From: Ardenticatenales bacterium
GTDB lineage: Bacteria; Chloroflexota; Anaerolineae; Promineifilales; UBA4811
Length of the DNA stretch: 58,388 nucleotides
Direction of reading: 5' to 3'
NCBI GenBank assembly: GCA_030593075.1
Contig: JAUVHW010000001.1
Coordinates: 1-58,388 of the forward strand
How positions within the stretch are numbered: the first letter of the stretch is position 1; every line of letters begins with the position of its first letter. Below the pieces are notes generated by a model. That model worked only from the letters and a program-made list of their open reading frames with translations. It did not search any database and was not told the DNA's origin. Position numbers and translations under genes: made by a program. Of the stretch, positions 1 to 58,388 are shown piece by piece.

Positions 1-222
1 TGTAGCCGCGTGATAGTTGCAGTTCCAGGTCATTGTCGGTCTTGTGGGCGCGGATGTCGACCATGCGCAAGGCACCCGCTTCCCAGATCAGGTCCAGGCA
101 GTCCGGCTCGCCAATGGCGGCATCAGCAAGAACCTCCCCGATTTTGAGCCAGGGAAAACGGGACTGGAGGTAGGCAAAGTTGGGGGGAAAGAGAGCACGG
201 TCGCCAGCGGTGGCAGAGTCAA
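1..222 (-). CDS. hypothetical protein, N-terminal part only (gene runs off the left edge)
   Basis: The reverse-strand frame is open from the window edge up to an in-frame TAG (plus 250-252). Candidate starts are TTG at 222 or GTG at 198. The translation ...FPPNFAYLQSRFPWLKIGEVLADAAIGEPDCLDLIWEAGALRMVDIRAHKTDNDLELQLSRGY looks protein-like, but I recognise no family. It competes with + ORF 17..253. Confidence 0.3.
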
Positions 223-246
223 AAGCGGCAGGCAAGATCCAATAGG

Positions 247-405
247 TCGCTAGAGATAGCCGACAGGCTTGGCATCTATGCCTATGATGCCTACATCATC
301 CGTTGCGCCGTCAAATACCGAGCCCCTCTACTCACCCTCGATCAGAAGTTGGCCAGTTCTGCCCGGCGCATGGGGGTCGAGGTCATGGAGGTAAAGGGAT
401 GCTAG
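247..405 (+). pseudogene. PIN-domain (VapC-like) toxin, C-terminal remnant only
   Basis: The frame ending at TAG 403-405 reads SLEIADRLGIYAYDAYIIRCAVKYRAPLLTLDQKLASSARRMGVEVMEVKGC, the typical last ~50 aa of a PIN/VapC toxin (YDAxY..A......LLTLD). The frame has no ATG/GTG/TTG start upstream, and its N-terminal two thirds are replaced by sequence that reads better on the opposite strand. Confidence 0.5.
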
Positions 406-629
406 TATACACTTATTCGAAGGCCAGGCAGAACCTGGCGTCGTTACTGGATCAGGCCGTGAGCGACGGAGAGGTCAGAATACGACGCAAGGACGGACAG
501 GTTTTCATCGTCCGGCCGGAGCCCAGAACCGATTCCCCACTGGATGTGGAAGGTGTGGACCTGGGTCTGACGGCCGATGAGATCGTGCAGTTCGTGCGCG
601 AGAGCAGACGGCCTCCGTACGGCGAGTAG
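399..629 (+). CDS. Phd/YefM-family type II antitoxin (apparently orphan)
   Basis: Internal ATG (codon 33 of ORF 303..629) is preceded by GGAGG. MLVYTYSKARQNLASLLDQAVSDGEVRIRRKDGQVFIVRPE matches the Phd/YefM N-terminal fold signature. The ATG overlaps the stop of the PIN remnant (ATGCTAG). Confidence 0.65.
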   Translation: MLVYTYSKARQNLASLLDQAVSDGEVRIRRKDGQVFIVRPEPRTDSPLDVEGVDLGLTADEIVQFVRESRRPPYGE

Positions 630-745
630 CGCCGCCGTGCTGGCCTCAGTTGAGCCGTGGGGCGGTTAGTGAGGTTGGACCCGCTCTCTCTCGCGGCCGC
701 GGGCGCAGCCCTTCCAGCTGCTGGCTGCAGCGCGACCGAACGCCC

Positions 746-774
746 TTGTCACACCAGAACATTCGTGCTATTAT
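746..774 (+). promoter_or_regulatory. sigma70-like promoter motif with no obvious downstream gene
   Basis: TTGTCA (746-751), 17-nt spacer, TATTAT (769-774). The next + strand coding sequence is far away and the downstream genes are on the minus strand. Confidence 0.2.
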
Positions 775-852
775 CCCCTCATGCACGCACGTATCGGCCG
801 CCACTGCTCCCACTTGGGAACGGCGCATCCAAGGTCTCCCACCCTATCGCAG

Positions 853-888
853 AAAAAAACACCCGGGAAACAATTACCGGAACCGGGA
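853..888 (-). terminator. putative intrinsic terminator after the HAD-hydrolase/methyltransferase gene string
   Basis: On the minus strand, CCCGG (883-887) pairs with CCGGG (within 862-867) across a 15-nt loop and is followed by T7 (853-859). It lies about 40 nt after the stop at 930. A T-run like this is conspicuous in such GC-rich DNA. Confidence 0.4.
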
Positions 889-929
889 CACGAGGACCGC
901 CCCCCCCGCGGCTCGCTGTTGCGAGACGC

Positions 930-1568
930 CTAACCTGCCAGCACCCCCACTTCCGCCAGGTATTCTCTCAGCCCCCCCACGCTGCTGAACCGAACCGCGT
1001 GCATGCCCAGCTCTGCGGCCGCCTCCACGTTGTGCTGCTGATCGTCGATGAACACCGTCTGCTCCGGCCGCAAGGCCAGTTGCTCCAACGCCAGCTGAAA
1101 GATCTTCGCCTCTGGCTTGGCGTACCCCACCCGTGCCGAGTTGATGATTAGCTCAAAGTAGTGCTCAACCCGGAATCGGTCGGCCAGGACCGCTTCCAGC
1201 GTGTCGGTGGCGTTGCTGACGATGACCAACCGGGTTCGGCCCTGCAGCTCGTCCAGCAGGGCCCGCATCTCGGGCGCCACCCCCTTGTCGGCGTACAGGC
1301 GCTCGGCAAAGGCGGCCTGCTCGGCCGGGTCCAAGATGCCAAAGGGCGAGAGCGCCCGGTTCCGGAACTCGGCGTCGCTGATCTTGCCCACGCGGGCCAG
1401 CTTCCAGGCCTCCGAATGGTAGAGCCGCTGCCACATCTCTTCCACTTCCAGCCCCAGCTCGGCCGCCAGCTCGATGCGAGCGGTCTCCTCGGCCGCCCGG
1501 TCGGCCGGCACGTCCAACACCCCCCCCACGTCAAAGATCACCGCCTCGATGTCCGGCCGCGCCCTCAC
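930..1568 (-). CDS. HAD-superfamily hydrolase (subfamily IA-like)
   Basis: Motif I variant VIFDVGGVL, and a C-terminal FIDDQQHNVEAAAELGMHAVRF (HAD motif IV region). Confidence 0.85.
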   Translation of the reverse strand: MRARPDIEAVIFDVGGVLDVPADRAAEETARIELAAELGLEVEEMWQRLYHSEAWKLARVGKISDAEFRNRALSPFGILDPAEQAAFAERLYADKGVAPEMRALLDELQGRTRLVIVSNATDTLEAVLADRFRVEHYFELIINSARVGYAKPEAKIFQLALEQLALRPEQTVFIDDQQHNVEAAAELGMHAVRFSSVGGLREYLAEVGVLAG

Positions 1569-2350
1569 TGCAGCAGTTCCTCAATCTCCGCGACCGCTTG
1601 CCGCGTGTCGCGGAACAGTACCGCGTGCAGCCCAGCGCTTCTGGCCCCCGCCACGTTCTCCGCGAAATCGTCCACCAGGATCGCCTCGGCCGGGCTGATT
1701 CGCATTCGTTCCAACGTCTGCTGGAACAGAGCGGCGGCCGGCTTGAGCACGCCCACGCGGGCCGAGATGATGATCGGCTCGAACAACTGGTGCAGTTGGT
1801 GCTTCTCGAGCAGGGACTCCAGTTCGGCCGTATAGTTGCTGAGCAGCGCCACCTGGCGGCCGGCCGCTTTCCATTCGCGGATACGCTCGATCAGCGTCTG
1901 GTTGAGCCGGTCTCCGGCCCAGAAATCGCGCCGGAACTCGGCCAGCGCGGGGGGTGTCAGCCCGAGCGACCGGCCGATAGCCTTCCAGCAGTCCTCCGGA
2001 TCCAGGTTGCCCAGCTGCGCCTCGCGCCAGTGGGAGCTATCGAAAATGGCTCGATCGACGTCGCCGGCCGGCAGACCCAGCTGAGCCTCCCAGCGCCGCC
2101 GGCCGCTGTCATCCTCAGTGCGCATCACCACGCCACCCCAGTCAAAGATGAGGCTGGTGGGGCGCGGTCGAGCGGGCACCGAGACCGTCGCACGCTCCGG
2201 CGCTGAGGTCCGGCGTTCGCCGCTGTCCAACTGGGGCGGAGCGGCATTGGGTTGGGAACCCGGAGGCAGATCGCCAAGTGTCACTGGCCGCGGCTGCGGC
2301 CGCAACCGCAACTCAACTCCGGGGCCGGAGGCGGCGAGGGTGATGTTCAC
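1565..2350 (-). CDS. HAD-superfamily hydrolase paralog with a low-complexity N-terminal extension
   Basis: LIFDWGGVVM motif I variant, and ILVDDFAENVAGARSAGLHAVLF. There is a 4-nt overlap with the downstream HAD gene. The first ~70 codons are Pro/Arg-rich, so the true start may be an internal GTG. Confidence 0.8.
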   Translation of the reverse strand: MNITLAASGPGVELRLRPQPRPVTLGDLPPGSQPNAAPPQLDSGERRTSAPERATVSVPARPRPTSLIFDWGGVVMRTEDDSGRRRWEAQLGLPAGDVDRAIFDSSHWREAQLGNLDPEDCWKAIGRSLGLTPPALAEFRRDFWAGDRLNQTLIERIREWKAAGRQVALLSNYTAELESLLEKHQLHQLFEPIIISARVGVLKPAAALFQQTLERMRISPAEAILVDDFAENVAGARSAGLHAVLFRDTRQAVAEIEELLQ

Positions 2351-2379
2351 AAGGGGAGAATCGGCCTGACGGCCGGCTT

Positions 2380-3174
2380 TCAGGCCTTGCGCGCCAGCCA
2401 GACCAGACCCGGCCGGCTCGGATCGTAGGGCAGGTAGCCAAAATCGTTCAATTGCCCTTCGATGACAAAGTCTGCCTGATAGAGCAAGGCCGCCACCTGT
2501 TCGACCGTGGGATGCCAGGCCCGATGTCGATACTCGCGCCGGCTACCGTCCCGGCCGATCACCACCGTGTGCGAGCGCACCGTCCGGCTCCTGGGGTCAA
2601 AGGAGTGCTGGTACAGCTCGGTGGTCTCCGGGGTTTCCGACTGGCTCTCTTCCTGGCGCGGCGGGGTCGCCTCCCAGTCCGGGGTGCCAAAGAGAAAGCG
2701 GCCGCCCGGCTTGAGGATGGCGTGCACCAGGTCCAGCAAGTGCAGCGCAGCGGCCGGGCCCTCGGTCCAGTCCAGCAGGTTGCTGCGGAACTGGACCACG
2801 GCGTCCACCGTGTCCTCCAGCACCAGATCACTCAGGTCGCCGTGCACCCAGGTGATGCTCACCGCTGCCTGCTCGCTGGTCTCCCGCGCCAGTTCTAGTA
2901 GGTCGGCCGAGGCGTCCAGGCCAATCACCCGCAATCCATAGTGAGCGAGCGCAATTGCGTGGCGTCCCCATCCACAGCTCAAGTTGAGAACCGTGTCGCC
3001 TTCCCGCACGTCGAGGGTCTGGCTGGCGAACTGGATGTCGGTAAAGGTATTGTCGGCCCATTCGCCCAACTGCCCGCCGGCGCGCAGCCAGCGCGCCCAG
3101 CTGGCGGCGCTATGCTCGTACCACGCCCGGTTCTCAATCAGTTGGTTGGCTGAGTTCTCTACGCTCTGCATCAT
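2380..3174 (-). CDS. class I SAM-dependent methyltransferase
   Basis: VLNLSCGWGRHAIALAHYGLRVIGLDAS (SAM-binding motif I plus the acidic loop) and ILKPGGRFLF. Confidence 0.85.
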   Translation of the reverse strand: MMQSVENSANQLIENRAWYEHSAASWARWLRAGGQLGEWADNTFTDIQFASQTLDVREGDTVLNLSCGWGRHAIALAHYGLRVIGLDASADLLELARETSEQAAVSITWVHGDLSDLVLEDTVDAVVQFRSNLLDWTEGPAAALHLLDLVHAILKPGGRFLFGTPDWEATPPRQEESQSETPETTELYQHSFDPRSRTVRSHTVVIGRDGSRREYRHRAWHPTVEQVAALLYQADFVIEGQLNDFGYLPYDPSRPGLVWLARKA

Positions 3175-3288
3175 CTCCGTTCGCCCAGGGCCAGGTCAGT
3201 CTGCTGCGGCTCATTTCCCGCGGCTGAACGGGCGCGAGTTTACCATGGCGGGAGAGGCGCGTCAAGCAGGCCATGGGCGTCTCTTGCG

Positions 3289-4113
3289 TCACCCTGCGAC
3301 CGGCTTGAGAAAGATGAGGACAAACTCGTGGACCTTGTTGACCCGAAACCGGCAGGGGTATCCTAGCGGCCGCAGGTTGTTGTACTCGGCGCGACGATCC
3401 CAGATGATCAGGTCGTCGTAGATGAACCCCAGCTCCTGCATCGAGTCGGCCAGATGCTGGTGCAGCGGGAAGAACTGGGACGCCTTGCGCAGGTCCATCA
3501 CCACGACGCAGCAATAGCCACCCGGACGGAGGCAGGCCCAGACCCCGGCAAAGACCTGCGACAACGCTGCCAGGAAGCCATCGTATTCCTCAATGCTGCC
3601 CAGGTCGGCCGCTCGATCTCCATAGTGCCGGCTTGGCTGTCCATCGGCCGTGCGCCGCTGGCGCAGGACGTCCCAGTAAGGAGGGGACGTGGCGCAGAAA
3701 TCAATGCTCCCCGGCGCTAGCATCTCACCAAGCCCTCGCGCGTCTTCCTGGATCAGGCAAAAGCCCGGTTCCGCCAGCTTGCCCTCTACCAGGTGGCTCT
3801 CCCGGGAGCCGGCCTCCAGCAGCCGTTGGCGGGCCACAGCCATGTAATCCGGCGAGAGATCGACGCCAATGGCGTTCAGCCCCCGGCCGCAGGCCGCCAG
3901 CAAGGTCGAGCCGCTGCCGGCAAAGGGGTCCAGCACGGTCCGGTCGCTCTCTTTGACAAAACACTGAAGGAGCCGGTCCACCAGCATGACGGGAAAGAGG
4001 GCCGGGTGCCCCAGCGCGGTCTCTTCCGGCGTCTTGCGCAGGTCGTTCCACACGCTGATGGAATAGCGCAGCCAAGCGGTTCCGTTGAGTGCGTTGGCTC
4101 TAGGTTTAGGCAC
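3289..4113 (-). CDS. N4/N6-family DNA methyltransferase, orphan (no nuclease neighbour)
   Basis: HPALFPVMLVDRLL...VLDPFAGSGSTLLAA (motifs X/I), followed about 75 aa later by CATSPPYWD (motif IV), RPGGYCCVV and IIWDR. Confidence 0.8.
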   Translation of the reverse strand: MPKPRANALNGTAWLRYSISVWNDLRKTPEETALGHPALFPVMLVDRLLQCFVKESDRTVLDPFAGSGSTLLAACGRGLNAIGVDLSPDYMAVARQRLLEAGSRESHLVEGKLAEPGFCLIQEDARGLGEMLAPGSIDFCATSPPYWDVLRQRRTADGQPSRHYGDRAADLGSIEEYDGFLAALSQVFAGVWACLRPGGYCCVVVMDLRKASQFFPLHQHLADSMQELGFIYDDLIIWDRRAEYNNLRPLGYPCRFRVNKVHEFVLIFLKPVAG

Positions 4114-4197
4114 GGGAGGAGTATATCAGACTGCTGTCGCCTCTGCTACCAGGAGCCGCGCAAGCCATTCGCGGGGCTGTACCGCTGCCGGCGCCCC

Positions 4198-4590
4198 CTA
4201 TTCTGAGACGTCGCAGAGGGTCGCAGGGAGCACCGAGAGCAGGTCGGCCGGGCGGAGGACCACTCCCGAGTTGGGATCGCCTGAACTCAGGGCCACTTGC
4301 TCCTCTGCCAGGATTCGTCGATCAAAGAGAATATCCACGTTCTTGTGGCGGAGGCCCAAAGGCGCAACCGCGCCTACCGGGTAGCCGGTAGCCTCGCTGA
4401 CCTCCTCCCGGGTCGCCAGTCTGGCCTCTGGGTCGCCCAGCTGCTTCCTGGCCTTCTTCAGACTCATCCGCCGGTCACCGGCTACCAGGGCCAGGCAGTA
4501 TCTGCCGTCGCCCTTTCTCACCACCATCGTCTTGACAATCTGGCTCGTGGCGACGCCCCTTTCCTGCGCTGCCTCCTCGGCCGTGAACAC
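4198..4590 (-). CDS. YbaK/EbsC/ProX-family aminoacyl-tRNA deacylase domain protein
   Basis: KTMVV...YCLALVAGDRRMSLKK...GYPVGAVAPLG...ILFD. The conserved N-terminal segment IVKTNVTRILDSLGISYSTREH lies in frame upstream of the listed GTG (up to 4665), so the true start is probably further upstream. See findings. Confidence 0.8.
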   Translation of the reverse strand: MFTAEEAAQERGVATSQIVKTMVVRKGDGRYCLALVAGDRRMSLKKARKQLGDPEARLATREEVSEATGYPVGAVAPLGLRHKNVDILFDRRILAEEQVALSSGDPNSGVVLRPADLLSVLPATLCDVSE

Positions 4591-4695
4591 CGGCCGCGAG
4601 TGCTCCCGGGTGGAGTAGCTAATCCCAAGGGAATCCAGAATCCTCGTGACGTTCGTCTTTACGATCCTGCTCCTCCCTGCGCCACAACGTCTGCA

Positions 4696-5715
4696 TCACT
4701 CAGTGAGCCGGCCCCAACCCGCGACATGGTGATGGTAGGGTGAGGGCGCGCTCGGTCTGTGGACGGTCAGCGTGAGGAGCGTGATCTCCGGCCGGCAGTT
4801 GAAACGGACCGCGGGCCGGATTGTGCCCAGCCCCCGGTTGGTATACTGCCACAGCCGGCCGCCCACCCGGTACAGCCCGCAGTTGTACTTGTGCGCCATA
4901 TGGGGTGCGGCGAGGTAGCCCATGAGCGGCAAACGAACTTGCCCGCCGTGGCTGTGGCCCTAGAGCTGCAGCCCGACCCGGCTGTCGGCCGCCACCGTGT
5001 CCGCATATTCCGGCTCGTGAGCCAGCAGCACCACTGGCCCGCTGGCCGGCACCCCGGCGAGCGCAGTGTCCAGATCATGGTGTTCCTCCCAGACGTGGTC
5101 CACCCCTGCCAGCCAGAGGGTCTCGCCGCCGGCGCTAAACCCAACTCGCTGGTTGCGCAGCAGAGTTATGCCCGCCTCCTGGACGGCTCTGGCGACCGTC
5201 TCTGCGCGAGTCCAGTGGTCGTGGTTGCCGAGGATAGCATATGTGCCCAGCGGCGGTGACCAGCCGGCAACTGCCCGGGCGGCCGGGAATGCGTCGGCCG
5301 CATCGTACGTGACCCAGTCGCGCGTGACCACCAGCAGGTCCGGTTCCAGCCGGGCGACGGTCTGCAAGGCGGCGTCCAACCTTTTGGGTGGTAGGTCAAC
5401 TCCGGCGTGCAGGTCACTGAGCTGGGCAATGCGCAAGCCATCCAACCCCGACGGTAGGCCAGCCAGGGGTATCTCGACTCGCTCTACCTCCAACCAGTCC
5501 GGCTCCACCTTCCAGATGTAGGCAGCGCCGAATCCCCCCAGCGCCGCCATCTGCACTGTGGCAGCGGCCGTCGCTCTGAAGAAGCCCCGTCGGGATAGTC
5601 TCGGCGGGGAAGCTGCGGCCGGCCGGGCAGGCGCCGCAGGGCGACTGTCGACTGTATCAGACGCTGGTGGTGAGGTCTGGATGAGACCTCTACTCTGACG
5701 GAAAGACCTGCACAA
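4696..5715 (-). pseudogene. Tat-signal metallophosphoesterase (YkuE/YaeI-like) interrupted by one in-frame TAG
   Basis: ORF 4960..6051 (SRRGFFRATAAA twin-arginine signal, LSDLHAG, ILGNHDHW) and ORF 4696..4932 are in the same frame, separated only by TAG at 4960-4962. Reading through gives VGLQL*GHSHGGQVRLP, where the family has L-S-G-H-T-H-G-G-Q. The likely start is TTG at 5715, because the longer ORF overlaps the upstream gene. Confidence 0.7.
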
Positions 5716-6889
5716 ACTCTCCCCCCCGCACCTGAAAGACGTATATGGTGGGGTTGGCCAGGTCGCCGTTATCCCGGTATTGGAGCGGGCCAATGATGGA
5801 CTGGTACGTGATGCTGCGCAGGGCGTCAGCGACGGCCGGCTGCTCCTGGCTTTTGGCCTCGCGGGCTGCCTCTGCCAGTACCCGAACCGCCAGGTAGCCG
5901 TTGATGCTGTAGGTATCCGGGTTCCGAAAATCCACCTGCTGGTAATCGCGGATCCATTGCTTGTCCACCGTCGCACGGGGTTCTGGGCCAAAGCCGCTGA
6001 CGTACATTTGCTCGGTGGCGGCCGCAAACTCGGCCGCGTGTAGGGAATCATCGGATTCGATGGCGGCGGAGAGAAAACAGCCGTCGGATGCTAAAAAGTC
6101 GGTCTCGCCGGCTCCCAGCTGCACCAGGTCGAAGCGCAGATACGGACACTCGATCTCATAGCCTGCATAGAAGATGGCGTCCGGTGCGGCGCTGACGACC
6201 TGCCTTAGCTCAGTGGCATAGTAGAGCGGCTCTCCTTCGGCAGCCGCCCGATCCGGGTCAGGCGGACCGATGGGGATCTGCAGGTTCAGGGGGACCTCGA
6301 CTCCCAGCGACTCGAGTTCGGCCTCCATCGAGTTGGCCAGACCGATGCCATAGGGGTCGTCATTGTGCATGATGGCTACCCGGCCGGCGCCCAAGGTCTC
6401 GACCAGAAACTCGGCGTCAACCCGCGCCTGTACGTCATCGCTGGCGTTGACCCGGAAAAAGTTGCGGTAACCTCGGGCCGTGAGGGACTGCTCACTAGCC
6501 GTGGGGGTGACCACGTTGATGTCCAGGTCCTTGTACACCTCCATGGCAGCCAGTGTCTGTCCGCTGTTGAGGTGTCCAACTACGCCGAGAGCTCTTCTCC
6601 CGCTGGCCACCTCGGCCGCGATCTGCTCCGCCACGCTCACTGCTACGTCGGAGTCGCTCTCGTCGTCAATCGCCTCGATGACCATCCGGTAGCCGTTGAC
6701 CCCGCCCTCCGCATTGACGTGCGCGGCCGCCAGCTTGGCCCCGCCTACGACGGTCTGTCCACCGTTGGCCTGGAATCCGGAAAGCGGCACCGTGACGTAC
6801 ACGATGATGTCTCCCTTGGTCGGCTCTTTACTGCCGCATGCGGTCAGGGACAGCGTGATCAGCAGACTGATTATGGCTATCTTGCGCAT
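5690..6889 (-). CDS. ABC-type branched-chain amino acid (LivJ/LivK-like) substrate-binding lipoprotein
   Basis: Signal peptide with lipobox (MRKIAIISLLITLSLTAC). Type I periplasmic-binding-fold features (VIVYVTVPLSG...GG...GYRMV..DDESD). There are no permease or ATPase genes next to it. Confidence 0.8.
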   Translation of the reverse strand: MRKIAIISLLITLSLTACGSKEPTKGDIIVYVTVPLSGFQANGGQTVVGGAKLAAAHVNAEGGVNGYRMVIEAIDDESDSDVAVSVAEQIAAEVASGRRALGVVGHLNSGQTLAAMEVYKDLDINVVTPTASEQSLTARGYRNFFRVNASDDVQARVDAEFLVETLGAGRVAIMHNDDPYGIGLANSMEAELESLGVEVPLNLQIPIGPPDPDRAAAEGEPLYYATELRQVVSAAPDAIFYAGYEIECPYLRFDLVQLGAGETDFLASDGCFLSAAIESDDSLHAAEFAAATEQMYVSGFGPEPRATVDKQWIRDYQQVDFRNPDTYSINGYLAVRVLAEAAREAKSQEQPAVADALRSITYQSIIGPLQYRDNGDLANPTIYVFQVRGGEFVQVFPSE

Positions 6890-7072
6890 TGCTCTACCTC
6901 TCTACCTATGCTCCCCAGTCGGGCTTCTCCGCCCCGGCCCTGCAGACGAGCGGCCGGAACTGGCACAGGCGCGGGACGCTGCTGCGCGCCACGCGCTGAT
7001 TTCTGACAGTTGCCAAGCACCCGACTCCTTTGCTCTCTCCACATACCTTCAGCCGCAGCAACCGACTGGACA

Positions 7073-7909
7073 CTATGGCCCGGCTGCCGGGTCCATGTAC
7101 GCCTCGTCCATCGCTGCAAGCAGGTCCTCCAGTCCCACTACCTGGTCGGCAATGTCCTCGCGCAGCCGCTTGGCACGGCTGCTGTCAATGTCCTTGGCTT
7201 CCACGAGCAGCGTCTGCGAGTACACGGTTCCCAGAGCCGAAAGCGTGCTCTCCAGTTGCAGTTCGGCGCGCTGCGTAGCGTTTTCCAGCCGTTCCAGGTG
7301 ATCAAGCTGAGTGCGTTTGCCCTGCAGCGTCGCCTCCATCTGAGCACGCACAGTCGGGTCGGTCTCCTGGGCTAGTTCCTTTTCCAGGCTCGCTACGCGG
7401 GCCGGTACAGCCTGGCGGTCACGGTGGACAACCGGGTCATTGCGATACTTGTCCACCCGGCTGGCGATCTGGTACACGCTGCGAATCCACTGCTCTATCT
7501 CATCCGCCACGTCCAGCAGATGGTCCTTCAATACACCGTCGCGGGTTTCGCGGATGTTGGTCTCGATGCGGCTCCGGTAGTCTAGCCCGCGATCGACCCA
7601 TTGCCTCAGGTGCTTGCTGCGAAGGCGCTCGGAGCTGAACTCCTCGCGCAGCATATCGGCTACCACTTTGCGGCCGAACTCCGGGTCGTTCAGATTGGCC
7701 CACGCCAATGCTACCTCGGCCACCAGCCCAAAGAGGGGCCAGAATGCCACCAGCCAGGCGGACCACCACGCCTGCTGGGCTCCCAGCCAGGTCATGAAAC
7801 CCAGGAGTATCACCAGAGCCAGAACCACCGCGCTCTTCCAGTCAAAGAAAGAGTGGACAATCATCTCGCGCATTGCGCGCTGGCGTATGTCACGTCTGGC
7901 TCTTGACAT
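7073..7909 (-). CDS. membrane-anchored coiled-coil protein (two N-terminal TM helices)
   Basis: Two hydrophobic helices (AVVLALVILLGFMTWL, LVAFWPLFGLVAEVALAW) followed by about 190 aa of heptad-like, charged sequence. The architecture resembles TelA/XpaC-type stress proteins, but I cannot verify the family. Confidence 0.65.
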   Translation of the reverse strand: MSRARRDIRQRAMREMIVHSFFDWKSAVVLALVILLGFMTWLGAQQAWWSAWLVAFWPLFGLVAEVALAWANLNDPEFGRKVVADMLREEFSSERLRSKHLRQWVDRGLDYRSRIETNIRETRDGVLKDHLLDVADEIEQWIRSVYQIASRVDKYRNDPVVHRDRQAVPARVASLEKELAQETDPTVRAQMEATLQGKRTQLDHLERLENATQRAELQLESTLSALGTVYSQTLLVEAKDIDSSRAKRLREDIADQVVGLEDLLAAMDEAYMDPAAGP

Positions 7910-8056
7910 TCAGTCCCTGTCCAATGGCCTCCGCACACCTGCGAGCAGGCGACTTTGGAGAGCTACTGGCCCCAGGCTATTAGCGTGTCGATGGTGCCTT
8001 GACGAGCACGCGCAAGGGGATGCGCCACGTCCTATCCAGCCTGGGTCAGGAGAGCA

Positions 8057-9772
8057 CTAGAAATAGGTCGATAGGATCTTGTACAGTCCTCGAATGGTCT
8101 CGACCGTGCCTGCTCTGGCTTGGCCGCCGGTAGAGTCCGCCAGCTGCTGCAGCATGTCATAGTCCGCGTCCTCGCCGTAGGCTATGGCAAAGATGACTAC
8201 GCGCGCACCGCTCTGATTCTCACGCCTCAGTTTGCTCGTCAGGTCAGTAATGCTGATGTGCGAAGCGTTTTCCTGCCCATCGGTCATCACCACTATGGCG
8301 TTGATTCGGTCTGGGTCGTTCAGGCGCCGCAGCTGCTTGTAGGCAACCGTAACACCGTCCAGCAGGGCAGTGTCTCCTCCCGCCTCAAGCCCACCAATGG
8401 CAGCTTGCAGCTCCGGCCGGTTGTCCCCCAAGCGGTCCAACGGCACCAAGATCTCCACGTCGCCCCAGAACTCTATCAGGCCCACCCGCTCCTCGGCGCC
8501 CTCGATCTGATTGACAAACACCTGGAGCGCCTCCTTGACGTTTCTCAGTTTCTCCCCATCCATACTGCCGGATGTGTCCACCACCAGGTAGACGTTCGTC
8601 TTGCGCTTGATGACCCACCAGACGTTGCGTACCTGGTCGATGACCTGAGCGCCGGGGAGCTGCAGGGTAGTCCGTGGCTGGTCGGGGTCCACTCCGTTCT
8701 CCGCCGTAAGCGGAGAGTTCTCCATTGCGAGGTCTAGGCTCAGATCCACGGGGCGGTAGCCGTGGCTCATGACCTGCCTCTGGGCCTCGGGGGATTCAAG
8801 GAAGGCGGCGAACTCTTCAAATGCCAACCGCTGCTCGCTGGTCAGGCTGGGCAGTTCCAGCAATGCCAGCGGGTGGTCTTCCCACAACGAACCCTCGACC
8901 GGGTAGATGGCGACCAGGTCGTGGCCTTGCTCGTTCAGCCAGACCACCAGTTGCTCCTGGGCCACAAAAGCATCCACGTAATCCCGCCCGCGCTCGTTGA
9001 CTTGCTGCGCGATTGCCCACTCCCCTTCGCCATAGTAGCTTACCGTGGCTTCCATCTCCTGCAGCCGGGCGATGGTCTCTGGCTGCTGCAGGTCCTCGGG
9101 AGTCAGGCCCCGAGTGACACCGGCTGCAGCGTAGAACTCGGCCAACGTGGCTAGCAAGCCCGAGGCTGACGCAGTGGAGGGATGGCTCCAGCGGAAATCG
9201 GGGTCGGCGATGGCATGGTTGACCAGGCTGTTCCAGCCGATGGCGGTTTCCGGCCAACCCAGTTCAAGAGCCGCATCTTCCCACATCGCGATCACTACCG
9301 GGGAGATGGCATAGTGGCGGGTCTGGCCGACCAGAAACGCGGCTGGGTCGGCGACCTCTTCTGCGTACTGCTGATCGAGCTGATGGAGCCAGACGGAGCT
9401 GTCGGGGCTGATTGCCTGGAACTCACCGGTGCTCGCCGCCCGCAGCATCTCGTCCGGGTCCATGCGGACAGACTGCACGCGCATGGAGCGGCCGTCGGCC
9501 GACTCGCGGCCCATCTGGTTGAAGCCATCTACCAGGTGGGTGAACAGGATCTCCTTCTCCGGCGAGTAAGCCACCCTTAGGACGATGCCTTCGAACTCTG
9601 AATCCTTGAGGCCGGCGTCCTCCAGAACGCCAGCTGCGCCGGTGATCCCTCGCAGCAGTGCCCAGCACAAGCATCCGCCTGTGACCACCACCACCAGCAG
9701 GGCTATCAGAGCGCCGACGATAGCTGCCGACTGCCCTGGAGTGCGACCCGCGTGTTTCTGCGACTTTGCCAT
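8057..9772 (-). CDS. membrane-anchored solute-binding-like plus von Willebrand factor A (VWA) domain protein
   Basis: N-terminal TM helix (AAIVGALIALLVVVVTGG), a middle PBP-like region, and a C-terminal VWA domain with MIDAS residues (VYLVVDTSGSMDG ... VMTDGQEN). Confidence 0.85.
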   Translation of the reverse strand: MAKSQKHAGRTPGQSAAIVGALIALLVVVVTGGCLCWALLRGITGAAGVLEDAGLKDSEFEGIVLRVAYSPEKEILFTHLVDGFNQMGRESADGRSMRVQSVRMDPDEMLRAASTGEFQAISPDSSVWLHQLDQQYAEEVADPAAFLVGQTRHYAISPVVIAMWEDAALELGWPETAIGWNSLVNHAIADPDFRWSHPSTASASGLLATLAEFYAAAGVTRGLTPEDLQQPETIARLQEMEATVSYYGEGEWAIAQQVNERGRDYVDAFVAQEQLVVWLNEQGHDLVAIYPVEGSLWEDHPLALLELPSLTSEQRLAFEEFAAFLESPEAQRQVMSHGYRPVDLSLDLAMENSPLTAENGVDPDQPRTTLQLPGAQVIDQVRNVWWVIKRKTNVYLVVDTSGSMDGEKLRNVKEALQVFVNQIEGAEERVGLIEFWGDVEILVPLDRLGDNRPELQAAIGGLEAGGDTALLDGVTVAYKQLRRLNDPDRINAIVVMTDGQENASHISITDLTSKLRRENQSGARVVIFAIAYGEDADYDMLQQLADSTGGQARAGTVETIRGLYKILSTYF

Positions 9773-9796
9773 GGTGTTTGCCTTAATGAATGGGCG

Positions 9797-11005
9797 CTAC
9801 CGTCCGGCGACTCTCAAGTCAAAGAATCGCAGCAGGTCCTGCAGGACCTGACGGTCTGGAGGGCGCATGGCGGTGGTGCGCGGGATTACCGCCTGCGCGC
9901 CCTGTGACTGCCAGCGCGTAAAGAGACTGTCCGGGCCCTCCACCGGAACAGTGGGGCTCACCGGCCGCAGGCCGTAAGCCAGGGCCCGCTGCTGGATCGG
10001 TTCGGACAGCAGGAATTCCTCAAAGACGAGGGCTGAGTTCTTCTGGTCGGCGCTGGTCTCTGGCCCTATCCACACCGTGAATGGGAAATCGAACCAGGTG
10101 ACGTATTGTGGATACACAATGCGAAGCGGGTCGGCCCAGCGCGTCTGAATCCCCTCCATGTTGACCAACAGGTCGCTCTCGAGCAGCTGTCCCGCATCGC
10201 CGGTCGTATAGCCAAAGAGCGCCAGGTCCTGTACCGTGTACGCGCCGCCACTCAGGTCGCTCATTGAACTCATGATGTCGGCCATCCAGTCCTGAAAGTC
10301 GTTGCTGTCTACGTCGTCCACACTGACACTGGTCTTGTCGTAATACTCCCCCGCCATCGCCACCATGGCCCCCAGTCCGCTGGCGTTCTTGCGCGGGCTT
10401 GAGATGGCGAGCTTGAAAAAGCCCCACTCCTCGCTGCCGCCGAGCGCGTCCCAACCATCCGCGTTCATGGCTGCATCGTGGATCAGCTGCCAGTTTATGG
10501 CCCCCGCCTGTTCCAGCGCCTGCGCGCGACTCTCGTAGATTCCCCAGGCCAGCAGAGTGATGGCGATCGGCCGGCCGCGGTACTCGCCGTCCGTGAGGAA
10601 GACGTCCCGGCCGAGCCGCTCCTTGAAAGTGGCGTTGACCAATTCGGTGAGATAACGGCTGTCGGGAATCCAGGCAGTCGGGACCGGGTCCATTTCCTCG
10701 CGTTCGAATCTGCTCTTGGCCGCCAGACCGTCCATGGGGATGATGGTCACCTGGATGGTCTGACCGGTGTCTTCCAGGATGTGTTCTTCGCCGTTGAACT
10801 GGTCGGCCGCCTCCCGGACCCAGGGTTCGACCGATTGTGCCGCCACCACCGTGACTCTTACTGGCTGGCTGGTGTCTATCACCTCGCCGGCGATTGTCGT
10901 ATCTTGCTTGCCGAAGGGCAGGAGGTCAAAGACAACAACAGCCGCAACGACTAAAGCCAGCGCCAGACCGACGATGGCAAAGAAAACCCAGCGCGTACGG
11001 TTCAT
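9797..11005 (-). CDS. membrane-anchored solute-binding-like protein (paralogous to the N-terminal half of 8057..9772)
   Basis: N-terminal TM helix (WVFFAIVGLALALVVAAVVV) followed by a roughly 350-aa PBP-like domain. It has the same layout as the neighbour but lacks the VWA domain. Confidence 0.7.
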   Translation of the reverse strand: MNRTRWVFFAIVGLALALVVAAVVVFDLLPFGKQDTTIAGEVIDTSQPVRVTVVAAQSVEPWVREAADQFNGEEHILEDTGQTIQVTIIPMDGLAAKSRFEREEMDPVPTAWIPDSRYLTELVNATFKERLGRDVFLTDGEYRGRPIAITLLAWGIYESRAQALEQAGAINWQLIHDAAMNADGWDALGGSEEWGFFKLAISSPRKNASGLGAMVAMAGEYYDKTSVSVDDVDSNDFQDWMADIMSSMSDLSGGAYTVQDLALFGYTTGDAGQLLESDLLVNMEGIQTRWADPLRIVYPQYVTWFDFPFTVWIGPETSADQKNSALVFEEFLLSEPIQQRALAYGLRPVSPTVPVEGPDSLFTRWQSQGAQAVIPRTTAMRPPDRQVLQDLLRFFDLRVAGR

Positions 11006-11053
11006 GATCTGCTCCCTCGTGGTGGCAATGGGTCGACTGCTGCTCTACTGGCG

Positions 11054-11755
11054 TCACCCAGCGGCCTCGTCCCGGAGGCCGAGCCGTCGCATGCGTTCCT
11101 CTAGCTGGATGTCGATCTCGCCTTTCTCTAGCACCTCGTCCATCTCGGCCTCCAGCCGGCCGGCGTACATCTCGCCCTGGGCTGCAGCCCGGTCGAGCCG
11201 GGCGCGGATGGATTCGCCAATTCGGGCAATGTCGGCGTCGCCGACGCCCGCCAGGTCGTCCAAGGACTTGATGGCCTTGACGGCTACCTCTTTGGATTTG
11301 GCCAGCTCCATCAGCGCCTGCAGGTGTTCGCGCTCCTGACGGATGGTGGTGAGCTTGGCTTCCAGCTTGCGGCGAGAGCTGAGCAATTGCTGGTACTGCT
11401 TCTGCTGTTCTTGCCACTGTTCGCTATAGTCGGACGCAAGCCTGCGGGTGGAGTTGAGGCGAGATTGCGCAGCGGCCGCCAGTTCCTTCTTGCCCTGAAG
11501 CAGCAGAGTATCGATGCTCTGGTCTAGCTTCTCCGCCTCAGCGTCGTGTTGCTCGGCCTTGCGTTTGAGCGTCTTGACGGTTCCGCCCACCGTCACCACC
11601 GCGTCCTCTAGCTTCTCCAGATTGTCTTCCGCCTGGCGGATGTACTCGTCCATCACTGCCACCGAGTTGGCCTCCAGAGCCCTGTCCACCATGGCGTGCA
11701 GGTTGGCCGAGATCAGTGTCTGGACTTTGTCGATAAGTGTTGCCATTTTTGCCAT
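11054..11755 (-). CDS. pspA: PspA/IM30/Vipp1-family membrane-stress protein
   Basis: ATLIDKVQTLISANLHAMVDRALEANSVAVMDEYIRQAEDNLEKLE and a long coiled coil. The SD GGGAG abuts the first ATG, so the second ATG (11746) has the better spacing. Confidence 0.85.
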   Translation of the reverse strand: MAKMATLIDKVQTLISANLHAMVDRALEANSVAVMDEYIRQAEDNLEKLEDAVVTVGGTVKTLKRKAEQHDAEAEKLDQSIDTLLLQGKKELAAAAQSRLNSTRRLASDYSEQWQEQQKQYQQLLSSRRKLEAKLTTIRQEREHLQALMELAKSKEVAVKAIKSLDDLAGVGDADIARIGESIRARLDRAAAQGEMYAGRLEAEMDEVLEKGEIDIQLEERMRRLGLRDEAAG

Positions 11756-12094
11756 CTCCCTAGAATGGAGCTCCCCCTCAGGGAAGGGGGGCGCTCAGTT
11801 TACAGTGCACCACCAGTAGAGTATACCAAATTGCCGGGATACCATGACCCTGCTCTGACGGTGAACTGACACCGCACTGGCGGGCACCCCCTTTGTAACA
11901 CATTCCGGCCGGAAAAACCAGTTCGTTGTGCTACGAGGAGGCACCGAATCACATACTGGTGCTGGGCGCACGGGACGGGCCTTCAGAATGTCATCGGATT
12001 GGAAACGGATTCCGATGGCTGTTCGGGAGTGCCTGTCAGTGACTGGCTCTGCGGGGGGACCAGCCGCGCGCGGTGCGGCGAGACGGTCAAGTCC

Positions 12095-13450
12095 CTAGCC
12101 GCTGACGTGTTGCTTTGCCGGGTGCTGCACCAGTTTGTAGCCCCGGCCGCGAACGGTCACCAGGTAGCGAGGTAGGGTGGGGTCTGGCTCGATTTTCTTC
12201 CGTAGGCGGCTGATGAGCTTCTCAATGCGAGCATCATCACCCTTGTCGATGTACTCCTGGCCCCAGACCGATTCGGCGATCAGGTACTTGTCACACAGCT
12301 TCTCCAGTCTACCGTACAGGGTCTGGAGCAAGCGGTATTCCAGTTCGGTCAGGGTGGGCAAGGGCCGGCCGTCCACCCACACGTCACCGGCGTCCACGTC
12401 AATCCAGATACCCTCTGGGTAATCCAGTTCCGCTCTTCGGCGCCGGCGGACAAAGGCTGCGAAGCGCTCGCCAAAGAGACTCACAGGGTCGGTTGTTAGG
12501 ATGCCCTTCTGCTGCAAAGCGGCGAGGATGGGTTGGGTCAGGTCGGTCGCCCCCTCCACGACGAACTGGAGCAGTTCATTCTGCTCCCTATCACTCAGCT
12601 GCTGCCAGAGCTTGACGCACTCGGTCTGGGCTATCTCACTCTCGTCTAGTCGCTGGGTGACCAGCGTCAGGCCCTGCTGACGATAGAGTGCGGGCGCGCC
12701 GACCTCCAACTCGATGAGGAGTTGAGCTGCAGCCAGCAGAAGGCCGGGATGCCCGCCGGACTGGTGCCAGACGTAGCTTCTCTCATCCTCGTCCAGGTCG
12801 ACTCCCTTGCGGTTAGTATAGTCCAGCAGCAGGACCCTGGCATCGGGTTCTGTCAGCATGCCGAGGTGTCGCTCGTTATGAGTAGTCAGCTCGTGGAACT
12901 CCTCAACAGTGTTGTCAGTGCGAATCTCTCGCAGAGGTCTCGCCGTTGCGGTTACGTAGGCCAGGCGGCCGCGGTATTTGTCGTGCAGCGCCCGAAGATT
13001 CAACAGAACCCGGCTGTCCAGAGCCGAGTAGGCCTCTTCGAACTCGTCCAGCAAGAGAACCATACCGCCCGGCAGCGCCTCGAAGGTGTGCATCACGGCG
13101 TCGTTGAAACCCAGCGGGACCAGGAACTGGCTCTCTGGTTGGACGGTCTTGCGATAACAGGCGGCGAGCTGGTCGAGCAGGCCGGCAGGCGCGTTACTGA
13201 CCGTGCGGGCCAGTGTCTCCTGCAGGGCACGCAGTACGGCCTCGTAGAAACCCTGGTCGGTTGCGGCCCACATCGAGTTGCAGTCGACGTAGACCAAGGT
13301 ATGGTCCGTTCCCGCCGTGCGCGCAGCCAGGTCGCGCAGCAGCATCGATTTGCCGGTGTTACTGAGGCCGATGACGGAGCAACTAGCACCCGTCCGCACG
13401 CAGTCGGCCACAAAGTGATAGTTGGCCTGCCGCAGATGGATAGGGTCCAC
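12095..13450 (-). CDS. P-loop NTPase (ORC/Cdc6- or STAND-like) fused to a C-terminal OmpR/PhoB-type winged-helix DNA-binding domain
   Basis: Walker A GLSNTGKS, Walker B VLLLDEFE, and a GGHPGLL motif. C-terminal LTELEYRLLQTLY...IEKLISRLRKKIE...LVTVRGRGYKLV is a trans_reg_C signature. Confidence 0.8.
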   Translation of the reverse strand: MDPIHLRQANYHFVADCVRTGASCSVIGLSNTGKSMLLRDLAARTAGTDHTLVYVDCNSMWAATDQGFYEAVLRALQETLARTVSNAPAGLLDQLAACYRKTVQPESQFLVPLGFNDAVMHTFEALPGGMVLLLDEFEEAYSALDSRVLLNLRALHDKYRGRLAYVTATARPLREIRTDNTVEEFHELTTHNERHLGMLTEPDARVLLLDYTNRKGVDLDEDERSYVWHQSGGHPGLLLAAAQLLIELEVGAPALYRQQGLTLVTQRLDESEIAQTECVKLWQQLSDREQNELLQFVVEGATDLTQPILAALQQKGILTTDPVSLFGERFAAFVRRRRRAELDYPEGIWIDVDAGDVWVDGRPLPTLTELEYRLLQTLYGRLEKLCDKYLIAESVWGQEYIDKGDDARIEKLISRLRKKIEPDPTLPRYLVTVRGRGYKLVQHPAKQHVSG

Positions 13451-13594
13451 GATTGGTCAGCAGGGCAAACGAGAAGGAAGCGAGGTTTCCCGTTGCCCGT
13501 CCCTCAGTGAGCGATGAGCGCCAGCAGCAATCGCCTCGACCGGCCGACCGCTGCCTAGTTCGAGCGGCGGACTGGAGGCGTCCAGCACCAGAGG

Positions 13595-14098
13595 TCAGAC
13601 GGCGGGGCGCAGCTGGCGAGCCAGTAATATGACTATCAGCAGAGCGCCAGCGCTCACGACCGCGGCCCACATGCCCAGGCCGCCGGCCGGGAGCTGCCCG
13701 CCGCCGGGACCAATCGTAGGTGTGGGTGGAGGAGCGGTCGGCGATGGCTCTTCGGTCGCTTCAGGTGTTTCCTCGGCGGCGGTCTCCGCCTCTGTAGGGC
13801 GCGGGGAGGGAGTGAAGGTGGGTATCTTGGTCGGCTCGGCGGTTGGGCGAGGGCGGGTAGCTGTGGCCGGTTTGGCCTCCTGGGTCATCGCCATCACTGT
13901 CTGTGTGACCAGATAGTTCGCCGCCTCGATCGTCTGGTTCTGGATCGCGATCGGACTGTTCGCGACGTCTGCTTGCCTCACAAAAAAGATGACGATAAAG
14001 CTAACGATTCCGAGAGCCAGGAAAGCGCCCAGGATCGCGGCCACCGTTCGGAACGTCTTGTCCGAAGCTGCATCCTGCATCACAAAGTCACTTGCCAT
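13595..14098 (-). CDS. small bitopic membrane protein with a Pro/Thr/Glu-rich linker
   Basis: Two hydrophobic helices (AAILGAFLALGIVSFIVIFFV, MWAAVVSAGALLIVILLA) flank PTAEPTKIPTFTPSPRPTEAETAAEETPEATEEPSPTAPPPTPT. It has a strong SD (GGGAGG, 6 nt) and its own promoter. Confidence 0.7.
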   Translation of the reverse strand: MASDFVMQDAASDKTFRTVAAILGAFLALGIVSFIVIFFVRQADVANSPIAIQNQTIEAANYLVTQTVMAMTQEAKPATATRPRPTAEPTKIPTFTPSPRPTEAETAAEETPEATEEPSPTAPPPTPTIGPGGGQLPAGGLGMWAAVVSAGALLIVILLARQLRPAV

Positions 14099-14124
14099 GA
14101 TCGACCTCCCATAGCTGAGGCTAG

Positions 14125-14153
14125 ATAATACACGCTAATTGCCTAACGTGCAA
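14125..14153 (-). promoter_or_regulatory. sigma70-like promoter for 13595..14098
   Basis: Minus strand: TTGCAC (14153-14148), 17-nt spacer, TATTAT (14130-14125), about 25 nt upstream of the SD/ATG. Confidence 0.45.
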
Positions 14154-14176
14154 GATTCGGGCCAGAAAGCCATTCG

Positions 14177-15283
14177 TTAGGTCACCAATTCCAGATTCAC
14201 GTTCGGCACAAATGCCACGGTCCCGTCCTCCAGAATCACCTCCGCTCCACGGAACTTGACGCCACTCTCGACGGCGCGAGGCTCATTGCTTATTTCCTTC
14301 ACTCTGCCCACCGCTCCCCAGTAGGGGCTGCGCCTGACGCGCACCGCAAGATTGGCACTCAGCGCTCTCCTTGGCGAGGGCGCAGAGTCGGCAGGCTGAG
14401 ACGCCGGGAGGGGAATAATGATCTCAGGGCGAGACGGCTTCCAGCGATCGGGGAGCACCGCCAGAATGGTGGCCTGTCGTCCCTGGTTCTGCTGCAGCAA
14501 GTCAAAGATGGCAGACGAGATCGGGGCGCGCCCGACCCCTTCGGTAGCGACTACGGGAACTAACTGCTCACAGACTCGTTCCTGCAGCTCGGCAGGAATG
14601 CCGCCGACGATCAGCCCGCGCACTTGAAGCTCTTGCGCTCGGGCCAGCACCTCCTCGTCCAGAACGGCCCCACAAACCAAGATGGTTCCACGGTGAGCGG
14701 CCTGGACCTGCCTGGCGTCTAGCACCACATCGCGCTCTTTCACGCCCGTCGCCAGCACGCCGTAGCCCTCTTTGCCTGACCCCCACACGCCCTGAATCAG
14801 CGCCCCGGGAGTCTCTATCGTCACTCCGTATCCCGGCGCAACCTCTGCCACCGTACCGGAGAGCACAGCGCGCAGCTCGAATGGCTCAGGTTCGAGTTCA
14901 ATGATCACCCGACCACCGTCCGCAGCAATCACCTTTCCATCAACCGGCGATGTCACCTCGCGCACTTGCCGGAATCCACCTTTGTGCCACGCAAGCACGT
15001 CCCCCGGCCGGACACGGTCTCCCGGATTCCTGAGCATACAGCCGCGGGACCGATCGCGCGAGACGTTCAGTTCTTTGGCGACATTCACGATCAAGTATGG
15101 CTGCGGCAGGCTGGCCCGCGCCACGATGTCCCTTGGCTTGACCTGCTGCCCTGTCCTGACCAGCACATCCCCTTGCCTGGGAAGCATCCGCTCCCGTCGA
15201 ACAGTCGTGTGAGCCAAGATGTGCGTCTGATACGGGTAGAATCGGCTGCTCAGACAGGTAGCCCTCCTACGTCCCACAGCCAC
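14177..15283 (-). CDS. hypothetical protein with barrel-sandwich-hybrid-like N-terminal repeats and a KOW/SH3-like C-terminus (last gene of the large operon)
   Basis: Repeated G-D-x-V-x-x-G-x-x-[VL] strands (QGDVLVRTGQQVKPRDIVA, PGDRVRPGDVLAW, SPVDGKVIAADGGRVIIE). The C-terminal GAVGRVKEISNE...GAEVILEDGTVAFVPNVNLELV is KOW-like. An alternative start is ATG at 15187. Confidence 0.7.
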   Translation of the reverse strand: MAVGRRRATCLSSRFYPYQTHILAHTTVRRERMLPRQGDVLVRTGQQVKPRDIVARASLPQPYLIVNVAKELNVSRDRSRGCMLRNPGDRVRPGDVLAWHKGGFRQVREVTSPVDGKVIAADGGRVIIELEPEPFELRAVLSGTVAEVAPGYGVTIETPGALIQGVWGSGKEGYGVLATGVKERDVVLDARQVQAAHRGTILVCGAVLDEEVLARAQELQVRGLIVGGIPAELQERVCEQLVPVVATEGVGRAPISSAIFDLLQQNQGRQATILAVLPDRWKPSRPEIIIPLPASQPADSAPSPRRALSANLAVRVRRSPYWGAVGRVKEISNEPRAVESGVKFRGAEVILEDGTVAFVPNVNLELVT

Positions 15284-16992
15284 TGCCGGGTCTTGGCCCT
15301 GCGCTCAGCGGGGTCGGTAGGAAGTCTCAGCGGCCGGCCGCGCGCGTCGACAATTAGCCCCACTGCCCCGCCAAACACGCTGCGGCGGCAGCTGCGGCCT
15401 GGCCCTTCACCGACGTCGAAGCGTTTGAGCGGGCGCAGCTGCAGCTCCGCGCGATGACCGGGCTGTAGCGGCAGTACCTTGAGTGAGCCCGCTTCTACCT
15501 CCGTCTCCAGCTCGCTGCCGTTCTCGCGGATCATCTTGAGCCGCAGGATCTGCTCGCCTGGCTTTGCCTGGCCGACAGGCGCCACAACGCCACCCAGTTC
15601 GCGAAACGCACCCGACTCTATCACTTGGACCGCTGCCAATGGAACCACACCGGCAACGGCGCCCAAGGCCGGTGCCAGACCGTGTGTGTCCAGGGCCAAC
15701 ATGCAAAGGCCGACTGGCTGCAGGGCGTCCAGTAGCGCCAGGGCAGCCTGCCCCGGTCTGGGAACACTTCCCAACAGCGTGCCACCTAATAGGATCATCT
15801 CAACCGGTGGCAGCGTCCCCGTCGGCGTGGCATCGAAATGGCTCGGGAAGGCGACCGGGAGCGTGGACCGGATCAACTCACGCGCCAGTGCGAGCTCCAG
15901 GTGCAGCTCCTCCGATGTCACGGGAACAGTCTGGGGGAACAGCGCCTTGTTGGCCACAAAGTCCTTCAAGTCGCTGTCCGCCATCTCGTGGGGAAGCCAC
16001 CGCATGACCTGCTGCGAGTCAACCTGCTCCAGGAGTTTGGGCAGATTGTGGCCAATGCCTAGGTCGCTGCGCACCGCCAAATGGGAAATGCCGTTGAGTA
16101 CCGCCCCCATCGTCACGGATGCACTCCCCACGTCCACCCCTACCACGTTGTTTCCCAGGATTGCTCCCAGGTACTGCACTGACCAGCCGAACGCTTTGGC
16201 CGTCGGAATCAGCGCTCCGTTGGCCAGATTCCTGAGTTGCTCTGCCCCTGGCAGCGCGCCGAGCTTGCCCTTTTCGTAGAGCAGATCCAACTCGGCCTGG
16301 GCCGAATCCAGATACTCGGCGTCTACGTCTGGGCGGACGTTCTCTACTGCTCTCAATCCCACACCGCCCAGGATCTCCGCGACCATGGGGCGCAGCACTG
16401 GGTTCCCCGCGTAGATGACTGTCGGCGGGTCGGACCCCTTGTCTTGTAGCGAGATGGCCAGCGAGACCGTCTCTACCAGGTGAATCACGTTGGTCGCTGC
16501 ACCCCCACTGGTTCCGCCAGCTATCAAGAACACGTCCGGCTCTAGGGCGACCAGCTCCTGGACCCTCTCACTGTCTGATCGGCCGTCGGCCGGACTGAAC
16601 TCTTCCTCGATCGTGGTGTAGGTGGAGAGCGCCACCCGCCGGGCACTAGCCAGACTCAACTGGTCCGCGAGCCCCACCAGGACCGTCCTGAGTGGCTGCG
16701 CGGCACTGGTAGTGGCCACAAAACGATCTACGCCCCTTGTGCCCCCCTGGGATGGAATGAGCAGCTGCCCTTGCTCGCCCACAATCTCCCGGCCGGTTGC
16801 GGCTTCTACGTCTGCGACGGCGTTTATCATTCCCACCGTGATGTCAGACAGCGGATGAGCACCCGTGGAAGGAGCCTGCCCGTTGGCGATGAATCGGTAG
16901 CGCCCCTCCACCAAGTCTAGCAGGGCAACGCGTGTAGTGGCGCTGCCGCAGTCGGCTACCAAGACAGATCCTGATGTCTGTCCGTCCGTCAC
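15250..16992 (-). CDS. GlmL/MutL-family (glutamate mutase L-like) ASKHA-fold ATPase-like protein
   Basis: Phosphate-1-like VLVADCGSATTRVALLD. A second-lobe motif GVDVGSASVTMGAV. FLIAGGTSGG and ILLGGTLLG resemble actin/Hsp70-fold adenosine and phosphate-2 motifs. Confidence 0.7.
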   Translation of the reverse strand: MTDGQTSGSVLVADCGSATTRVALLDLVEGRYRFIANGQAPSTGAHPLSDITVGMINAVADVEAATGREIVGEQGQLLIPSQGGTRGVDRFVATTSAAQPLRTVLVGLADQLSLASARRVALSTYTTIEEEFSPADGRSDSERVQELVALEPDVFLIAGGTSGGAATNVIHLVETVSLAISLQDKGSDPPTVIYAGNPVLRPMVAEILGGVGLRAVENVRPDVDAEYLDSAQAELDLLYEKGKLGALPGAEQLRNLANGALIPTAKAFGWSVQYLGAILGNNVVGVDVGSASVTMGAVLNGISHLAVRSDLGIGHNLPKLLEQVDSQQVMRWLPHEMADSDLKDFVANKALFPQTVPVTSEELHLELALARELIRSTLPVAFPSHFDATPTGTLPPVEMILLGGTLLGSVPRPGQAALALLDALQPVGLCMLALDTHGLAPALGAVAGVVPLAAVQVIESGAFRELGGVVAPVGQAKPGEQILRLKMIRENGSELETEVEAGSLKVLPLQPGHRAELQLRPLKRFDVGEGPGRSCRRSVFGGAVGLIVDARGRPLRLPTDPAERRAKTRQWLWDVGGLPV

Positions 16993-16998
16993 CCCTTG

Positions 16999-17727
16999 CT
17001 ATCCGCTGCCCAGCAGGCGCATGATCTCTTGTGGTACTGATTTGATGAATTGCGCGCGCTCGGTCAGGAGCGAAAGGCTGGCGATCAGCGCCCCGGCGAA
17101 GAGCGACCCCAGGGCGACCATCAGAAAGATCTGGCCTATCCAGGCAATCGGGCGTAGCCAAGTTGGTCTATCCACTTGCCCCTCACCAGTGGGCTCAGCA
17201 CCAAAGTGGAAATAGAGCAGAGATGAGATCGTGCCGAGTATCACTACTGCGGCAGCTCCGACGTTGACCAGGTCGCTGTGGTCTGGGAGAAGAGGGTTTC
17301 CTGAGCCAGGAAGCAAGGGCAGGGCAGCGGCGTTCACTTGTGGCATCAGAGTCCCCAGAACCGCGCCACCCACGGCCACGGCTGCGCCTACGCCCATCGC
17401 GAATCCCATCACTACGTTGCCATACGGAGCAGTGCGAGGTGATAGTTTCAACAGCAGCAGGACTGCCAGCAACGCGACCACCGGTTGGACCTGCTCCTCA
17501 ATCCCGAGAGCGGCTCCTGACTGCAGTTGCCTGAAGGGTTCGACGAACTGGGGAATGAGCACCGCATAGACAGTCACGACCACCGCGTATGCCAACCCGA
17601 CACCAACCAGTAGGTGTGCTGTCAGCCGGTACAATGGGTTGTCCCCCGCTAGCACGTAGCTGTAGATCATCAGCGTGAGCACGAGGCCCAGCCCCAAGCC
17701 CAGCGCCTGAACCGCTGGGCTAGCCAT
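16999..17727 (-). CDS. polytopic integral membrane protein, unknown family
   Basis: At least six hydrophobic helices. The ATG lies inside the last codons of the giant gene (8-nt overlap). Confidence 0.8.
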   Translation of the reverse strand: MASPAVQALGLGLGLVLTLMIYSYVLAGDNPLYRLTAHLLVGVGLAYAVVVTVYAVLIPQFVEPFRQLQSGAALGIEEQVQPVVALLAVLLLLKLSPRTAPYGNVVMGFAMGVGAAVAVGGAVLGTLMPQVNAAALPLLPGSGNPLLPDHSDLVNVGAAAVVILGTISSLLYFHFGAEPTGEGQVDRPTWLRPIAWIGQIFLMVALGSLFAGALIASLSLLTERAQFIKSVPQEIMRLLGSG

Positions 17728-20700
17728 GATGCGGTCTCCCGACCAGTCCAGCCACGCTCCCCCAGATTAACCCAATGACGGAGAGCAGTACGGCGACGCC
17801 AATCCCCAACGCCTGGGAGTCATTCAAGCTAGCTGCATTCCCCTGCTGGGGCTGTTCGCCTCCAGCCCCGTACCGAGCCGCACCGGAGACACCAGCTACT
17901 ATTCCTTCCAACTGCCTGGGGTCGTTCTGATAGTATGGAAGGGCCCAGGGTTCGAGGCCGGCGCTCACTCCGGTCACTATCGGCACCGCCTCCATGCCCG
18001 GCAGCCGCCTCGTCTGCTCGATCCACCCCGTCAGGTCGTCGCGCGCGGCAGCGAGAACCAGAACTAGATCTACATCGGCCAGCGTATTGGTGAGCCCGCC
18101 AGCTGCCGGGGCGACTCGAGCCAACCCGCTGCCCAGATAGTCGTTCGCAGGGAACACCTTCCAGGGATTGGCGGCAAAGGCCTGCACGCCAACCGCCCCT
18201 CCCGGAATGTAGCCCAGGTTGAGGTAGTCTTGGCCGTATGCATATCCATAGTCGTCGGCCAGCTCTTGCATCAGGCTCTGGGCGGTCTGAGGGCCGGCTG
18301 GCTTGGTGCTCACCGTCAGAATGCGCGCTCTGCGGTCCATCAGATGGCCCACCATGGTGGAGGAAATGGACCCGAGCTCGCCGGCCGTGGCTGGGGAGTA
18401 CTCAAAGGCAACCAGTGCTAGGGCTTCATCCGGGAGGTTTGCCAACACATCATGGGCTGAGCGAATCTGGTCCGCAATCGCCGGCTGGCCGCTGGCCGTA
18501 GGTAGCGGATTCCCCAGAATGACTGGCAGGAGCACTGCCAGCAACACCACGACGGCGATGACGACCTGCTCAATCCAACCCTGCGGACCGCTGGGCGGCG
18601 ACATTTCCCGTCTGGCTGCTGGACCGGCATGGACAATCTGTTCCAGGACCTGAGCATGACGACGCTCGTGCTCGGTAACGGCCAGCTCCTGTGCCGCTTC
18701 CCTCAAGGGGTGCGCGGGGATAGCTAGGTCGGCCGGCAGCGCCCCTCTCACGCCTACGAGCGGGCCTGCTGGTTCCTCCGGTTCGGGCTCGCCTGCTTCC
18801 GTCTCGTCGGTCTTGAGGGCCTCCAGCCAATCCGGGACCACTGCCTGCGAGAGCTCCAGCCCCTCCTCCGGAGCTAGATCCTCTTCGGCGAGTTCGCCCA
18901 GCCGGGCAGGGGCGCCTGAAGGGCGGAGCCAGTCAACGACCTCTGGCTCGACTGTCGCGTCTGGTTCCGGCTGCAGCCAATCTCGAGCCTCTGTCTCTCG
19001 GACGTCCGCTGGTTGCAGCCGTGGAGCCTGGGTGCTCACATCCGGACGCGGCGCGCTGGACTCCTGGGATGATTTCCAGACAGCAGATGCATCGGGTTCT
19101 GGCTGTCTAGCCACGTAGGGAGCCAGCAAGGCGTCCGCCGCCGGCGGGGAATCTCCACCGCCCTCTTGCTCAGCGAGCCACTCCGCGAATTCGGCTGCCG
19201 CGGATGAGTCGCTGTCCCCGGCAAGCCAATCTGGTAGCTCTGGAGGGACCAGCCCGTCTGTCGCCTTCCGCTTCTCGCTCGGGGTCGGCTCCTTAGCGGG
19301 CGGCGGTGCGATTGTGTCAAGCCAGTCTGATAGGGCCTCCGCCTCCGCTGGGGTGGGAGATGGTGCGCGGGACTCCTCGGCCGCCGGCTGGGACGTGAGC
19401 TGCACACGGTCGGCGCCCGTGTCGCTGGGTGGTAGGAGGTCCAGCAGTGCACGGTCCGGCATCTCCAGCGTACCGTCGTCGGGAGTGACCTCCTGGAGCC
19501 AATCCGCGAGCTTGTCGAACTCTGACACCTCCTCCCCGGCCGGTGGTCCAACCTCATCCAGTCTCTCTTGGACAGCTTCGGTGGGCCGCGCTTCCTCGAA
19601 CCGTTCAGGAAGCTCTTCGAGCCCGATGACCGCCCCGGTGGACGGCGGCAGGAGGTCTTCCGGTCTTTCCAGGACGGCTTCGCTGGGCCCCCCTTCACCG
19701 AACTGTTCAGGAAGCTCTTCCAGCCCGATGACTGCCCCGGTGGACGGTGCCCCAGGTGCCTGGGAGATTGCCGGTTGCGGTGCGAATTCCCTCAGCCAAT
19801 CCGGCACCTCGCCAGGCTCTATCTCGGCTTCGGTGGCTGAGGGCGCCCAGCCTGCCGGGGCTTGCAGGCTTTCCTCTTCGGGAGCAACTTGGTCGACCCA
19901 ATCCAGCAACTGACCGGTGTCAATGTCGCCTCTACCTACTCCAAAAAGTGGTGATATCTGTGATTCTACCCCGCCGGAAGGTGGGGGTGGCGCGGCCGGC
20001 TCACCTCCGGCATCAAGGGCAGGCGTCTCGGGAGCGGATTTCCGGGGAGCAAACTCGGCCAGCCAGTCTGGCACTGTTCCGGGTTCGATCTGGCCATCCT
20101 GGGCGGGCGCTGCGAGGTCCGGTGGCCCTTGCTGCTCATCATCGGTGGGAGCGACTTGGTCCACCCAAGCTATTATCTCGCCGGTGTCGATGTCGCCTCT
20201 GCCTACCCCAAACAGCGGCGGTATATCGGGCTGGGCCGGTTGAACTCCCTCTGGCGCCTCACTAGGTGCGATTTGGGCATCCGGAACAGGCGCTGCGGAG
20301 GTGATGCCGCGGGGCGCGAATTCCTCCAGCCAACTTGGCAGTTCGGCGGGGGGCAACTCGTCGCCGGCTGGGATCGTCAGGCCCTCTGGCGCTTCTGGCA
20401 TGCCTTCCTCGGGCGAGACCTGCTCCACCCAAGCCAGCAACTCACTGGTATCGACCTCTCCTCTACCTACTCCGTTGAGGGGCTCGACCTCTGCCACAAC
20501 TTGCTCGAGTGGTTCCTGCGTCCCTGTCGGCTCATCCTCGACCTCGGCGGCCGGGGGTTCCTCGGAGACGGCCTCTCCGGGTGCTAGGGCCGCGAGCCAG
20601 TCGGGCCCCTCGCCCGGTTCAGCAACGCCTTCCGCAGCTTGTGGAGGCACCGCCTCCTTTGCTGGTTCCAGTGTCCTGGCGGGCTCGGCCGGCACTTGGG

Positions 20701-23700
20701 CGACCGCAGGTGCTCCGACAGCTTCCGCAGGGCCAACCTCCTCCGCTGCGTCGGTGGCGGCCTGCCGGGGCGCGAACTCTTCCAGCCAGTCCGGTATTGC
20801 GCCGGGGGCCAGCCCGTCGTCGCCGGCCGCGATCGCCATGCCCTCTGGCATTTCTGCCATGTCCGCCTGGGGCCCGGCTTGGTCTACCCAAGCTATCATC
20901 TCGCCGGTGTCGACCTCTCCTCTGCCTACTCCGATGAGGGGCTCGACCTCTGCCACAACTTGCTCGAGTCGTTCCTGCGTCCCCGTCGGCTCCGCCTCGA
21001 CCTCGGCGGCCGGGGGTTCATCGGAGACGGCCTGTCCGGGTGCTAGCGCTGCGAGCCAATCTGGCACCTCGCCTGGCGCTACCACGCCCTCAAGCTCTAC
21101 GGCCGTCGGCTCCTTGGGGACGGCTTGTCCAGGCGCCAGCGCCGTGAGCCAATCTGGGACCTCGCCCGCTTCAGCGACACCTTCGGCAGCTGGCATCGTC
21201 AGGTCGGCCGGAGCCTCTGCGATGCCCTCCTGTGGTGCAATCTCGTCCACAAAGGCGCGCGGTTCGCTGGTGAGAACTCTGCCCTTACCTGGCTCAAGGG
21301 GAGATGGCTTCTCGGGTTCGACTTGGTCGAGTTCCACGAACGCCTCAGTGACTTCGGCCTCCGGCACTGGAGCCGTAAGGTCCTCCAGCGCCTGCAGTGT
21401 GTCCTCCTGTGGCGCGATTTCATCGACCCAGGCGCGCAGTTCGCCGGTGACGAGTCTGCCTGCGCCGAATTCGGGGGGAGTGGGCATCTCCTGCCCTGGC
21501 TGTTCGAGTGGCGGTGCTTCAGCCAGTTCGGGCGCAGCCTCGCTGGCCGCAGGCTCGCCGGCGGCTGCCGGACCTGCAGCCTGCTTGATGGGTTCTGGCG
21601 CCTCAGGGGCGGCCTCCCGGGGCGCGAAGCCCTCCAGCCAGTCTGGCAGTTCGCCCGGCTCGATCTCAACAGCCTCAGCTCCAATAGCCAGACCCTCTGG
21701 CATCTCTGTCACGACATCCTGGGGCTCTGCTTGGTCCACCCACGCCAGTAGCTCGGTGGTGTCGATCTCTCCTCTGCCTACTCCAATAAGGGGCTCGACC
21801 TCTGGTGCAGTTTCCTCGGCAGGTTCCTCCGCCCCCGTCGGCTCAGGCTCGGCCTCCACAGCTGGGGGCTCTTCGGAGACAGCCTGTCCGGGTGCGAGGG
21901 CCGCAAGCCAGTCGGGCACCTCGCCCGGTTCAGCACTCGGTTCAGCAACGGCTTCGGCAGCATCCTCAGGCGCCTCCTCCGCTGGCTGTAGGGCCTCAGG
22001 GGGCTCAACCTCGGCTTCGGCGGCCGCAAGGACCTGGGCTTCAGGAGGCGCCTCCTCCTCCGCAGAGACAGCCTGCCCGGGTCCGAGAGCCGCAAGCCAA
22101 TCGGGCACCTCTCCCGGTGCAGCAACGGCTTCGGCAGCTTCTGGAGCCGCCTCCTCCACTGGCTGCAGGGCCTCAGGGGGTTCAGCCTCCGCTTCGGCGG
22201 CGGCAGGTGCTTTGACATCTTCCGGCTGGGCAACCTGCTCCGCCGGTTCCGCCGCCTCAGGGGCGGCCGGGCGGGGCGCAGAGTCCTCCAGCCAGTCTGG
22301 CAGCTGGGCGGGTTCAGCCCCGGCCTCGTCGACCGCGATAGCCAAGCCATCTGGTAGCTCTGTCACCTCCTCCTTAGGCCCGACTTGGTCCACCCATGCC
22401 AGCAGTTCGCCGGTGTCGATCTCTCCTTTGCCTACTCCGCTGAGGGGCTGGACCTCTGGTGTAGTTTCCTCAGCAGGTTCCTGCGTCCCCGTCGGCTCAG
22501 GCTCGGCCTCTACAGCTGGGGGCTCCTCGGAGACAGCCTGTCCGGGTGCGAGGGCCGCGAGCCAGTCGGGTATCTCTCCCGGTTCAGCAACGGCTTCGGC
22601 AGCTTCTGGAGCCGCCTCCTCCGCTGGCTGCAGGGCCTCAGGGGGTTCAGCCTCCACTTCGGCGGCGGCAGGTGCTTTGACATCTTCCGGCTGGGCAACC
22701 TGCTCCGCCGGTTCCGCCGCCTCAGGGGCGGCCGGGCGGGGCGCATAGTCCTCCAGCCAATGTGGCAGCTCGCCGGGCTCGATCTCAACCTGCTCGGCTT
22801 CGATGGCTAAAACCTCTGGTGTCTCTGTCAGGTCACGTTGGGGCCCGACTTGGTCCACCCATGCCAGCAGTTCGTCGGTGTCGATCTCTCCTCTGCCTAC
22901 TCCGCTGAGGGGCCCGACCTCTGGTGTAGTTTCCTCAGCAGGTTCCTGCGCCGCCGTCGGCTCAGGCTCGGCCTCTACAGCTGGCGGCTCCTCGGAGACA
23001 GCCTGTCCGGGTGCGAGGGCCGCGAGCCAGTCGGGCACCTCGCCCGGTTCGGTGACAGCTTCGGCGACTTCTGAAGGTACCACGTCCTTTGCCGGTTCCA
23101 GGGCCCCAGGGGGCTCAACCTCCACCTCGGCGGCAGGCTCGGCCTCCGCTTCGACAACTGCAGCCTTCTCGACCGGCTCAGGGGCTTCGGCGCGCCGGTC
23201 CTCTGCCTCGGTAGATTCTCGAGGGGCAGCCTGCTCCATCTGTTCCGCCGCCTCGGCGAGGCCGGTCTCTACCTCGACGGCGACCTCCCCCTCGGCCTCC
23301 GCTTTGGCGGCTTCTGGAGCAGCAATCCCCTCTGCAGGTTGCGGGACCTCAGATGGTTCGGCTCTAGCCTCGACAGCGGGTTCCGCTGACTCGGTAGGGA
23401 CGGCGTGCCGGCGCATTATCTCGCCGAGCCAGCCTGTCTTCCCTTTGGGCTTGACCCTGATCTCGGTGACTTGCTCCTCTGGCCCGGCAGTGGGGGGCTT
23501 GGCTTCCTCGGTGGATACACCGTGCCGACGGACGATGTCGTTGAGCCAGCCTGTCTGTCCCGGGGGCACCGCCCGGACTCCAACCTCATCAGGTTTCTCG
23601 TCTGTCTCCTCCGAGCTTGGCTCAGGCTCCTCGGGGATACCGTGCTGGCGGACGATGTCGCCAAGCCAGTCCGTCTGTCCTGGGGGCGCCGCCCGGACTC

Positions 23701-26377
23701 CAACCTCATCAGGTTTCTTGTCTGTCTCCTCCGAGCTTGGCTCAGGCTCTTCGGGAATACCGTGCCGGCGGACGATGTCGCCGAGCCAGTCCGTCTCCAT
23801 GACCGGCTGAGCCGTGGCCTCTTTCGGCGGGGCCTCCCTCCGCGAGGGCCAGGCGAGCTGGTCGGGTGTCTCGGCGGGCCCGGGCTTGGTTCCGGCTGGA
23901 GGGGCTGGTGCCTCCGGGACAGTCTCCAGAGCAGTGCTGGAGTCTCGGGGGCGGCGCTTGCGTGGCTCGGGGAGTTTGTGCCGGCGCGCGATGTCGCCAA
24001 GCCAGTCGGTCCCCATGGCTGGTCGAGCCTTGAACTCTTTTGGCGGGACCTCCCCTAGCAAAGGCTCGGCGAGTTGGTCCGGGCCCTCGGCGGGCTCAGC
24101 ACTGGCCTCAGCCAGGGATTCCTCCGATATCGCCTCGGCTGGCGGAATCTCTGCGAGCGGTGGCTGCTCAGCAGGTGCATCCTCTATGTCGCCCGGCTCT
24201 ATCTCGGCCTTTGCCTCTACTTCCTCAATCATGGGTTCCGGGGGTGTCATCTCCCTCGGCTGCTCCGGCGCCTCGACCGTCTCGGGCTTGGGACCTGCCG
24301 CTTGGCTCTGGGCCTCCGTGGGCAGCCCCTCGGGCAGGACGATCTGCGCAAGCCACTCGGGCGCCTCAGCAGGGCTGACCTCGGTCTCCTCAGGCTGCGC
24401 CCTGGCCTCGGGCGATACAGCTTCCAGTGGAGCAATGTCTTCCAGCTTTTCTGGCGTCTCGGCGGGCTCGGCCTCGGTGGCAGCGGGCTTGCCCTGGACC
24501 TCGACGGGCATGGCCTCCGCAGCCAGTTCGGGCGCCTCCGCGGGCCCGACCTCGGCCTCGCCTGGCTGCGTCTCAGGTGCGGCGTCCGCCGGAGCAATCT
24601 CCTGAGGTGGTGCTGGTGCCTCGACGGGCTCGGCCTCAACGATCTCTGGAACTGCTCCTGAGGGTTCGGCCTCCGCAAAGGCTTCCGAGACGTCCTCAAC
24701 CACGGCTTCCACTGGGCGGGCCTCTGTCTCGACCTCGGCGGCCGATGGCTCGGCTGTTTCTGGCACCGTGATTTCTCGCAGCCACTCTGGTGCCTCATCG
24801 AGCTTGGTCTCGGCGGCGCTGGGCTCTGGTACCTGCTGCACGGCTTCAGCGGGCGCGGCTGTCTCGAGTGATTCTTGCTCCTCAGGCGGCTCGATCTGGA
24901 CCACCGGAGGCTGTGCAGCTTCTGCCGCACCTTCTGCCGCACCTTCTGCAGCCGTAATTCCCTGCAGCCAGCCGGCCACCTGACCAGGTTCGATTTCGGC
25001 GGCCGGAGGCGCCGGAGCCTCCAAGTCAGTTTTCCCGGCCGTGATCCCATCCAGCCAACTGGGCGCCTCGCTGCCCTGTGTCCCAGCCTGAATCGCGGTT
25101 TGGTCAGAACCGGCCTCTGGAGGAGCGGCCAGCGCTTCCGGCGCAGGTCCCAGCTTGTCCAGCCATGATGGCAATCCCCCAGGGCCGGCTGCTGGTTGCT
25201 CCATCGCCGCTCCCTCAAGCCACTCCATCAGCTCGCCGGTCTTGGCTGCTGTAGGGCCCGCAGGGGGCTCAGGTCTCTCTGGGGTCAAGTCCCGCGGCGC
25301 CATATCTTGGAGCCAGTCCGGTAGCTCGCCGGGTTCTACGGAGACGTCCCCCGTTGGTGACAGGCTGTCGGGCGCGGCTTGCTCGACCCATCCGCGCAGT
25401 TCGCTGATTTCAACCTTGTCCTGGCGCGGCGCAACTTCATCGACCCATCCCGTCAGCTCGCCGGTCTCGAGCTTGCCCTTGCGTACCTCGACGGGTGGAG
25501 GCTGTGGCTCGACCTCGGTGGCGGCCGGCTCGGCTTCTTCCGCCAGGGGTTCGTGCTCGGCTTCCGCGACTGCAATCTCCAGGTCGGCTGGGAACTCGAG
25601 CGCACCTTCGTGTGGCGCGACCTCGTCGATCCACGCTCGCAGTTCGCCGGTGAGGATCCTACCCTTGCCGATGTCGGGTGAGGAGGGAGCCTCCTCCTGG
25701 GATAGTTCCCGCAGCCATTGGGGTGTCTTCTGGTCGCTGTCTGCTTCTTGCTGGGTGGGACCATCCTCCCGTGCGGCCATCAGGTCGGGTGAGAGGTTGA
25801 CCAGCCAGTCCGGCACCTCGTCCTGGGCGGCTCCCGCTGAGCCCGCCTTGTCTGTTGCGCTTGGCGCTCTAGGTGCTTCTCCGGCGGGTGTGGGGATCTG
25901 CCGAGGCGGCGCTGTTGGCTGGCCCACACCTTCGCGGGGGGTGGCGCTTGCCTTTGCTATCCCGGGCGGTTCCGGCGTTTCGCGGAATCGGCTCAACGTA
26001 TCCTCGTCCGCCAGGGGCCCCGTTGTCCACGGCCCCGGTGTGGGCTTTGCTGGCGCTGCTGAGCTGGCTTCAGACAGGCCCGGCTGCAGGTCGGCCAGCC
26101 ACTCGGGCATGTCAGCAGCGGGCGATGGCTCTCTACTGGGCAGCGAGAGGCCGCGCACCGAACTCTCTTGGGCGTTCCGGTCTTGGGCCGGGCTACGTCC
26201 AGCTATTGGGATCATCCTGGCGCCGCATTCGTCACAGAAGACGTTGCTGAATGGGTTCATTGCGCCGCATGAAGGGCATCGTCCTGCCGTGTCAGGGGCT
26301 AGCTTCTCCCCGCAAGAGCCGCAGAACCTACTGCCCTCGCTGATGGGGCTTGCGCACTTGGGGCAACGCTGTGCCAT
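17720..26377 (-). CDS. giant (2885-aa) double-zinc-ribbon protein with an acidic Trp-motif repeat array and a C-terminal TM-loop-TM membrane module
   Basis: Uninterrupted 8.6-kb ORF. The N-terminus has two CxxC-N10-CxxC knuckle pairs (CPKC..CGSC, CPSC..CDEC). About 2500 aa are E/A/P-rich repeats. The last 286 aa (17723-18580) contain IEQVVIAVVVLLAVLLPVIL, a loop of about 235 aa, and ALGIGVAVLLSVIGLIWGSVAGLV. Confidence 0.9.
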   Translation of the reverse strand: MAQRCPKCASPISEGSRFCGSCGEKLAPDTAGRCPSCGAMNPFSNVFCDECGARMIPIAGRSPAQDRNAQESSVRGLSLPSREPSPAADMPEWLADLQPGLSEASSAAPAKPTPGPWTTGPLADEDTLSRFRETPEPPGIAKASATPREGVGQPTAPPRQIPTPAGEAPRAPSATDKAGSAGAAQDEVPDWLVNLSPDLMAAREDGPTQQEADSDQKTPQWLRELSQEEAPSSPDIGKGRILTGELRAWIDEVAPHEGALEFPADLEIAVAEAEHEPLAEEAEPAATEVEPQPPPVEVRKGKLETGELTGWVDEVAPRQDKVEISELRGWVEQAAPDSLSPTGDVSVEPGELPDWLQDMAPRDLTPERPEPPAGPTAAKTGELMEWLEGAAMEQPAAGPGGLPSWLDKLGPAPEALAAPPEAGSDQTAIQAGTQGSEAPSWLDGITAGKTDLEAPAPPAAEIEPGQVAGWLQGITAAEGAAEGAAEAAQPPVVQIEPPEEQESLETAAPAEAVQQVPEPSAAETKLDEAPEWLREITVPETAEPSAAEVETEARPVEAVVEDVSEAFAEAEPSGAVPEIVEAEPVEAPAPPQEIAPADAAPETQPGEAEVGPAEAPELAAEAMPVEVQGKPAATEAEPAETPEKLEDIAPLEAVSPEARAQPEETEVSPAEAPEWLAQIVLPEGLPTEAQSQAAGPKPETVEAPEQPREMTPPEPMIEEVEAKAEIEPGDIEDAPAEQPPLAEIPPAEAISEESLAEASAEPAEGPDQLAEPLLGEVPPKEFKARPAMGTDWLGDIARRHKLPEPRKRRPRDSSTALETVPEAPAPPAGTKPGPAETPDQLAWPSRREAPPKEATAQPVMETDWLGDIVRRHGIPEEPEPSSEETDKKPDEVGVRAAPPGQTDWLGDIVRQHGIPEEPEPSSEETDEKPDEVGVRAVPPGQTGWLNDIVRRHGVSTEEAKPPTAGPEEQVTEIRVKPKGKTGWLGEIMRRHAVPTESAEPAVEARAEPSEVPQPAEGIAAPEAAKAEAEGEVAVEVETGLAEAAEQMEQAAPRESTEAEDRRAEAPEPVEKAAVVEAEAEPAAEVEVEPPGALEPAKDVVPSEVAEAVTEPGEVPDWLAALAPGQAVSEEPPAVEAEPEPTAAQEPAEETTPEVGPLSGVGRGEIDTDELLAWVDQVGPQRDLTETPEVLAIEAEQVEIEPGELPHWLEDYAPRPAAPEAAEPAEQVAQPEDVKAPAAAEVEAEPPEALQPAEEAAPEAAEAVAEPGEIPDWLAALAPGQAVSEEPPAVEAEPEPTGTQEPAEETTPEVQPLSGVGKGEIDTGELLAWVDQVGPKEEVTELPDGLAIAVDEAGAEPAQLPDWLEDSAPRPAAPEAAEPAEQVAQPEDVKAPAAAEAEAEPPEALQPVEEAAPEAAEAVAAPGEVPDWLAALGPGQAVSAEEEAPPEAQVLAAAEAEVEPPEALQPAEEAPEDAAEAVAEPSAEPGEVPDWLAALAPGQAVSEEPPAVEAEPEPTGAEEPAEETAPEVEPLIGVGRGEIDTTELLAWVDQAEPQDVVTEMPEGLAIGAEAVEIEPGELPDWLEGFAPREAAPEAPEPIKQAAGPAAAGEPAASEAAPELAEAPPLEQPGQEMPTPPEFGAGRLVTGELRAWVDEIAPQEDTLQALEDLTAPVPEAEVTEAFVELDQVEPEKPSPLEPGKGRVLTSEPRAFVDEIAPQEGIAEAPADLTMPAAEGVAEAGEVPDWLTALAPGQAVPKEPTAVELEGVVAPGEVPDWLAALAPGQAVSDEPPAAEVEAEPTGTQERLEQVVAEVEPLIGVGRGEVDTGEMIAWVDQAGPQADMAEMPEGMAIAAGDDGLAPGAIPDWLEEFAPRQAATDAAEEVGPAEAVGAPAVAQVPAEPARTLEPAKEAVPPQAAEGVAEPGEGPDWLAALAPGEAVSEEPPAAEVEDEPTGTQEPLEQVVAEVEPLNGVGRGEVDTSELLAWVEQVSPEEGMPEAPEGLTIPAGDELPPAELPSWLEEFAPRGITSAAPVPDAQIAPSEAPEGVQPAQPDIPPLFGVGRGDIDTGEIIAWVDQVAPTDDEQQGPPDLAAPAQDGQIEPGTVPDWLAEFAPRKSAPETPALDAGGEPAAPPPPSGGVESQISPLFGVGRGDIDTGQLLDWVDQVAPEEESLQAPAGWAPSATEAEIEPGEVPDWLREFAPQPAISQAPGAPSTGAVIGLEELPEQFGEGGPSEAVLERPEDLLPPSTGAVIGLEELPERFEEARPTEAVQERLDEVGPPAGEEVSEFDKLADWLQEVTPDDGTLEMPDRALLDLLPPSDTGADRVQLTSQPAAEESRAPSPTPAEAEALSDWLDTIAPPPAKEPTPSEKRKATDGLVPPELPDWLAGDSDSSAAAEFAEWLAEQEGGGDSPPAADALLAPYVARQPEPDASAVWKSSQESSAPRPDVSTQAPRLQPADVRETEARDWLQPEPDATVEPEVVDWLRPSGAPARLGELAEEDLAPEEGLELSQAVVPDWLEALKTDETEAGEPEPEEPAGPLVGVRGALPADLAIPAHPLREAAQELAVTEHERRHAQVLEQIVHAGPAARREMSPPSGPQGWIEQVVIAVVVLLAVLLPVILGNPLPTASGQPAIADQIRSAHDVLANLPDEALALVAFEYSPATAGELGSISSTMVGHLMDRRARILTVSTKPAGPQTAQSLMQELADDYGYAYGQDYLNLGYIPGGAVGVQAFAANPWKVFPANDYLGSGLARVAPAAGGLTNTLADVDLVLVLAAARDDLTGWIEQTRRLPGMEAVPIVTGVSAGLEPWALPYYQNDPRQLEGIVAGVSGAARYGAGGEQPQQGNAASLNDSQALGIGVAVLLSVIGLIWGSVAGLVGRPHHG
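20300..23100 (-). repeat. intragenic super-repeat array, about 465-bp period, inside the giant ORF
   Basis: Six or more units encode ...GEVPDWLAALAPGQAVSEEPPAVEAEPEPTG...GVGRGEIDTGELLAWVDQ...EPGELPDWLE.FAPR.... The youngest pair, 22120-22294 vs 22585-22759, differs at 3 of 175 nt by manual alignment. Confidence 0.8.
23400..24015 (-). repeat. five basic DWLGDIVRRHG(I/V)P modules; the central copies are on a 120-bp period
   Basis: GTDWLGDIARRHKLP, ETDWLGDIVRRHGIP, QTDWLGDIVRQHGIP, QTGWLNDIVRRHGVS and KTGWLGEIMRRHAVP. The sequence starting at 23521, 23641 and 23761 aligns almost base for base. Confidence 0.8.
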
Positions 26378-26380
26378 GGG

Positions 26381-28429
26381 CTAGAACTCCCGCGCGCTCC
26401 CGGCTTCGTCGGGACCGGCGTCTGCAAGGGGGGCCGGCACTTCCGGCGCAGCTCTGTTGGGTCTTAGTTTGTCGAGCCAGGAGGGCAGACCACCAGTGTC
26501 GGCTGCGGGCTCCTCCGCCGCTGCTTGATCGAGCCACTCCATTAACATTCCCGTCTTGGCTGCGGCCGCCGGACTCATAGGCTCAGTTTCCTGGGGCGGC
26601 GCCATTTCTTGGATCCAGTCGGGTACCTCGCCGCGTTCTACTGTGGCGCCCCCCGCTGCTGCCTGCTCAACCCATCCGCGCAGTTCTCCAGTCTCGACCT
26701 CGTCCTGGCGCGGTGCGATTTGGTCGAGCCATCCAGTGAGTTCACCGGTCTCGACCTTGCCCTTATGCACCTCGGGCGCTGGAGGCTGTGGCTTGACATC
26801 AACGGCCGGCTCGGGTTCTTCCGTGACCGGAATCTCCAGGTGCGCCGGGGAACCGAGATCAGCTTCGTGGGGCGCGACTTCGTTGATCCACGAGCGCAGT
26901 TCGCCGGCGGGGATTCTGGCCTTGCCTGTGTCCGCCGAGGGTGGGGTCTTCTTGGAAGGTTCCTGCAGCCACTGAGGTGGTTCCTTGTCGCTCTCTGCTT
27001 CTCGTTGGGGCGGTCCCCCCTCCCGTGCAGCCTGTAGGTCGGGCGCGAGACTGACCTGCCACCTGGGCACCTCGTCCTGGGTGCCTGCCCTAGCAGGCTC
27101 CTCTGACGCTGCTTCCTCGAGCCACTCCATTGACATGTCGGTCTTGGCTGCGGCCGCCTCAGTCGGAGGCTCGGACCTGGCCGCCGGCGCTATTTCTTGG
27201 ATCCAGTCGGGTACCAAGCCGGGTTCAAGTGCGGGGTCCCCCAAAGCCGCCGAGCTGTCGGGCGCGCCCTTCTCAACCCACTCGCGCAGTTCTCCGGTCG
27301 CAACTCTGTCCTGGCGCGGTGCGATTTGGTCGAGCCATCCAGTGAGTTCGCCGGTCTCGACCCTGCCCTTGTGTACCTCGGCGGGTGGAGGCGGCGGCTT
27401 GACGTCCACTGCCGGCTTGGGTTGTTCGGCGACTGGAATCGCCAGGTTTGCCGGGAGATCGAGCTCAGCCTCGGTTAGTGCAACCTCGTCGATCCATGAC
27501 TGTGATTCGCCGGTGCTGATTCTGCTCTGGCGTGTGTCCGCTGAGGGTAGCGCCTCCTGGGAAGGCTCTTGCAGCCACTGAGGTGGTCCCTGCTCGCTGT
27601 CTGCTTCTCGTTGGGGCGGTCCGCCTTCGTTTGCAGAATCCAGATCGGGTGGCAGATCGGCCCGCCCCCTGTGCGCCTCGCCCTGGACGCCTGCCGGTGC
27701 AGGCTCCTCCACCGCGGGTTCATTGAGCCACTTCCTTAGCCCGCTGGTCTTGACCGCTGCATCTCCCGCCGCGGGATCGGATGTCGCCGGCGATGCCACT
27801 TCCTGGAGCCAACCGGGTACCTCCTCGGATTCGGGGGCGGTGTCCCCGCATGCCGCCGAGCTGTCGGGCGCGCCCTTCTCAACCCACTCGCGCAGTTCTC
27901 CGGTCGAGACTCTGTCCTGGCGCGGTGCGACTTCGTCGAGCCATCCAGTGAGTTCGCCGGTCTCGAGCTTGCCCTTGCGGACCTCGGCGGGTGAGGGACT
28001 CGCTTCCGCTGGCGCTGACGGCCCTGACATTTCACGGAGCCGGCGAATTGTGTCCTCGTCGGCCAGGGGGCCCGTTGTCCACGGCGTCGGCGTGGGCGTT
28101 CCTGGAGCTGCCAAGCTGGCCTCAGTCAGGCCTGGCTGCAGCTGGGCCAGCCAGTCGGGTATGTCGCCATCAGGCGTGGCTTCTTTACTAGGCAGAGAGA
28201 GGCCGCGAACCGAACTCTCTTGGGCTTCCTCGCCTGGAGCCGGGCCAGGTCCAGCTATTGAGATCATCCTGGCGCCGCAGTCATCACAGAAGACGTTATT
28301 GAATGGGTTCATGGCGCCGCATTTGGGGCATCGTCCTGTCGTGTCAGGGGTCAACTTCTGGCCGCAGGAGGGGCAGAACCTGTTGCCGTCGCTGACGGGG
28401 TTTGCGCACTTGGGGCAGCGTTGCGCCAT
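26381..28429 (-). CDS. 682-aa paralog of the giant protein: double zinc ribbon plus three Trp-motif super-repeats, no membrane module
   Basis: 48 of the first 60 residues are identical to the giant protein by manual alignment (MAQRCPKCA.P.S.G.RFC.SCG.KL.PDT.GRCP.CGAMNPF.NVFCD.CGARM). The rest is KGK(L/V)ETGELTGWLD..APRQD.V.TGELR.WVE..., VPDWIQE and PPQWLQEP. Confidence 0.9.
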   Translation of the reverse strand: MAQRCPKCANPVSDGNRFCPSCGQKLTPDTTGRCPKCGAMNPFNNVFCDDCGARMISIAGPGPAPGEEAQESSVRGLSLPSKEATPDGDIPDWLAQLQPGLTEASLAAPGTPTPTPWTTGPLADEDTIRRLREMSGPSAPAEASPSPAEVRKGKLETGELTGWLDEVAPRQDRVSTGELREWVEKGAPDSSAACGDTAPESEEVPGWLQEVASPATSDPAAGDAAVKTSGLRKWLNEPAVEEPAPAGVQGEAHRGRADLPPDLDSANEGGPPQREADSEQGPPQWLQEPSQEALPSADTRQSRISTGESQSWIDEVALTEAELDLPANLAIPVAEQPKPAVDVKPPPPPAEVHKGRVETGELTGWLDQIAPRQDRVATGELREWVEKGAPDSSAALGDPALEPGLVPDWIQEIAPAARSEPPTEAAAAKTDMSMEWLEEAASEEPARAGTQDEVPRWQVSLAPDLQAAREGGPPQREAESDKEPPQWLQEPSKKTPPSADTGKARIPAGELRSWINEVAPHEADLGSPAHLEIPVTEEPEPAVDVKPQPPAPEVHKGKVETGELTGWLDQIAPRQDEVETGELRGWVEQAAAGGATVERGEVPDWIQEMAPPQETEPMSPAAAAKTGMLMEWLDQAAAEEPAADTGGLPSWLDKLRPNRAAPEVPAPLADAGPDEAGSAREF
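26600..28000 (-). repeat. three ~605-bp (about 200-codon) tandem repeats inside the 682-aa ORF
   Basis: The K-G-[KR]-[LV]-E-T-G-E-L-T-G-W-L-D coding block recurs near 26750, 27355 and 27965. One copy of the same block occurs in the giant gene near 25470. Confidence 0.75.
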
Positions 28430-28432
28430 GGG

Positions 28433-29056
28433 TTATAGATCCCGCTCGCTGTGCGGCTGGTCAATCCCAACCAACACCCGTATGCCGGCTGCAATGGTGC
28501 CCAGTGCGACGCCCAGCAGCATACCCCGGGCTCCGGCCGCGGAAAAGACGTGGACCAGCCAGCAACGCACGTCGCCCGCTACCTGGGCCACCTCACCGGG
28601 CAGTGGCAGCGCAGCCAGGAGAACGAGGATGATGGTACCCACGAAAACAGAGGTGGGAAGCGAAGGTCGTTTTCGCATAGCGCGGAACGCGGCCGAGACC
28701 AGAAAAACGGCGAGCAGCGAGGCTGTCGCTGCCTCCAGCGGTGCCAGCACGAAACGAAACACCCAAGTAACACCCGCTCCGCTTGGCCCTTGGTGTTCAG
28801 CAGCGGCAACTGCTATCACAACTACAAACGAAAAGAGGAGGGCGGTGCTGTAGGGCCAGTCTCGTTCTTGGCTTACAATGCGGCGCCCGTGAACGACCAG
28901 CAAGTTGACGACGCCCAACACAAACGCCGCGGCCGCCAACGCGGCCGCCCAACGGACGAAGAGAAGATGGACCCGGAATCCCGGGCCGACGAAATACCCG
29001 AGCAGCGTTGCCCCGCCTGACGCGACGGCAACCACTGTGGGGACACGCTGCCTCAC
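28433..29056 (-). CDS. polytopic integral membrane protein, unknown family
   Basis: Five to six hydrophobic helices. Only 3 nt separate it from the downstream zinc-ribbon gene. Confidence 0.8.
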   Translation of the reverse strand: MRQRVPTVVAVASGGATLLGYFVGPGFRVHLLFVRWAAALAAAAFVLGVVNLLVVHGRRIVSQERDWPYSTALLFSFVVVIAVAAAEHQGPSGAGVTWVFRFVLAPLEAATASLLAVFLVSAAFRAMRKRPSLPTSVFVGTIILVLLAALPLPGEVAQVAGDVRCWLVHVFSAAGARGMLLGVALGTIAAGIRVLVGIDQPHSERDL

Positions 29057-29069
29057 AACTTGCTCCTGC

Positions 29070-29822
29070 CTAGAACAGCGACACTCCCAACGTGCGCAGC
29101 AGCGCGGCCACCAGGATCAGCGCCACGACGCCGAACCGCACTGCATCTTGTGCTTGCAGACTCGCCAGCAGGGCGGGCTTTCGGCTTAGGTAGGCCGGCA
29201 CTGCATACACCTCTTCTCCTATCAGCGGCGCGTCGGAAACTGCGAAAAGCATGGCCATAGCCTGCGGGTCGTCGGTGCCTGCTATTTGCGTGATGCCGCT
29301 CTGTGCGGCGGGGTGAGCCAGCAGCAAGGCCTCAGGGCCAAAAGAGCCAATCATCACGTTGACGGCTGTTTCCTCCGGCCGCATGTGGGTCGAAGCGCCC
29401 AACGCGTAGATGGTCGGTTGTGGGGCTACCATCTCGACCTGTGCGGAATCGAACTCGTGCAGTAGGTCGCTGTGGGCACAAGCCTGGCGTAAGCTGTCTT
29501 GTGCCGCTGCCATCACCAGCGGATCGGCGGCCGTTACCAGCGGCGGTGCACCAGCCGAGCATGCTTGCTTCCCCACATGGTCTAGCGCAGCGAGCCCCGC
29601 CAGTGTCGTCGCTGTCGTCGAGTCGGTGAGGGCGCCTGTTCCCAGCGAGACGTGTATTCTCTTTCCTGTCTCCACCGCCCCACCCACCACGTAGGGCAGG
29701 TTGTCGAGCGCCTGGATGCGACGCACGTGGACCTGGTGGCCTTCTTTGATCCTCTGCGCGAGAAAGAGGATCAGTGCTAGCATCGAAAGGACCGCAAATG
29801 CACCCAATATCAGAGTAGCCAC
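29070..29822 (-). CDS. bitopic membrane protein (N- and C-terminal TM helices flanking a ~190-aa domain), unknown family
   Basis: TLILGAFAVLSMLALILFLA at the N-terminus and FGVVALILVAALLRTLGV at the C-terminus. The GTG start overlaps the upstream stop (TAGTG). Confidence 0.8.
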   Translation of the reverse strand: MATLILGAFAVLSMLALILFLAQRIKEGHQVHVRRIQALDNLPYVVGGAVETGKRIHVSLGTGALTDSTTATTLAGLAALDHVGKQACSAGAPPLVTAADPLVMAAAQDSLRQACAHSDLLHEFDSAQVEMVAPQPTIYALGASTHMRPEETAVNVMIGSFGPEALLLAHPAAQSGITQIAGTDDPQAMAMLFAVSDAPLIGEEVYAVPAYLSRKPALLASLQAQDAVRFGVVALILVAALLRTLGVSLF

Positions 29823-30073
29823 TAGCGCTCATCCAATCGTGTTTGGAGCAGATCTAGCGCCTCGGGTTGCTCCAGCAGGCGCGCGTATTCGCTGACCTGA
29901 TCGGCGCCGGCGATCAGGCTGAGCGCCGGTTGGGCTACCCAAAGCAGCTGGCCGCCAATCAGCGCAAGGGGACGCGCAGCATCCAGAAGGGTGCTGGTCA
30001 CGCCAGCGACACCCCACCGGCGGACGCGTTCCACAATCTGGTCCACCAACTCTATCTGCCGGCTCTCGTCCAT
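29822..30073 (-). CDS. small (83-aa) hypothetical protein, first gene of the large operon
   Basis: ATG at 30073 (codon 41 of ORF 29822..30193). The longer ORF would start upstream of the predicted -35/-10 elements (30152-30180), so the shorter form is preferred. It contains a hydrophobic stretch, LALIGGQLLWVAQPALSLIAGA. Confidence 0.55.
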   Translation of the reverse strand: MDESRQIELVDQIVERVRRWGVAGVTSTLLDAARPLALIGGQLLWVAQPALSLIAGADQVSEYARLLEQPEALDLLQTRLDER

Positions 30074-30151
30074 TGTCGTGTCAGTCCAGTCGGCGGGCAG
30101 CTGCTGCTGCCCGCCGTGCACACCTACCGTTGACCTTGGACTGATGCTAGT

Positions 30152-30180
30152 ATTGTAATCTGTCTGAGAACAGCGGTCAA
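30152..30180 (-). promoter_or_regulatory. near-consensus sigma70-type promoter of the 16-kb minus-strand operon
   Basis: Minus strand: TTGACC (30180-30175), 17-nt spacer, TACAAT (30157-30152), in the only AT-rich island of this region. Confidence 0.5.
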
Positions 30181-30217
30181 ACGAGCGGTCCAACTTGACG
30201 TAACACAGTATATCATG

Positions 30218-30246
30218 TTTACCTGGGCGTGTAAAGCAAGTATAAT
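30218..30246 (+). promoter_or_regulatory. divergent sigma70-type promoter for 30295..32022
   Basis: TTTACC (30218-30223), 17-nt spacer, TATAAT (30241-30246), about 50 nt upstream of the ATG at 30295. Confidence 0.45.
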
Positions 30247-30294
30247 CAGAGTGACGTTGATCATTGTCGGGGCAGTAGTCCTTGCCGTCTAGTC

Positions 30295-32022
30295 ATGCGT
30301 GATCTTCGGCTTTCACTGCAGGAGCACGACGCCGCTCTCATGCGGGTTGTCGCGCAGAGCTGGGGCGTTGACCTCACCGGCTTATCCCAGCAAGAGGCGG
30401 CCGAGGAGCTCTCAGCTGCGATGCTGGGGGCTGATCTGCCGTCCGAGGTGGGCGAACTGCCTGCCGCTGAGAGGGCCGCCGTGCAGGCACTGCTGGCCGG
30501 AGGTGGCCGGATGCTGGCAGACCCTTTCTTCCGCCAGTTCGGCTCAATACGTCCGGTCGGCCCCGGCCGCCTCACCCGCGAGCGCCCTTGGGCCGAGCCC
30601 GAGAGTCCCGCCGAGGCGCTCTGGTACCGGGGGCTTCTCTTTCGCGGCTTTGAGCGAACAGAACTCGGCAGCCAGGAGTTTGTGTACCTGCCGGATGATG
30701 TTCGCAGAGTCCTCCCGGCGCTCACTGCGGCCTTGGCACGCCCACAAATAGCGCCGTCGCAGGAAAGGGTCACACGCTGGCCGCCAGCCGCCAACCTGGT
30801 AGATGACTTCTGCACTGTGCTCGCATACGCGCAACGGAACCTCATCCCGGTCCATCCTCAGCCTGCGGCGCCTGAGGATGCGCTGCTCGCCTACCTGCGT
30901 TGCAAGGAGCGTACCCGGCTGCAGATGGTGTGGACCCTGGCACTGGAGACCGGCCTACTTGATGCTAGCGGGAGCGCAGTCCGGCCGCACCCACGTGCGG
31001 CCCGCCAGTGGCTGCAGGCGCCTTACCCTGAGCAAGCGGCAGCGCTGGCCCAGTCCTGGCTGGATAGCGCCGCCTACAACGATCTGTGGAACGTGCCCAG
31101 CCTCAGACCCGAACCCACCGGCTGGCAGAACGATCCAAGACCGCCGCGTCAACTCATGTTGGATATCCTGGGCGACCTGGATCCTAACACCTGGTGGCAG
31201 CTGGACAGCCTGCCGGCTGGGGTCAAGGCTGCCATCCCGGACTTTCAGCGCACGTCGGGCAAGTATGACGCCTGGTATCTTCGGGACGCAGTCACCAACG
31301 AGTACCTGCTGGGCTTTGAGCACTGGGACCGCGTGGAGGGTGCGCTGCTCCGTTTTCTGGTAGTTGGCCCACTGCACTGGTTGGGCCTGGTGGAACTGGG
31401 GGAAGATGCGAACAGCGAGGTTGTAGCCTTCTGCCCCACGGCGGCCGGGCGTGCTTTTGCCCAGGTCAAATCGTTCCCCTACCCACCTGGGCCGACCGAG
31501 GCCCGCATCCGAGTCAACGCTGACGCCACCATCTCTGTTCCGGTTGCTACGGACCGGTTCACGCGCTTCCAGGTGGCCCGGCTGACCGATTGGGAACCCG
31601 TGGCCCCGGGGGAGACCGTCTACTGGTACCGGCTAACGCCGCGCTCCCTCACCCGCGCTGGGGAAGCTGGCATCGCTCTACCCAGGGCGCTTGCCTTTCT
31701 GGCCAGCAGGAGCGGGCAGCCGCTGCCCGAGCCGGTCAAGAAGGCGGTGGAGTCATGGGAGGAAAAGGGGGTTCAGGTCCGACTGCGCCACGAGATGCTG
31801 CTCCATGTGCGGGACGCCGGGCTCCTGGATGAACTTCGTGCTGCTCCGAGGGTGCAGCCGCTGCTGGGGGAGGCCATCGGCCCGCTCGTCGTCACGGTGC
31901 GAACGGCCGACTGGCGGCGCCTGGTCAGTGCCATCGCCGAAATGGGGCTACTGAGTGATGTGGAGCTGGGAGCCTCGCTGGGCTCCCCGCGCGATGAGGC
32001 GACGACTGAGCATGCTTCCTAG
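30295..32022 (+). CDS. hypothetical protein with an XPB/Ssl2 N-terminal-like (helicase-associated) C-terminal region; no helicase core
   Basis: YWYRLTPRSLTRAGEAGIALPRALAFLASRSGQPLPEPVKKAVESWEEKGVQVRL...LLHVRDAGLLDEL resembles the DNA-damage-recognition and wing region found N-terminal to XPB-type helicases. The assignment is tentative. Confidence 0.6.
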   Translation: MRDLRLSLQEHDAALMRVVAQSWGVDLTGLSQQEAAEELSAAMLGADLPSEVGELPAAERAAVQALLAGGGRMLADPFFRQFGSIRPVGPGRLTRERPWAEPESPAEALWYRGLLFRGFERTELGSQEFVYLPDDVRRVLPALTAALARPQIAPSQERVTRWPPAANLVDDFCTVLAYAQRNLIPVHPQPAAPEDALLAYLRCKERTRLQMVWTLALETGLLDASGSAVRPHPRAARQWLQAPYPEQAAALAQSWLDSAAYNDLWNVPSLRPEPTGWQNDPRPPRQLMLDILGDLDPNTWWQLDSLPAGVKAAIPDFQRTSGKYDAWYLRDAVTNEYLLGFEHWDRVEGALLRFLVVGPLHWLGLVELGEDANSEVVAFCPTAAGRAFAQVKSFPYPPGPTEARIRVNADATISVPVATDRFTRFQVARLTDWEPVAPGETVYWYRLTPRSLTRAGEAGIALPRALAFLASRSGQPLPEPVKKAVESWEEKGVQVRLRHEMLLHVRDAGLLDELRAAPRVQPLLGEAIGPLVVTVRTADWRRLVSAIAEMGLLSDVELGASLGSPRDEATTEHAS

Positions 32023-32619
32023 CACGGCCAGTGCGTCAGTCGGCAGGTAGTGACCGGCCGACGAATCGAACAAGACGCGGGCAGACGGCGGAAGATCCTC
32101 GTCGCCCAGCCAATAGGCCGCCAGCACTGGAATACGGGGCAGTGCCCGAAACGAAAAGGCCGCATCGCCCAGGTCCCCCGGACGCCCGCCTAGGTTGATT
32201 GCGGCGCGTTCGAACGCGCAGAGATCGTTCCCGAATTCTCTGGTGATCTGTCGGCCGGTGTAGCCCTGGAATGCTCGGTGGTAAAAGCCGCCGCCCGGTA
32301 GTTCACGGAACGAAATCCACCGGCCGCCAACGGGGGCGCCGTCGCTGGTTCTCAAGTAGTAGAGAAGTAGTGCCTGGGTGTGGAGTGATGCCGCTGCTCC
32401 AGTCTCTGCGTCCAGTACGGTCAGCTGCGGCGTTCTCACAACATAGCGCTCGCTCAGCAGTGCCAGGCGCAGCTCGCCGCCCCGCTTGCCCACCGGCTTG
32501 TAGACGGCACCGGTGCGAGCGGCGAGAACGGCCGGATCTGCGCTGCGAAGCTCGGTGCGCAGTTCTTCGCCCCGCCGTTCCAGGGCATCTGTGTTCTGGT
32601 AGCTGTGCAGGTTGGCCAC
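31948..32619 (-). CDS. DUF3786-like protein
   Basis: RWISFRELPGGGFYHRAFQGYTGRQITREFG...RIPVLAAYWLGDEDLPPSARVLFDSS matches my recollection of the DUF3786 signature. The family call is not verified by any search. Confidence 0.6.
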   Translation of the reverse strand: MANLHSYQNTDALERRGEELRTELRSADPAVLAARTGAVYKPVGKRGGELRLALLSERYVVRTPQLTVLDAETGAAASLHTQALLLYYLRTSDGAPVGGRWISFRELPGGGFYHRAFQGYTGRQITREFGNDLCAFERAAINLGGRPGDLGDAAFSFRALPRIPVLAAYWLGDEDLPPSARVLFDSSAGHYLPTDALAVLGSMLSRRLIARGAQRGSQLHITQ

Positions 32620-32912
32620 CCTAGGGAACCTGGCGCATCACCCACGCTGGTCTGTCAGGCAGAGAGCATCGTACCCAGGATGGCGATTCTACCCGGACGG
32701 GCACGCGAGGCAACCCCTGCTTGGGGGGCACGCCGTGTGGCGCGCTGCCGTCCCCAACTGCCATCAGCTGCGAGAGGGGCAAGCCGACTCCGGCCGATGG
32801 CGTCAGGCGTAACACCGCGCCAGCAGGGCGATGGTGGCGGCAAGCACTGCGACCGGGCTGAGCTGTGCCGGGCGACGCCGGTGCCTGGATGTAGCGCGTT
32901 GCCTTTGGTGGC

Positions 32913-32940
32913 TTGAGGCCGGGGAGAAATCGGATATACT
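32913..32940 (+). promoter_or_regulatory. possible promoter for 33055..34200
   Basis: TTGAGG (32913-32918), 16-nt spacer, TATACT (32935-32940). Confidence 0.3.
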
Positions 32941-33054
32941 GCCAGCCGTGAGACCTTCCTTGCAGCTGGGTAGCTGGGAGCAGGTCGGGCGCGCGGCCCG
33001 GCCGGGGCGGGGCTCTCTGCGCGGCACATCGCGGTATCGGCCGGCGTCAGTACG

Positions 33055-34200
33055 GTGATTCAGGTTGAGCAGCAGCCACGAGCCTTCAGAGCTGTCCCGG
33101 CAGGCAGGTTTGCTCTGGTGTGGTGGGGTGTTCTGCTGCTGGTAGCGTGCAAGCCGTCCCCGACCCTGGCCCCCCTTGCGTCGGTGCCCACTGCCGCTCC
33201 GGCGGCCTCAACGGCGCCGCTGGTTCTGTCCCGCAGTCCGACTGAGGCGCCTTCCGCGACCCCTACGCCGACGGATACGCCAACCTCAACGGTCACGCCG
33301 ACAGAGACTGCCACCGCCACGCCGTCCCCGACACCTACTCCGACGGATACACCGACCGTCGAACCGAGCATCACGCCATCAACCGACTCGCTCAGCCTCC
33401 CTGCTCTGGTGCTGGTGCCGAGTCAGCCGATACCCTACCTGGAGACGTTCCGGCTGGTCACGTACTATGGCAGCCCCGACGGAGGCGGCTTGGGTATCCT
33501 GGATGCCAACCCGCGGGAGGTAATGGCGCGCGACGTGCGACGAATGGCCTACCGGTATCAGGTGCGGTCGCCGGACCGGTTTGCGGTACCGGCCTTCCAC
33601 ATAGTCACCACGGTCGCTGACTCACAACCAGGGTCGGATGGCAACTACTCCCACCAGGTGGAGATGGAGATAGTCGAGGACTGGGTTTCGGCGGCCAACG
33701 AGACCGGCACCGCTGTCATCATTGACATACAACCGGCACGAGCGGACATCCAGGAAGAGTACGATCGGGTCAAGCACCTGCTGCGTCATCCACACGTCCA
33801 CCTGGCGCTGGATTCAGAGTACGTAATGACCGACGAACAGGTCCCGGGCCAGCACCTAGGGCAGATTCACGCCGACCAGATCAACGCCCTCCAGGCACAA
33901 TTGAACGAGATTGCGCTGGAGATCGGCATCAACCGGGTGCTAATTGTTCATCAGTTCGAAGACGAGATGGTGGTGGAAAAGGAGAAGCTGATCGACTATC
34001 CTTACGTGGAACTGGTGATCGACGCCGATGGGGTGAGCAGCGGGCTCATCAAGCTGATGGACTACTTTCAGTACGCGGAGGAGCCTGGATTCGAGTATGG
34101 GGGGATCAAGATATTCTTCAAGTACGACGACGAGCCCTTGCTGGCCCCCGAGGAGCTGATGCAGCTGGACCCTCCCCCGGCCCTGGTCGTCTACCAGTAA
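33055..34200 (+). CDS. predicted lipoprotein with a Thr/Pro-rich linker and an uncharacterised ~270-aa domain
   Basis: Signal with lipobox (FALVWWGVLLLVAC), then PTEAPSATPTPTDTPTSTVTPTETATATPSPTPTPTDTPT, then a globular domain (..VTYYGSP..GILD.., IIDIQPA, HLALDSEY). Confidence 0.75.
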   Translation: MIQVEQQPRAFRAVPAGRFALVWWGVLLLVACKPSPTLAPLASVPTAAPAASTAPLVLSRSPTEAPSATPTPTDTPTSTVTPTETATATPSPTPTPTDTPTVEPSITPSTDSLSLPALVLVPSQPIPYLETFRLVTYYGSPDGGGLGILDANPREVMARDVRRMAYRYQVRSPDRFAVPAFHIVTTVADSQPGSDGNYSHQVEMEIVEDWVSAANETGTAVIIDIQPARADIQEEYDRVKHLLRHPHVHLALDSEYVMTDEQVPGQHLGQIHADQINALQAQLNEIALEIGINRVLIVHQFEDEMVVEKEKLIDYPYVELVIDADGVSSGLIKLMDYFQYAEEPGFEYGGIKIFFKYDDEPLLAPEELMQLDPPPALVVYQ

Positions 34201-34435
34201 CCCCTCTTGGCCGGCCAACGGTGCAGTTGATGCTGCAGTAGTGGGGGCCTGCTGCCTTGCGGCGACCGGTCAGCCCCATACGGCGCTGGGGTCAGAAGCC
34301 CCGAGTCGCCAGTATCATCTGAGCACAGCCCACGAGTGTCTGTGGCCCGGCTTCTGCAAGGCCTGGCCGGTCCACCGCGGCCGCATTTGGGTGGCTACCA
34401 GAGCGTCGGTTCCCCACCAGGAGCCGGCCGGGCTT

Positions 34436-35842
34436 CTAGAAATGCGCCGAGGGTTCCATCAGGGGCAGCGCCTTGCCGGGGTTGAGGATGCCCTTCGGGT
34501 CCAGCGCTTGCTTGATGGCCTGCTGGATCTCTATTGACACCCGGCCGACGTCGCTCTCCAGGTAGGGCAGCTTGAGGGTTCCGACGCCGTGCTCGCCAGA
34601 TAGGGTGCCGCCCAGTTCCACTGCGGTAGCAAAGATCTCCCCCACGATTCGTTGGACCTTCTCCCACTGCTCCGGGTCGCGCTTGTCAAAGAGAATGTTG
34701 GGGTGCAGGTTGCCGTCGCCGGCGTGCCCAAATACGACGATTGGGAGCCCGTACCGCTGGGAGATCTCCTTAATGCGGCGGACCGCTTCCGGAATCTGGC
34801 TCCTCGGCACCGAGATATCCTCGCCGAGCTTGTTGGGCGCTCGGCGCGCCAGCGATGGCGAGACACTACGGCGAGCGCGCCACAGCTTGTCCCTCCCTGC
34901 TTCGTCCCGCGCCACCTGCACGTCCGAGGCGCCGCTGTCCCGGCAGATGCGGGCAATGGCCTTGATCTCGTGCTTGACTCCCTCTTCATCAAAGCCATCC
35001 GATTCAATGATGAGGATGGCCTCTTTGTCCAGCGGCAAGCCCAGGTGCATCGCCTCTTCAATGCAGACGATGGCGGTCTCGTCCATCAGCTCCAGTGTGG
35101 CGGGCACGATGCCGGTGAACAGGATAGAATTGACCGCCCGGCTGGCGTCACCCAGCCGGTCAAAGGCCGCCACGGCCGTGCGCACGAATCGTGGCTTGGA
35201 TATGAGCCTAAGGACTGCCTCTGTGATTATGCCCAATGTCCCCTCAGAGCCAGTAAACAGCTCCGAGAAGCTGTAGCCGGTCACGTTCTTGATGGTCTTG
35301 CCGCCGCTGCTAAACACCCGCCCGTCTGCCAGCACGACGGTGACTCCCATCACATAGTTGCCGGTGACGCCGTACTTGAGGCAGCGCGGCCCTCCCGCGT
35401 TGCACGCGATGTTACCGCCGATAGTGGAGTGCTTGATGCTCGCCGGGTCAGGCGGGTAAAAGAGCCCGTGCTCCTCCACCGCGTTCTGCAGGTCAACAGT
35501 GATAACCCCGGCTTCGACGGTAGCAGTCATGTTTTCCCGGTCGATCTCCAGGATCTGGTTCATGCGCGTGAGGGGGACCACTATGCCGCCGCCAAAGGGA
35601 ACCGTGCCGGCCGCCAACCCCGACCCCATTCCGCGGGCGATGACGGGAATCTCGTGAGCATAGGCCAGTTGCAGGATGGCGCTTACCTCCTCGGTTGAGC
35701 GCGGCTCTACCACCAGGTCTGGCATGAACTCGGCAAAAGTGCCATCGAAGGAGTAGCACAGGAGATCCTCCTGCGACGTGAGGACGTGCTTTCTTCCGAC
35801 GATGGCCTGGAGTGATTTGACGATTTGGGGGTCGATGGTCAT
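34436..35842 (-). CDS. glcD: FAD-linked oxidase, GlcD/D-lactate dehydrogenase family
   Basis: FAD-binding PCMH-type N-terminus (PDLVVEPRSTEEVSAILQLAYAHEIPVIARGMGSGLAGG) and the C-terminal GTLSGEHGVG motif. Confidence 0.9.
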   Translation of the reverse strand: MTIDPQIVKSLQAIVGRKHVLTSQEDLLCYSFDGTFAEFMPDLVVEPRSTEEVSAILQLAYAHEIPVIARGMGSGLAAGTVPFGGGIVVPLTRMNQILEIDRENMTATVEAGVITVDLQNAVEEHGLFYPPDPASIKHSTIGGNIACNAGGPRCLKYGVTGNYVMGVTVVLADGRVFSSGGKTIKNVTGYSFSELFTGSEGTLGIITEAVLRLISKPRFVRTAVAAFDRLGDASRAVNSILFTGIVPATLELMDETAIVCIEEAMHLGLPLDKEAILIIESDGFDEEGVKHEIKAIARICRDSGASDVQVARDEAGRDKLWRARRSVSPSLARRAPNKLGEDISVPRSQIPEAVRRIKEISQRYGLPIVVFGHAGDGNLHPNILFDKRDPEQWEKVQRIVGEIFATAVELGGTLSGEHGVGTLKLPYLESDVGRVSIEIQQAIKQALDPKGILNPGKALPLMEPSAHF

Positions 35843-35909
35843 GGACGCATCTCCATCCGGCTCAGACGTGCTGTGGCAAGACCTTCAGCTGCGGCTACTT
35901 CAGCTGCGG

Positions 35910-37202
35910 CTATCCGCTGTCCCGATATGCTCGGTCCAGCAGTTGCACCGGGTGAACCACCCTGGCTCTGAGGCCCGTCCGTTTGCAGCCAACGGTGAGC
36001 TGCATCTGGCAGCCAGGGCAGCCGCTGGCGATATAGTCGGGCTGAGTAGCCGCCGCATTGGCCATCTTTTTGTCCAGCACCGCCATGGAGGTCTCATAGT
36101 GGGTGATTATCTGGGTGCCGGCCGAACCGCAACACCAATCGGCCTCTTGCATCTCCACGAACTCCAGCCCGTCAATCATGCGCAGTAGTTCGCGGGGCTG
36201 AGAGCTGACCTCCTGCGCCCGGACCAGGTGGCACGGGTCGTGATAGGTGACTCGGGCCTCCACGCGCCCGCTGGGCTTGGTCAGCTCAATCGAGGCCAGG
36301 TATTCGCTCACGTCCCGCACCCTGCTGGAAAAGTCGGCCGCTCGCTCCGCCCACTGCTGATCGCCGGACAAGTAGTGACCGTACTCCTTGAGGGTTGATC
36401 CGCACGTCGCGCAGTCGGTCACAATGACGTCGGCGTCCAACTTCTCAAAGAGCTCAATGTTGTACCTGGCAAAGGCACGCAGCGCGTCCCAGTCGCCGTA
36501 GCCAATAGCTGGCATGCCGCAACACTGGACCGCCCTGGGTGTGACCACCTGGTTGCCGTTGCGGGCCAGCACCCGTACCGACGCCTGACTCCCTTCGCTC
36601 AGTAGCAGGTTCTGGGCACAGCCCAGGAAAAAGCCCACCCTGGCGCGCTGCACGCCCATCGGCTCGGTCACCGCCGGTATCTGGCTGCGAGCGGTCTTGG
36701 CCGGGATCCTGGGCAATTGGCGCTCCATGTCCCGCAGCTGCCTGGGGAGTAGACTGGTCAAGCGTAGCGCGTTTGCGACGGCCCGAAAGCCCAGCAGTTG
36801 GTACATGCGCAGCGGAATGGTGCCTGCCTCCATCAGACCTGGGCTCGCGAGCACCTTGTGGAAGACCAGCTCTTTCCACTTGGCTGGCTCCGCCTGCTGC
36901 GCCAGCCAGCGGAGTTGAAGGGCAATGTCGGCCGGCTCGTTGCCGACTGGGCAGGCCACGTTGCAGGCGCCGCAGGCCAGACAGCGGTACATCTGCTCGG
37001 TGAGGTTGGCGCCCAGTGGCACGTGGCCTTCCAACAGCTTGCGGGCCAGAAAGATTCGGCCGCGGGGGCTGTCGGTCTCGCGCCGGCTCTCACGGTACGT
37101 GGGGCAGGTGTATAGGCAGGCCCCACAGCGTATGCAGTAGAGGTATTCGTCCTCGGCGGGCACCTCCAGGTTGGGGAAAGGCTTGGCTGGCTCCAGGGTC
37201 AC
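35910..37202 (-). CDS. glcF: Fe-S subunit, GlcF/heterodisulfide-reductase-like (2x[4Fe-4S] plus two CCG domains)
   Basis: CIRCGACLYTCPTY and CLACGACNVACPVG ferredoxin motifs, then CCG-type cysteine motifs (..QCCGMP.., ..WCCGSAG..). Confidence 0.85.
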   Translation of the reverse strand: MTLEPAKPFPNLEVPAEDEYLYCIRCGACLYTCPTYRESRRETDSPRGRIFLARKLLEGHVPLGANLTEQMYRCLACGACNVACPVGNEPADIALQLRWLAQQAEPAKWKELVFHKVLASPGLMEAGTIPLRMYQLLGFRAVANALRLTSLLPRQLRDMERQLPRIPAKTARSQIPAVTEPMGVQRARVGFFLGCAQNLLLSEGSQASVRVLARNGNQVVTPRAVQCCGMPAIGYGDWDALRAFARYNIELFEKLDADVIVTDCATCGSTLKEYGHYLSGDQQWAERAADFSSRVRDVSEYLASIELTKPSGRVEARVTYHDPCHLVRAQEVSSQPRELLRMIDGLEFVEMQEADWCCGSAGTQIITHYETSMAVLDKKMANAAATQPDYIASGCPGCQMQLTVGCKRTGLRARVVHPVQLLDRAYRDSG

Positions 37203-37253
37203 GGCTAGGGGTTCCTCTGTAGTGGGTGAACTGGAGTCGCGGGCGTGTGGGGT

Positions 37254-38567
37254 CTATTGCTGTACAATCGGCAATGTCAGTAGCGCGTGTGGTACGATCA
37301 GGACCTCCAGGTTGGCGGAGGTCTGGGTCGCAGGGCCGTTGGTCCCCAGGAGATCGCACGCAATGCGAAAGGCCTGGTCCATGTTGTCGGCCGGGACCAT
37401 GTGTACCTGGCGTACCAGATCAGGCGTTTCGGACCCAACCACAATGACGTGGGTCTTTTCCAGCACTTTCGCCATTACAAAGGCGCGCTGGGCGCCAGGT
37501 GGGTAGCCGGTGCGGCGCAACTCAGCTAGCAGGGAGGGCATGTCGGCCGCCCCCCTCATTCTCTCCAGGAAGCGCTGCTCGCCCACTCCGTCGCCGGCTC
37601 CCTCCGGTGTAGGCGCGGGCAAGACAAAGACGCCCCCCTCTCTGACTACCGGGGTGGGTCCGAAGAATAGATAACTGGCTGCCCGGCTCGCCTGATAGAG
37701 GTTCTGGTCCTTGGGATAACCGATTCCGGCTACCGCGATGTCGTACTGGTGGGGGATGGGGACCTCGTACAGTTGCTTGGCTGCCCTCACCAGCTGATCA
37801 AAGGTCGCTTCCGGCTCCCCAGCCAGCACACGGACTGGTTGCTTGTGGTCGTTCTGCACCACGTTGAGGATGAACCGCAGACCAGCCCGCCGGGCCGCCT
37901 CGGTGATCGCCTCGTGGAAAGGATTACCCTTGATCCTACCGAGTCGAGTGCCGGGATGGTCAATCATCTGGGGGCCGTGGGTGTAGGCGATCATTGCCTC
38001 GCCAGCTGCCCCGACAGCGAGCGTCTTGCGCGCCCCGGAATAGCCGGCGTACTGGTGTGGCTCAACGATGCCGGTCGCGAGGAGCAGGTCGGCGCCATAT
38101 GCGGCCTTGTGTACGGAGAGAGGGATTCCGCTCTCGGTGGTTCCCAGGTCCGCCAGCGCGGCTGGGTTCTGCGGCTCGTTGTCCACCACTCGGTAGCGTT
38201 CCACGACCTCTCGCCCCAGCTTGGCAACCTTTTCCTCCGGCGTGCTCGGCCGGTGCATGCCTATGCCGCAGAGCAAGGTCACGTCCTCGTCGCGTACGCC
38301 GGCCGCCTCTAGCTCTGAGAGCAGCGCCGGCACCAGCAGATGATCGGGGCTGGCACGGGTGACGTCGGTGAAGACGATGCACGCTGTGTCTCCCCGCCCG
38401 GCGAGTTCCCTCAGGCGTGGCGAGTTGATGGGCTCGGCGAGCGCGTGGGCAATGGCGGCCGGTACGTCCCCAACGGGCGGAATTGGCTGCGAGACTGCAA
38501 CCGTGCCCGTCATGCCGGCCGGGAGTTCGAATGAAAGCTCGCCTCTGTCAAAGGGAACGGTGAACAT
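37254..38567 (-). CDS. larA: LarA-like nickel-pincer-dependent 2-hydroxyacid racemase/epimerase family protein (DUF2088)
   Basis: N-terminal layout typical of LarA (F.LP.....V......P.V.D...A...AL..PI.SP.L.EL......ACIVF.D.TR), at about 430 aa. Confidence 0.8.
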   Translation of the reverse strand: MFTVPFDRGELSFELPAGMTGTVAVSQPIPPVGDVPAAIAHALAEPINSPRLRELAGRGDTACIVFTDVTRASPDHLLVPALLSELEAAGVRDEDVTLLCGIGMHRPSTPEEKVAKLGREVVERYRVVDNEPQNPAALADLGTTESGIPLSVHKAAYGADLLLATGIVEPHQYAGYSGARKTLAVGAAGEAMIAYTHGPQMIDHPGTRLGRIKGNPFHEAITEAARRAGLRFILNVVQNDHKQPVRVLAGEPEATFDQLVRAAKQLYEVPIPHQYDIAVAGIGYPKDQNLYQASRAASYLFFGPTPVVREGGVFVLPAPTPEGAGDGVGEQRFLERMRGAADMPSLLAELRRTGYPPGAQRAFVMAKVLEKTHVIVVGSETPDLVRQVHMVPADNMDQAFRIACDLLGTNGPATQTSANLEVLIVPHALLTLPIVQQ

Positions 38568-38669
38568 CAGGGTCGCTAATCAGCGAGTCGCAGACCGGCG
38601 CGCTCTGAACCGCAGACCAGCAGCGGTATGACCCCGCACAGCACGTGGCTTGCTGATCTGCTGGCGTAC

Positions 38670-39773
38670 CTACAGAATGTACGCGACGCCAAACTCCTCA
38701 GCCATCGCCTTGAGGTCGGCCACGACCTTGGGGTGCAAGACAACGCCGCTAATCTTGCGATCCTGGGCGATCTCGAATTCCTTCTCACCGTGGATGTAGA
38801 TGCGGCCTTGTCCCGCCGCCTTGGGTGTCGCCTTTAGACGGCGGACAACGTCGTCCATGGTGGCCTTGAATTGCTCCACCGGCCGGAAGCCGTCTACTCG
38901 CAGCGCGCCGAAGAAATGGCCCACGTTGGCCGGCAAGGCATTGCCGCTATCGTCCTTGAGGTAGATGTTGTTGGCATAGCCAGCCCCCGGGAGTACTCCA
39001 GACAAGATGTCCACCAGTAGGGCCATGCCGTATCCTTTGTGGCCTCCCAGCAACTCGCCAGCGCCGCCCAGTGAGAGGAGCCCCCCGCCCGCCAGCTTGA
39101 TAAAGTTGTCCAACACCTGCGCCGCGTCAGTCGTCGGCACCCCGGATTCGTCTGTGGCCCAACCCAGCGGCAGCGGTTCTTCCTTGCGGTTGTAGACCTC
39201 CAGCTTGCCGCGCGGCACGGTGCTGGTCGCCATGTCGAGCACGAAGGGAAGTTCTTCACCGGCCGGAGCCGCCACACTGATGGGGTTGGTGCCCAGCATA
39301 GCATTGCGCCCGAAGGTGGGTACCACCAGCACGGCCGCGTTGGTCATGGAGATGCCAATCATGTCGCGCTCTAGCGCCATCATAGAGTAGTAACCGGCTA
39401 TGCCGAAATGATTCGAGTTGCGCACGCTGACAAAGCCAGCACCCACTTGTCCAGCTTTGTCGATCGCCAACTGCATGGCCCGCCTGGATACCGGCTGGCC
39501 CAGGCCGTCTCCGCCGTCGATCAGGGCGGTAGCCGGTGTCTCGTGCACCACCCTAGTCTCTGGACGGGCCAGCATCACTCCGTCCTGCAACCCCTTCACG
39601 TAGCGGCGCAGACGGGCCACGCCGTGAGAACTGATGCCCCGCAGGTCGGCCGACACCAGGTTATCAGCCACTATCTTTGCATCCTCCGTAGGGACGTTCA
39701 GCTCCTCAAAGACCTCCACACAGAATGTCTTGAGGGGTTCCGCCATAACCCGGATGCCGGTGTCATCACCCAT
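38670..39773 (-). CDS. Ldh_2-family (malate/L-lactate/ureidoglycolate-type) 2-hydroxyacid dehydrogenase
   Basis: ADLRGISSHGVARL..Y, NSNHFGIAGYY and GGHKGYGMALLVDILSG motifs. The start is set at ATG 39773 (GGAGG 9 nt upstream) rather than the longest ORF (39899). Confidence 0.85.
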   Translation of the reverse strand: MGDDTGIRVMAEPLKTFCVEVFEELNVPTEDAKIVADNLVSADLRGISSHGVARLRRYVKGLQDGVMLARPETRVVHETPATALIDGGDGLGQPVSRRAMQLAIDKAGQVGAGFVSVRNSNHFGIAGYYSMMALERDMIGISMTNAAVLVVPTFGRNAMLGTNPISVAAPAGEELPFVLDMATSTVPRGKLEVYNRKEEPLPLGWATDESGVPTTDAAQVLDNFIKLAGGGLLSLGGAGELLGGHKGYGMALLVDILSGVLPGAGYANNIYLKDDSGNALPANVGHFFGALRVDGFRPVEQFKATMDDVVRRLKATPKAAGQGRIYIHGEKEFEIAQDRKISGVVLHPKVVADLKAMAEEFGVAYIL

Positions 39774-40357
39774 TTCCGTCGTCCTCCGATGATGTGTCAG
39801 CCCGGCAGACATTATATAGTGGCCTCGCGGCCCACGCAATGCTCCCAACGTGCCATTTGCCGCAGAACCGGGGCTGGGGAGGAGAGCCGCTACTCGCAAT
39901 TCGCCAGAGTTGCGTGCGGTGGTCTGCCGTGACGATGCTCGGAGGTAACGCTACCCAAATGGGATGCTGCGCGTTCAGTCGGTCCATCCGCCGCCAGCAA
40001 TCGGGCTGGGGTCCTGGTGGCGCTGGGTTCGAGCCTACTGTGACGCGGCAGGTCTAATCGAGGCCGGGTGCCGCGGCTAATCGCGTGCGTGGTTCTCGGG
40101 CAGTCGATCTCCTGCTCTGCCGTGCTAGGCGAACTGGCATCCAGGGTGGATCCGCAGTAGCCATGCCCCAGTTCCCCGGCTGTCGGCCGTCTTCAGGTCT
40201 GCTATCGCCAGCCCGATCTGGCTGGCCGCCCGCACGTGTGCCGGGGACGATTGAATGCCGCGCGCGGTCCCACTCGAACGAGGCCCCGGCTGGACGTCAC
40301 TCCGCAGGGCCCCAACCCTGCGCGCTAGACTGTCTGCGCTAGCTGCCAGACCTGATC

Positions 40358-40867
40358 CTATTCCGCCTGATGGTAGAACAGCACGCCGTGACGGTTGATG
40401 AGCATCACCTGGGCAGCCGTCTGGGGCCGGTTCTGGACATCCTTGAGCGGGTAGATGTTGGCGTCTGTGGCCCCCATAAAGTCGTGGGAGCTGCTGCTCA
40501 GCACGTCCATTGGCAGGTCATCGGCTCCCATGTGGAAGTAGCCCTGGATGACAAAGGTGGTCGAATAGACGATCATCTTATGCTTGGTGACCAGCAGTTG
40601 GGCCGCGTCTCCACCCGCCTCGTCGAGAAGGCTGATGGCTACCACATTGTCTTTCCTCACCATCACGGTCGGGCGTTCGAGCTTTCCCATTGGGCTGGCC
40701 GCGTCGAAGGGGAGGAGAGTCGCCTGGTTGAACTGAATGTACCGTCTCTCACTGTCGTTTAGATACGCCAGCATGGGCCCAACGGGTCGGAACCTGCCCC
40801 GCAGAAGGTATTCCTGGGTTATTACCTCGGCAGGGTACTCGGGTAATTCGATTCCGCCTAGTTGCAT
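40358..40867 (-). CDS. hypothetical protein
   Basis: 169-aa ORF with balanced composition immediately downstream of the biotin-enzyme genes. I recognise no motif. Confidence 0.55.
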   Translation of the reverse strand: MQLGGIELPEYPAEVITQEYLLRGRFRPVGPMLAYLNDSERRYIQFNQATLLPFDAASPMGKLERPTVMVRKDNVVAISLLDEAGGDAAQLLVTKHKMIVYSTTFVIQGYFHMGADDLPMDVLSSSSHDFMGATDANIYPLKDVQNRPQTAAQVMLINRHGVLFYHQAE

Positions 40868-40945
40868 GTTATCTCCTTGACACTTGGCTTCTGTGAGCTG
40901 GGCACCGAGGCCCGCTCCCCTTGGGGCAGACAGCCGCTACTGCGG

Positions 40946-41422
40946 CTAGGAGATGTCGATCAGCGCCTGCCCACTCTCAACACTGTCTCCTGGGGCGATG
41001 TGGACTCGATTGACCACGCCAGACTTGTGTGCCTGGATCTCATTCTCCATCTTCATTGCTTCCAGAATGACCACCACCTCCCCTTCCTGCACTTCATCGC
41101 CTTCAGCTACCAGTAGCTCAAGGATCGCGCCGGGCATGATTGCCGTGACAGAGCCGGCACCGGCATCCGCCTTCTTCTTGGGAGCCGCCTTCTTGGGGGC
41201 GACTGTCTGCACTTGCATGCCGGCCGCCTCCACCCGATACTCCTTGCCGTCCACCACGGCCGACTTGTCACCCAACGTTACTGCGTAAACGATGCCGTCA
41301 ACAGTCAGGACACCGTTCTCCATCCCAATGACAAAGGGCTGTCCGTCCACCAGGAGGCTGTTCCCGTGCACCTCGATCTCGAACTCGGTTCCATCGACGT
41401 TGAGACTGAATTCACGATCCAT
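40946..41422 (-). CDS. biotin carboxyl carrier protein (1.3S-like) with an N-terminal extension
   Basis: C-terminal biotinyl domain with ILEAMKMENEI. The N-terminal ~70 aa contain VDGQP. Confidence 0.85.
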   Translation of the reverse strand: MDREFSLNVDGTEFEIEVHGNSLLVDGQPFVIGMENGVLTVDGIVYAVTLGDKSAVVDGKEYRVEAAGMQVQTVAPKKAAPKKKADAGAGSVTAIMPGAILELLVAEGDEVQEGEVVVILEAMKMENEIQAHKSGVVNRVHIAPGDSVESGQALIDIS

Positions 41423-41431
41423 CTGGGCCTC

Positions 41432-42961
41432 CTAGGGCTGCAAGAGACCGGTCCACTGGCGTGACGGACGCCAAGCCCGCTTCCAGGCCGTGACCGAGGG
41501 CGCTCGCCTGGCGTCCGGTCCGGCCGGCTGCTGCTCCTCGGCCTCCAGGGCAAGCTTGGCTGCGACAGCAGCGACCACTGCCGTCCGTTCGTCGGCGCCT
41601 CGCGCCCGCCGCTCGAGAAAGGGGCGAGCCACCTGTGGAAACAACGCATACGAGATTACGTCTTCCTCGCTTCGGGCCAGATCACCCAGTTCGTCGCGCG
41701 CCTTCTCCATGCCTGGCTCCAACAGGTCGGCCGGGCGCTTGGTGATCGGCTCCTCGCTGCCGATGGCCAGTCTCTTGATCTCCGGGTCAACCGGCGCTGG
41801 TGGCCGCCCGTAGAAGTTGCGCACATAGTTCTTGACCTCCTCCGGAATCACCTTGTAGCGCTCCCCCAGTACCACGTTGAGTGTCGCCTGGGTGCCCACT
41901 ATCTGGCTGGAGGGAGTAACCAGGGGAGGATAGCCCAGCTCTTTGCGCACGCGCGGCACCTCTGCCAGGACTTCTTCGTACCGGTCGGCCGCGCCTTGCT
42001 GGCGCAGCTGAGAGGTCAGGTTGGAGAGCATCCCGCCCGGAATCTGGTACTGCAGGACGCGCACGTCCACCCCCTGCATCCCGCTCTCAAAGCTCCGGTA
42101 CTTTTTCCGGACGCCCGCAAAATACGCCGAGATCTCAGCCAATAGGTCTAGGTCCAGCCCCGTGTCCCGGGGAGTTCCCTTCAGAATGGCCACCAGGGAC
42201 TCGGTGGGAGGTTGGGCTGTGAGACCAGAGAGGGCCGAGATGGCGGTATCCACAATGTCGACACCCGCCTCCACCGCCTTTAGGGCTGAGGCCATCGCCA
42301 TTCCACTGGTATAGTGCGTGTGGAACTGGACCGGAAGTCCTACTTGGGCTTTCAGCTCTCCTACCAGCTCATAGGCGTCGTAGGGAGCCAGCATCCCAGC
42401 CATGTCCTTGACGCATATGGAATCCGCCCCCAGCTCTCTGAGTTGCTTGGCCATCTCCACATAGCCACCGATGGTATGCACCGGGCTGATGGTGTAGCTA
42501 AAGCTTCCCTGGACGTGGCCGCCGACGTCCTTGACAAAGCGCATCGCCATCTCCATGTTGCGCACGTCGTTGAGAGCGTCAAAAATCCGGAACACGTCAA
42601 TGCCGACTTCTTTGGCCCGGACCACGAATCGCTGCAGCACGTCGTCGGGGTAGTGCCTGTAGCCGACGACGTTCTGAGCGCGTAGCAGCATCTGGAAACG
42701 GGTGTTGGGCATCAGTTCTTTCAGACGGCGCACGCGATCCCAGGGATTCTCACTCAGGAACCGCATGGCGGAGTCAAAGGTAGCTCCGCCCCACATCTCT
42801 ACCGACCAGTAGCCAACCCGGTCGAGCTTGGGTGCGATAGGAAGCATGTCATCGGTCCGCATCCTGGTCGCCAGAAGGGACTGGTGCGCGTCGCGAAGTA
42901 TAGTGTCGCAGATTCCGAGCGGCTGTGTATTCATAGCTCTGTCTCTTGTTGTGGGGGACAT
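41432..42961 (-). CDS. 5S-type carboxyltransferase (oxaloacetate decarboxylase alpha / pyruvate carboxylase subunit B-like), without a fused biotinyl domain
   Basis: ICDTILRDAHQSLLATRMRTDDM, FDSAMRFL.E.PW.R, CVKDMAG and HTHYTSGMA motifs. It ends without an AMKM domain. Confidence 0.9.
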   Translation of the reverse strand: MSPTTRDRAMNTQPLGICDTILRDAHQSLLATRMRTDDMLPIAPKLDRVGYWSVEMWGGATFDSAMRFLSENPWDRVRRLKELMPNTRFQMLLRAQNVVGYRHYPDDVLQRFVVRAKEVGIDVFRIFDALNDVRNMEMAMRFVKDVGGHVQGSFSYTISPVHTIGGYVEMAKQLRELGADSICVKDMAGMLAPYDAYELVGELKAQVGLPVQFHTHYTSGMAMASALKAVEAGVDIVDTAISALSGLTAQPPTESLVAILKGTPRDTGLDLDLLAEISAYFAGVRKKYRSFESGMQGVDVRVLQYQIPGGMLSNLTSQLRQQGAADRYEEVLAEVPRVRKELGYPPLVTPSSQIVGTQATLNVVLGERYKVIPEEVKNYVRNFYGRPPAPVDPEIKRLAIGSEEPITKRPADLLEPGMEKARDELGDLARSEEDVISYALFPQVARPFLERRARGADERTAVVAAVAAKLALEAEEQQPAGPDARRAPSVTAWKRAWRPSRQWTGLLQP

Positions 42962-42995
42962 AAACCTGGTAGATCAACCAGTTCGCGTCTCCCTC

Positions 42996-43316
42996 CTACT
43001 CTGCGAACAGATCGCGGGCCTTGAACATCAGCACTAGGGCTTCCTCTTCTGCACCGGAGCGGTGAACCTCGCCGGCTTTCACCACCAGCGAGTCACCTTC
43101 CTTCAGCGACACGGTTGGCCCGTCTTGGTATTCGACATAGGTCTCGCCCTCCAACACCAGGTACATCTCATCCTTGGCGTGCTGGTGAAACTTGTACTTT
43201 CCCTGGAATCGGCAGAGGTAGGCGCAATAGTCGTCTACCTGACCCAGGACCAGGTGGACCCAGGGCTGAGCCAGTTTGGTCTTGGCTTCCTGGATGGACG
43301 CAATTCTTGGGGACAT
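42996..43316 (-). CDS. cupin-domain protein
   Basis: 106 aa with ..HQHAKDEMYLVLEGE..V...G....L.EGDSLVVKAGEVH (cupin motifs 1 and 2). Confidence 0.75.
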   Translation of the reverse strand: MSPRIASIQEAKTKLAQPWVHLVLGQVDDYCAYLCRFQGKYKFHQHAKDEMYLVLEGETYVEYQDGPTVSLKEGDSLVVKAGEVHRSGAEEEALVLMFKARDLFAE

Positions 43317-43333
43317 GATTCCTGTCCTTCTTT

Positions 43334-44884
43334 CTACAGTGGAATGTTTCCATGTTTCTTGGGCGGATTGGCATCCCGCTTGTTCTGCAGCATCTGCAGA
43401 GCTTCTATCAGCCGCGGCCGGGTCTCGGCCGGTTCGATTACATCATCAATGTAGCCTCGGGTGGCTGCCACGTACGGGTTGGCAAACTTTTCCCGGTACT
43501 CCTGCACCAGCTCCTCCCTGAGAGCATCGGGATCGTCGGCTTCAGCCAAGGCCTTTCGAAAGATGATGTTCACCGCGCCGTCGGGACCCATCACGGCTAT
43601 CTCAGCGGTTGGCCAGGCATAGCTGACATCCCCGCGGATGTGCTTGCTGGACATTACGTCGTACGCGCCGCCGTACGCCTTGCGTGTGATGATGGTGATC
43701 TTGGGGACCGTTGCCTCACAGTAGGCATAGAGCAGCTTGGCCCCGTGCAGGATTATCCCGCCGTGCTCCTGCGCCACACCCGGCAAGAACCCGGGCACGT
43801 CCTCGAACGTGACGATGGGAATGTTAAAGGCGTCGCAAAAGCGGACGAAACGAGCACCCTTGCGGGAAGCGTCAATGTCTAGCACCCCAGCCAAGATCTG
43901 AGGCTGCTGCGCCACTATGCCCACACCAAAGCCGCCCAAGCGTGCAAAACCGACGACGATGTTGCGGGCATAGTGCTCGTGGATTTCGAGGAATCTGCCA
44001 TCATCCACGACGCGCTCGATGATGCTCTTCATGTCATAGGGCTTGTGCGGGCTGTCCGGAATGATGGCATTGAGTTCGTCGTCAGTGCGGTCGGCCGGAT
44101 CATCAGTGGGTACGAATGGAGGATCCTCGGTGTTGTTCTGCGGCAGGTAGCTGAGCAGGAGCCGGAGGAGGGCAAGCCCCTCGTCCTCATCCTCGACCGC
44201 AAAGTGGGCCACCCCGCTCACCGTGCTGTGAGTCATCGCCCCGCCCAGCTCCTCCGAAGTAACCTCTTCACGGGTCACGGCCTTGACGACCTCGGGACCG
44301 GTGATGTGCATGAAGCTGGTCCCCTTAACCATCAAGATGAAATCGGTCATCGCGGGCGAGTAGACCGCCCCACCGGCACATGGGCCCATGACGGCCGAGA
44401 TCTGGGGAATGACGCCCGAGGCCATCACGTTACGCTGGAAGACGTAGGCATAGGCAGCCAAGGAGACCACCCCCTCCTGAATTCGTGCCCCCCCAGAGTC
44501 GTTGAGCCCAATCACAGGAGCGCCATTTTTCATCGCCAGGTCCGTTATCTTGCAGATCTTCTCCGCGTGGACCTCCCCCAGGCTGCCGCCGAAAACCGTG
44601 AAATCCTGGCTAAAGACGTAGACCGATCGGCCGTTGATTTGGCCCCAGCCTGTCACCACGCTGTCGCCGAGGTACTTCTGGTCCTCAATGCCGAACCCCG
44701 TAGTCCGGTGGGTAACAAACGTGTCGATTTCACGAAAGGTGGCGGGATCGAGCAGTTTCTCGATTCGCTCTCGGGCCGTCAGCTTGCCCTTGGCGTGCTG
44801 GCGTTCGATCCGCGCCTGCCCACCCCCGAGCCGTGCCTGTTCTCGCATTTCGCGCACCTGCTGTATCTTGGGGTCTATCGCCAT
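43334..44884 (-). CDS. acyl-CoA carboxyltransferase, 12S/PccB-like
   Basis: [35 protein letters not shown], and [12 protein letters not shown] at the C-terminal half. 516 aa. Confidence 0.9.
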
Positions 44885-45020
44885 TCAAGTCCTCTCCTGC
44901 TGGTCCAACGTCCGTCCTGAACAGTAACTTGGGCTCTCAGGCCGGTGTTGAAGCTCTGGTCTGTCCATGCTGTGGCCCCGAATACCTGGCACGGGGCAGC
45001 GTCATCTCGACACCCCACAG

Positions 45021-45521
45021 CTATGACAGTGTCACCAGGGCCTGCCCTGTCTCGACGCTGTCGCCCTCTGCAACGTGCACCCGCGCCACCTCGCCATCGC
45101 GGGGGGCGCGCAGCTCGTTGTCCATCTTCATTGACTCCAGTATGACCAGAAGATCTCCCTGCCTGACAGGCTGTCTGGCCTGCGCCGGGATGCTCACTAT
45201 TAGGCCCGGCATGGGTGCCCGGACGGGAATCTCCCCGGAGTCCGGTGTGAACCCGGTGAGGGCACGGGACAGCCGGATAGCCCGTTCGTCTTCTACCTGC
45301 ACGTGGTACAGCTGGCCGCGAAGCAGAACTCTGAAATGTCCTGCCTGGCCTCCTTCGGCAAACGATTCGTTGGAGACGTTGTCCAGTAACAAGGAGTACA
45401 GCCGGTCGGGTACGATCTCTTGTAGGTCAACGGCGTGCGGTTGACCGTCCACGACGACTGTCCCCCGCTCGTCAATCTCTATCTCAAATGATTGGTCAGC
45501 AACCCGGGTTACGTACTTCAT
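45021..45521 (-). CDS. biotin/lipoyl-attachment carrier protein (BCCP-like) with an N-terminal extension
   Basis: VILESMKMDNEL biotinylation-type motif. The ATG at 45521 overlaps the accC stop (ATGA). The longest ORF starts at 45551. Confidence 0.8.
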   Translation of the reverse strand: MKYVTRVADQSFEIEIDERGTVVVDGQPHAVDLQEIVPDRLYSLLLDNVSNESFAEGGQAGHFRVLLRGQLYHVQVEDERAIRLSRALTGFTPDSGEIPVRAPMPGLIVSIPAQARQPVRQGDLLVILESMKMDNELRAPRDGEVARVHVAEGDSVETGQALVTLS

Positions 45522-47005
45522 TGTGGCCATCCCCCGCCCGGCCGGCTCCACCGCCAGCGACTCGAGCCGGGGCTGTCCTCCACCGTCTGGCGTGCCCTAC
45601 GGTGGGCAACCAGCGTTGCCACCACGGCCGCCACTTGAGCGCCGGCCGGGTCCAGCGCCGGCTCTTCCAAAGAAAAACGCTCATCGACGAAGGTGGTGTC
45701 GAATTGGCCGCCCATGAAACTGTGGCTATCCAACAGGCGTTGGTGGAACGGAATGGTAGTCTTGATACCCATGATCCGGTACTCTTCCAGGGCGCGCCGC
45801 ATTCGCAGGATGGCCTCTCCACGCGTTTCCCCCCAGCAGATGAGCTTGCTTATTAGCGAATCATAGTAGGGGGTAATCTCCAGTCCCTCGTACAGCCCGC
45901 TGTCCACTCGGACACCAGGGCCAGTTGGTACGGTCAGGGCTGTCACTCGCCCGATGGAGGGAACAAAGCCGTTGAAAGGGTCTTCGGCATTGATGCGGCA
46001 TTCAATTGCCCAGCCGCTGAAATGGATGTCTTTCTGGGCGTGACGCAACTTGCGACCCCGAGCAATTCGCAATTGCTCCTTGACAATGTCGACCCCCGTC
46101 ACCCACTCGGTCACAGGGTGCTCCACCTGCAAGCGGGGGTTCATCTCAAGGAAGTAAAAGCGGCGATTTCGGTCGACCAGGAACTCTACGGTGCCAGCGC
46201 TCACGTACCCTGCCGCGCTGGACGCCTGGACAGCGATGCTGCCCATCCGTGAGCGCAGATCGTCGTCCACGAACGGCGACGGGGCTTCCTCTAGTAGCTT
46301 CTGATAGCGGCGCTGCAGAGAGCACTCGCGCTCACCCAGGTGAATCACATTACCCAACTGATCGGCCAGTACTTGGAACTCGATGTGCCGCGCTCCTTCA
46401 ATCCGCTTCTCCAGGCAAAGGCTGTCATCGCCGAATGCCGAGAGGGCCTCGCGCCGCGCACTTGATAGGGCGTTGGGCATCTCACTCATTGAGTTGATCA
46501 CCCGCATTCCCTTGCCCCCGCCGCCAGCGGCCGCCTTGACAAGGAGCGGAGTGCCCAGCTGTCGCGCGGCCGCCAGTAGCTCCTCGTCGGTCAACGGGTC
46601 ATCGGTGCCCGGAATCACCGGTACTCCGGCTGCCCGCATTAGCACGCGGGCTGATGTCTTGTTCCCCATCAGCCCCAGGACGGCCGGCGGCGGCCCAATC
46701 CATATCAGCCCAGCATCCTCCACCGCCTGGGCAAAGTCAGAGCGCTCGGCCAGGAAGCCATAGCCAGGGTGAATAGCGTCCGCCCCCGAACGGCGGGCGA
46801 TGTCCAGGAGCTTCTCGATGTGCAGGTAGCTCTCGCCCGCCGCCTTGCCTCCCAGGGCGTAGGCTCTGTCGGCGTAGCGAACGTGCAGCGCTTCCCGGTC
46901 CACCTCGGAGAATGCCACCACCGTTCGAATCCCCAGTTCGTGGCAGGCGCGCAGTACCCGCACCGCGATCTCCCCTCGGTTGGCGATCAGTACAGTGTTT
47001 AGCAT
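45518..47005 (-). CDS. accC: biotin carboxylase
   Basis: MLNTVLIANRGEIAVRVLRAC.ELGI, ATP-grasp motifs (GGGGKGMR) and EMNPRLQVEHPVTE. The start is set at the internal ATG 47005; the longest ORF (47161) adds 52 non-conserved codons. Confidence 0.9.
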   Translation of the reverse strand: MLNTVLIANRGEIAVRVLRACHELGIRTVVAFSEVDREALHVRYADRAYALGGKAAGESYLHIEKLLDIARRSGADAIHPGYGFLAERSDFAQAVEDAGLIWIGPPPAVLGLMGNKTSARVLMRAAGVPVIPGTDDPLTDEELLAAARQLGTPLLVKAAAGGGGKGMRVINSMSEMPNALSSARREALSAFGDDSLCLEKRIEGARHIEFQVLADQLGNVIHLGERECSLQRRYQKLLEEAPSPFVDDDLRSRMGSIAVQASSAAGYVSAGTVEFLVDRNRRFYFLEMNPRLQVEHPVTEWVTGVDIVKEQLRIARGRKLRHAQKDIHFSGWAIECRINAEDPFNGFVPSIGRVTALTVPTGPGVRVDSGLYEGLEITPYYDSLISKLICWGETRGEAILRMRRALEEYRIMGIKTTIPFHQRLLDSHSFMGGQFDTTFVDERFSLEEPALDPAGAQVAAVVATLVAHRRARQTVEDSPGSSRWRWSRPGGGWPQ

Positions 47006-47366
47006 TGCTGGCTCGCTGGTTCTGACACTAGCGCCGAGGCCAAGTGATACTAAATTGATTAACCCCCAGGGACACCATAAGATTCGACCTACCAAGGGGG
47101 TGTCTGACTCTTGCACTAGTAGTCGTATGCGGGAAGGTCTCCAGTGGCTGGAAGATGCCAATCATCATCTGTGGGTTGGGTCTGACAGAGTATAACACGG
47201 TCGCCGGTAGGCGCAATCGGCCCAAGGAAGGTGTCTAAGAATGGATCGAGTGCGGTTCCCGCCGCTCATCTCTCTCTTGTTGGTGGACTGCTCTTGTTCC
47301 GCACCCTCCGCAACCAAACGGTGACCGGTGGGTTATAGCCCTTGAACCTTGTCGAACGAGGGAAAG

Positions 47367-48611
47367 ATGAGAAGACGTGTTGTGATCACCGGACTGGGAA
47401 CGATCTCGCCTCTGGGGCAGGATGTTCCCACTACCTGGACAGGCCTGATGGAAGGTCGCTCGGCTATCGGGCCCATAACCTGCTTTGACGCCAGCGACCT
47501 CAAGGTCAGAATCGCGGCCCAAGTTGACGGTTTCGACCCGACAGCTCGTTTCGGGGCCCGGGAGGCTCGGCGGATGGATCGCTACTCTCAGCTTGCGCTG
47601 GCGGCCGCGCAGGAGGCAGTAGAGGCGTCTGGCCTGACCGCCACCCAGGCCACGGCATCCGACATCGGAGTCATCATTGGGACCGGTATCGCGGGCATTG
47701 GGACAATCCTCAAGACCGGCGACGTCGTGCGCACCCGCGGCCCTCGCCGCGTCAGCCCTTTTGCGGTCCCCATGATGTTGGCTGATACGGCCCCAGGCCA
47801 GATCGCCATGCAGTATGGATTTCGGGGACCCAACTTTGCCGTGGTTGCCGCCTGTGCCTCCGGCAATAACGCCCTTGGAGAAGCGGCCGCGGTGATACGG
47901 CGCGGAGCGGCCGAAGCGATGGTGACTGGCGGAGCTGACACGGCGCTGGTGCGCACGGCCGTAGGTGCTTTTATGAACATGGGCGCCCTTTCGACTGGTT
48001 GGAACGACGAGCCCCAGCGCGCCAGCCGTCCCTTTGACGCCAAACGGGATGGCTTTATCATGGGCGAAGGAGCTGGTATTCTGGTGCTCGAGTCCCTGGA
48101 ATTCGCTCGCAAGCGGGATGCGCCCGTCCTGGCGGAACTGCTAGGATATGGGACTTCGGCCGATGCCTTTCACATCACCGCGCCGGCGGTGGGGGGACAG
48201 GGTGCAATCCAGGCGATGCAGGCCGCATTGGAGGATGCCGAACTGGAGCCCAAGGCAGTGGACTACCTGAACGCTCACGGTACCAGCACCCCGCTCAATG
48301 ACAAGACAGAGACGGCCGCGGCCAAGGCGGTCTTTGGAGATCACGCATACCAGCTGCCGATCAGCTCCACCAAATCCATGACCGGTCACCTGCTGGGGGG
48401 AGCCGGGGCACTAGAGGCCATCATCTGTGTGGAGACCATTCGAGAGGGGGTCATCGCACCGACCATCAACTATGAGTTCCCCGACCCGGAGTGCGACCTG
48501 GACTATGTCCCCAACCAGCCGCGCCCTGCAGAGGTCCAGATTGTCATGTCCAACTCTTTCGGTTTTGGTGGTCACAACGCAACACTGATCTTCGGCCCGC
48601 CCCCAGCGTAG
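47367..48611 (+). CDS. fabF: beta-ketoacyl-ACP synthase II
   Basis: RRVVITGLGTISPLG, ACASG active-site Cys, HGTSTP, and GHLLGGAG...NSFGFGGHN. The ATG at 47367 is preceded by GAGGGAAAG. Confidence 0.9.
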   Translation: MRRRVVITGLGTISPLGQDVPTTWTGLMEGRSAIGPITCFDASDLKVRIAAQVDGFDPTARFGAREARRMDRYSQLALAAAQEAVEASGLTATQATASDIGVIIGTGIAGIGTILKTGDVVRTRGPRRVSPFAVPMMLADTAPGQIAMQYGFRGPNFAVVAACASGNNALGEAAAVIRRGAAEAMVTGGADTALVRTAVGAFMNMGALSTGWNDEPQRASRPFDAKRDGFIMGEGAGILVLESLEFARKRDAPVLAELLGYGTSADAFHITAPAVGGQGAIQAMQAALEDAELEPKAVDYLNAHGTSTPLNDKTETAAAKAVFGDHAYQLPISSTKSMTGHLLGGAGALEAIICVETIREGVIAPTINYEFPDPECDLDYVPNQPRPAEVQIVMSNSFGFGGHNATLIFGPPPA

Positions 48612-48620
48612 ACCGGAATC

Positions 48621-49871
48621 ATGTCTGACGTGTCTGCGTCCGATACCTCGCCGCCTGCTGAAACCGTGTCAGCTTCAAGGCTTCGTCGCCTCGCCTCCCG
48701 CCTGACCCGGAGTCTTCCCAGGAATGGCAATAGGAGCCGGCAACGCAAGTTGCGCTATGCCCACATAATTGGCTGGGGCAAGAGCCTGCCCGAGAAGGTG
48801 CTCACCAATGATGAGATCGCTCAGATGGTGGACACCAACGACGACTGGATCTTTGCCCGCACCGGCATTCGCGAGAGACGTATTGCAGGCGATGACGAAA
48901 GCACTGCCACCCTGGCGCTGGCAGCCGCCCGAGCCGCGCTGGAGACAACCGATCTCAACCCGGCCGACCTCGACCTGATCATCGTGGCCAGCTGCAGCCC
49001 AGAGCACATCTTCCCCGCCACCGCATGTCTGGTGGAGGATGCGCTGGGGGCCAGGAACGCTGGCGCCTTTGACCTCAGCGCCGCTTGCTCGGGTTGGATA
49101 TACGGGGTGAGCCTGGCGGCTCAGTCGATTGCCACTCGCGAGATCGATCATGCGATGGTGATCGGCGCGGAGACTCTTTCTCGTTTCGTCAACTGGGAGG
49201 ACCGAACAACCTGTATCCTCTTTGGCGATGGAGCCGGGGCGGTGATCCTTGGCCCATCGGAGCAGCCGGGAGGCGTTCTCTCGACTGTTCTCGGCGCGGA
49301 TGGCTCCGGGGCACACACCCTGGCGCTGCCGGCCGGCGGCAGCCGAATGCCCGCTTCACATGAGACCATCGATAACGGTCTACACAAGATCCGGATGGAC
49401 GGGCGCAAGGTCTTTCGGTTTGCCACCCGCGTCATGCGGCAGGCGACTATCGAGGCGGTGGAAAAGGCGGGACTTACGATGGACGAAATCGCACTGGTGA
49501 TTCCCCACCAGGCGAACATGCGCATCATCGAGTCGGCCGCCCGAGGGCTCAAGCTGCCGGAGGACCGGGTTTTCGTCAACCTGGACCGGTACGGCAACAC
49601 TTCGAGTGCCTCCATCCCCATTGCCTTATGCGAGGCCTTTGATGCCGGGTTGGTGCAGCCGGGCGACCGGCTGGTGACGGTGGGGTTCGGCGCCGGCCTA
49701 ACCTGGGGTGCGGCCGTCATTCAGTGGGTAGCAGAGCCAGTGCCGGAGCGCCGGTGGCGCAACCGTGTACGTGCTGTGCTGTATCTGCTGGCGCGGATTC
49801 GCTCCGGACTGCGCCGCTTCTGGCGCCGAGTAGAGACCTGGCTGTTCCGCCCGCCTGCACCGGGGGCCTAG
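48621..49871 (+). CDS. fabH: beta-ketoacyl-ACP synthase III with basic N- and C-terminal extensions
   Basis: TNDDWIFARTGIRERR, ACSGW (active-site Cys), HQAN and GNTSSASIP. An alternative TTG start at 48750 would remove the N-terminal extension. Confidence 0.85.
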   Translation: MSDVSASDTSPPAETVSASRLRRLASRLTRSLPRNGNRSRQRKLRYAHIIGWGKSLPEKVLTNDEIAQMVDTNDDWIFARTGIRERRIAGDDESTATLALAAARAALETTDLNPADLDLIIVASCSPEHIFPATACLVEDALGARNAGAFDLSAACSGWIYGVSLAAQSIATREIDHAMVIGAETLSRFVNWEDRTTCILFGDGAGAVILGPSEQPGGVLSTVLGADGSGAHTLALPAGGSRMPASHETIDNGLHKIRMDGRKVFRFATRVMRQATIEAVEKAGLTMDEIALVIPHQANMRIIESAARGLKLPEDRVFVNLDRYGNTSSASIPIALCEAFDAGLVQPGDRLVTVGFGAGLTWGAAVIQWVAEPVPERRWRNRVRAVLYLLARIRSGLRRFWRRVETWLFRPPAPGA

Positions 49872-50018
49872 CCGAGAAGCCTTCACGCGCGATTGCTGCT
49901 CGCCGCGCCGCGCGCGTCTGGCATGGGCACTGCACGGCCTGGTAGAGAACCAGCGGCGCCGGTTCAGGAGGGGCGCTGCTGCTCTCACGGCGTGCCGACA
50001 CGGCCGGCGCGACGCCGG

Positions 50019-51569
50019 TCACAGCGGCATGTTGCCGTGTTTCTTGAGGGGGATGCTCTCGCGCTTGTCTTGCAGCCGGCTCAGCGCCTGAATGAGGAGC
50101 GGTCGTGTCTGATGGGGTTCTATCACGTCGTCCACGTAGCCGCGAGCGGCCGCGACGTAGGGGTTGGCAAACCTTTCGCGGTACTCGCGCACCCGCTCAG
50201 CCCTCAGAGCATCGGGGTCCTCGGCCGACGAGAGTTGCTTTCGGAATATGATGTTCACGGCCCCCTCCGGACCCATCACCGCAATCTCGGCCGTCGGCCA
50301 AGCTAGCACCAGATCGGCCCGGAGGTGCCGGCTGTTCATCACACAGTAGGCGCCGCCGTAGGCCTTGCGCGTGATGACGGTGATCTTGGGCACCGTCGCC
50401 TCGGCAAAAGCAAAGAGAAGCTTTGCCCCGTGGCGGATGATGCCGCCATGTTCCTGATCCACGCCCGGCAAGAAACCGGGCACATCCTCCAGCACTACCA
50501 GCGGGATGTTGAAAGCGTCGCAGAAGCGGACAAAGCGGGCTCCTTTGGTGGAACTGTCGATGTCCAAGACGCCCGCCAGGACACTGGGCTGTTGAGCAAC
50601 AATACCGACGCTGCGTCCACCAAGCCGGCCGAACCCTACGATCAAGCTCTGAGCCCAGTGGGAGTGGATCTCGAAGAACCGGCCGTCATCTACCAGCCTC
50701 AAGATTACCTCCTTCATGTCATAGGGTTTCCCTGGGTCTTCCGGCACGACTGTGTCCAGGGCACGGTCAGTGCGCAGAGGGTCATCTGTGCTGGGTCGCA
50801 GAGGGGGCTCATCCAGGTTGTTGGAGGGCAGATAGCTGAGCAATTCGCGGACCAGGAACAAGGCGTCGTCGTCGCTCTCGGCCGCCAGGTGACTGACTCC
50901 GCTGACGGTGTTGTGGGTCATTGCGCCACCCAGATCCTCGAATGAGACCTTTTCCCTGGTAGCAGCCTCGACCACTCCCGGGCCCGTGATGAACATGTGG
51001 CTGCTCCCCTTGACCATGATAATAAAGTCAGTCAGGGCTGGCGAGTAAACGGCGCCGCCCGCACACGGGCCCATGATGCAGGAGATCTGAGGAATGACCC
51101 CAGAGGCAAGCACGTTGCGCAGAAAGATGTCGGCGAACCCTGCCAGGCTGACTACCCCTTCTTGAATTCGCGCCCCGCCCGAGTCCATGAGCCCGACTAT
51201 GGGTGCGCCGTTCTTCATGGCGATCTCTTGCACCCTGACGATCTTCTCAGCGTGGACCTCTCCCAGACTGCCCCCAAAGACGGTGAAATCCTGCGCGTAA
51301 ACGTAAACGGTGCGGCCATCGATCTTGCCCCAGCCGGTAACTACACTGTCGCCCAGGTATCGCTCGTCCTCCAGGCGAAAGCCCACCGAGCGATGGGTGA
51401 CAAACATGCCTATTTCGTGGAAGGTGCCCCGGTCCAGCAGCTTCTCGATCCGCTCACGGGCGGTCAGCTTGCCCTTGCCGTGCTGGCGCTCGACACGCTT
51501 GGGGCCGCCCCCACCCCTCGCCTGCTGGCGCTTGGCTCGCAACTCCTCAACTCCAGCGCTGCTGGTCAT
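50019..51569 (-). CDS. acyl-CoA carboxyltransferase, 12S/PccB-like, paralog of 43334..44884
   Basis: Same length (516 aa) and same motifs as 43334..44884; roughly three quarters of aligned residues look identical by eye. The start is at ATG 51569; the longest ORF (51959) would translate the tandem repeat upstream. Confidence 0.9.
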
Positions 51570-51863
51570 TGGATTCGCCTCCGGTGCGTCTTGTATTGAG
51601 CAGGGTCCAACGACCCTTGTGGGCTCTGACGTGAGAAACACCACAACCGTAGTACAGTTACGCCAGCGGTGAGGTGGTGCTGGAGTGCTGGCCTCCCCGA
51701 TCCGGAACCGAACGCAGGCCGTTCCGCAGCAGCCCTCTACGGCGGCATTGACCGGCCGGCCGCCAGACCGACCTTGACCCAGAAGCCCGGCCGGAAAGCC
51801 CCAATTCCTCAGTGCTGCTCGAAGCGCTGCCCACAAGCGCGTGCGCTGTGGCTTCTGCAACGC

Positions 51864-51996
51864 CTGGCCGGCGTGCTGTGGAAGCCGCAATGCGCCCGCA
51901 ACGGCCGCTATCCGCGTCTCCGGCCAGGCGCCCTGGCCGGCATGCTGTGGAAGCCGCAATGCGCCCGCAGCAGCCGCTATCCGCGTCTCCGGCCAG
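51864..51996. repeat. two tandem 69-bp-period repeat units, each bounded by the inverted termini CTGGCCGG...CCGGCCAG
   Basis: The units start at 51864 and 51933. 65 of 69 positions are identical by manual alignment. A degenerate partial copy lies just upstream (about 51841-51863). Confidence 0.8.
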
Positions 51997-52000
51997 GCCC

Positions 52001-53956
52001 CTATGGTAGGTCCACCAGGCTGTCAATCAGCCGCCGCATTCTTGATGCTGCCTCTGTTGCCAGAGCGATGTTCGCCTGCAGGCGTGCCGTCAGAGGGCCT
52101 GATGCATCGAGGAGCTCGATTGACCCAATGACAGAAGCCAGGGGAGAGCGCAGGTCCCGGGAGAGAGCAGACGCAAACTCCGCCTTGGCCGCATCTATTC
52201 CCTCTATGAACATGGTGTCGTGCATCTCAATGACCGACCCGATACCCGGAATGGGGGCTACGCTGGTAAGGTAGGTGCGATCCTGGTGGGAGATCTCTTT
52301 GGTGACCACCTGCTCGGCAGCGACCAGCTCCACCAGCCGGGGGACCCCGGTCAACTCACCCAGCGATGGAACAGCGGCAATATCATCAGGGATGTCGAAT
52401 AGCTTCCGAGCGGCCTGGTTGCAGAGCAGGAGGCGGCCGGACCGGTCAACGATCAAGATGGGGTTAGCGCTGCACGCCAGCACTGCCTTCAGAATTCTCT
52501 GGGATCTATTGACCTGATCGAGAAGGCGCTCGGCGTCGGCCGCCAGCGCCAACGGTGTTGCCACAGCCCTGAGTAGATCCGCATCCTCCTCGTTAAAGGG
52601 TCCCGATCTTTTGTTCGCCAGCTGAATGACGCCTACCACCCGTTCTTTGGTTGCCAGGGGTACCGCCAGTAGCGAGCGTGTTTCATGACTGGTTGGCCGG
52701 TCCAGCTCGGGCTTGAAGAGCGGATGGCTGAGTGGATCGTTGGTGCTATAGGTGACATTGTTCTTGGCACAGCTGCCGACAATCCCCTGGCCAATGGGCA
52801 CCTGCAAGGAGGGCTTGGGGCTGCCCTCCGTGGCGGAGCATAGCCTGGGCTCCAGGTAGGACTGGGATTCGTCGGCCAGGAAAAGGGTAGCGGTAGTCAC
52901 ATCGAACACCTTATGGATGCGGCTCATGGCGCGGGAGAGAATGTCAGGATCGAGTGTGGTCACTGCCTTTGAAATCTCTCCGACCGTATCCAGCTCTGCC
53001 ACCCGTTGCTGGAGTGCCTTCTCGGTCGTCTCGTAAAGCCGGGCGTTCTCAATCGCTATCGCGGCGTAATCGGTCAGGGCCTGGAGGCTCGCGAGCTCCG
53101 CTCGGCCGAGAGCACGGCGCGAGCCGCGGTTGGCCACCGAGACAACACCCAGGCAGCGATCCTGGACGAGCAGGGGGACGTACATTACCTCCTTGACCAG
53201 ATATCCGGTCTTGATCTTGAGCCCGCGGCCCTTCTTCGCCACCCTGACAACCGGCTTTCGGGTGCGGATTGCCTCACCTGCCAGGGCATCCTGGACTTTC
53301 AGGTGTGTCATCCGCGGTATGGGGCCGGTGTCTGGGTGCCTCCCTGCCTCGGCCACTACGAACATGTCACGGCCGCTCTCCTCCAGCAGCCAGATGGTGG
53401 CCTCTTCCGCCTCGCACCACTGGAGAGCAGCTTCTGTCACCTGTGTGAGGATCTGTTCCAGGTCTAGAGAGGCTGTGATAGAGCGGCCGATGCCGGCTAG
53501 TGTGGCAAGCTGGTCGACCTGCCTGCGGAGTTCGACATTGGTGTGGTGCAACTCGTCGGCCAGCTGGCGGCTGCTCCGCTGCAAGCGAGACCGGTGCAGC
53601 GCGCGCTCCAGAGCATTCGCGAGTTCCTCCAGGCCGACGGGCTTTGTGAGATAGTCGCGTACACCCAGCCGGAACGCTTCCACAGCGATTTGCTCCGACC
53701 CGTGCGCGGTGATCAGGATCACCGCGGTCTGGCTGCCCGCGGCCGCCAGGTGGCGCACCACATCCATACCGCTCATGTCCGGCAGGTACAGGTCCACCAG
53801 AGCAGCCTCCGGCTTCTCGGCCGCCACTATGTCCAGTCCCCGCTGCCCAGTGGTGGCGACCAGTGGCTGGTAGCCGAGTTGAGGAAGGGCTCTGTCGGCC
53901 AGGAACGATATCAGATACTTGCTGTCGTCAATGACAAGGATTCGCTCGCCGGGCAT
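52001..53956 (-). CDS. response-regulator receiver - GAF - GAF - PAS protein ending in a His-less DHp remnant (no HATPase domain)
   Basis: REC: ILVIDDSKY...[12 protein letters not shown]. Two GAF-like regions and a PAS ([24 protein letters not shown]). C-terminal [23 protein letters not shown], where the family has S-H-E-L-R-T-P-L. The ATG at 53956 (GAGG 6 nt upstream) is preferred over TTG 53968. Confidence 0.85.
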
Positions 53957-53995
53957 CTTTGGCCTCAAGTGCAGGTGATTGTAGCACAGTTGCTC

Positions 53996-54024
53996 TTGAC
54001 AGCGAATAGGCGCAAGTCTATACT
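53996..54024 (+). promoter_or_regulatory. near-consensus sigma70-type promoter of glnA
   Basis: TTGACA (53996-54001), 17-nt spacer, TATACT (54019-54024), about 40 nt upstream of ATG 54067. Confidence 0.55.
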
Positions 54025-54066
54025 GGCAGGCGAACCGTGAGACCTGGCGGCAAAGCGGGAGACTGC

Positions 54067-55491
54067 ATGTTCACTGAATTCGAGGGTGCTCGCGCCTACA
54101 TACAGCAGAACGACATCCGTATGGTGGATCTCAAGTTCACTGATCTGTGGGGGAGGTGGCGGCATCTCACCATCCCGTCCAGCCAGTTCACACCCCAATT
54201 GATGACAGATGGCGTCGGCATTGATGGCTCTAGCGTGGGTCTAAAGAGTGTCAAGGCGGGCGACATGGTAACGGTGCCGGATCTATCGACCGGATTCCTG
54301 GATCCGTTCTGGGAAGTGCCGACTCTGAGCTTCGTGAGTTACACCCTGGAAGCAGACTCAAAGGAGGTTTTCTTCCGGGATCCGCGGAACATTGCCCGGC
54401 GAGCGGAGGGGTATCTGCTGGAGAGCGGGATTGCCGATGAGAGCCGTTGGGGGCCCGAGTTTGAGTTCTATGTCTTTGACACCGTTGCTTTCGAGAACGA
54501 AATCAATCGCTCAGGTTACCGGGTGGAGAGCGCAGAGGCCGAATGGTTGAGTGGTGAGGGAGGTCACGGTCACTACATCCCGCTGCACGGTGGCTACCAC
54601 GCTATCCCACCCAAGGACGCGCTCTGCCAACTCCGAACTCGGATGTCCACGACTTTGGAGGCAATGGGCGTGCCAGTCAAATACCATCATCATGAGGTGG
54701 GTGGGCCGGGTCAGTGTGAGATCGAGACCTCGATGATTCGAGGGGCAGTGCAGACGGGGGACCTCGTGATGAAGGTCAAGTATGTGACCAAGATGGTGGC
54801 CCACGGCGCGGGGCAGACCGCCACCTTCATGCCCAAGCCGCTGTTTGGTGAGGCCGGAAACGGGATGCACTTTCACCAGCATCTGTTCAAAGAGGGAAGG
54901 AACGTGTTCTACGACGCTGACGGCTACGGGAAAATGAGTCAGACGGCGCTCTACTTTATTGGTGGCCTGCTGTTGCATGGACCCGCCGTGCTGGCCTTCA
55001 CCAATCCTTCCACCAATTCCTACCGGCGGCTGGTGCCAGGTTATGAGGCGCCGGTGAACGCCTTCTTTAGCCTCGCCAATCGCAGCGCGGCCGTGCGCAT
55101 TCCCAAGTACGCCGACCGGCCGGAGACAGCGCGTATCGAATTCCGCCCGCCGGATGCTACGGGCAATCCCTATCTGATGATTGCGGCGCAGTTGATGGCC
55201 GGGATCGATGGTATCAACAAGCGGATTGACCCCGCCGAGCAGGGCTTTGGCCCCATCGACGAGGACGTTTTCTCCTGGACGCCGGAGCGGCTAGAGAATA
55301 TCAAGGCGCTTCCCTCCTCTCTCAAAGAGGCCCTGGATGCTCTCGCAGAAGATAGCGCTTTCCTGGAGGCGGGTGGCGTTTTCGACGACGAGATCATTGA
55401 AGACTGGATTGAGCACAAGCTGGTCCAGGAGTACTATGCAGTGCGAAACCGCCCGCACCCCTACGAGATGAAGCTGTATTTCGGCGTGTAA
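54067..55491 (+). CDS. glnA: glutamine synthetase, type I
   Basis: IRMVDLKFTDLWGRWRH, GPEFEFYVFD, KYHHHEVGGPGQCEI, MPKPLFGEAGNGMHFHQ and NPSTNSYRRLVPGYEAP. The start is at internal ATG 54067. Confidence 0.9.
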   Translation: MFTEFEGARAYIQQNDIRMVDLKFTDLWGRWRHLTIPSSQFTPQLMTDGVGIDGSSVGLKSVKAGDMVTVPDLSTGFLDPFWEVPTLSFVSYTLEADSKEVFFRDPRNIARRAEGYLLESGIADESRWGPEFEFYVFDTVAFENEINRSGYRVESAEAEWLSGEGGHGHYIPLHGGYHAIPPKDALCQLRTRMSTTLEAMGVPVKYHHHEVGGPGQCEIETSMIRGAVQTGDLVMKVKYVTKMVAHGAGQTATFMPKPLFGEAGNGMHFHQHLFKEGRNVFYDADGYGKMSQTALYFIGGLLLHGPAVLAFTNPSTNSYRRLVPGYEAPVNAFFSLANRSAAVRIPKYADRPETARIEFRPPDATGNPYLMIAAQLMAGIDGINKRIDPAEQGFGPIDEDVFSWTPERLENIKALPSSLKEALDALAEDSAFLEAGGVFDDEIIEDWIEHKLVQEYYAVRNRPHPYEMKLYFGV

Positions 55492-55534
55492 CTGCGTCGC
55501 CGGCGCGCTGGAACCTTCCCGATAGTGCGAGTGT

Positions 55535-56413
55535 ATGAACATGCCGGACCAACTGTTGCGCACGTTCACCCCATGGCTACTCGGCCTTTTTGGGCTGGCC
55601 ACCGCCGTGGCGCTGCTTGTAGCAGTTCACTACTTGATGCAGGTGCGGCAGTCGGCCCTCTCTTTCCTCCGAGAGCGTTCCCGTCGCAAGCTTCGAAGCA
55701 GCCTGGCGATGACGGCGCTGTTTGCTTTGCTAGCGGCCGGAACCCTGCTGGCGCTGCGTCGCCTACCCGAGCAGAGTGGCTACCCTGACACAGCAGATGT
55801 GACCCTGACCGTGCCCGCCACGCCGGTTCGGCCGGTCAACTCGGCCTCCATGCCTCGGGGTACGGACCGGGCGCCCAGTGCGACGCCCCCGGCCGGGTCG
55901 TCCCCCACGGCTCCCTTCATCCCAACCAATACGCCCACCCTGACGCCTAGCGCGACATTTACTCCTAGCGTCACCCCCTCCATCACCCCTACTCCGAGCC
56001 GCACGCCTACGCCCTCTCCGACAGTCCCAGTACTGGAGGCCATCTATACTCCCGTCACCCCGTATGCCACCCCGCCGGCGGATGCTTGGCTGGGCCCGCT
56101 GACAGTGAGTGCCGCCATGGCAGCGAACGGTGTTCCCAGCGAAGAGAGTGTCGAGTTCCAGGAGGGTCAGCGTGTGCTGTACGTCTCCTTTGACTATGAT
56201 GATATGCTGAACGGCATCCTCTGGCGGTACATCTGGTTCAAGAATGGCGAGTTCTACGCCGGGGGGACGCGGGTGTGGGAGTGGCAGAACAGAGGCAGGA
56301 CCTACTTTTACCTTCTGCCCCCCGGGGGGTTCTCCGCTGGCTGGTATGACGTTCAGGTCCTGCTGGAAGAGGACATAGTCCGAAGCACCCGCTTTGTCAT
56401 CCGGGAGCGGTGA
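55535..56413 (+). CDS. membrane-anchored protein with a Thr/Pro/Ser-rich linker and a small beta-rich C-terminal domain
   Basis: Two N-terminal hydrophobic helices, then PTNTPTLTPSATFTPSVTPSITPTPSRTPTPSPT, then a ~110-aa domain (LYVSFDYDDM..WRYIWFKNGE..WYDVQVLL). Confidence 0.7.
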   Translation: MNMPDQLLRTFTPWLLGLFGLATAVALLVAVHYLMQVRQSALSFLRERSRRKLRSSLAMTALFALLAAGTLLALRRLPEQSGYPDTADVTLTVPATPVRPVNSASMPRGTDRAPSATPPAGSSPTAPFIPTNTPTLTPSATFTPSVTPSITPTPSRTPTPSPTVPVLEAIYTPVTPYATPPADAWLGPLTVSAAMAANGVPSEESVEFQEGQRVLYVSFDYDDMLNGILWRYIWFKNGEFYAGGTRVWEWQNRGRTYFYLLPPGGFSAGWYDVQVLLEEDIVRSTRFVIRER

Positions 56414-56455
56414 GGGCGCTCCGAGACCGAGCTGGGCCTGATTGCAGCGGTACCC

Positions 56456-57121
56456 CTATGGGCGATGGCGACTCCTAGCCTCGGCCATCGCCAGATTTAT
56501 GGCCGCCGCTATCCGGCTGCAAGCCTCGCTGTTGTCCTCCTCGCGGTCCACCGCCAGTGGTTCGCCAATAGCCAGCGTAATGTGGCTGTAGGGGAGGGGG
56601 AGGGAGTAGCGATCCCAGCGGGGTAGCTGGATGCGGGAACGGGCATAAACCCCCATGGGGAGGATGGCAGCGCCCGATTTGCCTGCCAGGAAGGCGACGC
56701 CTGGCTTGGGGACGCCGGAAGGACCATCCGGGCCGTCTGGGTTGATGTAGGCGTTTGCGCCGTCTCTGACCTGCCGTACCAGTTGGACAAAGCGGCGAGC
56801 TGCAACGAACGATTCTTCCTGCATACTGATGGTGAAGGCCTTCGTTCCCAGCAGACGAGACCATTCGGTCAACGCCTCGCCGCGCCAGTCATCGGGCACA
56901 ATCAGCAGTATGTTGTACCCGTTCGCGGCGTGGTGGCGCAAGTAGTAGCCGGCTATCATCATCGTGCTGCCGTGCCAGGAGGTCCATATGGCCGGCCGCC
57001 CGGCCGCCTCCAGTGCATCCAGGTGCTTCTCCCCGTGGAGGTGGTAGCGCGCGGTGTGACAGACGACCTGGGAGTAGAGGTGCAATCCGCGCGCGCTGAT
57101 CCAGCTGCGCGAAGTGATCAT
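56456..57121 (-). CDS. DUF374 / lysophospholipid-acyltransferase-like protein
   Basis: IWTSWHG....., INPDGPDGPSGVPKPGVAFLAGKSGAAILPMG (DUF374 signature). The ATG at 57121 overlaps the pssA stop (ATGA). The longest ORF (57418) overlaps pssA. Confidence 0.75.
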   Translation of the reverse strand: MITSRSWISARGLHLYSQVVCHTARYHLHGEKHLDALEAAGRPAIWTSWHGSTMMIAGYYLRHHAANGYNILLIVPDDWRGEALTEWSRLLGTKAFTISMQEESFVAARRFVQLVRQVRDGANAYINPDGPDGPSGVPKPGVAFLAGKSGAAILPMGVYARSRIQLPRWDRYSLPLPYSHITLAIGEPLAVDREEDNSEACSRIAAAINLAMAEARSRHRP

Positions 57122-57819
57122 CGGTTGGCCAAGCCGTAGCCCGCGCGGGCTACGCCCTCGCCCACATAGCTGAGCATCAGCCCCAGAAAGATCAGTTGGG
57201 GAGAGAAGCGAACCGACAGCAATGTGCTCACCCCCAGCAGCACGGCGGTGGTCTTTTTCCGGCGGGTGATCGAGCCGAACGTAGCAAACCGAACCCTGCT
57301 GACCATCAATAGGGCCAGCAGCGACGGCAGCAGAATCATCGCTGGCAGAGGTAGCAGGCTGGCACTGTAGTGCAGACCGGAGAGACCGGCTAGTACGAGG
57401 ATAGGGCCGGCCGACCAAACGGTGAGCCCCACTGTATGATCCTCCCTACCCGTCTTGATGGGCAGCAAGTTAAAGCGCGCCAGGCGCAAGGCCCCGGCGG
57501 CCGGCACCGGCAGAATGATCAGCAGGCTGAGCAAGCTGGAGACCTGCTGCAGGCGGAGATACTGGTAGGCAAAGATGGGCGCCCCCACTGTGAAGCAGAC
57601 CGAATCCGCCAGCGAGTCGAGCTGTACGCCGAGCTGTGAGGCCGTCCTCCACGTCCGGGCAAGCATTCCGTCCAGCGTGTCCGTGAGCATGCCGATGAGG
57701 ATGAAGGTTCCGGCCCACAGCAGATGCCCCTCAACCGACAGCACAATGGAAGCTATCCCACAGAATAGCGTGCCGTAGGTGAACATGTGGGGCACGATAG
57801 GCAACACCTGCTTTCTCAT
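57118..57819 (-). CDS. pssA: CDP-alcohol phosphatidyltransferase, phosphatidylserine-synthase-like
   Basis: DTLDGMLARTWRTASQLGVQLDSLADSV matches D-x2-D-G-x2-A-R-x8-G-x3-D-x3-D. It is multi-TM and sits immediately after psd. Confidence 0.8.
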   Translation of the reverse strand: MRKQVLPIVPHMFTYGTLFCGIASIVLSVEGHLLWAGTFILIGMLTDTLDGMLARTWRTASQLGVQLDSLADSVCFTVGAPIFAYQYLRLQQVSSLLSLLIILPVPAAGALRLARFNLLPIKTGREDHTVGLTVWSAGPILVLAGLSGLHYSASLLPLPAMILLPSLLALLMVSRVRFATFGSITRRKKTTAVLLGVSTLLSVRFSPQLIFLGLMLSYVGEGVARAGYGLANR

Positions 57820-58388
57820 TCGGTCTCTCTCCTACAAGGCGGCCACTGGCCCAGAATTGAGCTGCCGGCCCGGACCTTGTCGCCGAGCTGTACGCGCACC
57901 CGAGTGTCAGGTGGGAGGAAAAGATCGACGCGCGAGCCGAACCGGATTAGACCAATCCGTTGCCCACGTTCAAGACAAGTACCCACCGGTGCATAGTTGA
58001 CGCAGCGCCGGGCCATTATACCAGCAATCTGCTTGACCAACACCTTCTGCTTTCCAGCCTGGATGCCTATCAAGGTGTGCTCGTTGACCTCGGAAGCCTC
58101 CGGCCGAAAGGCCTGCACGAATCTACCCGGCACGTGGCGCACCAGCCTGACCTCCCCCTCAACCGGCGAGCGGTTGACGTGCACGTTCCACAGCGACATA
58201 AAGGTGCTGACTCGTAGGGCCGGACCCCTGACGAACACGGGTTCGTCCAGATTGTCAATCGCGACTACCTCGCCATCGGCCGGGGCCAGGATCAGCCTCT
58301 CGTCCTCTGGGATTACTCGCTCGGGGTCGCGGAAGAAGATGAGAACGGTTCCCCACAGGAGCACGAACACGATGAGCAGCAGGCTGCC
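57816..58388 (-). CDS. psd: phosphatidylserine decarboxylase proenzyme (short form), N-terminus beyond the right edge
   Basis: LIRFGSRVDLFLP contains the G-S self-cleavage site. The frame stays open to the last base of the window. There is a 4-nt overlap with pssA. Confidence 0.85.
   Translation of the reverse strand, partial: GSLLLIVFVLLWGTVLIFFRDPERVIPEDERLILAPADGEVVAIDNLDEPVFVRGPALRVSTFMSLWNVHVNRSPVEGEVRLVRHVPGRFVQAFRPEASEVNEHTLIGIQAGKQKVLVKQIAGIMARRCVNYAPVGTCLERGQRIGLIRFGSRVDLFLPPDTRVRVQLGDKVRAGSSILGQWPPCRRETE

What the first reader, a model, noticed from the sequence alone, without database searches (positions are those of the whole stretch)
14177..30180. A 16-kb, nine-gene operon of membrane proteins, zinc-ribbon repeat giants and an ASKHA-fold protein with no recognisable system identity
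Seen directly:
- Nine minus-strand ORFs run from a near-consensus promoter (TTGACC-17-TACAAT, 30180-30152) to the stop at 14177.
- The junctions suggest translational coupling: TAGTG overlap at 29822, gaps of 13, 3, 3 and 6 nt, an 8-nt overlap at 17720-17727 and an overlap at 15250-15283.
- An independent promoter for the next gene follows at 14125-14153, which delimits the unit.
- Gene order is: 83-aa protein; TM-domain-TM protein; polytopic membrane protein; 682-aa zinc-ribbon repeat protein; 2885-aa zinc-ribbon repeat protein with its own TM-loop-TM end; polytopic membrane protein; GlmL/MutL-family ASKHA-fold protein; barrel-sandwich/KOW-like protein.

None of this matches a secretion, motility, division or defence system that I can name.

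Inference: a membrane-embedded complex carries an enormous multivalent cytoplasmic tether or scaffold, possibly remodelled by the actin/Hsp70-fold protein.
Basis: partly seen in the sequence, partly recalled or inferred. Interest (0 to 1): 0.85.

Follow-up and report, generated by a model that had tools for sequence, protein, structure and literature searches.

The report
Uncharacterised envelope-spanning gene cluster of Anaerolineae
This is a real nine-gene operon of unknown function, kept in the same order in hundreds of filamentous Anaerolineae species; its central protein is a membrane-anchored, acidic, disordered chain carrying tens of copies of one short tryptophan motif, and nothing described so far resembles the set.

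Summary

1. Only eight ORFs lie in 14177-30180. The ninth conserved gene (13595-14098) lies just outside, so the proposed boundary is wrong.
2. The "giants" are not zinc-ribbon repeats. Each has one N-terminal double zinc ribbon followed by an acidic Pro/Ala-rich disordered region. That region carries a repeated motif, consensus E-L-P-D-W-L-x-x-L. The 2885-aa protein ends in TM, an alpha/beta domain, and a second TM.
3. The 2885-aa size and the 682-aa paralogue are peculiar to this genome. Orthologues are 600-1233 aa and single-copy.

The same gene order recurs in at least 534 GTDB species, and all of the best 80 are Anaerolineae-type genomes. Pfam, NCBIfam, PADLOC, PDB profile searches and Foldseek on two confident models found only generic domains: DUF6754, a divergent GlmL/MutL-type ASKHA protein, and a barrel-sandwich plus KOW protein. 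No paper mentions the cluster.

The ninth protein carries a sortase-type LPxTG signal, which suggests a link to the cell wall.

My best reading is inferred, not shown. A membrane complex displays a multivalent motif array that concentrates a cytoplasmic partner, probably the operon's own ASKHA ATPase and its partner protein, and is tied to the wall.

The parts
30152..30180 (-). Promoter-like site TTGACC-17-TACAAT upstream of g1
   Evidence: Found by the scan with 10 of 12 matches. Both hexamers are invariant in L004, L006 and L007 while the surrounding DNA diverges.
30207..30235 (-). Second promoter-like site, TTTACA-17-TATACT with an extended TG, inside a conserved block that also holds a plus-strand site for the divergent Helicase_C_3 gene
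   Evidence: This is the invariant block at alignment columns 59-111.
29822..30073 (-). g1: 83-aa protein with a moderately hydrophobic conserved core (PLxFxGSQLLWLAQPAL)
   Evidence: ORF. Orthologue found in 46 of 57 loci. No Pfam, NCBIfam or PDB match.
29070..29822 (-). g2: DUF6754 protein, arranged TM, a domain of about 200 aa, then TM. The positive-inside rule puts the domain in the cytoplasm.
   Evidence: PF20539 at 7.6e-45. Two TM segments. Present in 53 of 57 loci. No PDB relative.
28433..29056 (-). g3: 207-aa polytopic membrane protein with about 6 TM segments, an orphan family
   Evidence: Present in 53 of 57 loci. Not homologous to g6.
26381..28429 (-). g4: 682-aa paralogue of the N-terminal part of g5, with a double zinc ribbon and 20 Trp sites. 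It lacks the TM end and is specific to this lineage.
   Evidence: DZR at 1.1e-10. BLASTP against g5 gives 3e-87, with the first ~130 aa about 80% identical. No intact second copy appears in 80 other loci.
26213..26377 (-). g5 residues 1-55: double zinc ribbon, taken to be cytoplasmic
   Evidence: PF12773 at 1.1e-9. An N-terminal zinc ribbon, single or double, is present in 56 of 62 orthologues.
18713..26212 (-). g5 residues 56-2555: acidic Pro/Ala-rich disordered region with 51 Trp sites of the type E-[LV]-P-D-W-[LV]-x-x-[LIV]-A-P. It includes 465-nt and 120-nt tandem repeats.
   Evidence: Composition is 22% D+E and 5% K+R. The relaxed pattern [DE][IVL]P.[FYW]L occurs 257 times in 57 orthologues against 0.8 expected.
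17720..18712 (-). g5 residues 2556-2885: conserved GPLxGLRGxLP juxtamembrane motif, TM, a Rossmann-like alpha/beta domain taken to be extracytoplasmic, TM, and a basic tail
   Evidence: AF2 mean pLDDT is 82.7, with the core above 93. Foldseek finds only generic Rossmann folds at E of 0.01 or higher. No Pfam or PDB sequence match. Present in 53 of 57 loci.
16999..17727 (-). g6: 242-aa polytopic membrane protein with about 6 TM segments, an orphan family with an invariant SYLxGDNPLYR motif
   Evidence: Present in 53 of 57 loci.
15250..16992 (-). g7: divergent GlmL/MutL-type ASKHA-fold protein with an extra conserved C-terminal domain of about 120 aa (GLIVDARGRP...WLWDxGG)
   Evidence: PF13941 at 216 bits. 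It scores far below the GlmL equivalog cut-offs. Invariant DxGxT and DVGS motifs. No PDB sequence relative.
14177..15283 (-). g8: soluble three-domain protein made of a barrel-sandwich hybrid, an alpha/beta middle domain and a KOW domain. The start codon is uncertain: GTG 15283 or 15277, or the public call at ATG 15187.
   Evidence: AF2 mean pLDDT 92.7. KOW match at E about 1e-6. RnfC_N is precomputed on orthologues. No full-length fold match. Present in 71 of 72 loci.
   Evidence: C-termini of 72 orthologues. TIGR01167 matches 4 of 25. Present in 66 of 72 loci. It stays with g7-g8 in split loci.
12095..13450 (-). Possibly associated regulator: AAA-type NTPase fused to an OmpR-type winged-helix domain
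   Evidence: This family lies directly downstream of g9 on the same strand in 24 loci. A hybrid histidine kinase takes that place in 30 loci.

Best explanation
**Shown**
- This is a conserved nine-gene unit of the class Anaerolineae with two modules.
- Module A (g1, g2, g3, g5, g6) is a set of membrane proteins. Its centrepiece, g5, reads: N-terminal zinc ribbon, a long acidic disordered region with 10-50 copies of an E-L-P-D-W-L-x-x-L motif, TM, an alpha/beta domain, TM.
- Module B (g7, g8, g9) is a GlmL/MutL-type ASKHA protein with conserved nucleotide-binding motifs, a barrel-sandwich/KOW protein, and a bitopic protein. The bitopic protein has a Pro/Thr-rich external stalk that ends in a sortase-type LPxTG signal.

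**Inferred**
- The membrane proteins form one complex.
- The disordered region hangs into the cytoplasm as a multivalent docking array. Each motif would form a short amphipathic helix that binds a pocket on a soluble partner.
- The partner is most likely the operon's own ASKHA protein and/or g8, so many copies would be concentrated, or assembled into a polymer, at the membrane.
- ATP turnover by the ASKHA protein would cycle binding.
- g9, once linked to peptidoglycan by sortase, would tie the assembly to the cell wall.

The biological process served is not known. Candidates are septum or filament integrity, and envelope maintenance.
For: **Co-conservation and fixed order**
- At least 534 GTDB species carry the cluster. 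Component counts are 46-53 of 57, 71/72 and 66/72.
- Junctions are tight or overlapping.
- The promoter is conserved.

**The motif**
- In 37 other orthologues there are 617 Trp sites. P is at -2 in 69%, D at -1 in 64%, and L at +1 in 78%. Background frequencies are 13%, 10% and 10%.
- The relaxed pattern occurs 257 times against 0.8 expected.
- The motif survives while the rest of the region varies in length (121-873 aa) and sequence.
- In this window the motif occurs only in g4 and g5.

**Topology**
- Hydropathy and positive-inside counts place the g5 alpha/beta domain outside.
- A zinc ribbon with no signal peptide places the N-terminus and the array in the cytoplasm.

**The other components**
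- g7 keeps invariant DxGxT and DVGS motifs.
- g7-g8-g9 stay together where the cluster is split.
- g9 has LPxTG, then TM, then a basic tail in nearly all of 72 orthologues.
- Sortase genes exist in these genomes and lie next to the cluster in L064 and L085.

**Precedents for actin-fold proteins binding short peptides or acidic repeat proteins** (my own knowledge)
- FtsA binds the FtsZ C-terminal peptide.
- PilM binds the PilN N-terminus.
- ParM binds ParR.
- MamK works with MamJ.
Against: - No interaction was tested.
- GlmL/hydantoinase-type ASKHA proteins are not known to polymerise or to bind peptides.
- Disorder is inferred from composition and variability only.
- The window's own g9 has LPAGG rather than LPxTG.
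- The membrane proteins could equally be a transporter.
- Distribution outside Anaerolineae was not assessed.
Confidence: 0.4

Rival explanations
1. It is a divisome or cytoskeleton tether. g5 would be a membrane anchor that reaches into the cytoplasm through its long linker. Its distal zinc ribbon would bind FtsZ or another filament. Its ELPDWL motifs would mimic the FtsZ conserved C-terminal peptide and engage FtsA/SepF-type receptors, or the FtsA-like ASKHA protein g7. The system would then organise septation in multicellular filaments.
For: - The motif shares the acidic, aliphatic, Pro, x, aromatic, Leu pattern of the FtsZ C-terminal peptide, whose consensus is D/E-I/V-P-X-F/Y-L-R/K (bioRxiv 10.1101/2023.08.29.555414). 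The relaxed pattern gives 257 matches against 0.8 expected.
- Haloarchaeal CdpC has the architecture membrane anchor, 243-aa disordered linker, zinc ribbon. Its zinc ribbon binds FtsZ1 (bioRxiv 10.64898/2026.07.16.738847).
- The cluster is conserved across a class of filamentous bacteria.
Against: - None of the sites matches the canonical peptide. The aromatic residue is always Trp and there is no following basic residue.
- No division gene lies in the window or in 85 loci. No tubulin signature was found, and the window's other genes are metabolic.
- CdpC is an analogue only, with no detected homology.
- g7 belongs to the GlmL branch, not the FtsA branch, of the ASKHA fold.
Confidence: 0.2
2. 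It is an envelope-stress or membrane-maintenance platform working with the neighbouring PspA/IM30 module and the adjacent regulator.
For: - A regulator lies directly downstream of g9 on the same strand: a hybrid histidine kinase in 30 loci and an AAA-wHTH protein in 24.
- PspA lies within 10 kb in 21 of 53 loci with enough flank. It was found in 24 loci overall, 19 of them also carrying a 278-aa coiled-coil membrane protein.
- This holds in lineages whose MutL proteins are only 40% identical.
Against: - PspA is absent from the neighbourhood in more than half of the loci.
- The large survey of PspA contexts does not report this partner (PMC11237479).
- No Psp partner domain (PspB/C, LiaI/F, Toastrack) was detected.
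- The regulators may serve PspA only.
Confidence: 0.15
3. It is a transporter or ion-translocating complex. g2, g3, g6 and the g5 C-terminus would form a permease. g8 would be an Rnf/Nqr-like peripheral cap, and g7 would energise or regulate the complex.
For: - There are two 6-TM proteins and two TM-domain-TM proteins.
- The g8 N-terminal domain matches RnfC_N and NqrA_N weakly.
Against: - No transporter family matched g3 or g6 in Pfam, NCBIfam or PDB profile searches.
- No redox cofactor motifs are present.
- This reading does not explain the motif array or the LPxTG protein.
- Foldseek alignments of g8 to NqrA and RnfC have TM-scores of 0.15 or lower.
Confidence: 0.08
4. It is a surface-motility or adhesion machine comparable to the Myxococcus Agl-Glt focal-adhesion complex. 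In that system a zinc-ribbon protein (GltJ) and cytoplasmic scaffolds couple a motor to the envelope.
For: - 19 of 25 g9 orthologues give weak hits to the GltJ model, the best at 1.9e-6.
- g5 has an N-terminal zinc ribbon and a TM segment, as GltJ does (my knowledge of GltJ).
- g9 provides a link to the wall.
Against: - The GltJ hits cover only the TM and Pro-rich stretch and reach about 18-30 bits against a cut-off of 450.
- No MotA/TolQ/ExbB-type motor and no other Glt or Agl component was found.
- As far as I know, the cultured Anaerolineae are described as non-motile.
Confidence: 0.05
5. g7 is a genuine GlmL, an accessory protein or reactivase of a B12-dependent mutase as NCBI annotates it ('glutamate mutase L'), and the neighbours are unrelated.
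For: Pfam MutL match. NCBI names on orthologues.
Against: - g7 scores 85-89 bits against equivalog cut-offs of 475-600.
- No glmE, glmS or other mutase gene lies in the window or in related loci.
- g7 has an extra C-terminal domain.
- It is invariably embedded in this membrane-protein cluster.
Confidence: 0.02

Closest known systems
GlmL/MutL family (PF13941), the hydantoinase-A branch of the ASKHA fold
   Same: g7 aligns to the whole Pfam model (residues 10-459, 216 bits) and keeps the phosphate-binding DxGxT-type motifs.
   Different: - It scores below every NCBIfam GlmL or ornithine-degradation cut-off.
- It has no mutase neighbours.
- It carries an extra conserved C-terminal domain of 120 aa.
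- It is always encoded with membrane proteins.
Haloarchaeal CdpC (FtsZ1 membrane anchor; bioRxiv 10.64898/2026.07.16.738847)
   Same: Both have a membrane attachment at one end, a very long disordered linker, and a zinc ribbon at the other end.
   Different: - No sequence relationship was detected.
- CdpC binds the membrane through an amphipathic helix, whereas g5 uses two TM helices plus an external domain.
- No repeated motif is described for the CdpC linker in the passages read.
- CdpC is archaeal.
- A division role for g5 is untested.
FtsZ conserved C-terminal peptide and its receptors (FtsA, ZipA, SepF)
   Same: The g5 motif [DE]-[LIV]-P-x-W-L has the same pattern of acidic, aliphatic, Pro, any, aromatic, Leu. 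FtsA, a receptor of the peptide, is an actin-fold protein, as is g7.
   Different: - The aromatic residue is always Trp.
- There is no trailing Arg or Lys.
- The motif is present in tens of copies inside a membrane protein rather than once at the end of a tubulin homologue.
MamJ-MamK, and tandem-WH2 or DPF/DPW scaffold proteins (analogy from my own knowledge)
   Same: An acidic repetitive or multi-motif disordered protein links a membrane structure to, or gathers many copies of, an actin-fold or adaptor protein.
   Different: There is no homology, and binding here is hypothetical.
LPXTG sortase substrates (TIGR01167)
   Same: g9 orthologues end in [LIVP]-P-x-T-G, then a hydrophobic helix, then ARRLR. 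A sortase gene lies near the cluster in L064 and L085.
   Different: - g9 also keeps an N-terminal TM anchor with a conserved cytoplasmic acidic tail (NRTF), so it would bridge membrane and wall rather than be a free surface protein.
- Only 4 of 25 orthologues reach E < 0.01 on the model.
- The window's copy reads LPAGG.
RnfC/NqrA N-terminal barrel-sandwich domain and NusG/Spt5 KOW domain
   Same: g8 has both domain types. KOW matches at E about 1e-6 with a TM-score of 0.8 to Spt5 KOW5. RnfC_N is recorded on orthologues.
   Different: No solved structure has this combination, and there is no full-length Foldseek match. The conserved biotin/lipoyl lysine is absent. No Rnf or Nqr membrane subunits are present.

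Membership tests
GlmL (methylaspartate mutase accessory protein) / GlmL-related Or-4 | Score above the NCBIfam equivalog cut-off (475 / 600 bits; TIGR01319 subfamily 204 bits) | tested here: not met
   Scores are 84.9, 89.1 and 60.1 bits.
GlmL (methylaspartate mutase accessory protein) / GlmL-related Or-4 | Encoded next to the B12-dependent mutase subunits (glmE/glmS, or the ornithine aminomutase genes) | tested here: not met
   No such genes occur in the window or in the neighbourhoods of L001, L002 and L004.
Pfam MutL (PF13941) superfamily, ASKHA fold | Full-length match above the gathering score | tested here: met
   216.6 bits against a cut-off of 27, covering residues 10-459 of the protein and 1-447 of the 450-position model.
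DUF6754 (PF20539) | Full-length match above the gathering score | tested here: met
   153.5 bits against a cut-off of 27. The family has no described function, and no paper mentions it.
Double zinc ribbon (PF12773) | Two CxxC...CxxC ribbons, with a match above the gathering score | tested here: met
   g4 scores 41.9 bits and g5 38.7 bits against 27.3. The match covers residues 5-52 only, so the proteins are not built of zinc-ribbon repeats.
LPXTG sortase substrate | C-terminal LPxTG, then a hydrophobic helix, then a basic tail | tested here: inconclusive
   The tripartite signal is visible in nearly all of 72 orthologues. However, only 4 of 25 hit TIGR01167, and the window's copy has LPAGG.
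LPXTG sortase substrate | Cleavage and wall attachment by a sortase | not testable with these tools
   A sortase gene (PF04203, 1.2e-32) lies 2.6 kb upstream of the cluster in L064, with a similar ORF in L085. This shows only that the enzyme exists in the clade.
FtsZ-anchoring division proteins (FtsA/ZipA/SepF/CdpC type) | Binding to FtsZ, or septal localisation | not testable with these tools
   Only a motif resemblance and an architectural analogy are available.
FtsZ conserved C-terminal peptide | Consensus D/E-I/V-P-X-F/Y-L-R/K | tested here: not met
   There are 0 strict matches in 57 orthologues, against 257 matches to the relaxed pattern with Trp and no basic residue.
Agl-Glt gliding machinery (GltJ) | Score above the NF033761 cut-off (450 bits) and presence of the other Glt/Agl components | tested here: not met
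   g9 scores 18 bits over a Pro-rich/TM stretch only. No other component was detected.
Rnf/Nqr complexes | RnfC/NqrA full architecture plus the RnfD/A/E or NqrB/D/E membrane subunits | tested here: not met
   Only the N-terminal barrel-sandwich domain matches weakly. Foldseek TM-scores to NqrA and RnfC are 0.15 or lower. g3 and g6 hit nothing.
Known or candidate anti-phage defence systems (PADLOC) | Any component matching a PADLOC model | tested here: not met
   There are no hits for g1-g8. The only hits are weak low-complexity or P-loop matches for g9 and the downstream regulator.
Psp envelope-stress system | PspA with PspB/C, LiaI/F, Toastrack or other described partners in one operon | tested here: inconclusive
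   PspA is a neighbour in 21 of 53 loci with enough flank, and in 24 loci overall. No described partner domain occurs in g1-g9, and the context is not reported in PMC11237479.

The most novel reading that the evidence does not exclude
The cluster encodes a previously unknown bacterial cytoskeleton-like or mechanical coupling system. A membrane-anchored array of tens of ELPDWL motifs would nucleate or bundle polymers of a GlmL-type ASKHA ATPase under the membrane. A sortase-anchored stalk protein would connect this layer to the peptidoglycan. The system would organise septa or filament integrity in multicellular Anaerolineae. It would be a bacterial counterpart of tandem-motif actin nucleators and of MamJ/MamK.
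Probability: 0.15. Interest if true: 0.9.

Novelty: categorically new. Interest (0 to 1): 0.72.

Why it matters
Anaerolineae are among the most abundant filamentous bacteria in sediments, soils, and anaerobic and activated sludge. Almost nothing is known of their cell biology, and as far as I know no genetic system exists for them.

This nine-gene, envelope-spanning cluster is kept in order across at least 534 species. Its g8 family alone has 3556 clusters at 50% identity in metagenomes. It is therefore likely to serve a core, clade-defining function.

The cluster offers three concrete handles:
- a short linear motif repeated tens of times, which is rare in bacteria and directly testable by peptide binding;
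- an ASKHA ATPase of a branch so far linked only to B12-enzyme accessory roles, which shows that the NCBI name 'glutamate mutase L' on these proteins is a mis-transfer;
- a membrane-to-wall bridging protein.

Working out the function could reveal a new way of organising the cell envelope or septum in monoderm multicellular bacteria.

Tried and rejected
**Library and structure searches that gave nothing**
- Rfam and tRNA scans of the window found nothing.
- Literature searches for DUF6754, PF13941, 'PDWL', 'glutamate mutase L' with Chloroflexi, and Anaerolineae with actin-like found nothing relevant.
- PDB profile searches for g1, g2, g3, the g5 C-terminus, g6, g7 and the g7 C-terminal domain gave no significant hits.
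- Foldseek against the PDB gave only domain-level or generic Rossmann matches for g8 (pLDDT 92.7) and the g5 C-terminal module (pLDDT 82.7).
- PADLOC gave nothing.

**Ideas tested and dropped**
- The two TM-domain-TM proteins (g2 and the g5 C-terminus) being paralogues: hhalign aligned only the TM helix, probability 4%.
- g3 and g6 being paralogues: hhalign probability 0.2%.
- g4/g5 as an assembly artefact or a split gene. g4 has its own complete zinc ribbon and start, and is only 41-80% identical to g5. The tandem repeats are 87-90% identical, so they are not collapsed copies.
- An FtsZ gene in any fetched locus, to compare its C-terminal peptide: none was present.

**Things I could not do**
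Alignments had to be rebuilt from database hits.
- The word-indexed search found only 16 homologues of the g5 C-terminus, so that model rests on a shallow alignment.
- I could not see beyond the best 80 genomes, so I cannot say whether the cluster exists outside Anaerolineae.

Full report
**1. What is in the sequence**

One search lists these minus-strand ORFs:

| Gene | Coordinates |
|---|---|
| g1 | 29822-30193 (83 aa from ATG 30073) |
| g2 | 29070-29822 |
| g3 | 28433-29056 |
| g4 | 26381-28429 |
| g5 | 17720-26377 |
| g6 | 16999-17727 |
| g7 | 15250-16992 |
| g8 | 14177-15283 |

- That makes eight ORFs, not nine.
- TTGACC-17-TACAAT is at 30180-30152, and a second site, TTTACA-17-TATACT, is at 30235-30207.
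- Both sites are invariant in three relatives (L004, L006, L007) whose surrounding intergenic DNA has diverged. This phylogenetic footprint supports them as real promoters.
- No minus-strand terminator-like site lies between g1 and the gene after g8. Overall counts are near chance, 14 against 9.1 +/- 3.0.

**2. Products**

- Pfam gives DUF6754 for g2 (7.6e-45), a double zinc ribbon for residues 5-52 of g4 and g5, and MutL PF13941 for g7 (7.4e-64). It gives only weak barrel-sandwich hits for g8, and nothing for g1, g3 and g6.
- NCBIfam places g7 far below the GlmL, Or-4 and TIGR01319 cut-offs: 85, 89 and 60 bits against 475, 600 and 204.
- Hydropathy gives two TM segments in g2, in the g5 C-terminus and in g9, and about six each in g3 and g6.
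- g8 has a KOW domain (PDB profile E about 1e-6 to Spt5/NusG/uL24) and a barrel-sandwich domain. Its AF2 model is confident, with mean pLDDT 92.7. It has no full-length structural neighbour in the PDB, only KOW, BCCP-like, DUF2118 and a swivel-like domain.
- The last 330 residues of g5 model as TM, Rossmann-like alpha/beta domain, TM, with the core at pLDDT above 93. Fold matches are generic, at E of 0.01 or higher.

**3. The 'giants'**

- They are not zinc-ribbon repeats. After the N-terminal ribbon, g5 is 22% Asp+Glu, 5% Lys+Arg, 15% Pro and 17% Ala. It contains 51 Trp sites with a common context.
- In 37 other orthologues, 617 Trp sites give the consensus E(-4) L(-3) P(-2, 69%) D(-1, 64%) W L(+1, 78%) x x L(+4, 42%) x P(+6, 29%). 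Background frequencies are 10-13%.
- The median is 18 sites per protein, spaced about 31 residues apart.
- The relaxed pattern [DE][IVL]P.[FYW]L occurs 257 times in 57 orthologues, against 0.8 expected from shuffling.
- The rest of the region varies freely in sequence and in length (121-873 aa). This is the behaviour of a disordered region carrying a short linear motif.
- In the window the motif occurs only in g4 and g5.
- g4 is a diverged tandem copy of the first ~400 residues of g5, with its own zinc ribbon and no TM end.
- No other locus has an intact second copy, and g5 elsewhere is 600-1233 aa. Both the 2885-aa size and the duplication are therefore local expansions, made partly of 465-nt and 120-nt tandem repeats at 87-90% identity.
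- An N-terminal zinc ribbon, single or double, is present in 56 of 62 orthologues.

**4. Comparative evidence**

- A scan of one genome per GTDB species with the g7 alignment found at least 534 species with a relative. The best 80 are all Anaerolineae-type MAGs: Anaerolineales, Thermoflexales, Ardenticatenaceae, Promineifilaceae and Leptofilum.
- HMMs of each component found the same order everywhere. Among loci with enough flank the counts are as follows.

| Component | Loci with it / loci with enough flank |
|---|---|
| g2, g3, g5 C-terminus, g6 | 53/57 |
| g1 | 46/57 |
| g8 | 71/72 |
| next gene, g9 (13595-14098 here) | 66/72 |

- In four Thermoflexales loci, g7-g8-g9 stand alone with unrelated genes upstream. 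This defines two modules and ties g9 to g7-g8.
It may be an internal promoter, but it does not end the functional unit.
- The g8 family has 3556 clusters at 50% identity in metagenome space.

**5. The ninth gene**

- g9 orthologues share an acidic N-tail ending in NRTF, a TM segment, a Pro/Thr-rich stretch, and a C-terminus of [LIVP]-P-x-T-G, a hydrophobic helix and ARRLR. That is a sortase-type sorting signal.
- Four of 25 orthologues hit TIGR01167. Weak GltJ hits cover only the TM and Pro-rich part.
- The window's copy reads LPAGG.
- A sortase gene (PF04203, 1.2e-32) lies 2.6 kb upstream of the cluster in L064, with a similar ORF in L085.
- If processed, g9 would bridge the membrane and the peptidoglycan.

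**6. Neighbourhood**

- Directly downstream of g9 on the same strand lies either a hybrid histidine kinase (30 loci) or an AAA-wHTH regulator (24 loci, including the window; 10 loci have both).
- PspA is found in 24 loci, 19 of them also carrying a 278-aa coiled-coil membrane protein. Of the 53 loci with enough downstream flank, 21 have PspA within 10 kb.
- This hints at a link to envelope homeostasis, but the association is not universal. The large PspA context survey does not report it (PMC11237479).
- The rest of the window is ordinary metabolism.

**7. How it most likely works**

Shown:
- a conserved two-module set of membrane proteins, with domains predicted on both sides of the membrane;
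- a cytoplasmic ASKHA protein with intact nucleotide-binding motifs;
- a soluble barrel-sandwich/KOW protein;
- a probable wall-anchored stalk;
- a repeated motif array.

Inferred:
- The array is cytoplasmic. The zinc ribbon and the lack of a signal peptide point that way, and the positive-inside rule places the g5 alpha/beta domain outside.
- Each motif docks a soluble partner, which would give high-avidity recruitment at the membrane.
- The partner is g7 and/or g8.

The last step is by analogy. Actin-fold proteins bind short peptides or acidic repeat proteins: FtsA binds the FtsZ tail, PilM binds PilN, ParM binds ParR, and MamK works with MamJ (my own knowledge).

The motif resembles the FtsZ C-terminal peptide consensus D/E-I/V-P-X-F/Y-L-R/K, but it never matches it strictly. 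The architecture of membrane anchor, long linker and zinc ribbon recalls haloarchaeal CdpC, whose zinc ribbon binds FtsZ1. A division or tether role is therefore the main rival.

**8. Comparison with known systems and novelty**

- Every membership test against a named system failed or was inconclusive. These were GlmL proper, Rnf/Nqr, Agl-Glt, Psp partners, defence systems and the canonical FtsZ peptide.
- Only generic domain families are met: PF13941, DUF6754, DZR and KOW.
- No paper in the library mentions DUF6754, PF13941 or this cluster.
- I therefore rate the cluster as lying outside all known kinds of system. Function is unknown, and distribution outside Anaerolineae was not examined.

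**9. Verdict**

- Interest is 0.72. This is a class-wide, abundant and wholly uncharacterised envelope system with an unusual, directly testable multivalent motif array. No mechanism has been demonstrated.

Noticed in passing
window 30081-30144 (minus strand): The presumed 5' leader of the operon folds into a strong hairpin with a perfect 10-bp GC-rich stem (GGCGGGCAGC/GCUGCCCGCC, 30092-30115). MFE is -37.4 kcal/mol and the z-score is -4.07. It has no T-run, and its sequence is not conserved in L004, L006 or L007.
   Followed up: partly
window 30207-30246: A block of about 55 nt is invariant among four genomes. It holds overlapping divergent promoter-like sites: minus-strand TTTACA-17-TATACT, and plus-strand TTTACC-17-TATAAT for the Helicase_C_3 gene at 30295-32022. 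This suggests shared regulation of the two divergent units.
   Followed up: partly
window 7073-13450; L001 13879-19439; L004 13488-19601: Downstream of g9 there is a recurrent second module. It consists of a regulator (AAA-wHTH, or a hybrid histidine kinase with two receiver domains), PspA/IM30, an SBP-like/VWA or TPR membrane protein, and a 278-aa coiled-coil membrane protein with no Pfam match. PspA and the 278-aa protein co-occur in 19 loci.
   Followed up: partly
L064 2993-4000 (minus); L085 2183-3262 (minus): In L064 a sortase gene (PF04203, 1.2e-32; active-site motif LTLISC...R) lies about 2.6 kb upstream of the cluster. L085 has an ORF with the same motif at the corresponding place. This is relevant to the LPxTG-like end of g9.
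   Followed up: partly
L014, L023, L052, L057 (Thermoflexales): Here g7-g8-g9 occur without g1-g6 upstream. An M42 peptidase, a NUDIX protein, an acyl-CoA dehydrogenase and a histidine kinase lie there instead. I could not check whether g1-g6 sit elsewhere in those genomes.
   Followed up: no
window 15187-15283: Public gene calls start g8 at ATG 15187 (336 aa). However, the residues encoded upstream (RFYPYQTHILAHTTVRRER) are conserved in orthologues and form confident beta-strands in the AF2 model. The true start is probably GTG 15283 or 15277, or an unusual codon near 15253 behind a GGAGG at 15263-15267.
   Followed up: partly
L006 6261-9276; L007 6205-9253: In the two closest relatives, both long-read MAGs, the g5 orthologue is split into a zinc-ribbon ORF and a C-terminal ORF in another frame. 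This could be a frameshift from sequencing error or a genuine split reminiscent of g4/g5.
   Followed up: no
window 14700-14780 (g8 residues ~165-195): The g8 profile gives an unexpectedly good local hit (E 3.3e-7 over 27 residues) to the CW_7 cell-wall-binding repeat of the Cpl-7 lysozyme (PDB 5i8l, 4cvd). In the AF2 model this stretch is beta-strand rather than the helical CW_7 fold I recall, so the hit is probably spurious. It remains unexplained.
   Followed up: no
window 20000-28000: There is a strong negative AT skew (-0.24 to -0.33) and many long antisense ORFs (up to 815 aa on the plus strand) across g4/g5. These are by-products of the Glu/Ala/Pro-rich repeat coding sequence, not genes.
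   Followed up: partly
window 34436-47161: This is an ordinary metabolic neighbourhood. It holds an FAD-linked oxidase with a CCG/Fe-S protein, LarA-like and Ldh_2 genes, and a biotin-dependent carboxylase set (biotin carboxylase, two carboxyltransferases, BCCP and an oxaloacetate-decarboxylase-alpha-like protein). It is unrelated to the finding.
   Followed up: no

Follow-up and report, generated by a model that had tools for sequence, protein, structure and literature searches.

The window analysed here (58,388 nt of contig sequence from an Ardenticatenales bacterium, assembly GCA_030593075.1) carries on its minus strand a gene of exceptional length, lying in a run of six to seven genes (Table 1). 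Its product begins with a double zinc ribbon, continues as an Ala/Glu/Pro-rich chain of ~2540 aa, and ends in a transmembrane (TM) segment, a domain of ~223 aa and a second TM segment. Reading of the minus strand bears out the length given in an initial annotation of this DNA and shows an ATG start, and the public collection contains an identical 2885-aa sequence, which forms a singleton cluster.

Table 1. Positions in the window of the giant gene, its parts and its neighbours (aa numbers refer to the giant protein).
Feature	Position	Strand	Description and basis
Giant ORF (operon gene 3)	17720..26377	(-)	2885 aa, ATG start; zinc ribbons, motif array (Trp motifs), TM, α/β domain (anchor), TM; position constant across loci
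Double zinc ribbon, aa 5-52	26222..26365	(-)	Two CxxC-N10-CxxC units; Pfam DZR PF12773, Zn_ribbon_3, Zn_Ribbon_1
Acidic Ala/Glu/Pro-rich disordered region, aa 56-2590	18608..26212	(-)	51 Trp-centred motifs, median spacing 39 aa
Five copies of T[DG]WLGDIVRRHG variant, aa ~780-1000	23378..24040	(-)	Includes 120-nt tandem repeat, 90% identical
Super-repeat zone, aa 1100-2217	19727..23080	(-)	~155-aa (465-nt) units, DNA identity 60-88%
Juxtamembrane segment, family-conserved	18590..18790	(-)	GPLxGxRGxL ... TEHERRHAQVLEQIVH; directly N-terminal to TM1; family alignment
TM1, aa 2597-2629	18491..18589	(-)	Hydropathy 2.92; helix in AF2 model
Predicted extracytoplasmic α/β (Rossmann-like) domain	17822..18490	(-)	Family-invariant GWIEQ and SAxxEP...PY motifs
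TM2, aa 2853-2881, then short basic tail	17735..17821	(-)	Hydropathy scan; homologue alignment
682-aa paralogue	26381..28429	(-)	Carries a double zinc ribbon and 20 Trp motifs; lacks a TM segment
Operon gene 1, DUF6754 (TM, ~200 aa, TM)	29070..29822	(-)	Pfam E 8e-45; 44/52 loci
Operon gene 2, 207-aa polytopic membrane protein	28433..29056	(-)	No known family; 45/52 loci
Operon gene 4, 242-aa polytopic membrane protein	16999..17727	(-)	No known family; 52/52 loci
Operon gene 5, GlmL/MutL-like ASKHA (actin/Hsp70-fold) ATPase	15250..16992	(-)	PF13941 E 7e-64; 52/52 loci
Operon gene 6, soluble barrel-sandwich hybrid and C-terminal KOW-like protein	14177..15283	(-)	50/52 loci
Operon gene 7 (sometimes), 167-aa TM, Pro/Thr-rich, TM protein	13595..14098	(-)	Detected in 16/52 loci

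Integrity, termini and topology of the giant protein

One explanation for the length is an assembly artefact, in which repeats have been mis-joined to give an inflated or chimeric frame and the true gene is ~1000 aa like those of its relatives. Across 17.7-28.5 kb the DNA repeats share 60-90% identity. No exact repeat is longer than 89 nt, less than a read length, so that ordinary reads are able to resolve the repeats. Three Logan short-read contigs from separate sequencing runs match the window from 20505 downward. The longest reaches 6999, gapless at 99.3% identity, covering the 3′ 2.8 kb of the gene and 10.7 kb downstream, and another, of 7.8 kb, differs from the window at 3 positions. These contigs confirm the last 927 aa of the giant protein, and the longest also confirms ten downstream genes. 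All three end at 20505, within the first 35-nt exact repeat, as assemblies made with k=31 would be expected to do. The central 5.9 kb (20505-26377) and the exact number of motifs are plausible as assembled and rest on one assembly; this, together with the singleton status of the protein, speaks for an artefact. Against it, the frame stays open over 8.6 kb with every motif intact, the 3′ portion is recovered as described, and the neighbouring paralogue, at dS 0.43 and under purifying selection (see below), cannot be a duplicated pile of reads. On this balance an artefact seems very unlikely.

The eight N-terminal Cys residues that had been read as two CxxC-N10-CxxC pairs were verified residue by residue (C5xxC8-N10-C19xxC22 and C34xxC37-N10-C48xxC51), and Pfam DZR (PF12773) agrees, scoring 38.7 bits on the whole protein (cutoff 27.3, E 1e-9) and 47.4 bits on aa 1-59 alone, which passes its gathering threshold. 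The initial annotation had also noted that a signal peptide is lacking, and a hydropathy scan finds no signal-like or TM-like segment before residue 2597. The two hydrophobic helices noted near the C-terminus are recovered by the same scan at 2597-2629 and 2853-2881, with ~223 aa between them in place of the ~235 first estimated. The anchor domain that includes them is 50% identical to that of homologue P0001 (E 7.5e-82), and W206, E208, Q209, S226, A227, E230, P231 and Y236 are invariant columns of the alignment. No Pfam or NCBIfam model matches the C-terminal 306 aa. An AlphaFold2 (AF2) model of the anchor, built from an eight-sequence alignment, has pLDDT values of 85-96 over ~180 residues, with a core of strands alternating with helices, flanked by two long TM helices. 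Foldseek comparison of this model with the PDB returned only generic Rossmann-like matches (E>=0.005, TM-score ~0.3, none at E<=1e-3), and no function was therefore assigned to the domain.

Arg/His residues precede TM1, and every homologue in the alignment has a tail rich in Arg/Lys after TM2. These basic flanks, and a zinc ribbon followed by no signal or hydrophobic segment for 2596 residues, argue for an N-in, loop-out, C-in topology. The zinc ribbons and motif array would thus be cytoplasmic, the α/β domain would lie outside, and the helical hairpin would serve as a membrane anchor, in agreement with the earlier proposal that the repeat region is cytoplasmic and only the loop is exposed. 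The converse would be an adhesin-like extracellular repeat protein, exported by a cryptic route and keeping the α/β domain inside the cell, and it is true that most bacterial proteins that are both giant and repetitive are found at the cell surface. Nevertheless, this arrangement is extremely unlikely given the signal-less stretch just described, the Cys4 zinc ribbons at the N-terminus, basic residues on the cytoplasmic flanks of both TM segments throughout the family, and repeats without an Ig- or cadherin-like fold (pTM 0.17). Of the traits of RTX, Bap and Ig-repeat adhesins, neither a signal peptide or secretion signal nor folded repeat domains were found in the giant protein.

Tryptophan motifs in an acidic disordered chain

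Residues 56-2599 are indeed dominated by Glu, Ala and Pro, as first described (A 17.2%, E 16.8%, P 14.7%; 49% Ala+Glu+Pro), and their net charge is -428. Of 98 windows of 100 aa from this middle region, a charge-hydropathy plot places 92 on the disordered side, and it places the zinc ribbon and C-terminal domain on the ordered side. A search for repeat domains in Pfam gave no match anywhere in the giant protein. The middle contains 51 of the 56 Trp residues of the whole protein, and 47 of these immediately precede L/I/V/M. The pattern P[DE]W[LIVM] occurs there 19 times, whereas none of 2000 composition-preserving shuffles has more than 4. The commonest contexts of Trp are P-[DE]-W-L, GEL-x-x-W-V-D-x-x-x-P and T-D-W-L-G-D-I-V-R-R-H-G, separated by acidic, variable linkers. 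Examples of the motif types in the array are EPGELPDWLEEFAPR, GRGEIDTGELLAWVDQV and GQTDWLGDIVRRHG.

Each unit of the super-repeat zone holds three motifs (EPGEVPDWLAALAPGQ, GVGRGEIDTGELLAWVDQV and EPGELPDWLEEFAPR), and when seven units are aligned the invariant columns are these three motifs and the linkers differ. An AF2 model of one unit, with the other copies as alignment, has a pTM of 0.17 and a mean pLDDT of 59, and contains three short helices, at DWLA, LLAWVDQV and DWLE only. Because invariance is confined to the motifs and predicted helices form solely at them, the array is best described as short linear motifs in a disordered chain and not as a folded repeat. The initial annotation's reading of this region as intrinsically disordered is consistent with both the model and the charge-hydropathy plot. 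Its picture of a low-complexity tether holds for disorder and acidity, but the chain is not featureless, given its ~51 Trp motifs and the presence of LPDWL in 52 of 52 species (see below). Similarly, the suggestion that an extended tether could span the cell is valid only for a fully stretched contour, which measures 916 nm. Random-coil scaling laws give an Rg of ~15-21 nm, and the realistic reach is therefore tens of nanometres.

Internal tandem duplications of 465-nt and 120-nt units have brought the motif count in this lineage to 51. A GRGxxDTxxLxxW motif, present in 7 copies, is found only in the giant among 218 sampled family members. Duplication also accounts for the 682-aa ORF that adjoins the giant gene, on which the initial annotation was silent; ribbons and motifs are common to both proteins, and the anchor is present only in the giant. 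Both genes start with TA[AG]-CCC-ATG-GC, and the codons ahead of the giant's start resemble those that close the 207-aa gene, which itself lies before the 682-aa ORF. Where the 682-aa ORF meets the giant gene the sequence is TAG-CCC-ATG, in frame. The 682-aa ORF is therefore the product of a tandem duplication that took in the end of the upstream gene together with the first ~430 codons. In the first 135 codons, which align unambiguously, the two copies differ by a dS of 0.43 with dN/dS = 0.37; the duplication is old, and both copies are under purifying selection. The relatives of the 682-aa ORF found by searching are all anchor-bearing family members, so the ORF itself is lineage-specific. 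Together, the two chains carry four ribbons and 71 motifs.

A widespread Chloroflexota family and its operon

A profile search with the anchor family against 1.84 billion representatives (clusters at 50% identity) recovered 4471 clusters at E<=1e-3, of which 2212 also pass E<=1e-30. In a genome scan with a 4-sequence alignment, the anchor domain was found in 52 species, all of them Chloroflexota and mostly Anaerolineales/Anaerolineae. The ORFs at these 52 loci are 405-1229 aa long, and nearly all begin with a zinc ribbon, which is nearly always single (CPMCGKPNP...CQxCxARLKPL). Their linkers range from ~100 to 900 aa and contain 1-30 Trp sites, with motif number scaling with length. The orthologue in the cultivable Anaerolinea thermophila (L038) has 760 aa. 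Among the 640 Trp sites of these homologues, P occupies position -2 in 69%, D position -1 in 66% and L position +1 in 68%, giving the consensus [DE]-[DE]-x-[DE]-L-P-D-W-L. LPDWL itself is found in all 52 species examined, in linkers that are otherwise unalignable. The architecture of the family is an N-terminal zinc ribbon, an acidic (LPDWL)n linker, a conserved juxtamembrane segment, a TM segment, the α/β domain and a second TM segment.

The giant protein shares with this family the anchor motifs GWIEQ, SAxxEP and PY, the ribbon followed by a P-D-W-L linker, and the order of the operon, and it is a roughly threefold over-expanded member. The 218 sampled members have a median length of 800 aa and a maximum of 1229 aa; the giant is 2.35 times the longest of them, so the unusual length remarked on at the outset is real in comparison with its own relatives. 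The closest clade, which comprises hypothetical proteins from Anaerolineales metagenome-assembled genomes (e.g. P0023, P0025, P0027, P0031 and P0067), has the same domain order and shares with the giant the double ribbon followed by ESSVRGLSLPS, the LPDWL motifs, the GPLxGxRG segment and the operon, with anchor domains 45-60% identical. However, these proteins are 930-1180 aa long with ~20-27 Trp, whereas the giant has 2885 aa, 56 Trp, the GRGxxDTxxLxxW motif and an anchor-less paralogue. The nearest relative, L002, encodes ~1015 aa, is broken by frameshifts and comes from a long-read metagenome-assembled genome. A literature search for DUF6754, PF13941, the PDWL motif, actin-like GlmL and Anaerolineae zinc-ribbon proteins returned nothing relevant. 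The family and its operon weigh more as a finding than the giant protein itself.

Gene order is constant in the window, at L001 and at the 52 loci, where the genes form one tight operon, and the loci at which the 207-aa gene, DUF6754 or the barrel-sandwich/KOW gene is not detected are contig ends. The end of the giant gene and the start of the 242-aa gene overlap over 8 nt. The ATPase has invariant ASKHA nucleotide-binding motifs and a C-terminal extension of ~120 aa, and it scores 85-89 bits against the GlmL-related NCBIfam models, which have cutoffs of 475-600, thus missing equivalog level. No genes for B12-dependent mutases were found beside it in the operon. The barrel-sandwich/KOW protein probably has a true start that gives ~336 aa. 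Profile searches with this protein and the ATPase against PDB sequences gave one weak KOW match and otherwise nothing significant. A Pfam scan of 45 members of the two polytopic families yielded isolated weak matches of single members, none informative. The possibility that these two proteins are a duplicated pair was rejected, as hhalign finds that they are not homologous to each other; by the same method, DUF6754 is not homologous to the giant's anchor domain. PADLOC matched no defence model to the operon proteins except for a weak, Pro-rich match of the 167-aa protein, and since the operon is moreover a core gene set, a role in anti-phage defence was rejected.

Possible functions and comparison with known systems

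We consider it slightly more likely than not that the giant is a membrane-anchored, multivalent docking scaffold, hyper-expanded by internal duplication. The Trp motifs would be candidate short linear docking sites, each a pre-formed helical turn on which a single molecule of a cytoplasmic partner could dock, and the chain would be a flexible scaffold that concentrates this partner at the membrane complex of the operon. The likeliest candidates for the partner are the soluble proteins of the operon (the ASKHA ATPase and the barrel-sandwich/KOW protein) or the giant's own zinc ribbon. Expansion would raise both valency and capture radius, and the anchor-less paralogue could either lengthen the scaffold or compete with it. 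Multivalent docking is preferred to passive spacing because ~51 Trp motifs are conserved and LPDWL recurs in 52 species, and the scaling of motif count with linker length suggests that motif number rather than distance is under selection. We also note, as a point counted against a scaffold, that GlmL-type proteins are known as mutase factors; the ATPase here lies far below the GlmL cutoffs.

Alternatively, the chain may be a passive disordered tether or polyanionic brush that acts by length, charge and excluded volume, its Trp motifs being incidental remnants of repeats. Such a chain might, for example, keep the zinc ribbon at a distance, or exclude the nucleoid or ribosomes from a patch of membrane. 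The net charge of -428, the 49% content of Ala, Glu and Pro, the lack of a predicted fold and the 92 of 98 disordered windows are all as this explanation would have it. So is the comparison of two strains over the last 927 aa, where 14 non-synonymous versus 7 synonymous codon changes indicate looser constraint than in neighbouring genes; the comparison is too sparse to set motifs against linkers. However, incidental remnants are hard to reconcile with an LPDWL core kept in 52 species despite unalignable linkers, with the invariance of the motifs when the internal repeats are aligned, and with a motif number that rises as linkers lengthen from ~100 to 900 aa. We regard a passive chain as unlikely, although the acidic chain could act by bulk charge and excluded volume, with the Trp motifs serving another role.

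Another possibility is that the ribbons bind LPDWL motifs of their own or neighbouring chains, including those of the 682-aa paralogue, to form a switch or a self-network. The outcome might be auto-inhibition, or a membrane gel or condensate layer that is dissolved by a competing ligand. A precedent exists in GltJ, whose N-terminal zinc ribbon binds a linker motif that is contested by a partner (PMC11135422). Moreover, a zinc ribbon is paired with at least one motif in nearly every member of the family, and the two chains of this lineage bring four ribbons together with 71 motifs. On the other hand, a Pfam scan finds no GYF domain in the giant, and its 2 ribbons would leave most of its 51 motifs free. 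Binding of this kind is also compatible with docking on a scaffold and does not exclude it. As a separate explanation it seems rather unlikely.

A broader reading of the scaffold, which is speculative and in our judgement decidedly unlikely as a whole, is that the operon encodes an unrecognised membrane-associated machine of filamentous Chloroflexota. The LPDWL array, in the manner of an FtsZ tail or WH2-type peptide repeated many times over, might capture, tether or nucleate assemblies of the GlmL-like ATPase and couple them through the TM hairpin to the extracellular α/β domain. The chains of 51 and 20 motifs, loaded with partner, would then make up a polyanionic layer or condensate that extends tens of nanometres into the interior of a very thin cell.

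Sludge, sediments and soils harbour abundant filamentous Anaerolineales, and to our knowledge their cell biology is almost unknown. The giant is the extreme end of a family that spans thousands of sequence clusters and is built on a defined, countable candidate docking motif, with valencies that range in nature from 1 to 51. Its operon partners are mostly without family assignment, apart from an actin/Hsp70-fold ATPase. If the motif does recruit this ATPase, the operon would represent a new membrane-organising module and a rare bacterial case of short-linear-motif scaffolding at very high valency. With one motif and few candidate partners, the result is a testable system.

Several known systems resemble parts of this arrangement. 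MamJ of magnetotactic bacteria is an acidic, repetitive protein of ~450 aa, rich in Ala, Glu, Pro and Val, that is encoded beside the actin-fold ATPase MamK and is considered to connect a membrane structure with MamK, a bona fide filament-forming actin. Its likeness to the giant and the neighbouring ATPase is one of composition and gene neighbourhood alone; MamJ has no zinc ribbon, TM anchor or LPDWL, and the ATPase beside the giant is GlmL-like. FtsZ has an acidic disordered linker that ends in a D-I-P-x-F-L-R type peptide and binds FtsA (which has the ASKHA fold), ZipA and SepF. The family motif [DE]-L-P-D-W-L-[RKQ] looks similar to this tail, although FtsZ carries one terminal copy on a tubulin-fold GTPase whereas the giant's family carries up to dozens of copies, and on a membrane protein. 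Docking of short peptides from membrane or cytoskeletal partners is common among ASKHA proteins, as in FtsA with the FtsZ tail and PilM with PilN. We know of no case, however, in which GlmL-type ASKHA proteins, which are mutase accessory or reactivating factors, serve as ligands of a scaffold. In eukaryotes, the DPW/DPF repeats of Eps15 and epsin and the Trp repeats of GW182 are disordered chains with tens of aromatic motifs that dock into partner pockets and so provide avidity. The analogy with the giant is one of principle only, as organisms and partners are unrelated.

The redox chaperone Ruc (Rv0991c), which occurs in Chloroflexi, likewise combines a Cys4 zinc ribbon with an intrinsically disordered region C-terminal to it (PMC7448276). 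Unlike the giant, it is small and soluble, with a tail of 7-61 aa, no repeats or anchor, and chaperone genes as neighbours (PMC7448276). Closer in layout is GltJ, a component of the Agl-Glt gliding machinery of Myxococcus xanthus, in which the N-terminal zinc ribbon and MglA-GTP compete for a short motif in the disordered linker behind the ribbon; GltJ has a GYF domain, a linker of 95 aa and one motif, and binds MglA, MglB and AglZ (PMC11135422). The NCBIfam GltJ model does not match the giant (the neighbouring 167-aa protein reaches 18 bits in its Pro-rich stretch, where the cutoff is 450), no GYF match is found in the whole giant protein at E<=1 in Pfam, and there are no Agl, Glt or Mgl genes in the window. 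The giant also differs from GltJ in its 51 motifs, its other extracytoplasmic domain and its second TM segment. In common with the layout predicted for the giant, GltJ has an N-terminal cytoplasmic ribbon, a disordered linker with a short motif, a TM segment and an extracytoplasmic domain, and it belongs to a multi-protein envelope complex encoded together (PMC11135422), as the giant would. By this analogy, GltJ appears to be the best mechanistic precedent for docking of a partner on the motifs of the giant protein.

Gene starts and antisense frames at the giant gene

Both zinc-ribbon genes, which encode the 2885-aa giant protein and the 682-aa anchor-less paralogue directly upstream of it, have an ATG located 3 bases past the preceding stop codon and in frame with the upstream ORF. 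If any read-through of the TAG were to occur, the 682-aa and 2885-aa proteins would be joined as a single chain of 3568 aa. This in-frame stop-CCC-ATG arrangement is probably a mere by-product of the tandem duplication.

Opposite the giant gene, the interval from 18.3 to 26.4 kb contains long plus-strand ORFs, the largest of 815 aa. They are shadow ORFs, not genes, and occur where the Glu, Ala and Pro codons of the giant gene create a strong AT skew (-0.24 to -0.33).

Coordinates of features in the window
Feature	Position	Strand	Remark
AAA_22 + Trans_reg_C regulator	within 8057-13450	-	downstream of operon
PspA/IM30 protein	within 8057-13450	-	downstream of operon
Two membrane-anchored solute-binding-like proteins	within 8057-13450	-	one with fused VWA domain
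167-aa protein	13595-14098	-	
Antisense ORF	20301-22748	+	opposite giant gene
TAG-CCC-ATG junction	26375-26383		682-aa ORF / giant
TAA-CCC-ATG junction	28427-28435		before 682-aa ORF
DUF6754 protein	29070-29822	-	
Helicase_C_3 and DUF3786 proteins	30295-32619		divergent transcription, upstream of operon
FAD-linked oxidase, CCG/Fe-S protein, LarA-like protein, Ldh_2	within 34436-51959		
Biotin carboxylase, ketoacyl synthase	within 34436-51959		
Response-regulator/GAF/PAS/HisKA protein, glutamine synthetase	within 34436-51959		
Two carboxyltransferase paralogues	43334-44884 and 50019-51959		

Independent contigs and the closest relative

Three Logan contigs (L054-L056), independent of one another and each from a different run, share an end at position 20505, which falls inside a 35-nt exact repeat with copies at 20476-20510 and 20935-20969. 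The contig from SRR18936876 differs from the window at 3 of 7776 bases, and the same strain is therefore present in several public datasets.

In the closest relative (L002, a nanopore-based MAG), the orthologue of the giant (L002 positions 7933-10978) is represented by three ORFs of 188, 311 and 498 aa separated by apparent frameshifts, which are most likely sequencing indels and not a true split of the gene.

Neighboring genes and their resemblances

The block downstream of the operon is common to the window and L002 only, and is absent from the other 51 species with the family anchor domain. Upstream, the Helicase_C_3 and DUF3786 genes retain synteny in L002 and in a second operon locus (L001), and the helicase-like gene is syntenic in two further loci. 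The remainder of the window (34436-51959) is metabolic, with the oxidase, CCG/Fe-S, LarA-like, Ldh_2, carboxyltransferase, biotin carboxylase and ketoacyl synthase genes, and additionally carries the response-regulator/GAF/PAS/HisKA and glutamine synthetase genes.

The DUF6754 protein and the anchor of the giant have a common layout of two transmembrane segments separated by about 200 aa; homology between them is not detectable by hhalign (probability 10%). Basic residues following its first transmembrane segment suggest that the DUF6754 protein is oriented opposite to the anchor, with its domain inside.

The 167-aa protein, in which a Pro/Thr-rich region lies between two transmembrane segments, has weak matches to NCBIfam GltJ, at 18 bits where the cutoff is 450, and to PADLOC PD-T4-6. 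Both matches fall within its Pro-rich stretch, and the resemblance is probably compositional.

Follow-up and report, generated by a model that had tools for sequence, protein, structure and literature searches.

In eukaryotic endocytic adaptors such as epsin, Eps15 and AP180, arrays of DPW, DPF, FxDxF and WxxF motifs bind the appendages of AP-2, and W-acidic motifs bind kinesin light chain. RodZ and ZipA are head-linker-membrane tethers of bacterial cytoskeletons, and the C-terminal peptide of FtsZ has the sequence D-I/L-P-x-F-L-R/K. This conserved peptide follows a variable disordered linker and serves as a 'landing pad' for FtsA (an ASKHA protein), ZipA, SepF, EzrA and MinC (PMC3418248). The haloarchaeal CdpC combines zinc ribbons, a long disordered linker and a membrane anchor for FtsZ1 (bioRxiv 10.64898/2026.07.16.738847), and Ruc is a small, soluble zinc-ribbon-plus-IDR chaperone without a repeated motif (PMC7448276). 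We compared these systems with a giant protein encoded in a window of 58,388 nucleotides (the whole stretch of DNA analysed) from an Ardenticatenales bacterium.

The giant gene (17720..26377, minus strand) encodes 2,885 aa; its open reading frame joins a Pfam DZR N-terminus and a family-homologous C-terminus in one frame. From N to C, the protein consists of a double zinc ribbon, a 2,544-aa acidic disordered linker carrying an array of W motifs, a transmembrane segment (TM), an alpha/beta domain and a second TM. The zinc ribbon (aa 5-52, 26222..26365, minus) holds eight Cys and matches Pfam PF12773 DZR over profile positions 1-45/45 (E = 1.1e-9, 38.7 bits against a cut-off of 27.3). It is followed by the linker (aa 56-2599, 18581..26212, minus), which was delineated by motif counts, the Uversky measure and AlphaFold. 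TM1 (aa ~2598-2621, 18515..18586, minus), with Arg residues just before it on the cytoplasmic side, was located by a hydropathy scan and corresponds to the AlphaFold helix 218-241 of a model of the last 505 aa. The presumably extracytoplasmic, Rossmann-like alpha/beta domain (aa ~2636-2839, 17861..18472, minus) is predicted with pLDDT >90, has homologues and is the family-defining part of the protein. No Pfam model covers it, a Foldseek search of the PDB returned nothing at E<=1e-3 and just generic Rossmann-like matches, and PDB searches with the family profile gave zero matches. TM2 (aa ~2847-2880, 17738..17839, minus) is placed by AlphaFold and by the tails of relatives; because a basic tail (RRRGNG, KKKEK) follows TM2 in these relatives, both termini are expected to be cytoplasmic. 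From the Cys8 zinc ribbon, the absence of a signal peptide, the Arg residues and the basic tails we infer that the linker and both termini of the giant face the cytoplasm.

The original prediction had described positions 18581-26212 as a repeat region with every tryptophan in one of three motif families. The region is indeed aa 56-2599 of one minus-strand ORF (17720-26377), and 47 of its 51 W (92%) are followed by L, V or I, against a shuffle mean of 8.4 (maximum 16). 'Every' was slightly too strong, as four W lie outside any motif (W117 in PWTTG, W843 in AWPSR, W2177 in GWAPS and W2434 in VWKSS). Classification of each W gave 27 [P/T/A]xWL, 12 TGEL-type (TGELxxW[V/I][D/E]), five basic (WLGDIVRRH) and three other W-L sites. 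The predicted dozen TGEL-type and five basic motifs were thus exact, while the 'about 35' [P/T/A]-x-W-L copies are 27 in the strict sense and reach 35 only if the five basic and the three remaining W-L sites are added (27+5+3). Counted over the same linker, strict PDWL occurs 16 times (shuffle mean 0.02), W[LVI]xx[hydrophobic][AGTSVE]P 29 times (0.24), the TGELxxW[VIL][DE] type ten times and WL[GN][DE]I[VAM]R[RQ]H five times (both 0 in shuffles). These statistics overstate independence because many copies arose by tandem duplication; conservation in orthologues and across the family is stronger evidence against chance than the shuffles.

The three families are variants of one core, phi-P-D-W-L-x-x-phi(-A-P), that is W-phi-x-x-phi, usually capped by P. 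The subtypes are represented in the giant by the peptides EPGELPDWLEEFAPR, GVGRGEIDTGELLAWVDQVAP and TDWLGDIVRRHGIP, with EELPDWLxxLR as the family consensus. Two motif forms in the giant, GxGRGExDTGELLAWVDQVxP and TDWLGDIVRRHGIP, are derived and lineage-specific. Motifs are spaced by a median of 37.5 aa, and their flanks are acidic in the giant as in the family, with E/D at -4/-5 and D at -1.

Several lines of evidence place these cores in a disordered chain. The linker (aa 56-2599) contains 14.7% P, 16.8% E and 17.2% A, has a net charge of -428 and falls on the disordered side of the Uversky boundary (mean hydropathy H 0.443 < 0.474). AlphaFold modelling of two super-repeats with a 5-row alignment yielded a mean pLDDT of 49.9, a pTM of 0.17 and no strands; the sole secondary structure was helices of 4-11 residues exactly at the six W motifs. 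In the model of the last 505 aa, built on a 120-sequence alignment, the linker part was mostly below pLDDT 50, with short helices at the W2400 and W2517 motifs. Only the W2517 block reached pLDDT 69, and a block at the W2384 motif reached up to about 60. Periodic W positions and a 155-aa higher-order unit would also suit a folded domain of tandem repeats, such as a solenoid or a beta-rich structure built around W. We consider such a fold highly improbable: the models offer no confident repeated fold, the linker matches no repeat family in Pfam or NCBIfam, its composition lies on the disordered side, and the spacers of orthologues contain many indels. The view that this is not a folded repeat domain was thereby upheld. 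As in SLiM or MoRF arrays, the host region is disordered and the core is better conserved than its flanks across orthologues.

This conservation was quantified at several levels. Among 10 compact orthologues, windows from W-3 to W+6 had a mean pairwise identity of 0.80, against 0.42 for the rest of the linker (Mann-Whitney p = 2e-12). Orthologue dN/dS was 0.02-0.125 in motifs, 0.21-0.32 in spacers and 0.065-0.135 in the folded C-terminal domain; the motif cores are held by selection as tightly as folded domains. A scan of genome contigs with one query sequence (P0005) yielded only close Anaerolineae and 'Chloroflexia' relatives, a sample that suits dN/dS but not taxonomic breadth. Between the giant's own super-repeats pS was equal (0.38) in both compartments, and pN/pS was 0.31 in motifs versus 0.585 in spacers. 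The expectation that cores are conserved beyond spacers thus held in orthologues, although the claim that spacers drift freely went too far: at a pN/pS of 0.585, the E/A/P spacers are not neutral, and change faster than the cores in both sequence and length.

How the array grew is visible in the DNA. TRF detected two tandem repeats, one with a period of 465 bp (2.3 copies, 87%) and one with a period of 120 bp (2.4 copies, 90%). The former, together with unit alignments, defines a super-repeat block (aa 1105-2215, 19733..23065, minus) whose unit of ~155 aa carries three motifs: A, PGEVPDWLAALAPGQAV; B, GVGRGEIDTGELLAWVDQVxP; and C, EPGELPDWLExFAPR. The latter is contained in the block of the five basic motifs (W792, 864, 904, 944 and 983; 23378..24040, minus), with the consensus (T)(D/G)WL(G/N)(D/E)I(V/A/M)R(R/Q)H(G/K/A)(I/V/L)(P/S). 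This block is restricted to the lineage of the window protein and appears, judging from the sequences, to have been amplified from one conserved 'LTDWLGATAP' element present in relatives. Tandem duplication raised the number of motifs from ~20 in the nearest relatives (family range 0-25) to 47 in the giant, and part of the similarity between copies is inheritance because several are recent duplicates. Across 125 proteins, motif number is linear with linker length (r = 0.90) at a constant density of ~2 per 100 aa, which indicates that linkers lengthen by gaining motif-bearing modules.

Most of the giant array might instead be redundant repeat expansion or partly an assembly artefact, in which case an ancestral handful of motifs would matter and the rest would look conserved because they are young. 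The tandem repeats of 87-90% identity fit this view, as do the nearest relatives' genes of ~1,000 aa and the status of the giant as a singleton in a 15-billion-protein collection, 2.5 to 2.8 times as long as the longest other members seen. However, an intact 8.6-kb reading frame links the homologous N- and C-termini. Although pS between the repeat copies has reached 0.14-0.54, pN in the motifs is half the spacer value, and the motif pN/pS of 0.31 at this divergence indicates that individual copies are maintained. Comparison of the giant with a paralogue described below likewise shows retained cores between diverging spacers. We therefore regard mere redundancy or misassembly as an improbable account of the array. 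The contig is of metagenome type, and misassembly of the tandem repeat, with its 87-90% identity, could have altered the exact copy number.

The array is not peculiar to the giant but marks out a large Chloroflexota family that is unnamed and unstudied. At E<=1e-30 this family comprises at least 1,830 clusters (50% identity), all annotated as 'hypothetical', with a median of 12 W per linker. Its members share the layout of a double zinc ribbon, an acidic disordered linker with ELPDWL motifs, a TM, the alpha/beta domain and a TM; the CxxC...CxxC pattern was present in 116 of 140 Met-starting representatives. A logo built from 1,793 W of 144 representatives sharing <=50% identity showed P at -2 in 76%, D at -1 in 64%, L at +1 in 78% and L at -3 in 41%; W-[LVIM] accounts for 87% of family W, and R at +2 for 6%. 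On these aligned sequences, the family motif can be written as (E/D)(E/D)-L-P-D-W-L-x-x-phi. The giant is assigned to this family by its homologous C-terminal domain (44-51% identical to its closest relatives and ~30% to compact members), by its zinc ribbon and by its gene lying between g207 and g242 in the operon, upstream of the PF13941 gene. It is an outlier in size, with twice the W; the longest others measure 1,143 aa among 150 listed profile-search matches and 1,044 aa among 70 complete genes in fetched loci. We did not find the array in other architectures: a query with the linker of the paralogue returned just itself and one family member, and among 2,972 ORF segments from all fetched loci, every ORF with >=3 PxW[LIMV] sites was this gene or the paralogue in the window.

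The paralogue (682 aa, 26381..28429, minus) lies next to the giant gene. It has the same zinc ribbon without a TM or the C-terminal domain, and 18 of its 20 W are in W-[LVI] motifs. Relatives carry one gene where the giant and the paralogue stand, and the paralogue is an untethered copy of the array that was spun off in this organism.

Both genes are part of an operon on the minus strand. It starts with an 83-aa protein (29825-30073), followed by DUF6754 (29070-29822; TM, 200 aa, TM) and by g207, a polytopic membrane protein of 207 aa with 5-6 hydrophobic segments (28433..29056). Beyond the giant lie g242, a polytopic membrane protein of 242 aa with about 6 hydrophobic segments (16999..17727), a soluble ASKHA-fold ATPase of 580 aa (15250..16992), g368, a soluble protein of 368 aa (14177-15283), and a 167-aa protein with a TM, a P/T/E-rich stretch and a second TM (13595-14098). 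Both polytopic proteins were recognised by hydropathy scan and are conserved in the operon. The order DUF6754, g207, the giant's gene, g242, PF13941 and g368 is kept in the first ten loci (L001-L010) and recurs in the gene calls of L091 and L092, which are closer relatives. The ATPase belongs to the GlmL/'MutL' family PF13941 (E = 7.4e-64, profile positions 1-447 of 450), and its orthologues in Chloroflexota MAGs are named 'glutamate mutase L'; it is not the glutamate-mutase GlmL equivalog, because the NCBIfam GlmL and Or-4 equivalogs score far below their cut-offs. PDB searches with the ATPase sequence and an ATPase profile gave zero matches. g368 combines a barrel-sandwich-like N-terminus, a Cpl-7-like repeat and a KOW-like C-terminus, and against the PDB gave one Cpl-7-repeat match and weak KOW matches only. 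A consistently basic soluble operon product was not found across lineages, the pI of g368 being 9.6 here versus 4.9-7.2 in relatives; this counts against the docking reading given below. We also considered whether DUF6754 is homologous to the C-terminal domain of the giant, as both read TM, ~200-240 aa, TM, and rejected this (BLASTP E = 0.09, hhalign probability 6.5%). PADLOC defence-system models gave no meaningful match, and a literature search found no papers on DUF6754, PF13941 or PDWL/LPDWL-type strings as a motif.

We favour the reading, at a probability of roughly 0.6, that the linker of the giant is a disordered, polyanionic cytoplasmic tether whose W cores form a multivalent docking array for a cytoplasmic partner. 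The cores would be proline-capped amphipathic mini-helices, each a low-affinity docking site presenting W, the next residue and the i+4 hydrophobic residue on one face between acidic flanks. Together they could act as a membrane-tethered, multivalent capture or scaffold line for a partner that probably is either oligomeric or abundant. Foremost among the candidates are the ASKHA ATPase (PF13941) and the KOW-like g368, the two soluble proteins encoded in the same conserved operon. We infer docking as well as the identity and oligomeric nature of the partner. Of the docking array of SLiMs in the original prediction, the short conserved cores in a disordered linker are accordingly supported, and docking itself stays a predicted property.

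The same cores could in principle be membrane-interface anchors, so that the linker lies along the inner membrane face or is repeatedly pinned to it. The protein is membrane-tethered, many products of its operon are membrane proteins, hydrophobic residues at i, i+1 and i+4 give an amphipathic pattern, and W is known to prefer membrane interfaces. Known membrane-targeting helices, as in MinD and FtsA, are longer and basic. In contrast, the predicted helices span just 4-11 residues instead of about 10 or more and have acidic rather than basic flanks (E/D at -4/-5, D at -1), an anionic bacterial membrane would repel a linker with a charge of -428, and lipid insertion does not need a conserved P-D cap. 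Acidic flanks and net charge thus fit protein docking and speak against binding to anionic membranes, and anchoring to the lipid seems unlikely to us.

A partner might also be dispensable if the linker were a sticker-and-spacer polymer or an entropic spring, with the W cores as homotypic stickers that possibly pair with the basic RRH motifs. Its E/P/A/V spacers would then make a PEVK-like elastic chain that compacts, condenses or serves as a ruler or tether of about 0.9 um. Regular spacing (median 37.5 aa; a constant ~2 per 100 aa across the family), low-complexity E/A/P spacers, a basic block inside a polyanion and a copy number free to vary between lineages are all compatible with this idea. 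Nevertheless, a consensus L-P-D-W-L-x-x-phi kept at >=64-78% per position family-wide is more specific than a generic aromatic sticker calls for, -0.17 charge per residue disfavours self-association, and the basic block is lineage-specific. We therefore think a partner-free polymer has a small chance of being correct.

Set beside the described systems, the docking array has likenesses to each. It shares with endocytic-adaptor and W-acidic arrays many aromatic cores of 4-8 residues, acidic flanks, a long disordered region and a copy number that varies between homologues; binding by avidity is thought to operate there and is suggested for the giant. Unlike these systems, the giant is bacterial, has P-D-W-L instead of D-P-W, has no appendage or TPR partners encoded nearby and carries its array, for which docking is predicted, between a zinc ribbon and a membrane domain. 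The FtsZ peptide has the same hydrophobic-P-x-aromatic-L core, turns partly helical on binding and, as in the giant, belongs within or behind a disordered linker of variable make-up; its known partners include an ASKHA-fold ATPase, and the operon of the giant encodes an ASKHA ATPase too. Accordingly, the phi-P-x-aromatic-phi core of the landing pad is found here, with [LVI]P.W[LIM] at 18 of the 51 W sites of the giant. However, the FtsZ peptide is a single terminal copy with F, whereas the family arrays are 5-51 internal copies with W in a host that is not FtsZ, and the following basic residue is missing (R/K at +2 in 1 of 51 W sites of the giant, R in 6% of the family). RodZ, ZipA and CdpC resemble the giant in having a small folded head (the zinc ribbon in the giant), a long disordered linker and membrane attachment. 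There is no sequence homology, and their linkers are not described as having conserved high-copy motif arrays; CdpC is an architectural analogy only. The likeness of Ruc, a zinc ribbon joined to an IDR, is likewise purely architectural. The C-terminal half of RNase E is, like the giant linker, a bacterial IDR with short conserved recognition segments, but its sites are each unique and bind different partners, and neither RNase E nor Ruc has a repeated W motif.

More tentatively, and with odds well short of even, the ELPDWL array may serve as recruitment hub in an unrecognised, Chloroflexota-wide membrane machine built around the PF13941 actin-fold ATPase and five membrane proteins. Through avidity, the disordered tether would capture a polymerising or oligomeric partner in many copies. 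If so, bacteria would have their own counterpart of the high-valency SLiM scaffolds of eukaryotes, with an evolvable valency of 5 to 47 sites, and the soluble paralogue could act as a competitor. The analysis flags a large unannotated family and an eight-gene membrane system. The conserved operon narrows the candidate partners to a short list that includes the actin-fold ATPase, and peptides as short as these motifs lend themselves to direct binding screens. High-valency SLiM arrays define eukaryotic scaffolds and are rarely documented in bacteria; this family provides a clear bacterial example, in which docking is the predicted role, and a natural valency series of about 5 to 47 sites.

The array of tryptophan motifs lies at 18581-26212 on the minus strand and forms residues 56-2599 of a 2,885-aa protein (the giant) encoded by ORF 17720-26377. 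This linker is preceded by a double zinc ribbon (residues 5-52; Pfam DZR, with a score of 38.7 bits where the cut-off is 27.3), and the final ~290 residues of the giant comprise a transmembrane (TM) segment, an alpha/beta domain and a second TM segment. The linker is rich in alanine (17.2%), glutamate (16.8%) and proline (14.7%), carries a net charge of -428, and contains no cysteine and two tyrosines. Homology at both ends together with pN/pS below 1 fixes the minus frame; the long plus-strand ORFs across the span, such as 20301-22748 (815 aa) opposite the array genes, are antisense artefacts. AT skew is strongly negative across 20001-28000 (-0.24 to -0.33) because of the E/A/P codon composition of two minus-strand genes, the giant and a 682-aa paralogue.

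The original prediction placed every tryptophan of the repeat region in one of three short motif families. Sorting all 51 linker tryptophans essentially reproduced its motif counts: 27 belong to [P/T/A]xWL, 12 to TGELxxW[V/I/L][D/E] and five to a basic WL[G/N][D/E]I[V/A/M]R[R/Q]H, while three sit in other W-L contexts. "Every" was too strong, as W117, W843, W2177 and W2434 fit no class, but 47 of 51 (92%) do lie in a motif. In the same number the next residue is L, V or I, against a mean of 8.4 and a maximum of 16 in composition-preserving shuffles, statistics that taken alone overstate significance because the motif copies descend from duplications; the orthologue, pN/pS and modelling tests are free of this weakness. 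Position-specific profiles reduced all three classes to one core, consisting of W, L/V, two variable positions, a hydrophobic residue (L/I/V/F), A and P, and commonly preceded by (P/T)-G-E-(L/V)-P-D. Its i, i+1, i+4 pattern is that of a single face of a short proline-capped helix. At a higher order, the array contains a super-repeat of ~155 aa with three motifs (A, PGEVPDWLAALAPGQAV; B, GVGRGEIDTGELLAWVDQVxP; C, EPGELPDWLExFAPR), and the basic motif is borne by a 40-aa repeat unit. Three further conserved elements lie outside the three classes: 'SVRGLSLP' after the zinc ribbon (residues ~72-80) and 'GPLxGxRGAL' before the TM segment (~2533-2545), both kept family-wide or clade-wide, and PWTTGPLADEDT, common to the giant (W117, 26027-26029) and the paralogue (W117, 28079-28081).

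Homologues of the C-terminal domain include a compact form of ~645 aa in Anaerolineae and 'Chloroflexia' MAGs. In ten compact orthologues (62-85% identical to the reference protein P0005), the only invariant islands of the linker were five W-centred segments: IPDWLKxTEAxF, IDDDWLxxLLxEAGV, KPxWLxxLEAxSxIK, PPxW and PAELPxWLEAxRP. The predicted conservation of cores over spacers was borne out. Mean pairwise identity was 0.80 in motif windows versus 0.42 in spacers (p = 2e-12) and 0.79 in the folded C-terminal domain, with Nei-Gojobori dN/dS (six pairs) of 0.02-0.125, 0.21-0.32 and 0.065-0.135, respectively. Among the five super-repeat copies of the giant, pS was 0.38 in motifs and spacers alike (pairwise 0.14-0.54), and pN/pS was 0.31 for the motifs and 0.585 for the spacers; the copies are therefore kept individually, although even the spacers are not fully neutral. 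Alignment of the paralogue with the N-terminal part of the giant gave the same picture of cores kept over spacers. Neutral expansion or mis-assembly of the array is disfavoured by the motif-spacer pN/pS contrast and by the intact reading frame.

A second question was whether the motifs might be parts of a folded repeat. No repeat family of Pfam or NCBIfam matched the giant, and charge-hydropathy analysis classed the linker as disordered and the C-terminal domain as folded. An AlphaFold model of two consecutive super-repeats (residues 1105-1414), built on a five-row alignment only, had a mean pLDDT of 49.9 and a pTM of 0.17 and contained no strands. Its only helices (model residues 12-15, 63-73, 102-105, 167-170, 218-228 and 257-262) coincided exactly with the six W motifs. 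A model of the last 505 residues (120-sequence alignment) showed a confident alpha/beta domain (pLDDT >90) and a linker mostly below 50, with short helices at the W2400 and W2517 motifs and a pLDDT of 69 at the W2517 block only. That domain matched no Pfam model, and a PDB fold search gave no significant match. As modelled, the motifs join no fold, as predicted, and a folded repeat is thereby disfavoured. Pinning of the linker to the membrane by its motifs is likewise disfavoured, as the flanks are acidic and the helices span just 4-11 residues, and charge density and consensus specificity make sticker-spacer self-association or a PEVK-like spring less likely.

The array belongs to a wider family whose members are named 'hypothetical protein' in source records. 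Searching the family profile against 1.84 billion cluster representatives returned 1,830 proteins at E<=1e-30 and 3,993 at E<=1e-3, the weaker of which could also contain zinc-ribbon proteins from outside the family. Of the 150 matches listed, 144 were usable; in these, the region before the TM segment had a median length of 513 aa and a median of 12 tryptophans (range 0-25), 87% of them in W-[LVIM], and the logo read E/D, E/D, L (41%), P (76%), D (64%), W, L (78%), x, x, L/M/I, R. Longer linkers carried proportionately more motifs, in a linear relation (r = 0.90) with 2.9 motifs gained per extra 100 aa, and the median density of 2.2 per 100 aa compares with 1.85 in the giant. In three MAG contigs (L009, 7357-9239; L091, 6261-9276; L092, 6232-9277) the family gene is split into two to three ORFs. 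An intact 1,004-aa version of the L091 gene in short-read (Logan) data suggests that sequencing errors shifted the frame within the acidic repeats and that these genes are not pseudogenes.

Complete family genes at 70 loci encode 479-1,044 aa, and the longest other member among the 150 matches listed has 1,143 aa and 25 tryptophans. The closest relatives of the window organism (operon ATPases 62-66% identical) carry one family gene of ~1,000 aa with ~20 PDWL-type motifs where the window has both the giant and, directly upstream of it (26381-28429, minus strand), the paralogue; both are singletons in the protein collection. The paralogue shares the zinc ribbon of the giant and contains 20 tryptophans, 18 of them in W-[LVI] motifs, lacks the TM segments and the C-terminal domain, and aligns with the first ~410 residues of the giant with an internal triplication. 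TGEL-type and basic motifs were not found outside the window among the relatives examined; the basic motif seems to have arisen by amplifying one 'LTDWLGATAP' element conserved in relatives.

The family gene is the fourth of eight in a minus-strand operon (13595-30073) encoding, in order, an 83-aa protein, DUF6754 (TM, domain, TM), a 207-aa polytopic membrane protein, the zinc-ribbon/PDWL protein, a 242-aa polytopic membrane protein, an ATPase, a soluble protein of ~330-370 aa and a TM-P/T/E-rich-TM protein. This order recurs in the first ten loci that carry the gene (L001-L010) and in the closer relatives L091 and L092. The ATPase matches the PF13941 'MutL/GlmL' ASKHA family (E = 7e-64), and Anaerolineae and Chloroflexota MAGs name its orthologues 'glutamate mutase L'. 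For the 368-aa soluble protein of the window, g368 (14177-15283, minus strand), a profile search hit the Cpl-7 cell-wall-binding repeat at residues ~146-177 (5i8l_A, E = 2e-9) and, weakly, KOW/SPT5 barrels (~271-335), and the N-terminus is barrel-sandwich-hybrid-like, an odd combination for a protein without a signal peptide. Neither defence-system models nor the literature gave a match to the operon, and searching full texts for DUF6754, PF13941 or PDWL-type strings turned up nothing relevant. Downstream (7073-13450, minus strand) lie genes for an AAA_22+Trans_reg_C regulator, PspA/IM30, and ~400-aa, SBP+VWA and 278-aa proteins; these genes are syntenic with the operon in the closest relatives, L091 (13427-20765) and L092, and do not adjoin it in L001, an Anaerolineae locus. 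The region 34436-51959 is a metabolic neighbourhood apparently unrelated to the array (a glycolate-oxidase-like FAD/FeS pair, LarA-like and Ldh_2 genes, two carboxyltransferase paralogues, biotin carboxylase, an oxaloacetate-decarboxylase-like subunit, KAS II and KAS III).

The FtsZ C-terminal landing pad, D-I/L-P-x-F-L-R/K, is similar to the array core; since its following basic residue is missing from the array motifs of both giant and family, the resemblance is a lead and not a classification. Following a variable linker, the landing-pad peptide binds the ASKHA protein FtsA (PMC3418248).

Overall, the results confirm the original observation and support its reading as a short-linear-motif array in drifting spacers. 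The array is a disordered polyanion in which a W-L motif, prone to helix formation and kept by selection, recurs at constant density; a zinc ribbon lies on one side of it and a membrane domain on the other, and the conserved operon that encodes it includes an actin-fold ATPase. Multivalent arrays of this kind are already known; this example is from a bacterium and combines an undescribed motif with an undescribed family and operon. The linker is probably cytoplasmic, because the protein lacks a signal peptide and is headed by a Cys8 zinc ribbon, arginines precede the first TM segment and, in relatives, basic tails follow the second. Each motif would act as a weak docking site whose W and L enter a protein pocket beside the acidic flanks, with the array supplying avidity toward an oligomeric or abundant partner. 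Candidate partners are the co-operonic ATPase and g368 with its weakly KOW-like (SH3-fold) C-terminus, and the paralogue could be a soluble competitor or decoy of the tethered array.

Follow-up and report, generated by a model that had tools for sequence, protein, structure and literature searches.

The gene directly upstream of a giant scaffold gene in an Ardenticatenales bacterium (phylum Chloroflexota) is a shortened copy of the 5' part of that gene. Judged by its sequence, this paralog (P0001) arose by a genuine, partial tandem duplication. The duplication appears to be lineage-specific and, as an event, is evolutionarily ordinary. We give slightly better than even credence to the reading that such a partial, lineage-specific duplicate has been kept by selection, most likely as a soluble titrator of the giant's partners. 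What is new is the mapping of the duplication junction. Moreover, the scaffold family to which both genes belong is widespread in Anaerolineae and unstudied.

Results

Gene, operon and predicted product

The window analysed here is a stretch of 58,388 nucleotides (contig JAUVHW010000001.1, assembly GCA_030593075.1). By ORF call, the paralog gene occupies 26381..28429 (-) and consists of 682 codons followed by TAG. Within its operon it precedes the giant scaffold gene (17720-26377 (-), 2885 aa, likewise by ORF call) by three nucleotides, and it shares the frame of both flanking genes. A stop codon and CCC separate it from each neighbour, gene junctions in this operon having the form stop-CCC-ATG. 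Promoter-like sites are found at 30235-30152, and no terminator-like signal above background was detected between the operon genes. Given this position inside the operon, three nucleotides from the giant, the gene arrangement suggests that the two are probably co-transcribed and translationally coupled. Known families contribute little to the annotation of the locus. NCBIfam returned just GlmL-like sub-threshold matches among the operon proteins, for the ASKHA protein, and Pfam matched no family in the scaffold family beyond the zinc ribbon. No homology was found between the anchor domain of the giant and the upstream DUF6754 protein. A literature search found DUF6754 in no paper, and none of the titles retrieved by keyword concerned the scaffold family.

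The paralog begins with a double zinc ribbon (residues 1-58, 28256..28429 (-)) that contains eight cysteines in four CxxC pairs. Pfam DZR (PF12773) matches residues 5-52 with an E value of 1.1e-10 and 41.9 bits (cut-off 27.3), and residues 3-52 exceed the gathering thresholds of DZR / Zn_ribbon families (PF12773, PF13240, PF13248). These are generic small domains and span 8% of the protein. The head is followed by the family-wide linear motif ESSVRGLSLPS and then by the first PDWL (residues 71-97, 28139..28219 (-)). In an alignment of 10 family members, the cysteines C5, C8, C19, C22, C34, C37, C48 and C51 are invariant columns, and V74-P80, W93 and L94 are nearly so. Every invariant family column, including the eight cysteines, is kept in the paralog, and its SVRGLSLP motif is intact as well.

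Nineteen of the 20 tryptophans of the paralog stand in xxW[LIV]xx contexts, and all motifs listed in the first-pass annotation are present. The protein contains 18% D+E and 13% P and has a net charge of -64. AF2 modelling was confident for residues 1-58 alone (pLDDT 80-85) and placed short helices at the W motifs. The maximal 19-residue Kyte-Doolittle hydropathy is only 1.01, compared to 2.92 in the TM helix of the giant; the paralog therefore has no membrane helix, in agreement with the first-pass annotation. A soluble, anchor-less product is supported by hydropathy and modelling, and we infer a cytoplasmic, very acidic and mostly disordered protein.

Internal repeats

The paralog had been described as carrying three repeats of about 200 aa. 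The period was borne out and the number was not, as there are about 2.6 copies of a 202-aa unit instead of three full ones. DNA autocorrelation of the gene has maxima at lags 606 and 1212 (55% and 38% identity, respectively), and a repeat search gave families spaced 606 nt with 79-89% identity. TRF missed this 606-bp repeat because its longest period is 500.

Each unit is composed of two half-modules, A and B. The paralog is ordered head-B1-A1-B2-A2-B3-tail, with three B and two A halves, whereas in the giant A precedes B. The collinear N-terminal segment joins B1 in a paralog-specific stretch (...SAPAEASPSPAEVRK). Half-module B1 (residues 149-246, 27692..27985 (-)) reads KGKLETGELTGWLDEVAPRQD..GELREWVE..VPGWLQE..RKWLNE and is followed by A1 (residues 247-350, 27380..27691 (-)), B2 (residues 351-448, 27086..27379 (-)), A2 (residues 449-552, 26774..27085 (-)) and B3 (residues 553-644, 26498..26773 (-)), the last of which carries an 18-nt in-frame deletion relative to B1 and B2. 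A1 is degenerate: its VPDWL motif lacks the W, and GESQSW stands in place of GELRxW. Both A halves have a lost or damaged VPDWL motif. Within the paralog, conservation was 69% for W motifs and 60% for spacers, a difference that is not significant (p 0.11).

Origin by partial tandem duplication

Codons 1-428 of the giant (25094..26377 (-)) are the sister of the duplicated segment and hold the zinc ribbon, the linker, one half-module each of A and B, and the tail. The reported 48 matches to the giant within the first 60 residues were confirmed, as was the collinearity of the segment that follows; 99 of the 135 N-terminal residues match, with 81% DNA identity over the first 405 nt. In composition-adjusted BLASTP, the pairwise comparison proposed earlier, the collinear N-terminal alignment had an E value of 3e-87 and another copy of the repeat one of 9e-34; the similarity of the two proteins is therefore not merely compositional.

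The tail of the paralog (residues 645-677, LPSWLDKL..., 26399..26497 (-)) is the final stretch homologous to the giant and corresponds to giant residues ~398-428. Homology to the giant stops at about codon 428, directly before a relic of the duplication junction, AGCGCGCGGGAGTTCTAG+CCC (26378..26398 (-)). This relic reproduces the conserved 3' end of the gene upstream of the paralog, which encodes a 207-aa membrane protein, and comprises that gene's last five codons, stop and spacer. Its source, the original 3' end (AGCGAGCGGGATCTATAA), lies at 28433..28450 (-), and relic and resident tail agree at 16/21 positions. In four family relatives, the 207-gene tail has the consensus AGCGAGCGGGAGNNNTAACCNATGG, which occurs exactly twice in the window, each time upstream of one zinc-ribbon ATG and with one mismatch, against a chance expectation of zero. 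The relic supplies both the C-terminus of the paralog (SAREF*; the paralog-specific junction peptide ends DEAGSAREF) and the GGGAG ribosome-binding site of the giant.

These data indicate that a segment of ~1.3 kb, starting with the final five codons of the 207-aa gene and reaching to about codon 428 of an ancestral zinc-ribbon scaffold gene, was duplicated in tandem. The upstream copy therefore reads from the scaffold head directly into the borrowed SER-E-x-stop tail and so ends without the TM-alpha/beta-TM anchor; the absence of the anchor is thus a consequence of where the duplication ended. Within this copy, ~150 codons were lost in frame before the 606-bp unit was amplified to 2.6 copies. 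The modules of the paralog share 79-80% DNA identity among themselves and 72-74% with those of the giant. They are closer to one another than to the giant's, which places the amplification after the duplication. The mapped junction and the comparison of modules lend good support to the earlier proposal that the gene was duplicated in tandem and then amplified internally.

Distribution of the family and of the paralog

The scaffold family was found in 88 of 401 Anaerolineae genomes sampled. Of these 88 genomes, 86 have one family gene, and the tandem pair was found in the source genome alone. The proposed check of whether related genomes keep both copies thus came out negative, as no pair occurs in the other family-bearing genomes available, none of which is of the same genus. 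Absence from relatives, which the first-pass annotation had named as grounds for refutation, holds for these available genomes. Exact look-up of the paralog and scans of genome contigs and metagenome contigs gave no independent occurrence. A word-based search of 5.8 billion clusters returned solely anchored orthologues with at most 47% identity to the paralog; those covering most of it show 29-34% identity. An exhaustive HMMER search against 1.84 billion representatives matched the paralog below 1e-30 to itself alone. The same search gave one weak match (P0085) to its VPDWLQEIAP-type repeats, and the other matches listed had their best-scoring stretch within its N-terminal ~300 residues. Found in one of 88 family-bearing genomes and a singleton in protein collections, the paralog does not belong to the system's conserved design.

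Two kinds of candidates were rejected. A putative second family copy in genome G291 is an unrelated 305-aa DZR protein with one PEWL motif, located elsewhere in that genome; judged by eye, it has an apparent MerR-type HTH. In genomes G004 and G002, what seemed to be naturally split soluble heads are collinear pieces with a frame shift within one gene. Both genomes are MFD MAGs, which we take to have been assembled from long reads; sequencing error, though unproven, would therefore explain these pieces more simply.

Selection on the copy

Between paralog and giant, dN/dS (NG86) comes to 0.27 for the zinc ribbon and to 0.37 over residues 1-135; among the internal units it is 0.49-0.60. A Fisher test of synonymous versus non-synonymous differences gave p 0.007. 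In the worst case, in which all 14 non-synonymous zinc-ribbon differences are put on the paralog, the Poisson probability under neutrality is 0.003. The 682 codons are open, every indel is in frame and no frameshift relative to the parent is present; in neutral simulations with 10% substitution, the frame stayed free of stops in at most 1% of runs. Polarised changes in the head number 11 in the paralog and 5 in the giant, about twice the rate without being significant, and include P57S at a position that is Pro in 8/8 outgroup sequences. Based on these comparisons, the paralog seems to be under purifying but relaxed selection, which is compatible with function. Selection would have kept the head, and the repeats more weakly.

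The copy could also be a by-product of the duplication, a possibility that we consider real and rather doubtful. It would then be a duplicate without a role of its own, expressed through its operon position, whose protein is neutral or slightly deleterious and slowly decaying, and its frame would have stayed open since a premature stop would uncouple translation and expose the giant and the genes downstream of it to Rho-type polarity. Several features fit this picture: the restriction to one genome, the seemingly faster (not significantly so) change of the head, the decay of A1 and of the VPDWL motifs, internal dN/dS values moderately under 1, the lack of significant extra conservation of W motifs and a ribosome-binding motif that reads GGGAT, in contrast to GGGAG in relatives and in the giant. 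Polarity, however, would account for the lack of stops and frameshifts and leaves the missense constraint on the zinc ribbon unexplained, and the eight cysteines and the SVRGLSLP motif are intact. Furthermore, the copy has persisted through a synonymous divergence of 0.4-0.8, while useless DNA is usually deleted from bacterial genomes over such divergence (deletional bias). If useless, the segment was nonetheless amplified 2.6-fold and retained.

Discussion

Regarding retention by selection as a soluble titrator, which we prefer, the paralog would engage partners of the giant's head and W motifs away from the membrane, and would titrate or buffer these partners against the tethered scaffold. 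Paralog and giant might compete for such putative partners. A more specific version, which we put forward tentatively, regards the paralog as a selected regulator that is held at a fixed ratio to the giant by translational coupling and titrates the scaffold's cytoplasmic clients, possibly the ASKHA ATPase module of the operon, off the membrane. If so, it would parallel, in a bacterium, the control of a multivalent short-linear-motif scaffold by microProteins or decoys.

Paralog and giant might instead cooperate, the free protein joining the tethered one via their heads or via shared multivalent partners as a co-scaffold that adds W-motif valency. We regard this as unlikely. Head and motif classes are common to both proteins, the genes adjoin and are probably co-translated, and W-motif number is hugely expanded in the giant too (an open frame of 2885 aa here compared to 530-1393 aa for the family in other genomes), which suggests selection for more motifs. 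Yet nothing observed points to self-association of the zinc ribbons, extra valency was attainable within the giant and was gained there, and the present data fit competition equally. An assembly artefact, in which the contig joins scaffold genes of two diverged populations or mis-resolves repeats so that the pair exists in no cell, is very improbable: the MAG does consist of 422 contigs with 3% contamination and the region is repeat-rich (exact repeats to 55 nt in the paralog and 89 nt in the giant), but paralog and giant share exact matches of at most 26 nt, which is too short for bridging at usual final k-mer sizes, all junction-spanning 31-mers are unique in the genome, the repeat units are 11-36% diverged and hence individually resolvable, the operon genes are on no other contig and have no second copy in the MAG, and the junction has the anatomy of a biological tandem duplication, with a diverged 207-gene tail in frame right after the end of homology.

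The closest known counterparts of the paralog are uncharacterised Chloroflexota scaffolds of Anaerolineae/Ardenticatenales (e.g. P0003-P0007, ~1000 aa), which consist of a zinc ribbon, an LPDWL-type acidic linker and a TM-alpha/beta-TM anchor. Their genes lie between 207-aa-type and 242-aa-type membrane genes, beside a GlmL/MutL-like ASKHA ATPase. The paralog shares with them the double zinc ribbon, the near-invariant SVRGLSLP, the first PDWL, the acidic W-motif array and the location immediately downstream of the 207-aa gene, across a stop-CCN-ATG junction. Unlike them, it lacks the whole C-terminal anchor domain, which is present in 9/9 full-length orthologues examined, it is a second, extra copy rather than the single copy of a conserved operon, and its GELxxW[VI][DE]-type modules have no match outside the source genome among the proteins searched.

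Truncated paralogs acting as decoys or dominant negatives are known from plant and animal microProteins (LITTLE ZIPPER, Id proteins) and from soluble decoy receptors. A decoy or competitor role of the paralog is plausible. Like microProteins, it would have arisen by duplication and truncation of a larger protein, keeping putative interaction parts and losing the part for localisation or output. Unlike them, the paralog is not small (682 aa), shares a bacterial operon with its parent and was found in a single genome. Multivalent arrays of DPW/DPF/WxxF short linear motifs occur in eukaryotic disordered endocytic adaptors. These resemble the paralog in the repetition of a short aromatic motif along an acidic disordered chain with helices predicted at the motifs only, but there is no homology, and the paralog belongs to a bacterial operon.

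Together, paralog and giant are a natural dissection, in which the head and one motif class stand without anchor beside the full-length scaffold. If the paralog is functional, head and W motifs would act on diffusible partners, and it would be a ready-made soluble bait with which to identify them. If it is a by-product, it would be a clean case of a tandem-duplication boundary that made a truncated in-operon gene by way of a neighbour's stop codon.

Results

Two adjoining genes on the minus strand encode the paralog P0001 (26381-28429, 682 codons) and the giant membrane-anchored scaffold P0002 (17720-26377, 2885 codons); the paralog stop TAG is followed by CCC and then by the giant ORF. Both proteins carry an N-terminal DZR domain (PF12773) above Pfam gathering scores (E 1e-10 in the paralog, 1e-9 in the giant). 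The 48 identities among the first 60 residues reported in the first-pass annotation were recounted and hold; identity extends to 99 of the first 135 residues and to 81% of the first 405 nt. In BLASTP with composition-based statistics, the collinear N-terminal alignment scored E 3e-87 and a second repeat copy E 9e-34. The likeness is therefore due to homology and not to shared composition. The paralog has no hydrophobic helix, as had been claimed: its best 19-residue hydropathy is 1.01, as compared to 2.92 for the first TM helix of the giant. By domain tests it is a DZR protein and it shows three of five features of the Chloroflexota scaffold family. Since it is neither anchored nor single-copy, it is a truncated derivative, not a regular family member.

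Autocorrelation of the paralog DNA gave a sharp peak at lag 606 (55% identity) and a further one at 1212, and a repeat search found families spaced 606 nt with 79-89% identity. Of the three repeats of about 200 aa proposed earlier, the period stands (606 nt, a 202-aa unit), but there are 2.6 units rather than three full ones. Giant segment 182-397 served as reference for dividing the unit into an A half (VPDWL, PPQWL, GKGRILTGELRAWIDEVAP) and a B half (KGKLETGELTGWVDEVAPRQD, ELRGWVEQ, LPDWLQDMAP, LMEWLE). Accordingly divided, the paralog consists of a head (residues 1-148), B1 (149-246), A1 (247-350), B2 (351-448), A2 (449-552), B3 (553-644), a tail (645-677, with LPSWLDKL) and five further residues, SAREF. 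Giant residues about 145-293 (spacer and A half) have no counterpart between head and B1, where some 150 codons have been lost in frame. Degeneration has gone furthest in A1, which lacks the W of VPDWL and reads GESQSW for GELRxW and VALTE for VAPHE.

Nineteen of the 20 tryptophans of the paralog lie within xxW[LIV]xx contexts. Asp and Glu account for 18% of residues and Pro for 13%, and the net charge is -64. AlphaFold2, run on a shallow alignment of seven sequences, was confident only for residues 1-58 (pLDDT 80-85) and below 50 for the remainder, where short helices fall mostly on W motifs. The motif G[KR]G-x-[ILV]-x-T-G-E-L-x-x-W-[VI]-[DE]-x-[VI]-[AG]-P occurs eight times in the paralog and many times in the giant; no match was found in the orthologues examined or among 1.84 billion proteins searched. 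Antisense ORFs of 376-815 aa lie opposite both repeat genes (20301-22748, 25155-26384 and 27723-28853, plus strand). They look like composition artefacts, namely Ser/Gly/Ala-rich reverse-strand translations, and show that ORF length by itself carries little weight here.

The 207-aa-type membrane gene of four family relatives terminates in ...CACAGCGAGCGGGAGnnnTAACCnATGG and leads straight into the zinc-ribbon gene. The 58-kb window contains this tail consensus at exactly two places, before the paralog ATG and before the giant ATG, with one mismatch each and zero occurrences expected by chance. The copy before the giant is the last 18 nt plus stop of the paralog itself (AGC GCG CGG GAG TTC TAG, SAREF*), and homology to the giant ends directly ahead of this relic, at giant codon about 428. 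A tandem duplication starting with the final five codons of the 207-aa gene and reaching scaffold codon about 428 predicts exactly this junction: the upstream copy would be a scaffold head running into a borrowed tail and stop, and the downstream copy would be complete. That the paralog lacks the anchor thus follows directly from where the boundary falls. Paralog modules share 79-80% DNA identity among themselves and 72-74% with those of the giant; the 606-bp amplification thus took place inside the paralog, after gene duplication. Junction and module identities bear out the order of events proposed in the first-pass annotation. As an evolutionary mechanism, partial tandem duplication with subsequent unequal crossing-over is ordinary.

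A conserved ...DRPHSERE-x-stop ends the 207-aa-type gene (window 28426-28450 and 26374-26398; relatives' loci L028, L029, L030 and L031). In all family relatives, stop+CCN+ATG joins it to the zinc-ribbon gene in the same frame. About 10 nt 5' of the zinc-ribbon ATG stands GGGAG, as before the giant; before the paralog it reads GGGAT.

The co-directional operon comprises, in order, a 123-aa ORF, a DUF6754 membrane protein, the 207-aa membrane protein, paralog, giant, a 242-aa membrane protein, a GlmL/MutL-like ASKHA ATPase (PF13941) and a 368-aa protein. Sites resembling promoters are located at 30235-30152, and between the operon genes no terminator signal rises above background. In family relatives and a distant class member the operon recurs with a single scaffold gene encoding about 700-1050 aa. 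The family is present in 88 of 401 sampled genomes of the class, as one copy in 86 of these; retention of both copies in relatives, a check proposed earlier, was not borne out in the available relatives, all of other genera, the tandem pair occurring among the 88 in this genome alone. The giant, with 2885 aa, exceeds twice the length of the longest orthologous open frame across the 88 class genomes (530-1393 aa). In this lineage W motifs have multiplied both inside the giant and by way of the extra copy. Within a 5.8-billion-cluster collection P0001 forms a singleton, and when 1.84 billion representatives were searched exhaustively with HMMER, only P0001 itself fell below 1e-30. The other listed matches had their best-scoring stretch within the N-terminal ~300 residues, with one weak exception (P0085), so that the GELxxW[VI][DE] modules appear specific to this lineage.

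Two orthologues seem split by collinear frameshifts, one in G004 (L029 about 10250-10310) and two in G002 (L030 about 9814-9835 and about 8912-8930), the first break in each lying shortly past the zinc-ribbon head. Both are MFD MAGs, which we take to be long-read assemblies. Sequencing error is likelier than a real split into soluble head and anchored rest.

By the Nei-Gojobori method, dN/dS between paralog and giant is 0.27 for the zinc ribbon, 0.37 for residues 1-135 (dS 0.43) and 0.28 for the last repeat copy (dS 0.78). Between units within the paralog, where both lineages lie inside it, dN/dS is 0.49-0.60 (dS 0.41-0.75; synonymous versus non-synonymous differences, Fisher p 0.007). Neutrality would predict more than the 14 non-synonymous zinc-ribbon differences, even with all of them charged to the paralog (Poisson P 0.003). 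All family-invariant columns are kept, including eight Cys and SVRGLSLP, and all indels are multiples of three. In a neutral-drift simulation at 10% substitution, less than the half-share of the observed divergence, the frame was stop-free in at most 1% of runs. Nevertheless, constraint is relaxed and module A1 is decaying. With eight outgroups for polarity, the paralog accounts for 11 head substitutions against 5 for the giant, a non-significant difference; among the former is P57S, at a position with Pro in 8/8 outgroup sequences. Within the paralog, W motifs are not significantly better conserved than the rest (69% vs 60%, p 0.11).

Discussion

The paralog is a very acidic chain without TM helix, predicted to be mostly disordered; its family head is intact, and it carries 19 W motifs. 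Its gene, in frame with that of the tethered giant, ends three nucleotides before the latter begins, and the two would be co-transcribed and co-translated. Its partners may be any factors that recognise the head, with its zinc ribbon and SVRGLSLP, and the W motifs. We lean towards a selected, functional soluble copy of the head. Being untethered, its simplest consequence would be competition for, or buffering of, these partners; this putative mechanism is tentative. In concept, such a protein resembles truncated-paralog decoys (microProteins, decoy receptors). The scaffold family itself is unstudied according to our literature search.

It is conceivable, if doubtful, that the paralog is a by-product whose frame is kept open to avoid polarity on the giant and downstream genes; this would account for the lack of stops, though it leaves the missense constraint on the head unexplained. 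If the paralog is functional, the main alternative to competition is a cooperative co-scaffold with the giant, which we consider unlikely. An assembly artefact is highly improbable, as paralog and giant share no exact match longer than 26 nt, every 31-mer across the junction is unique in the genome, the operon genes are on no other contig of the 422-contig MAG and the junction shows, instead of a shared k-mer, the tail of the neighbour copied in frame and since diverged (16/21), all of which argues indirectly against a chimera. The count of 606-bp units is a little less certain, given exact repeats of up to 55 nt.

In genome G291, a second hit was rejected as a family copy: it is an unrelated 305-aa DZR protein outside the operon (L032 4941-5858, plus strand). 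Its double zinc ribbon is family-like, and it has one PIPEWLQRL motif and, judged by eye, an apparent MerR-type helix-turn-helix. Head and W motif accordingly occur in a soluble, possibly DNA-binding context as well. Just upstream of the operon, G291 (C54) has a masked stretch (N/X; L033 about 2700-3100).
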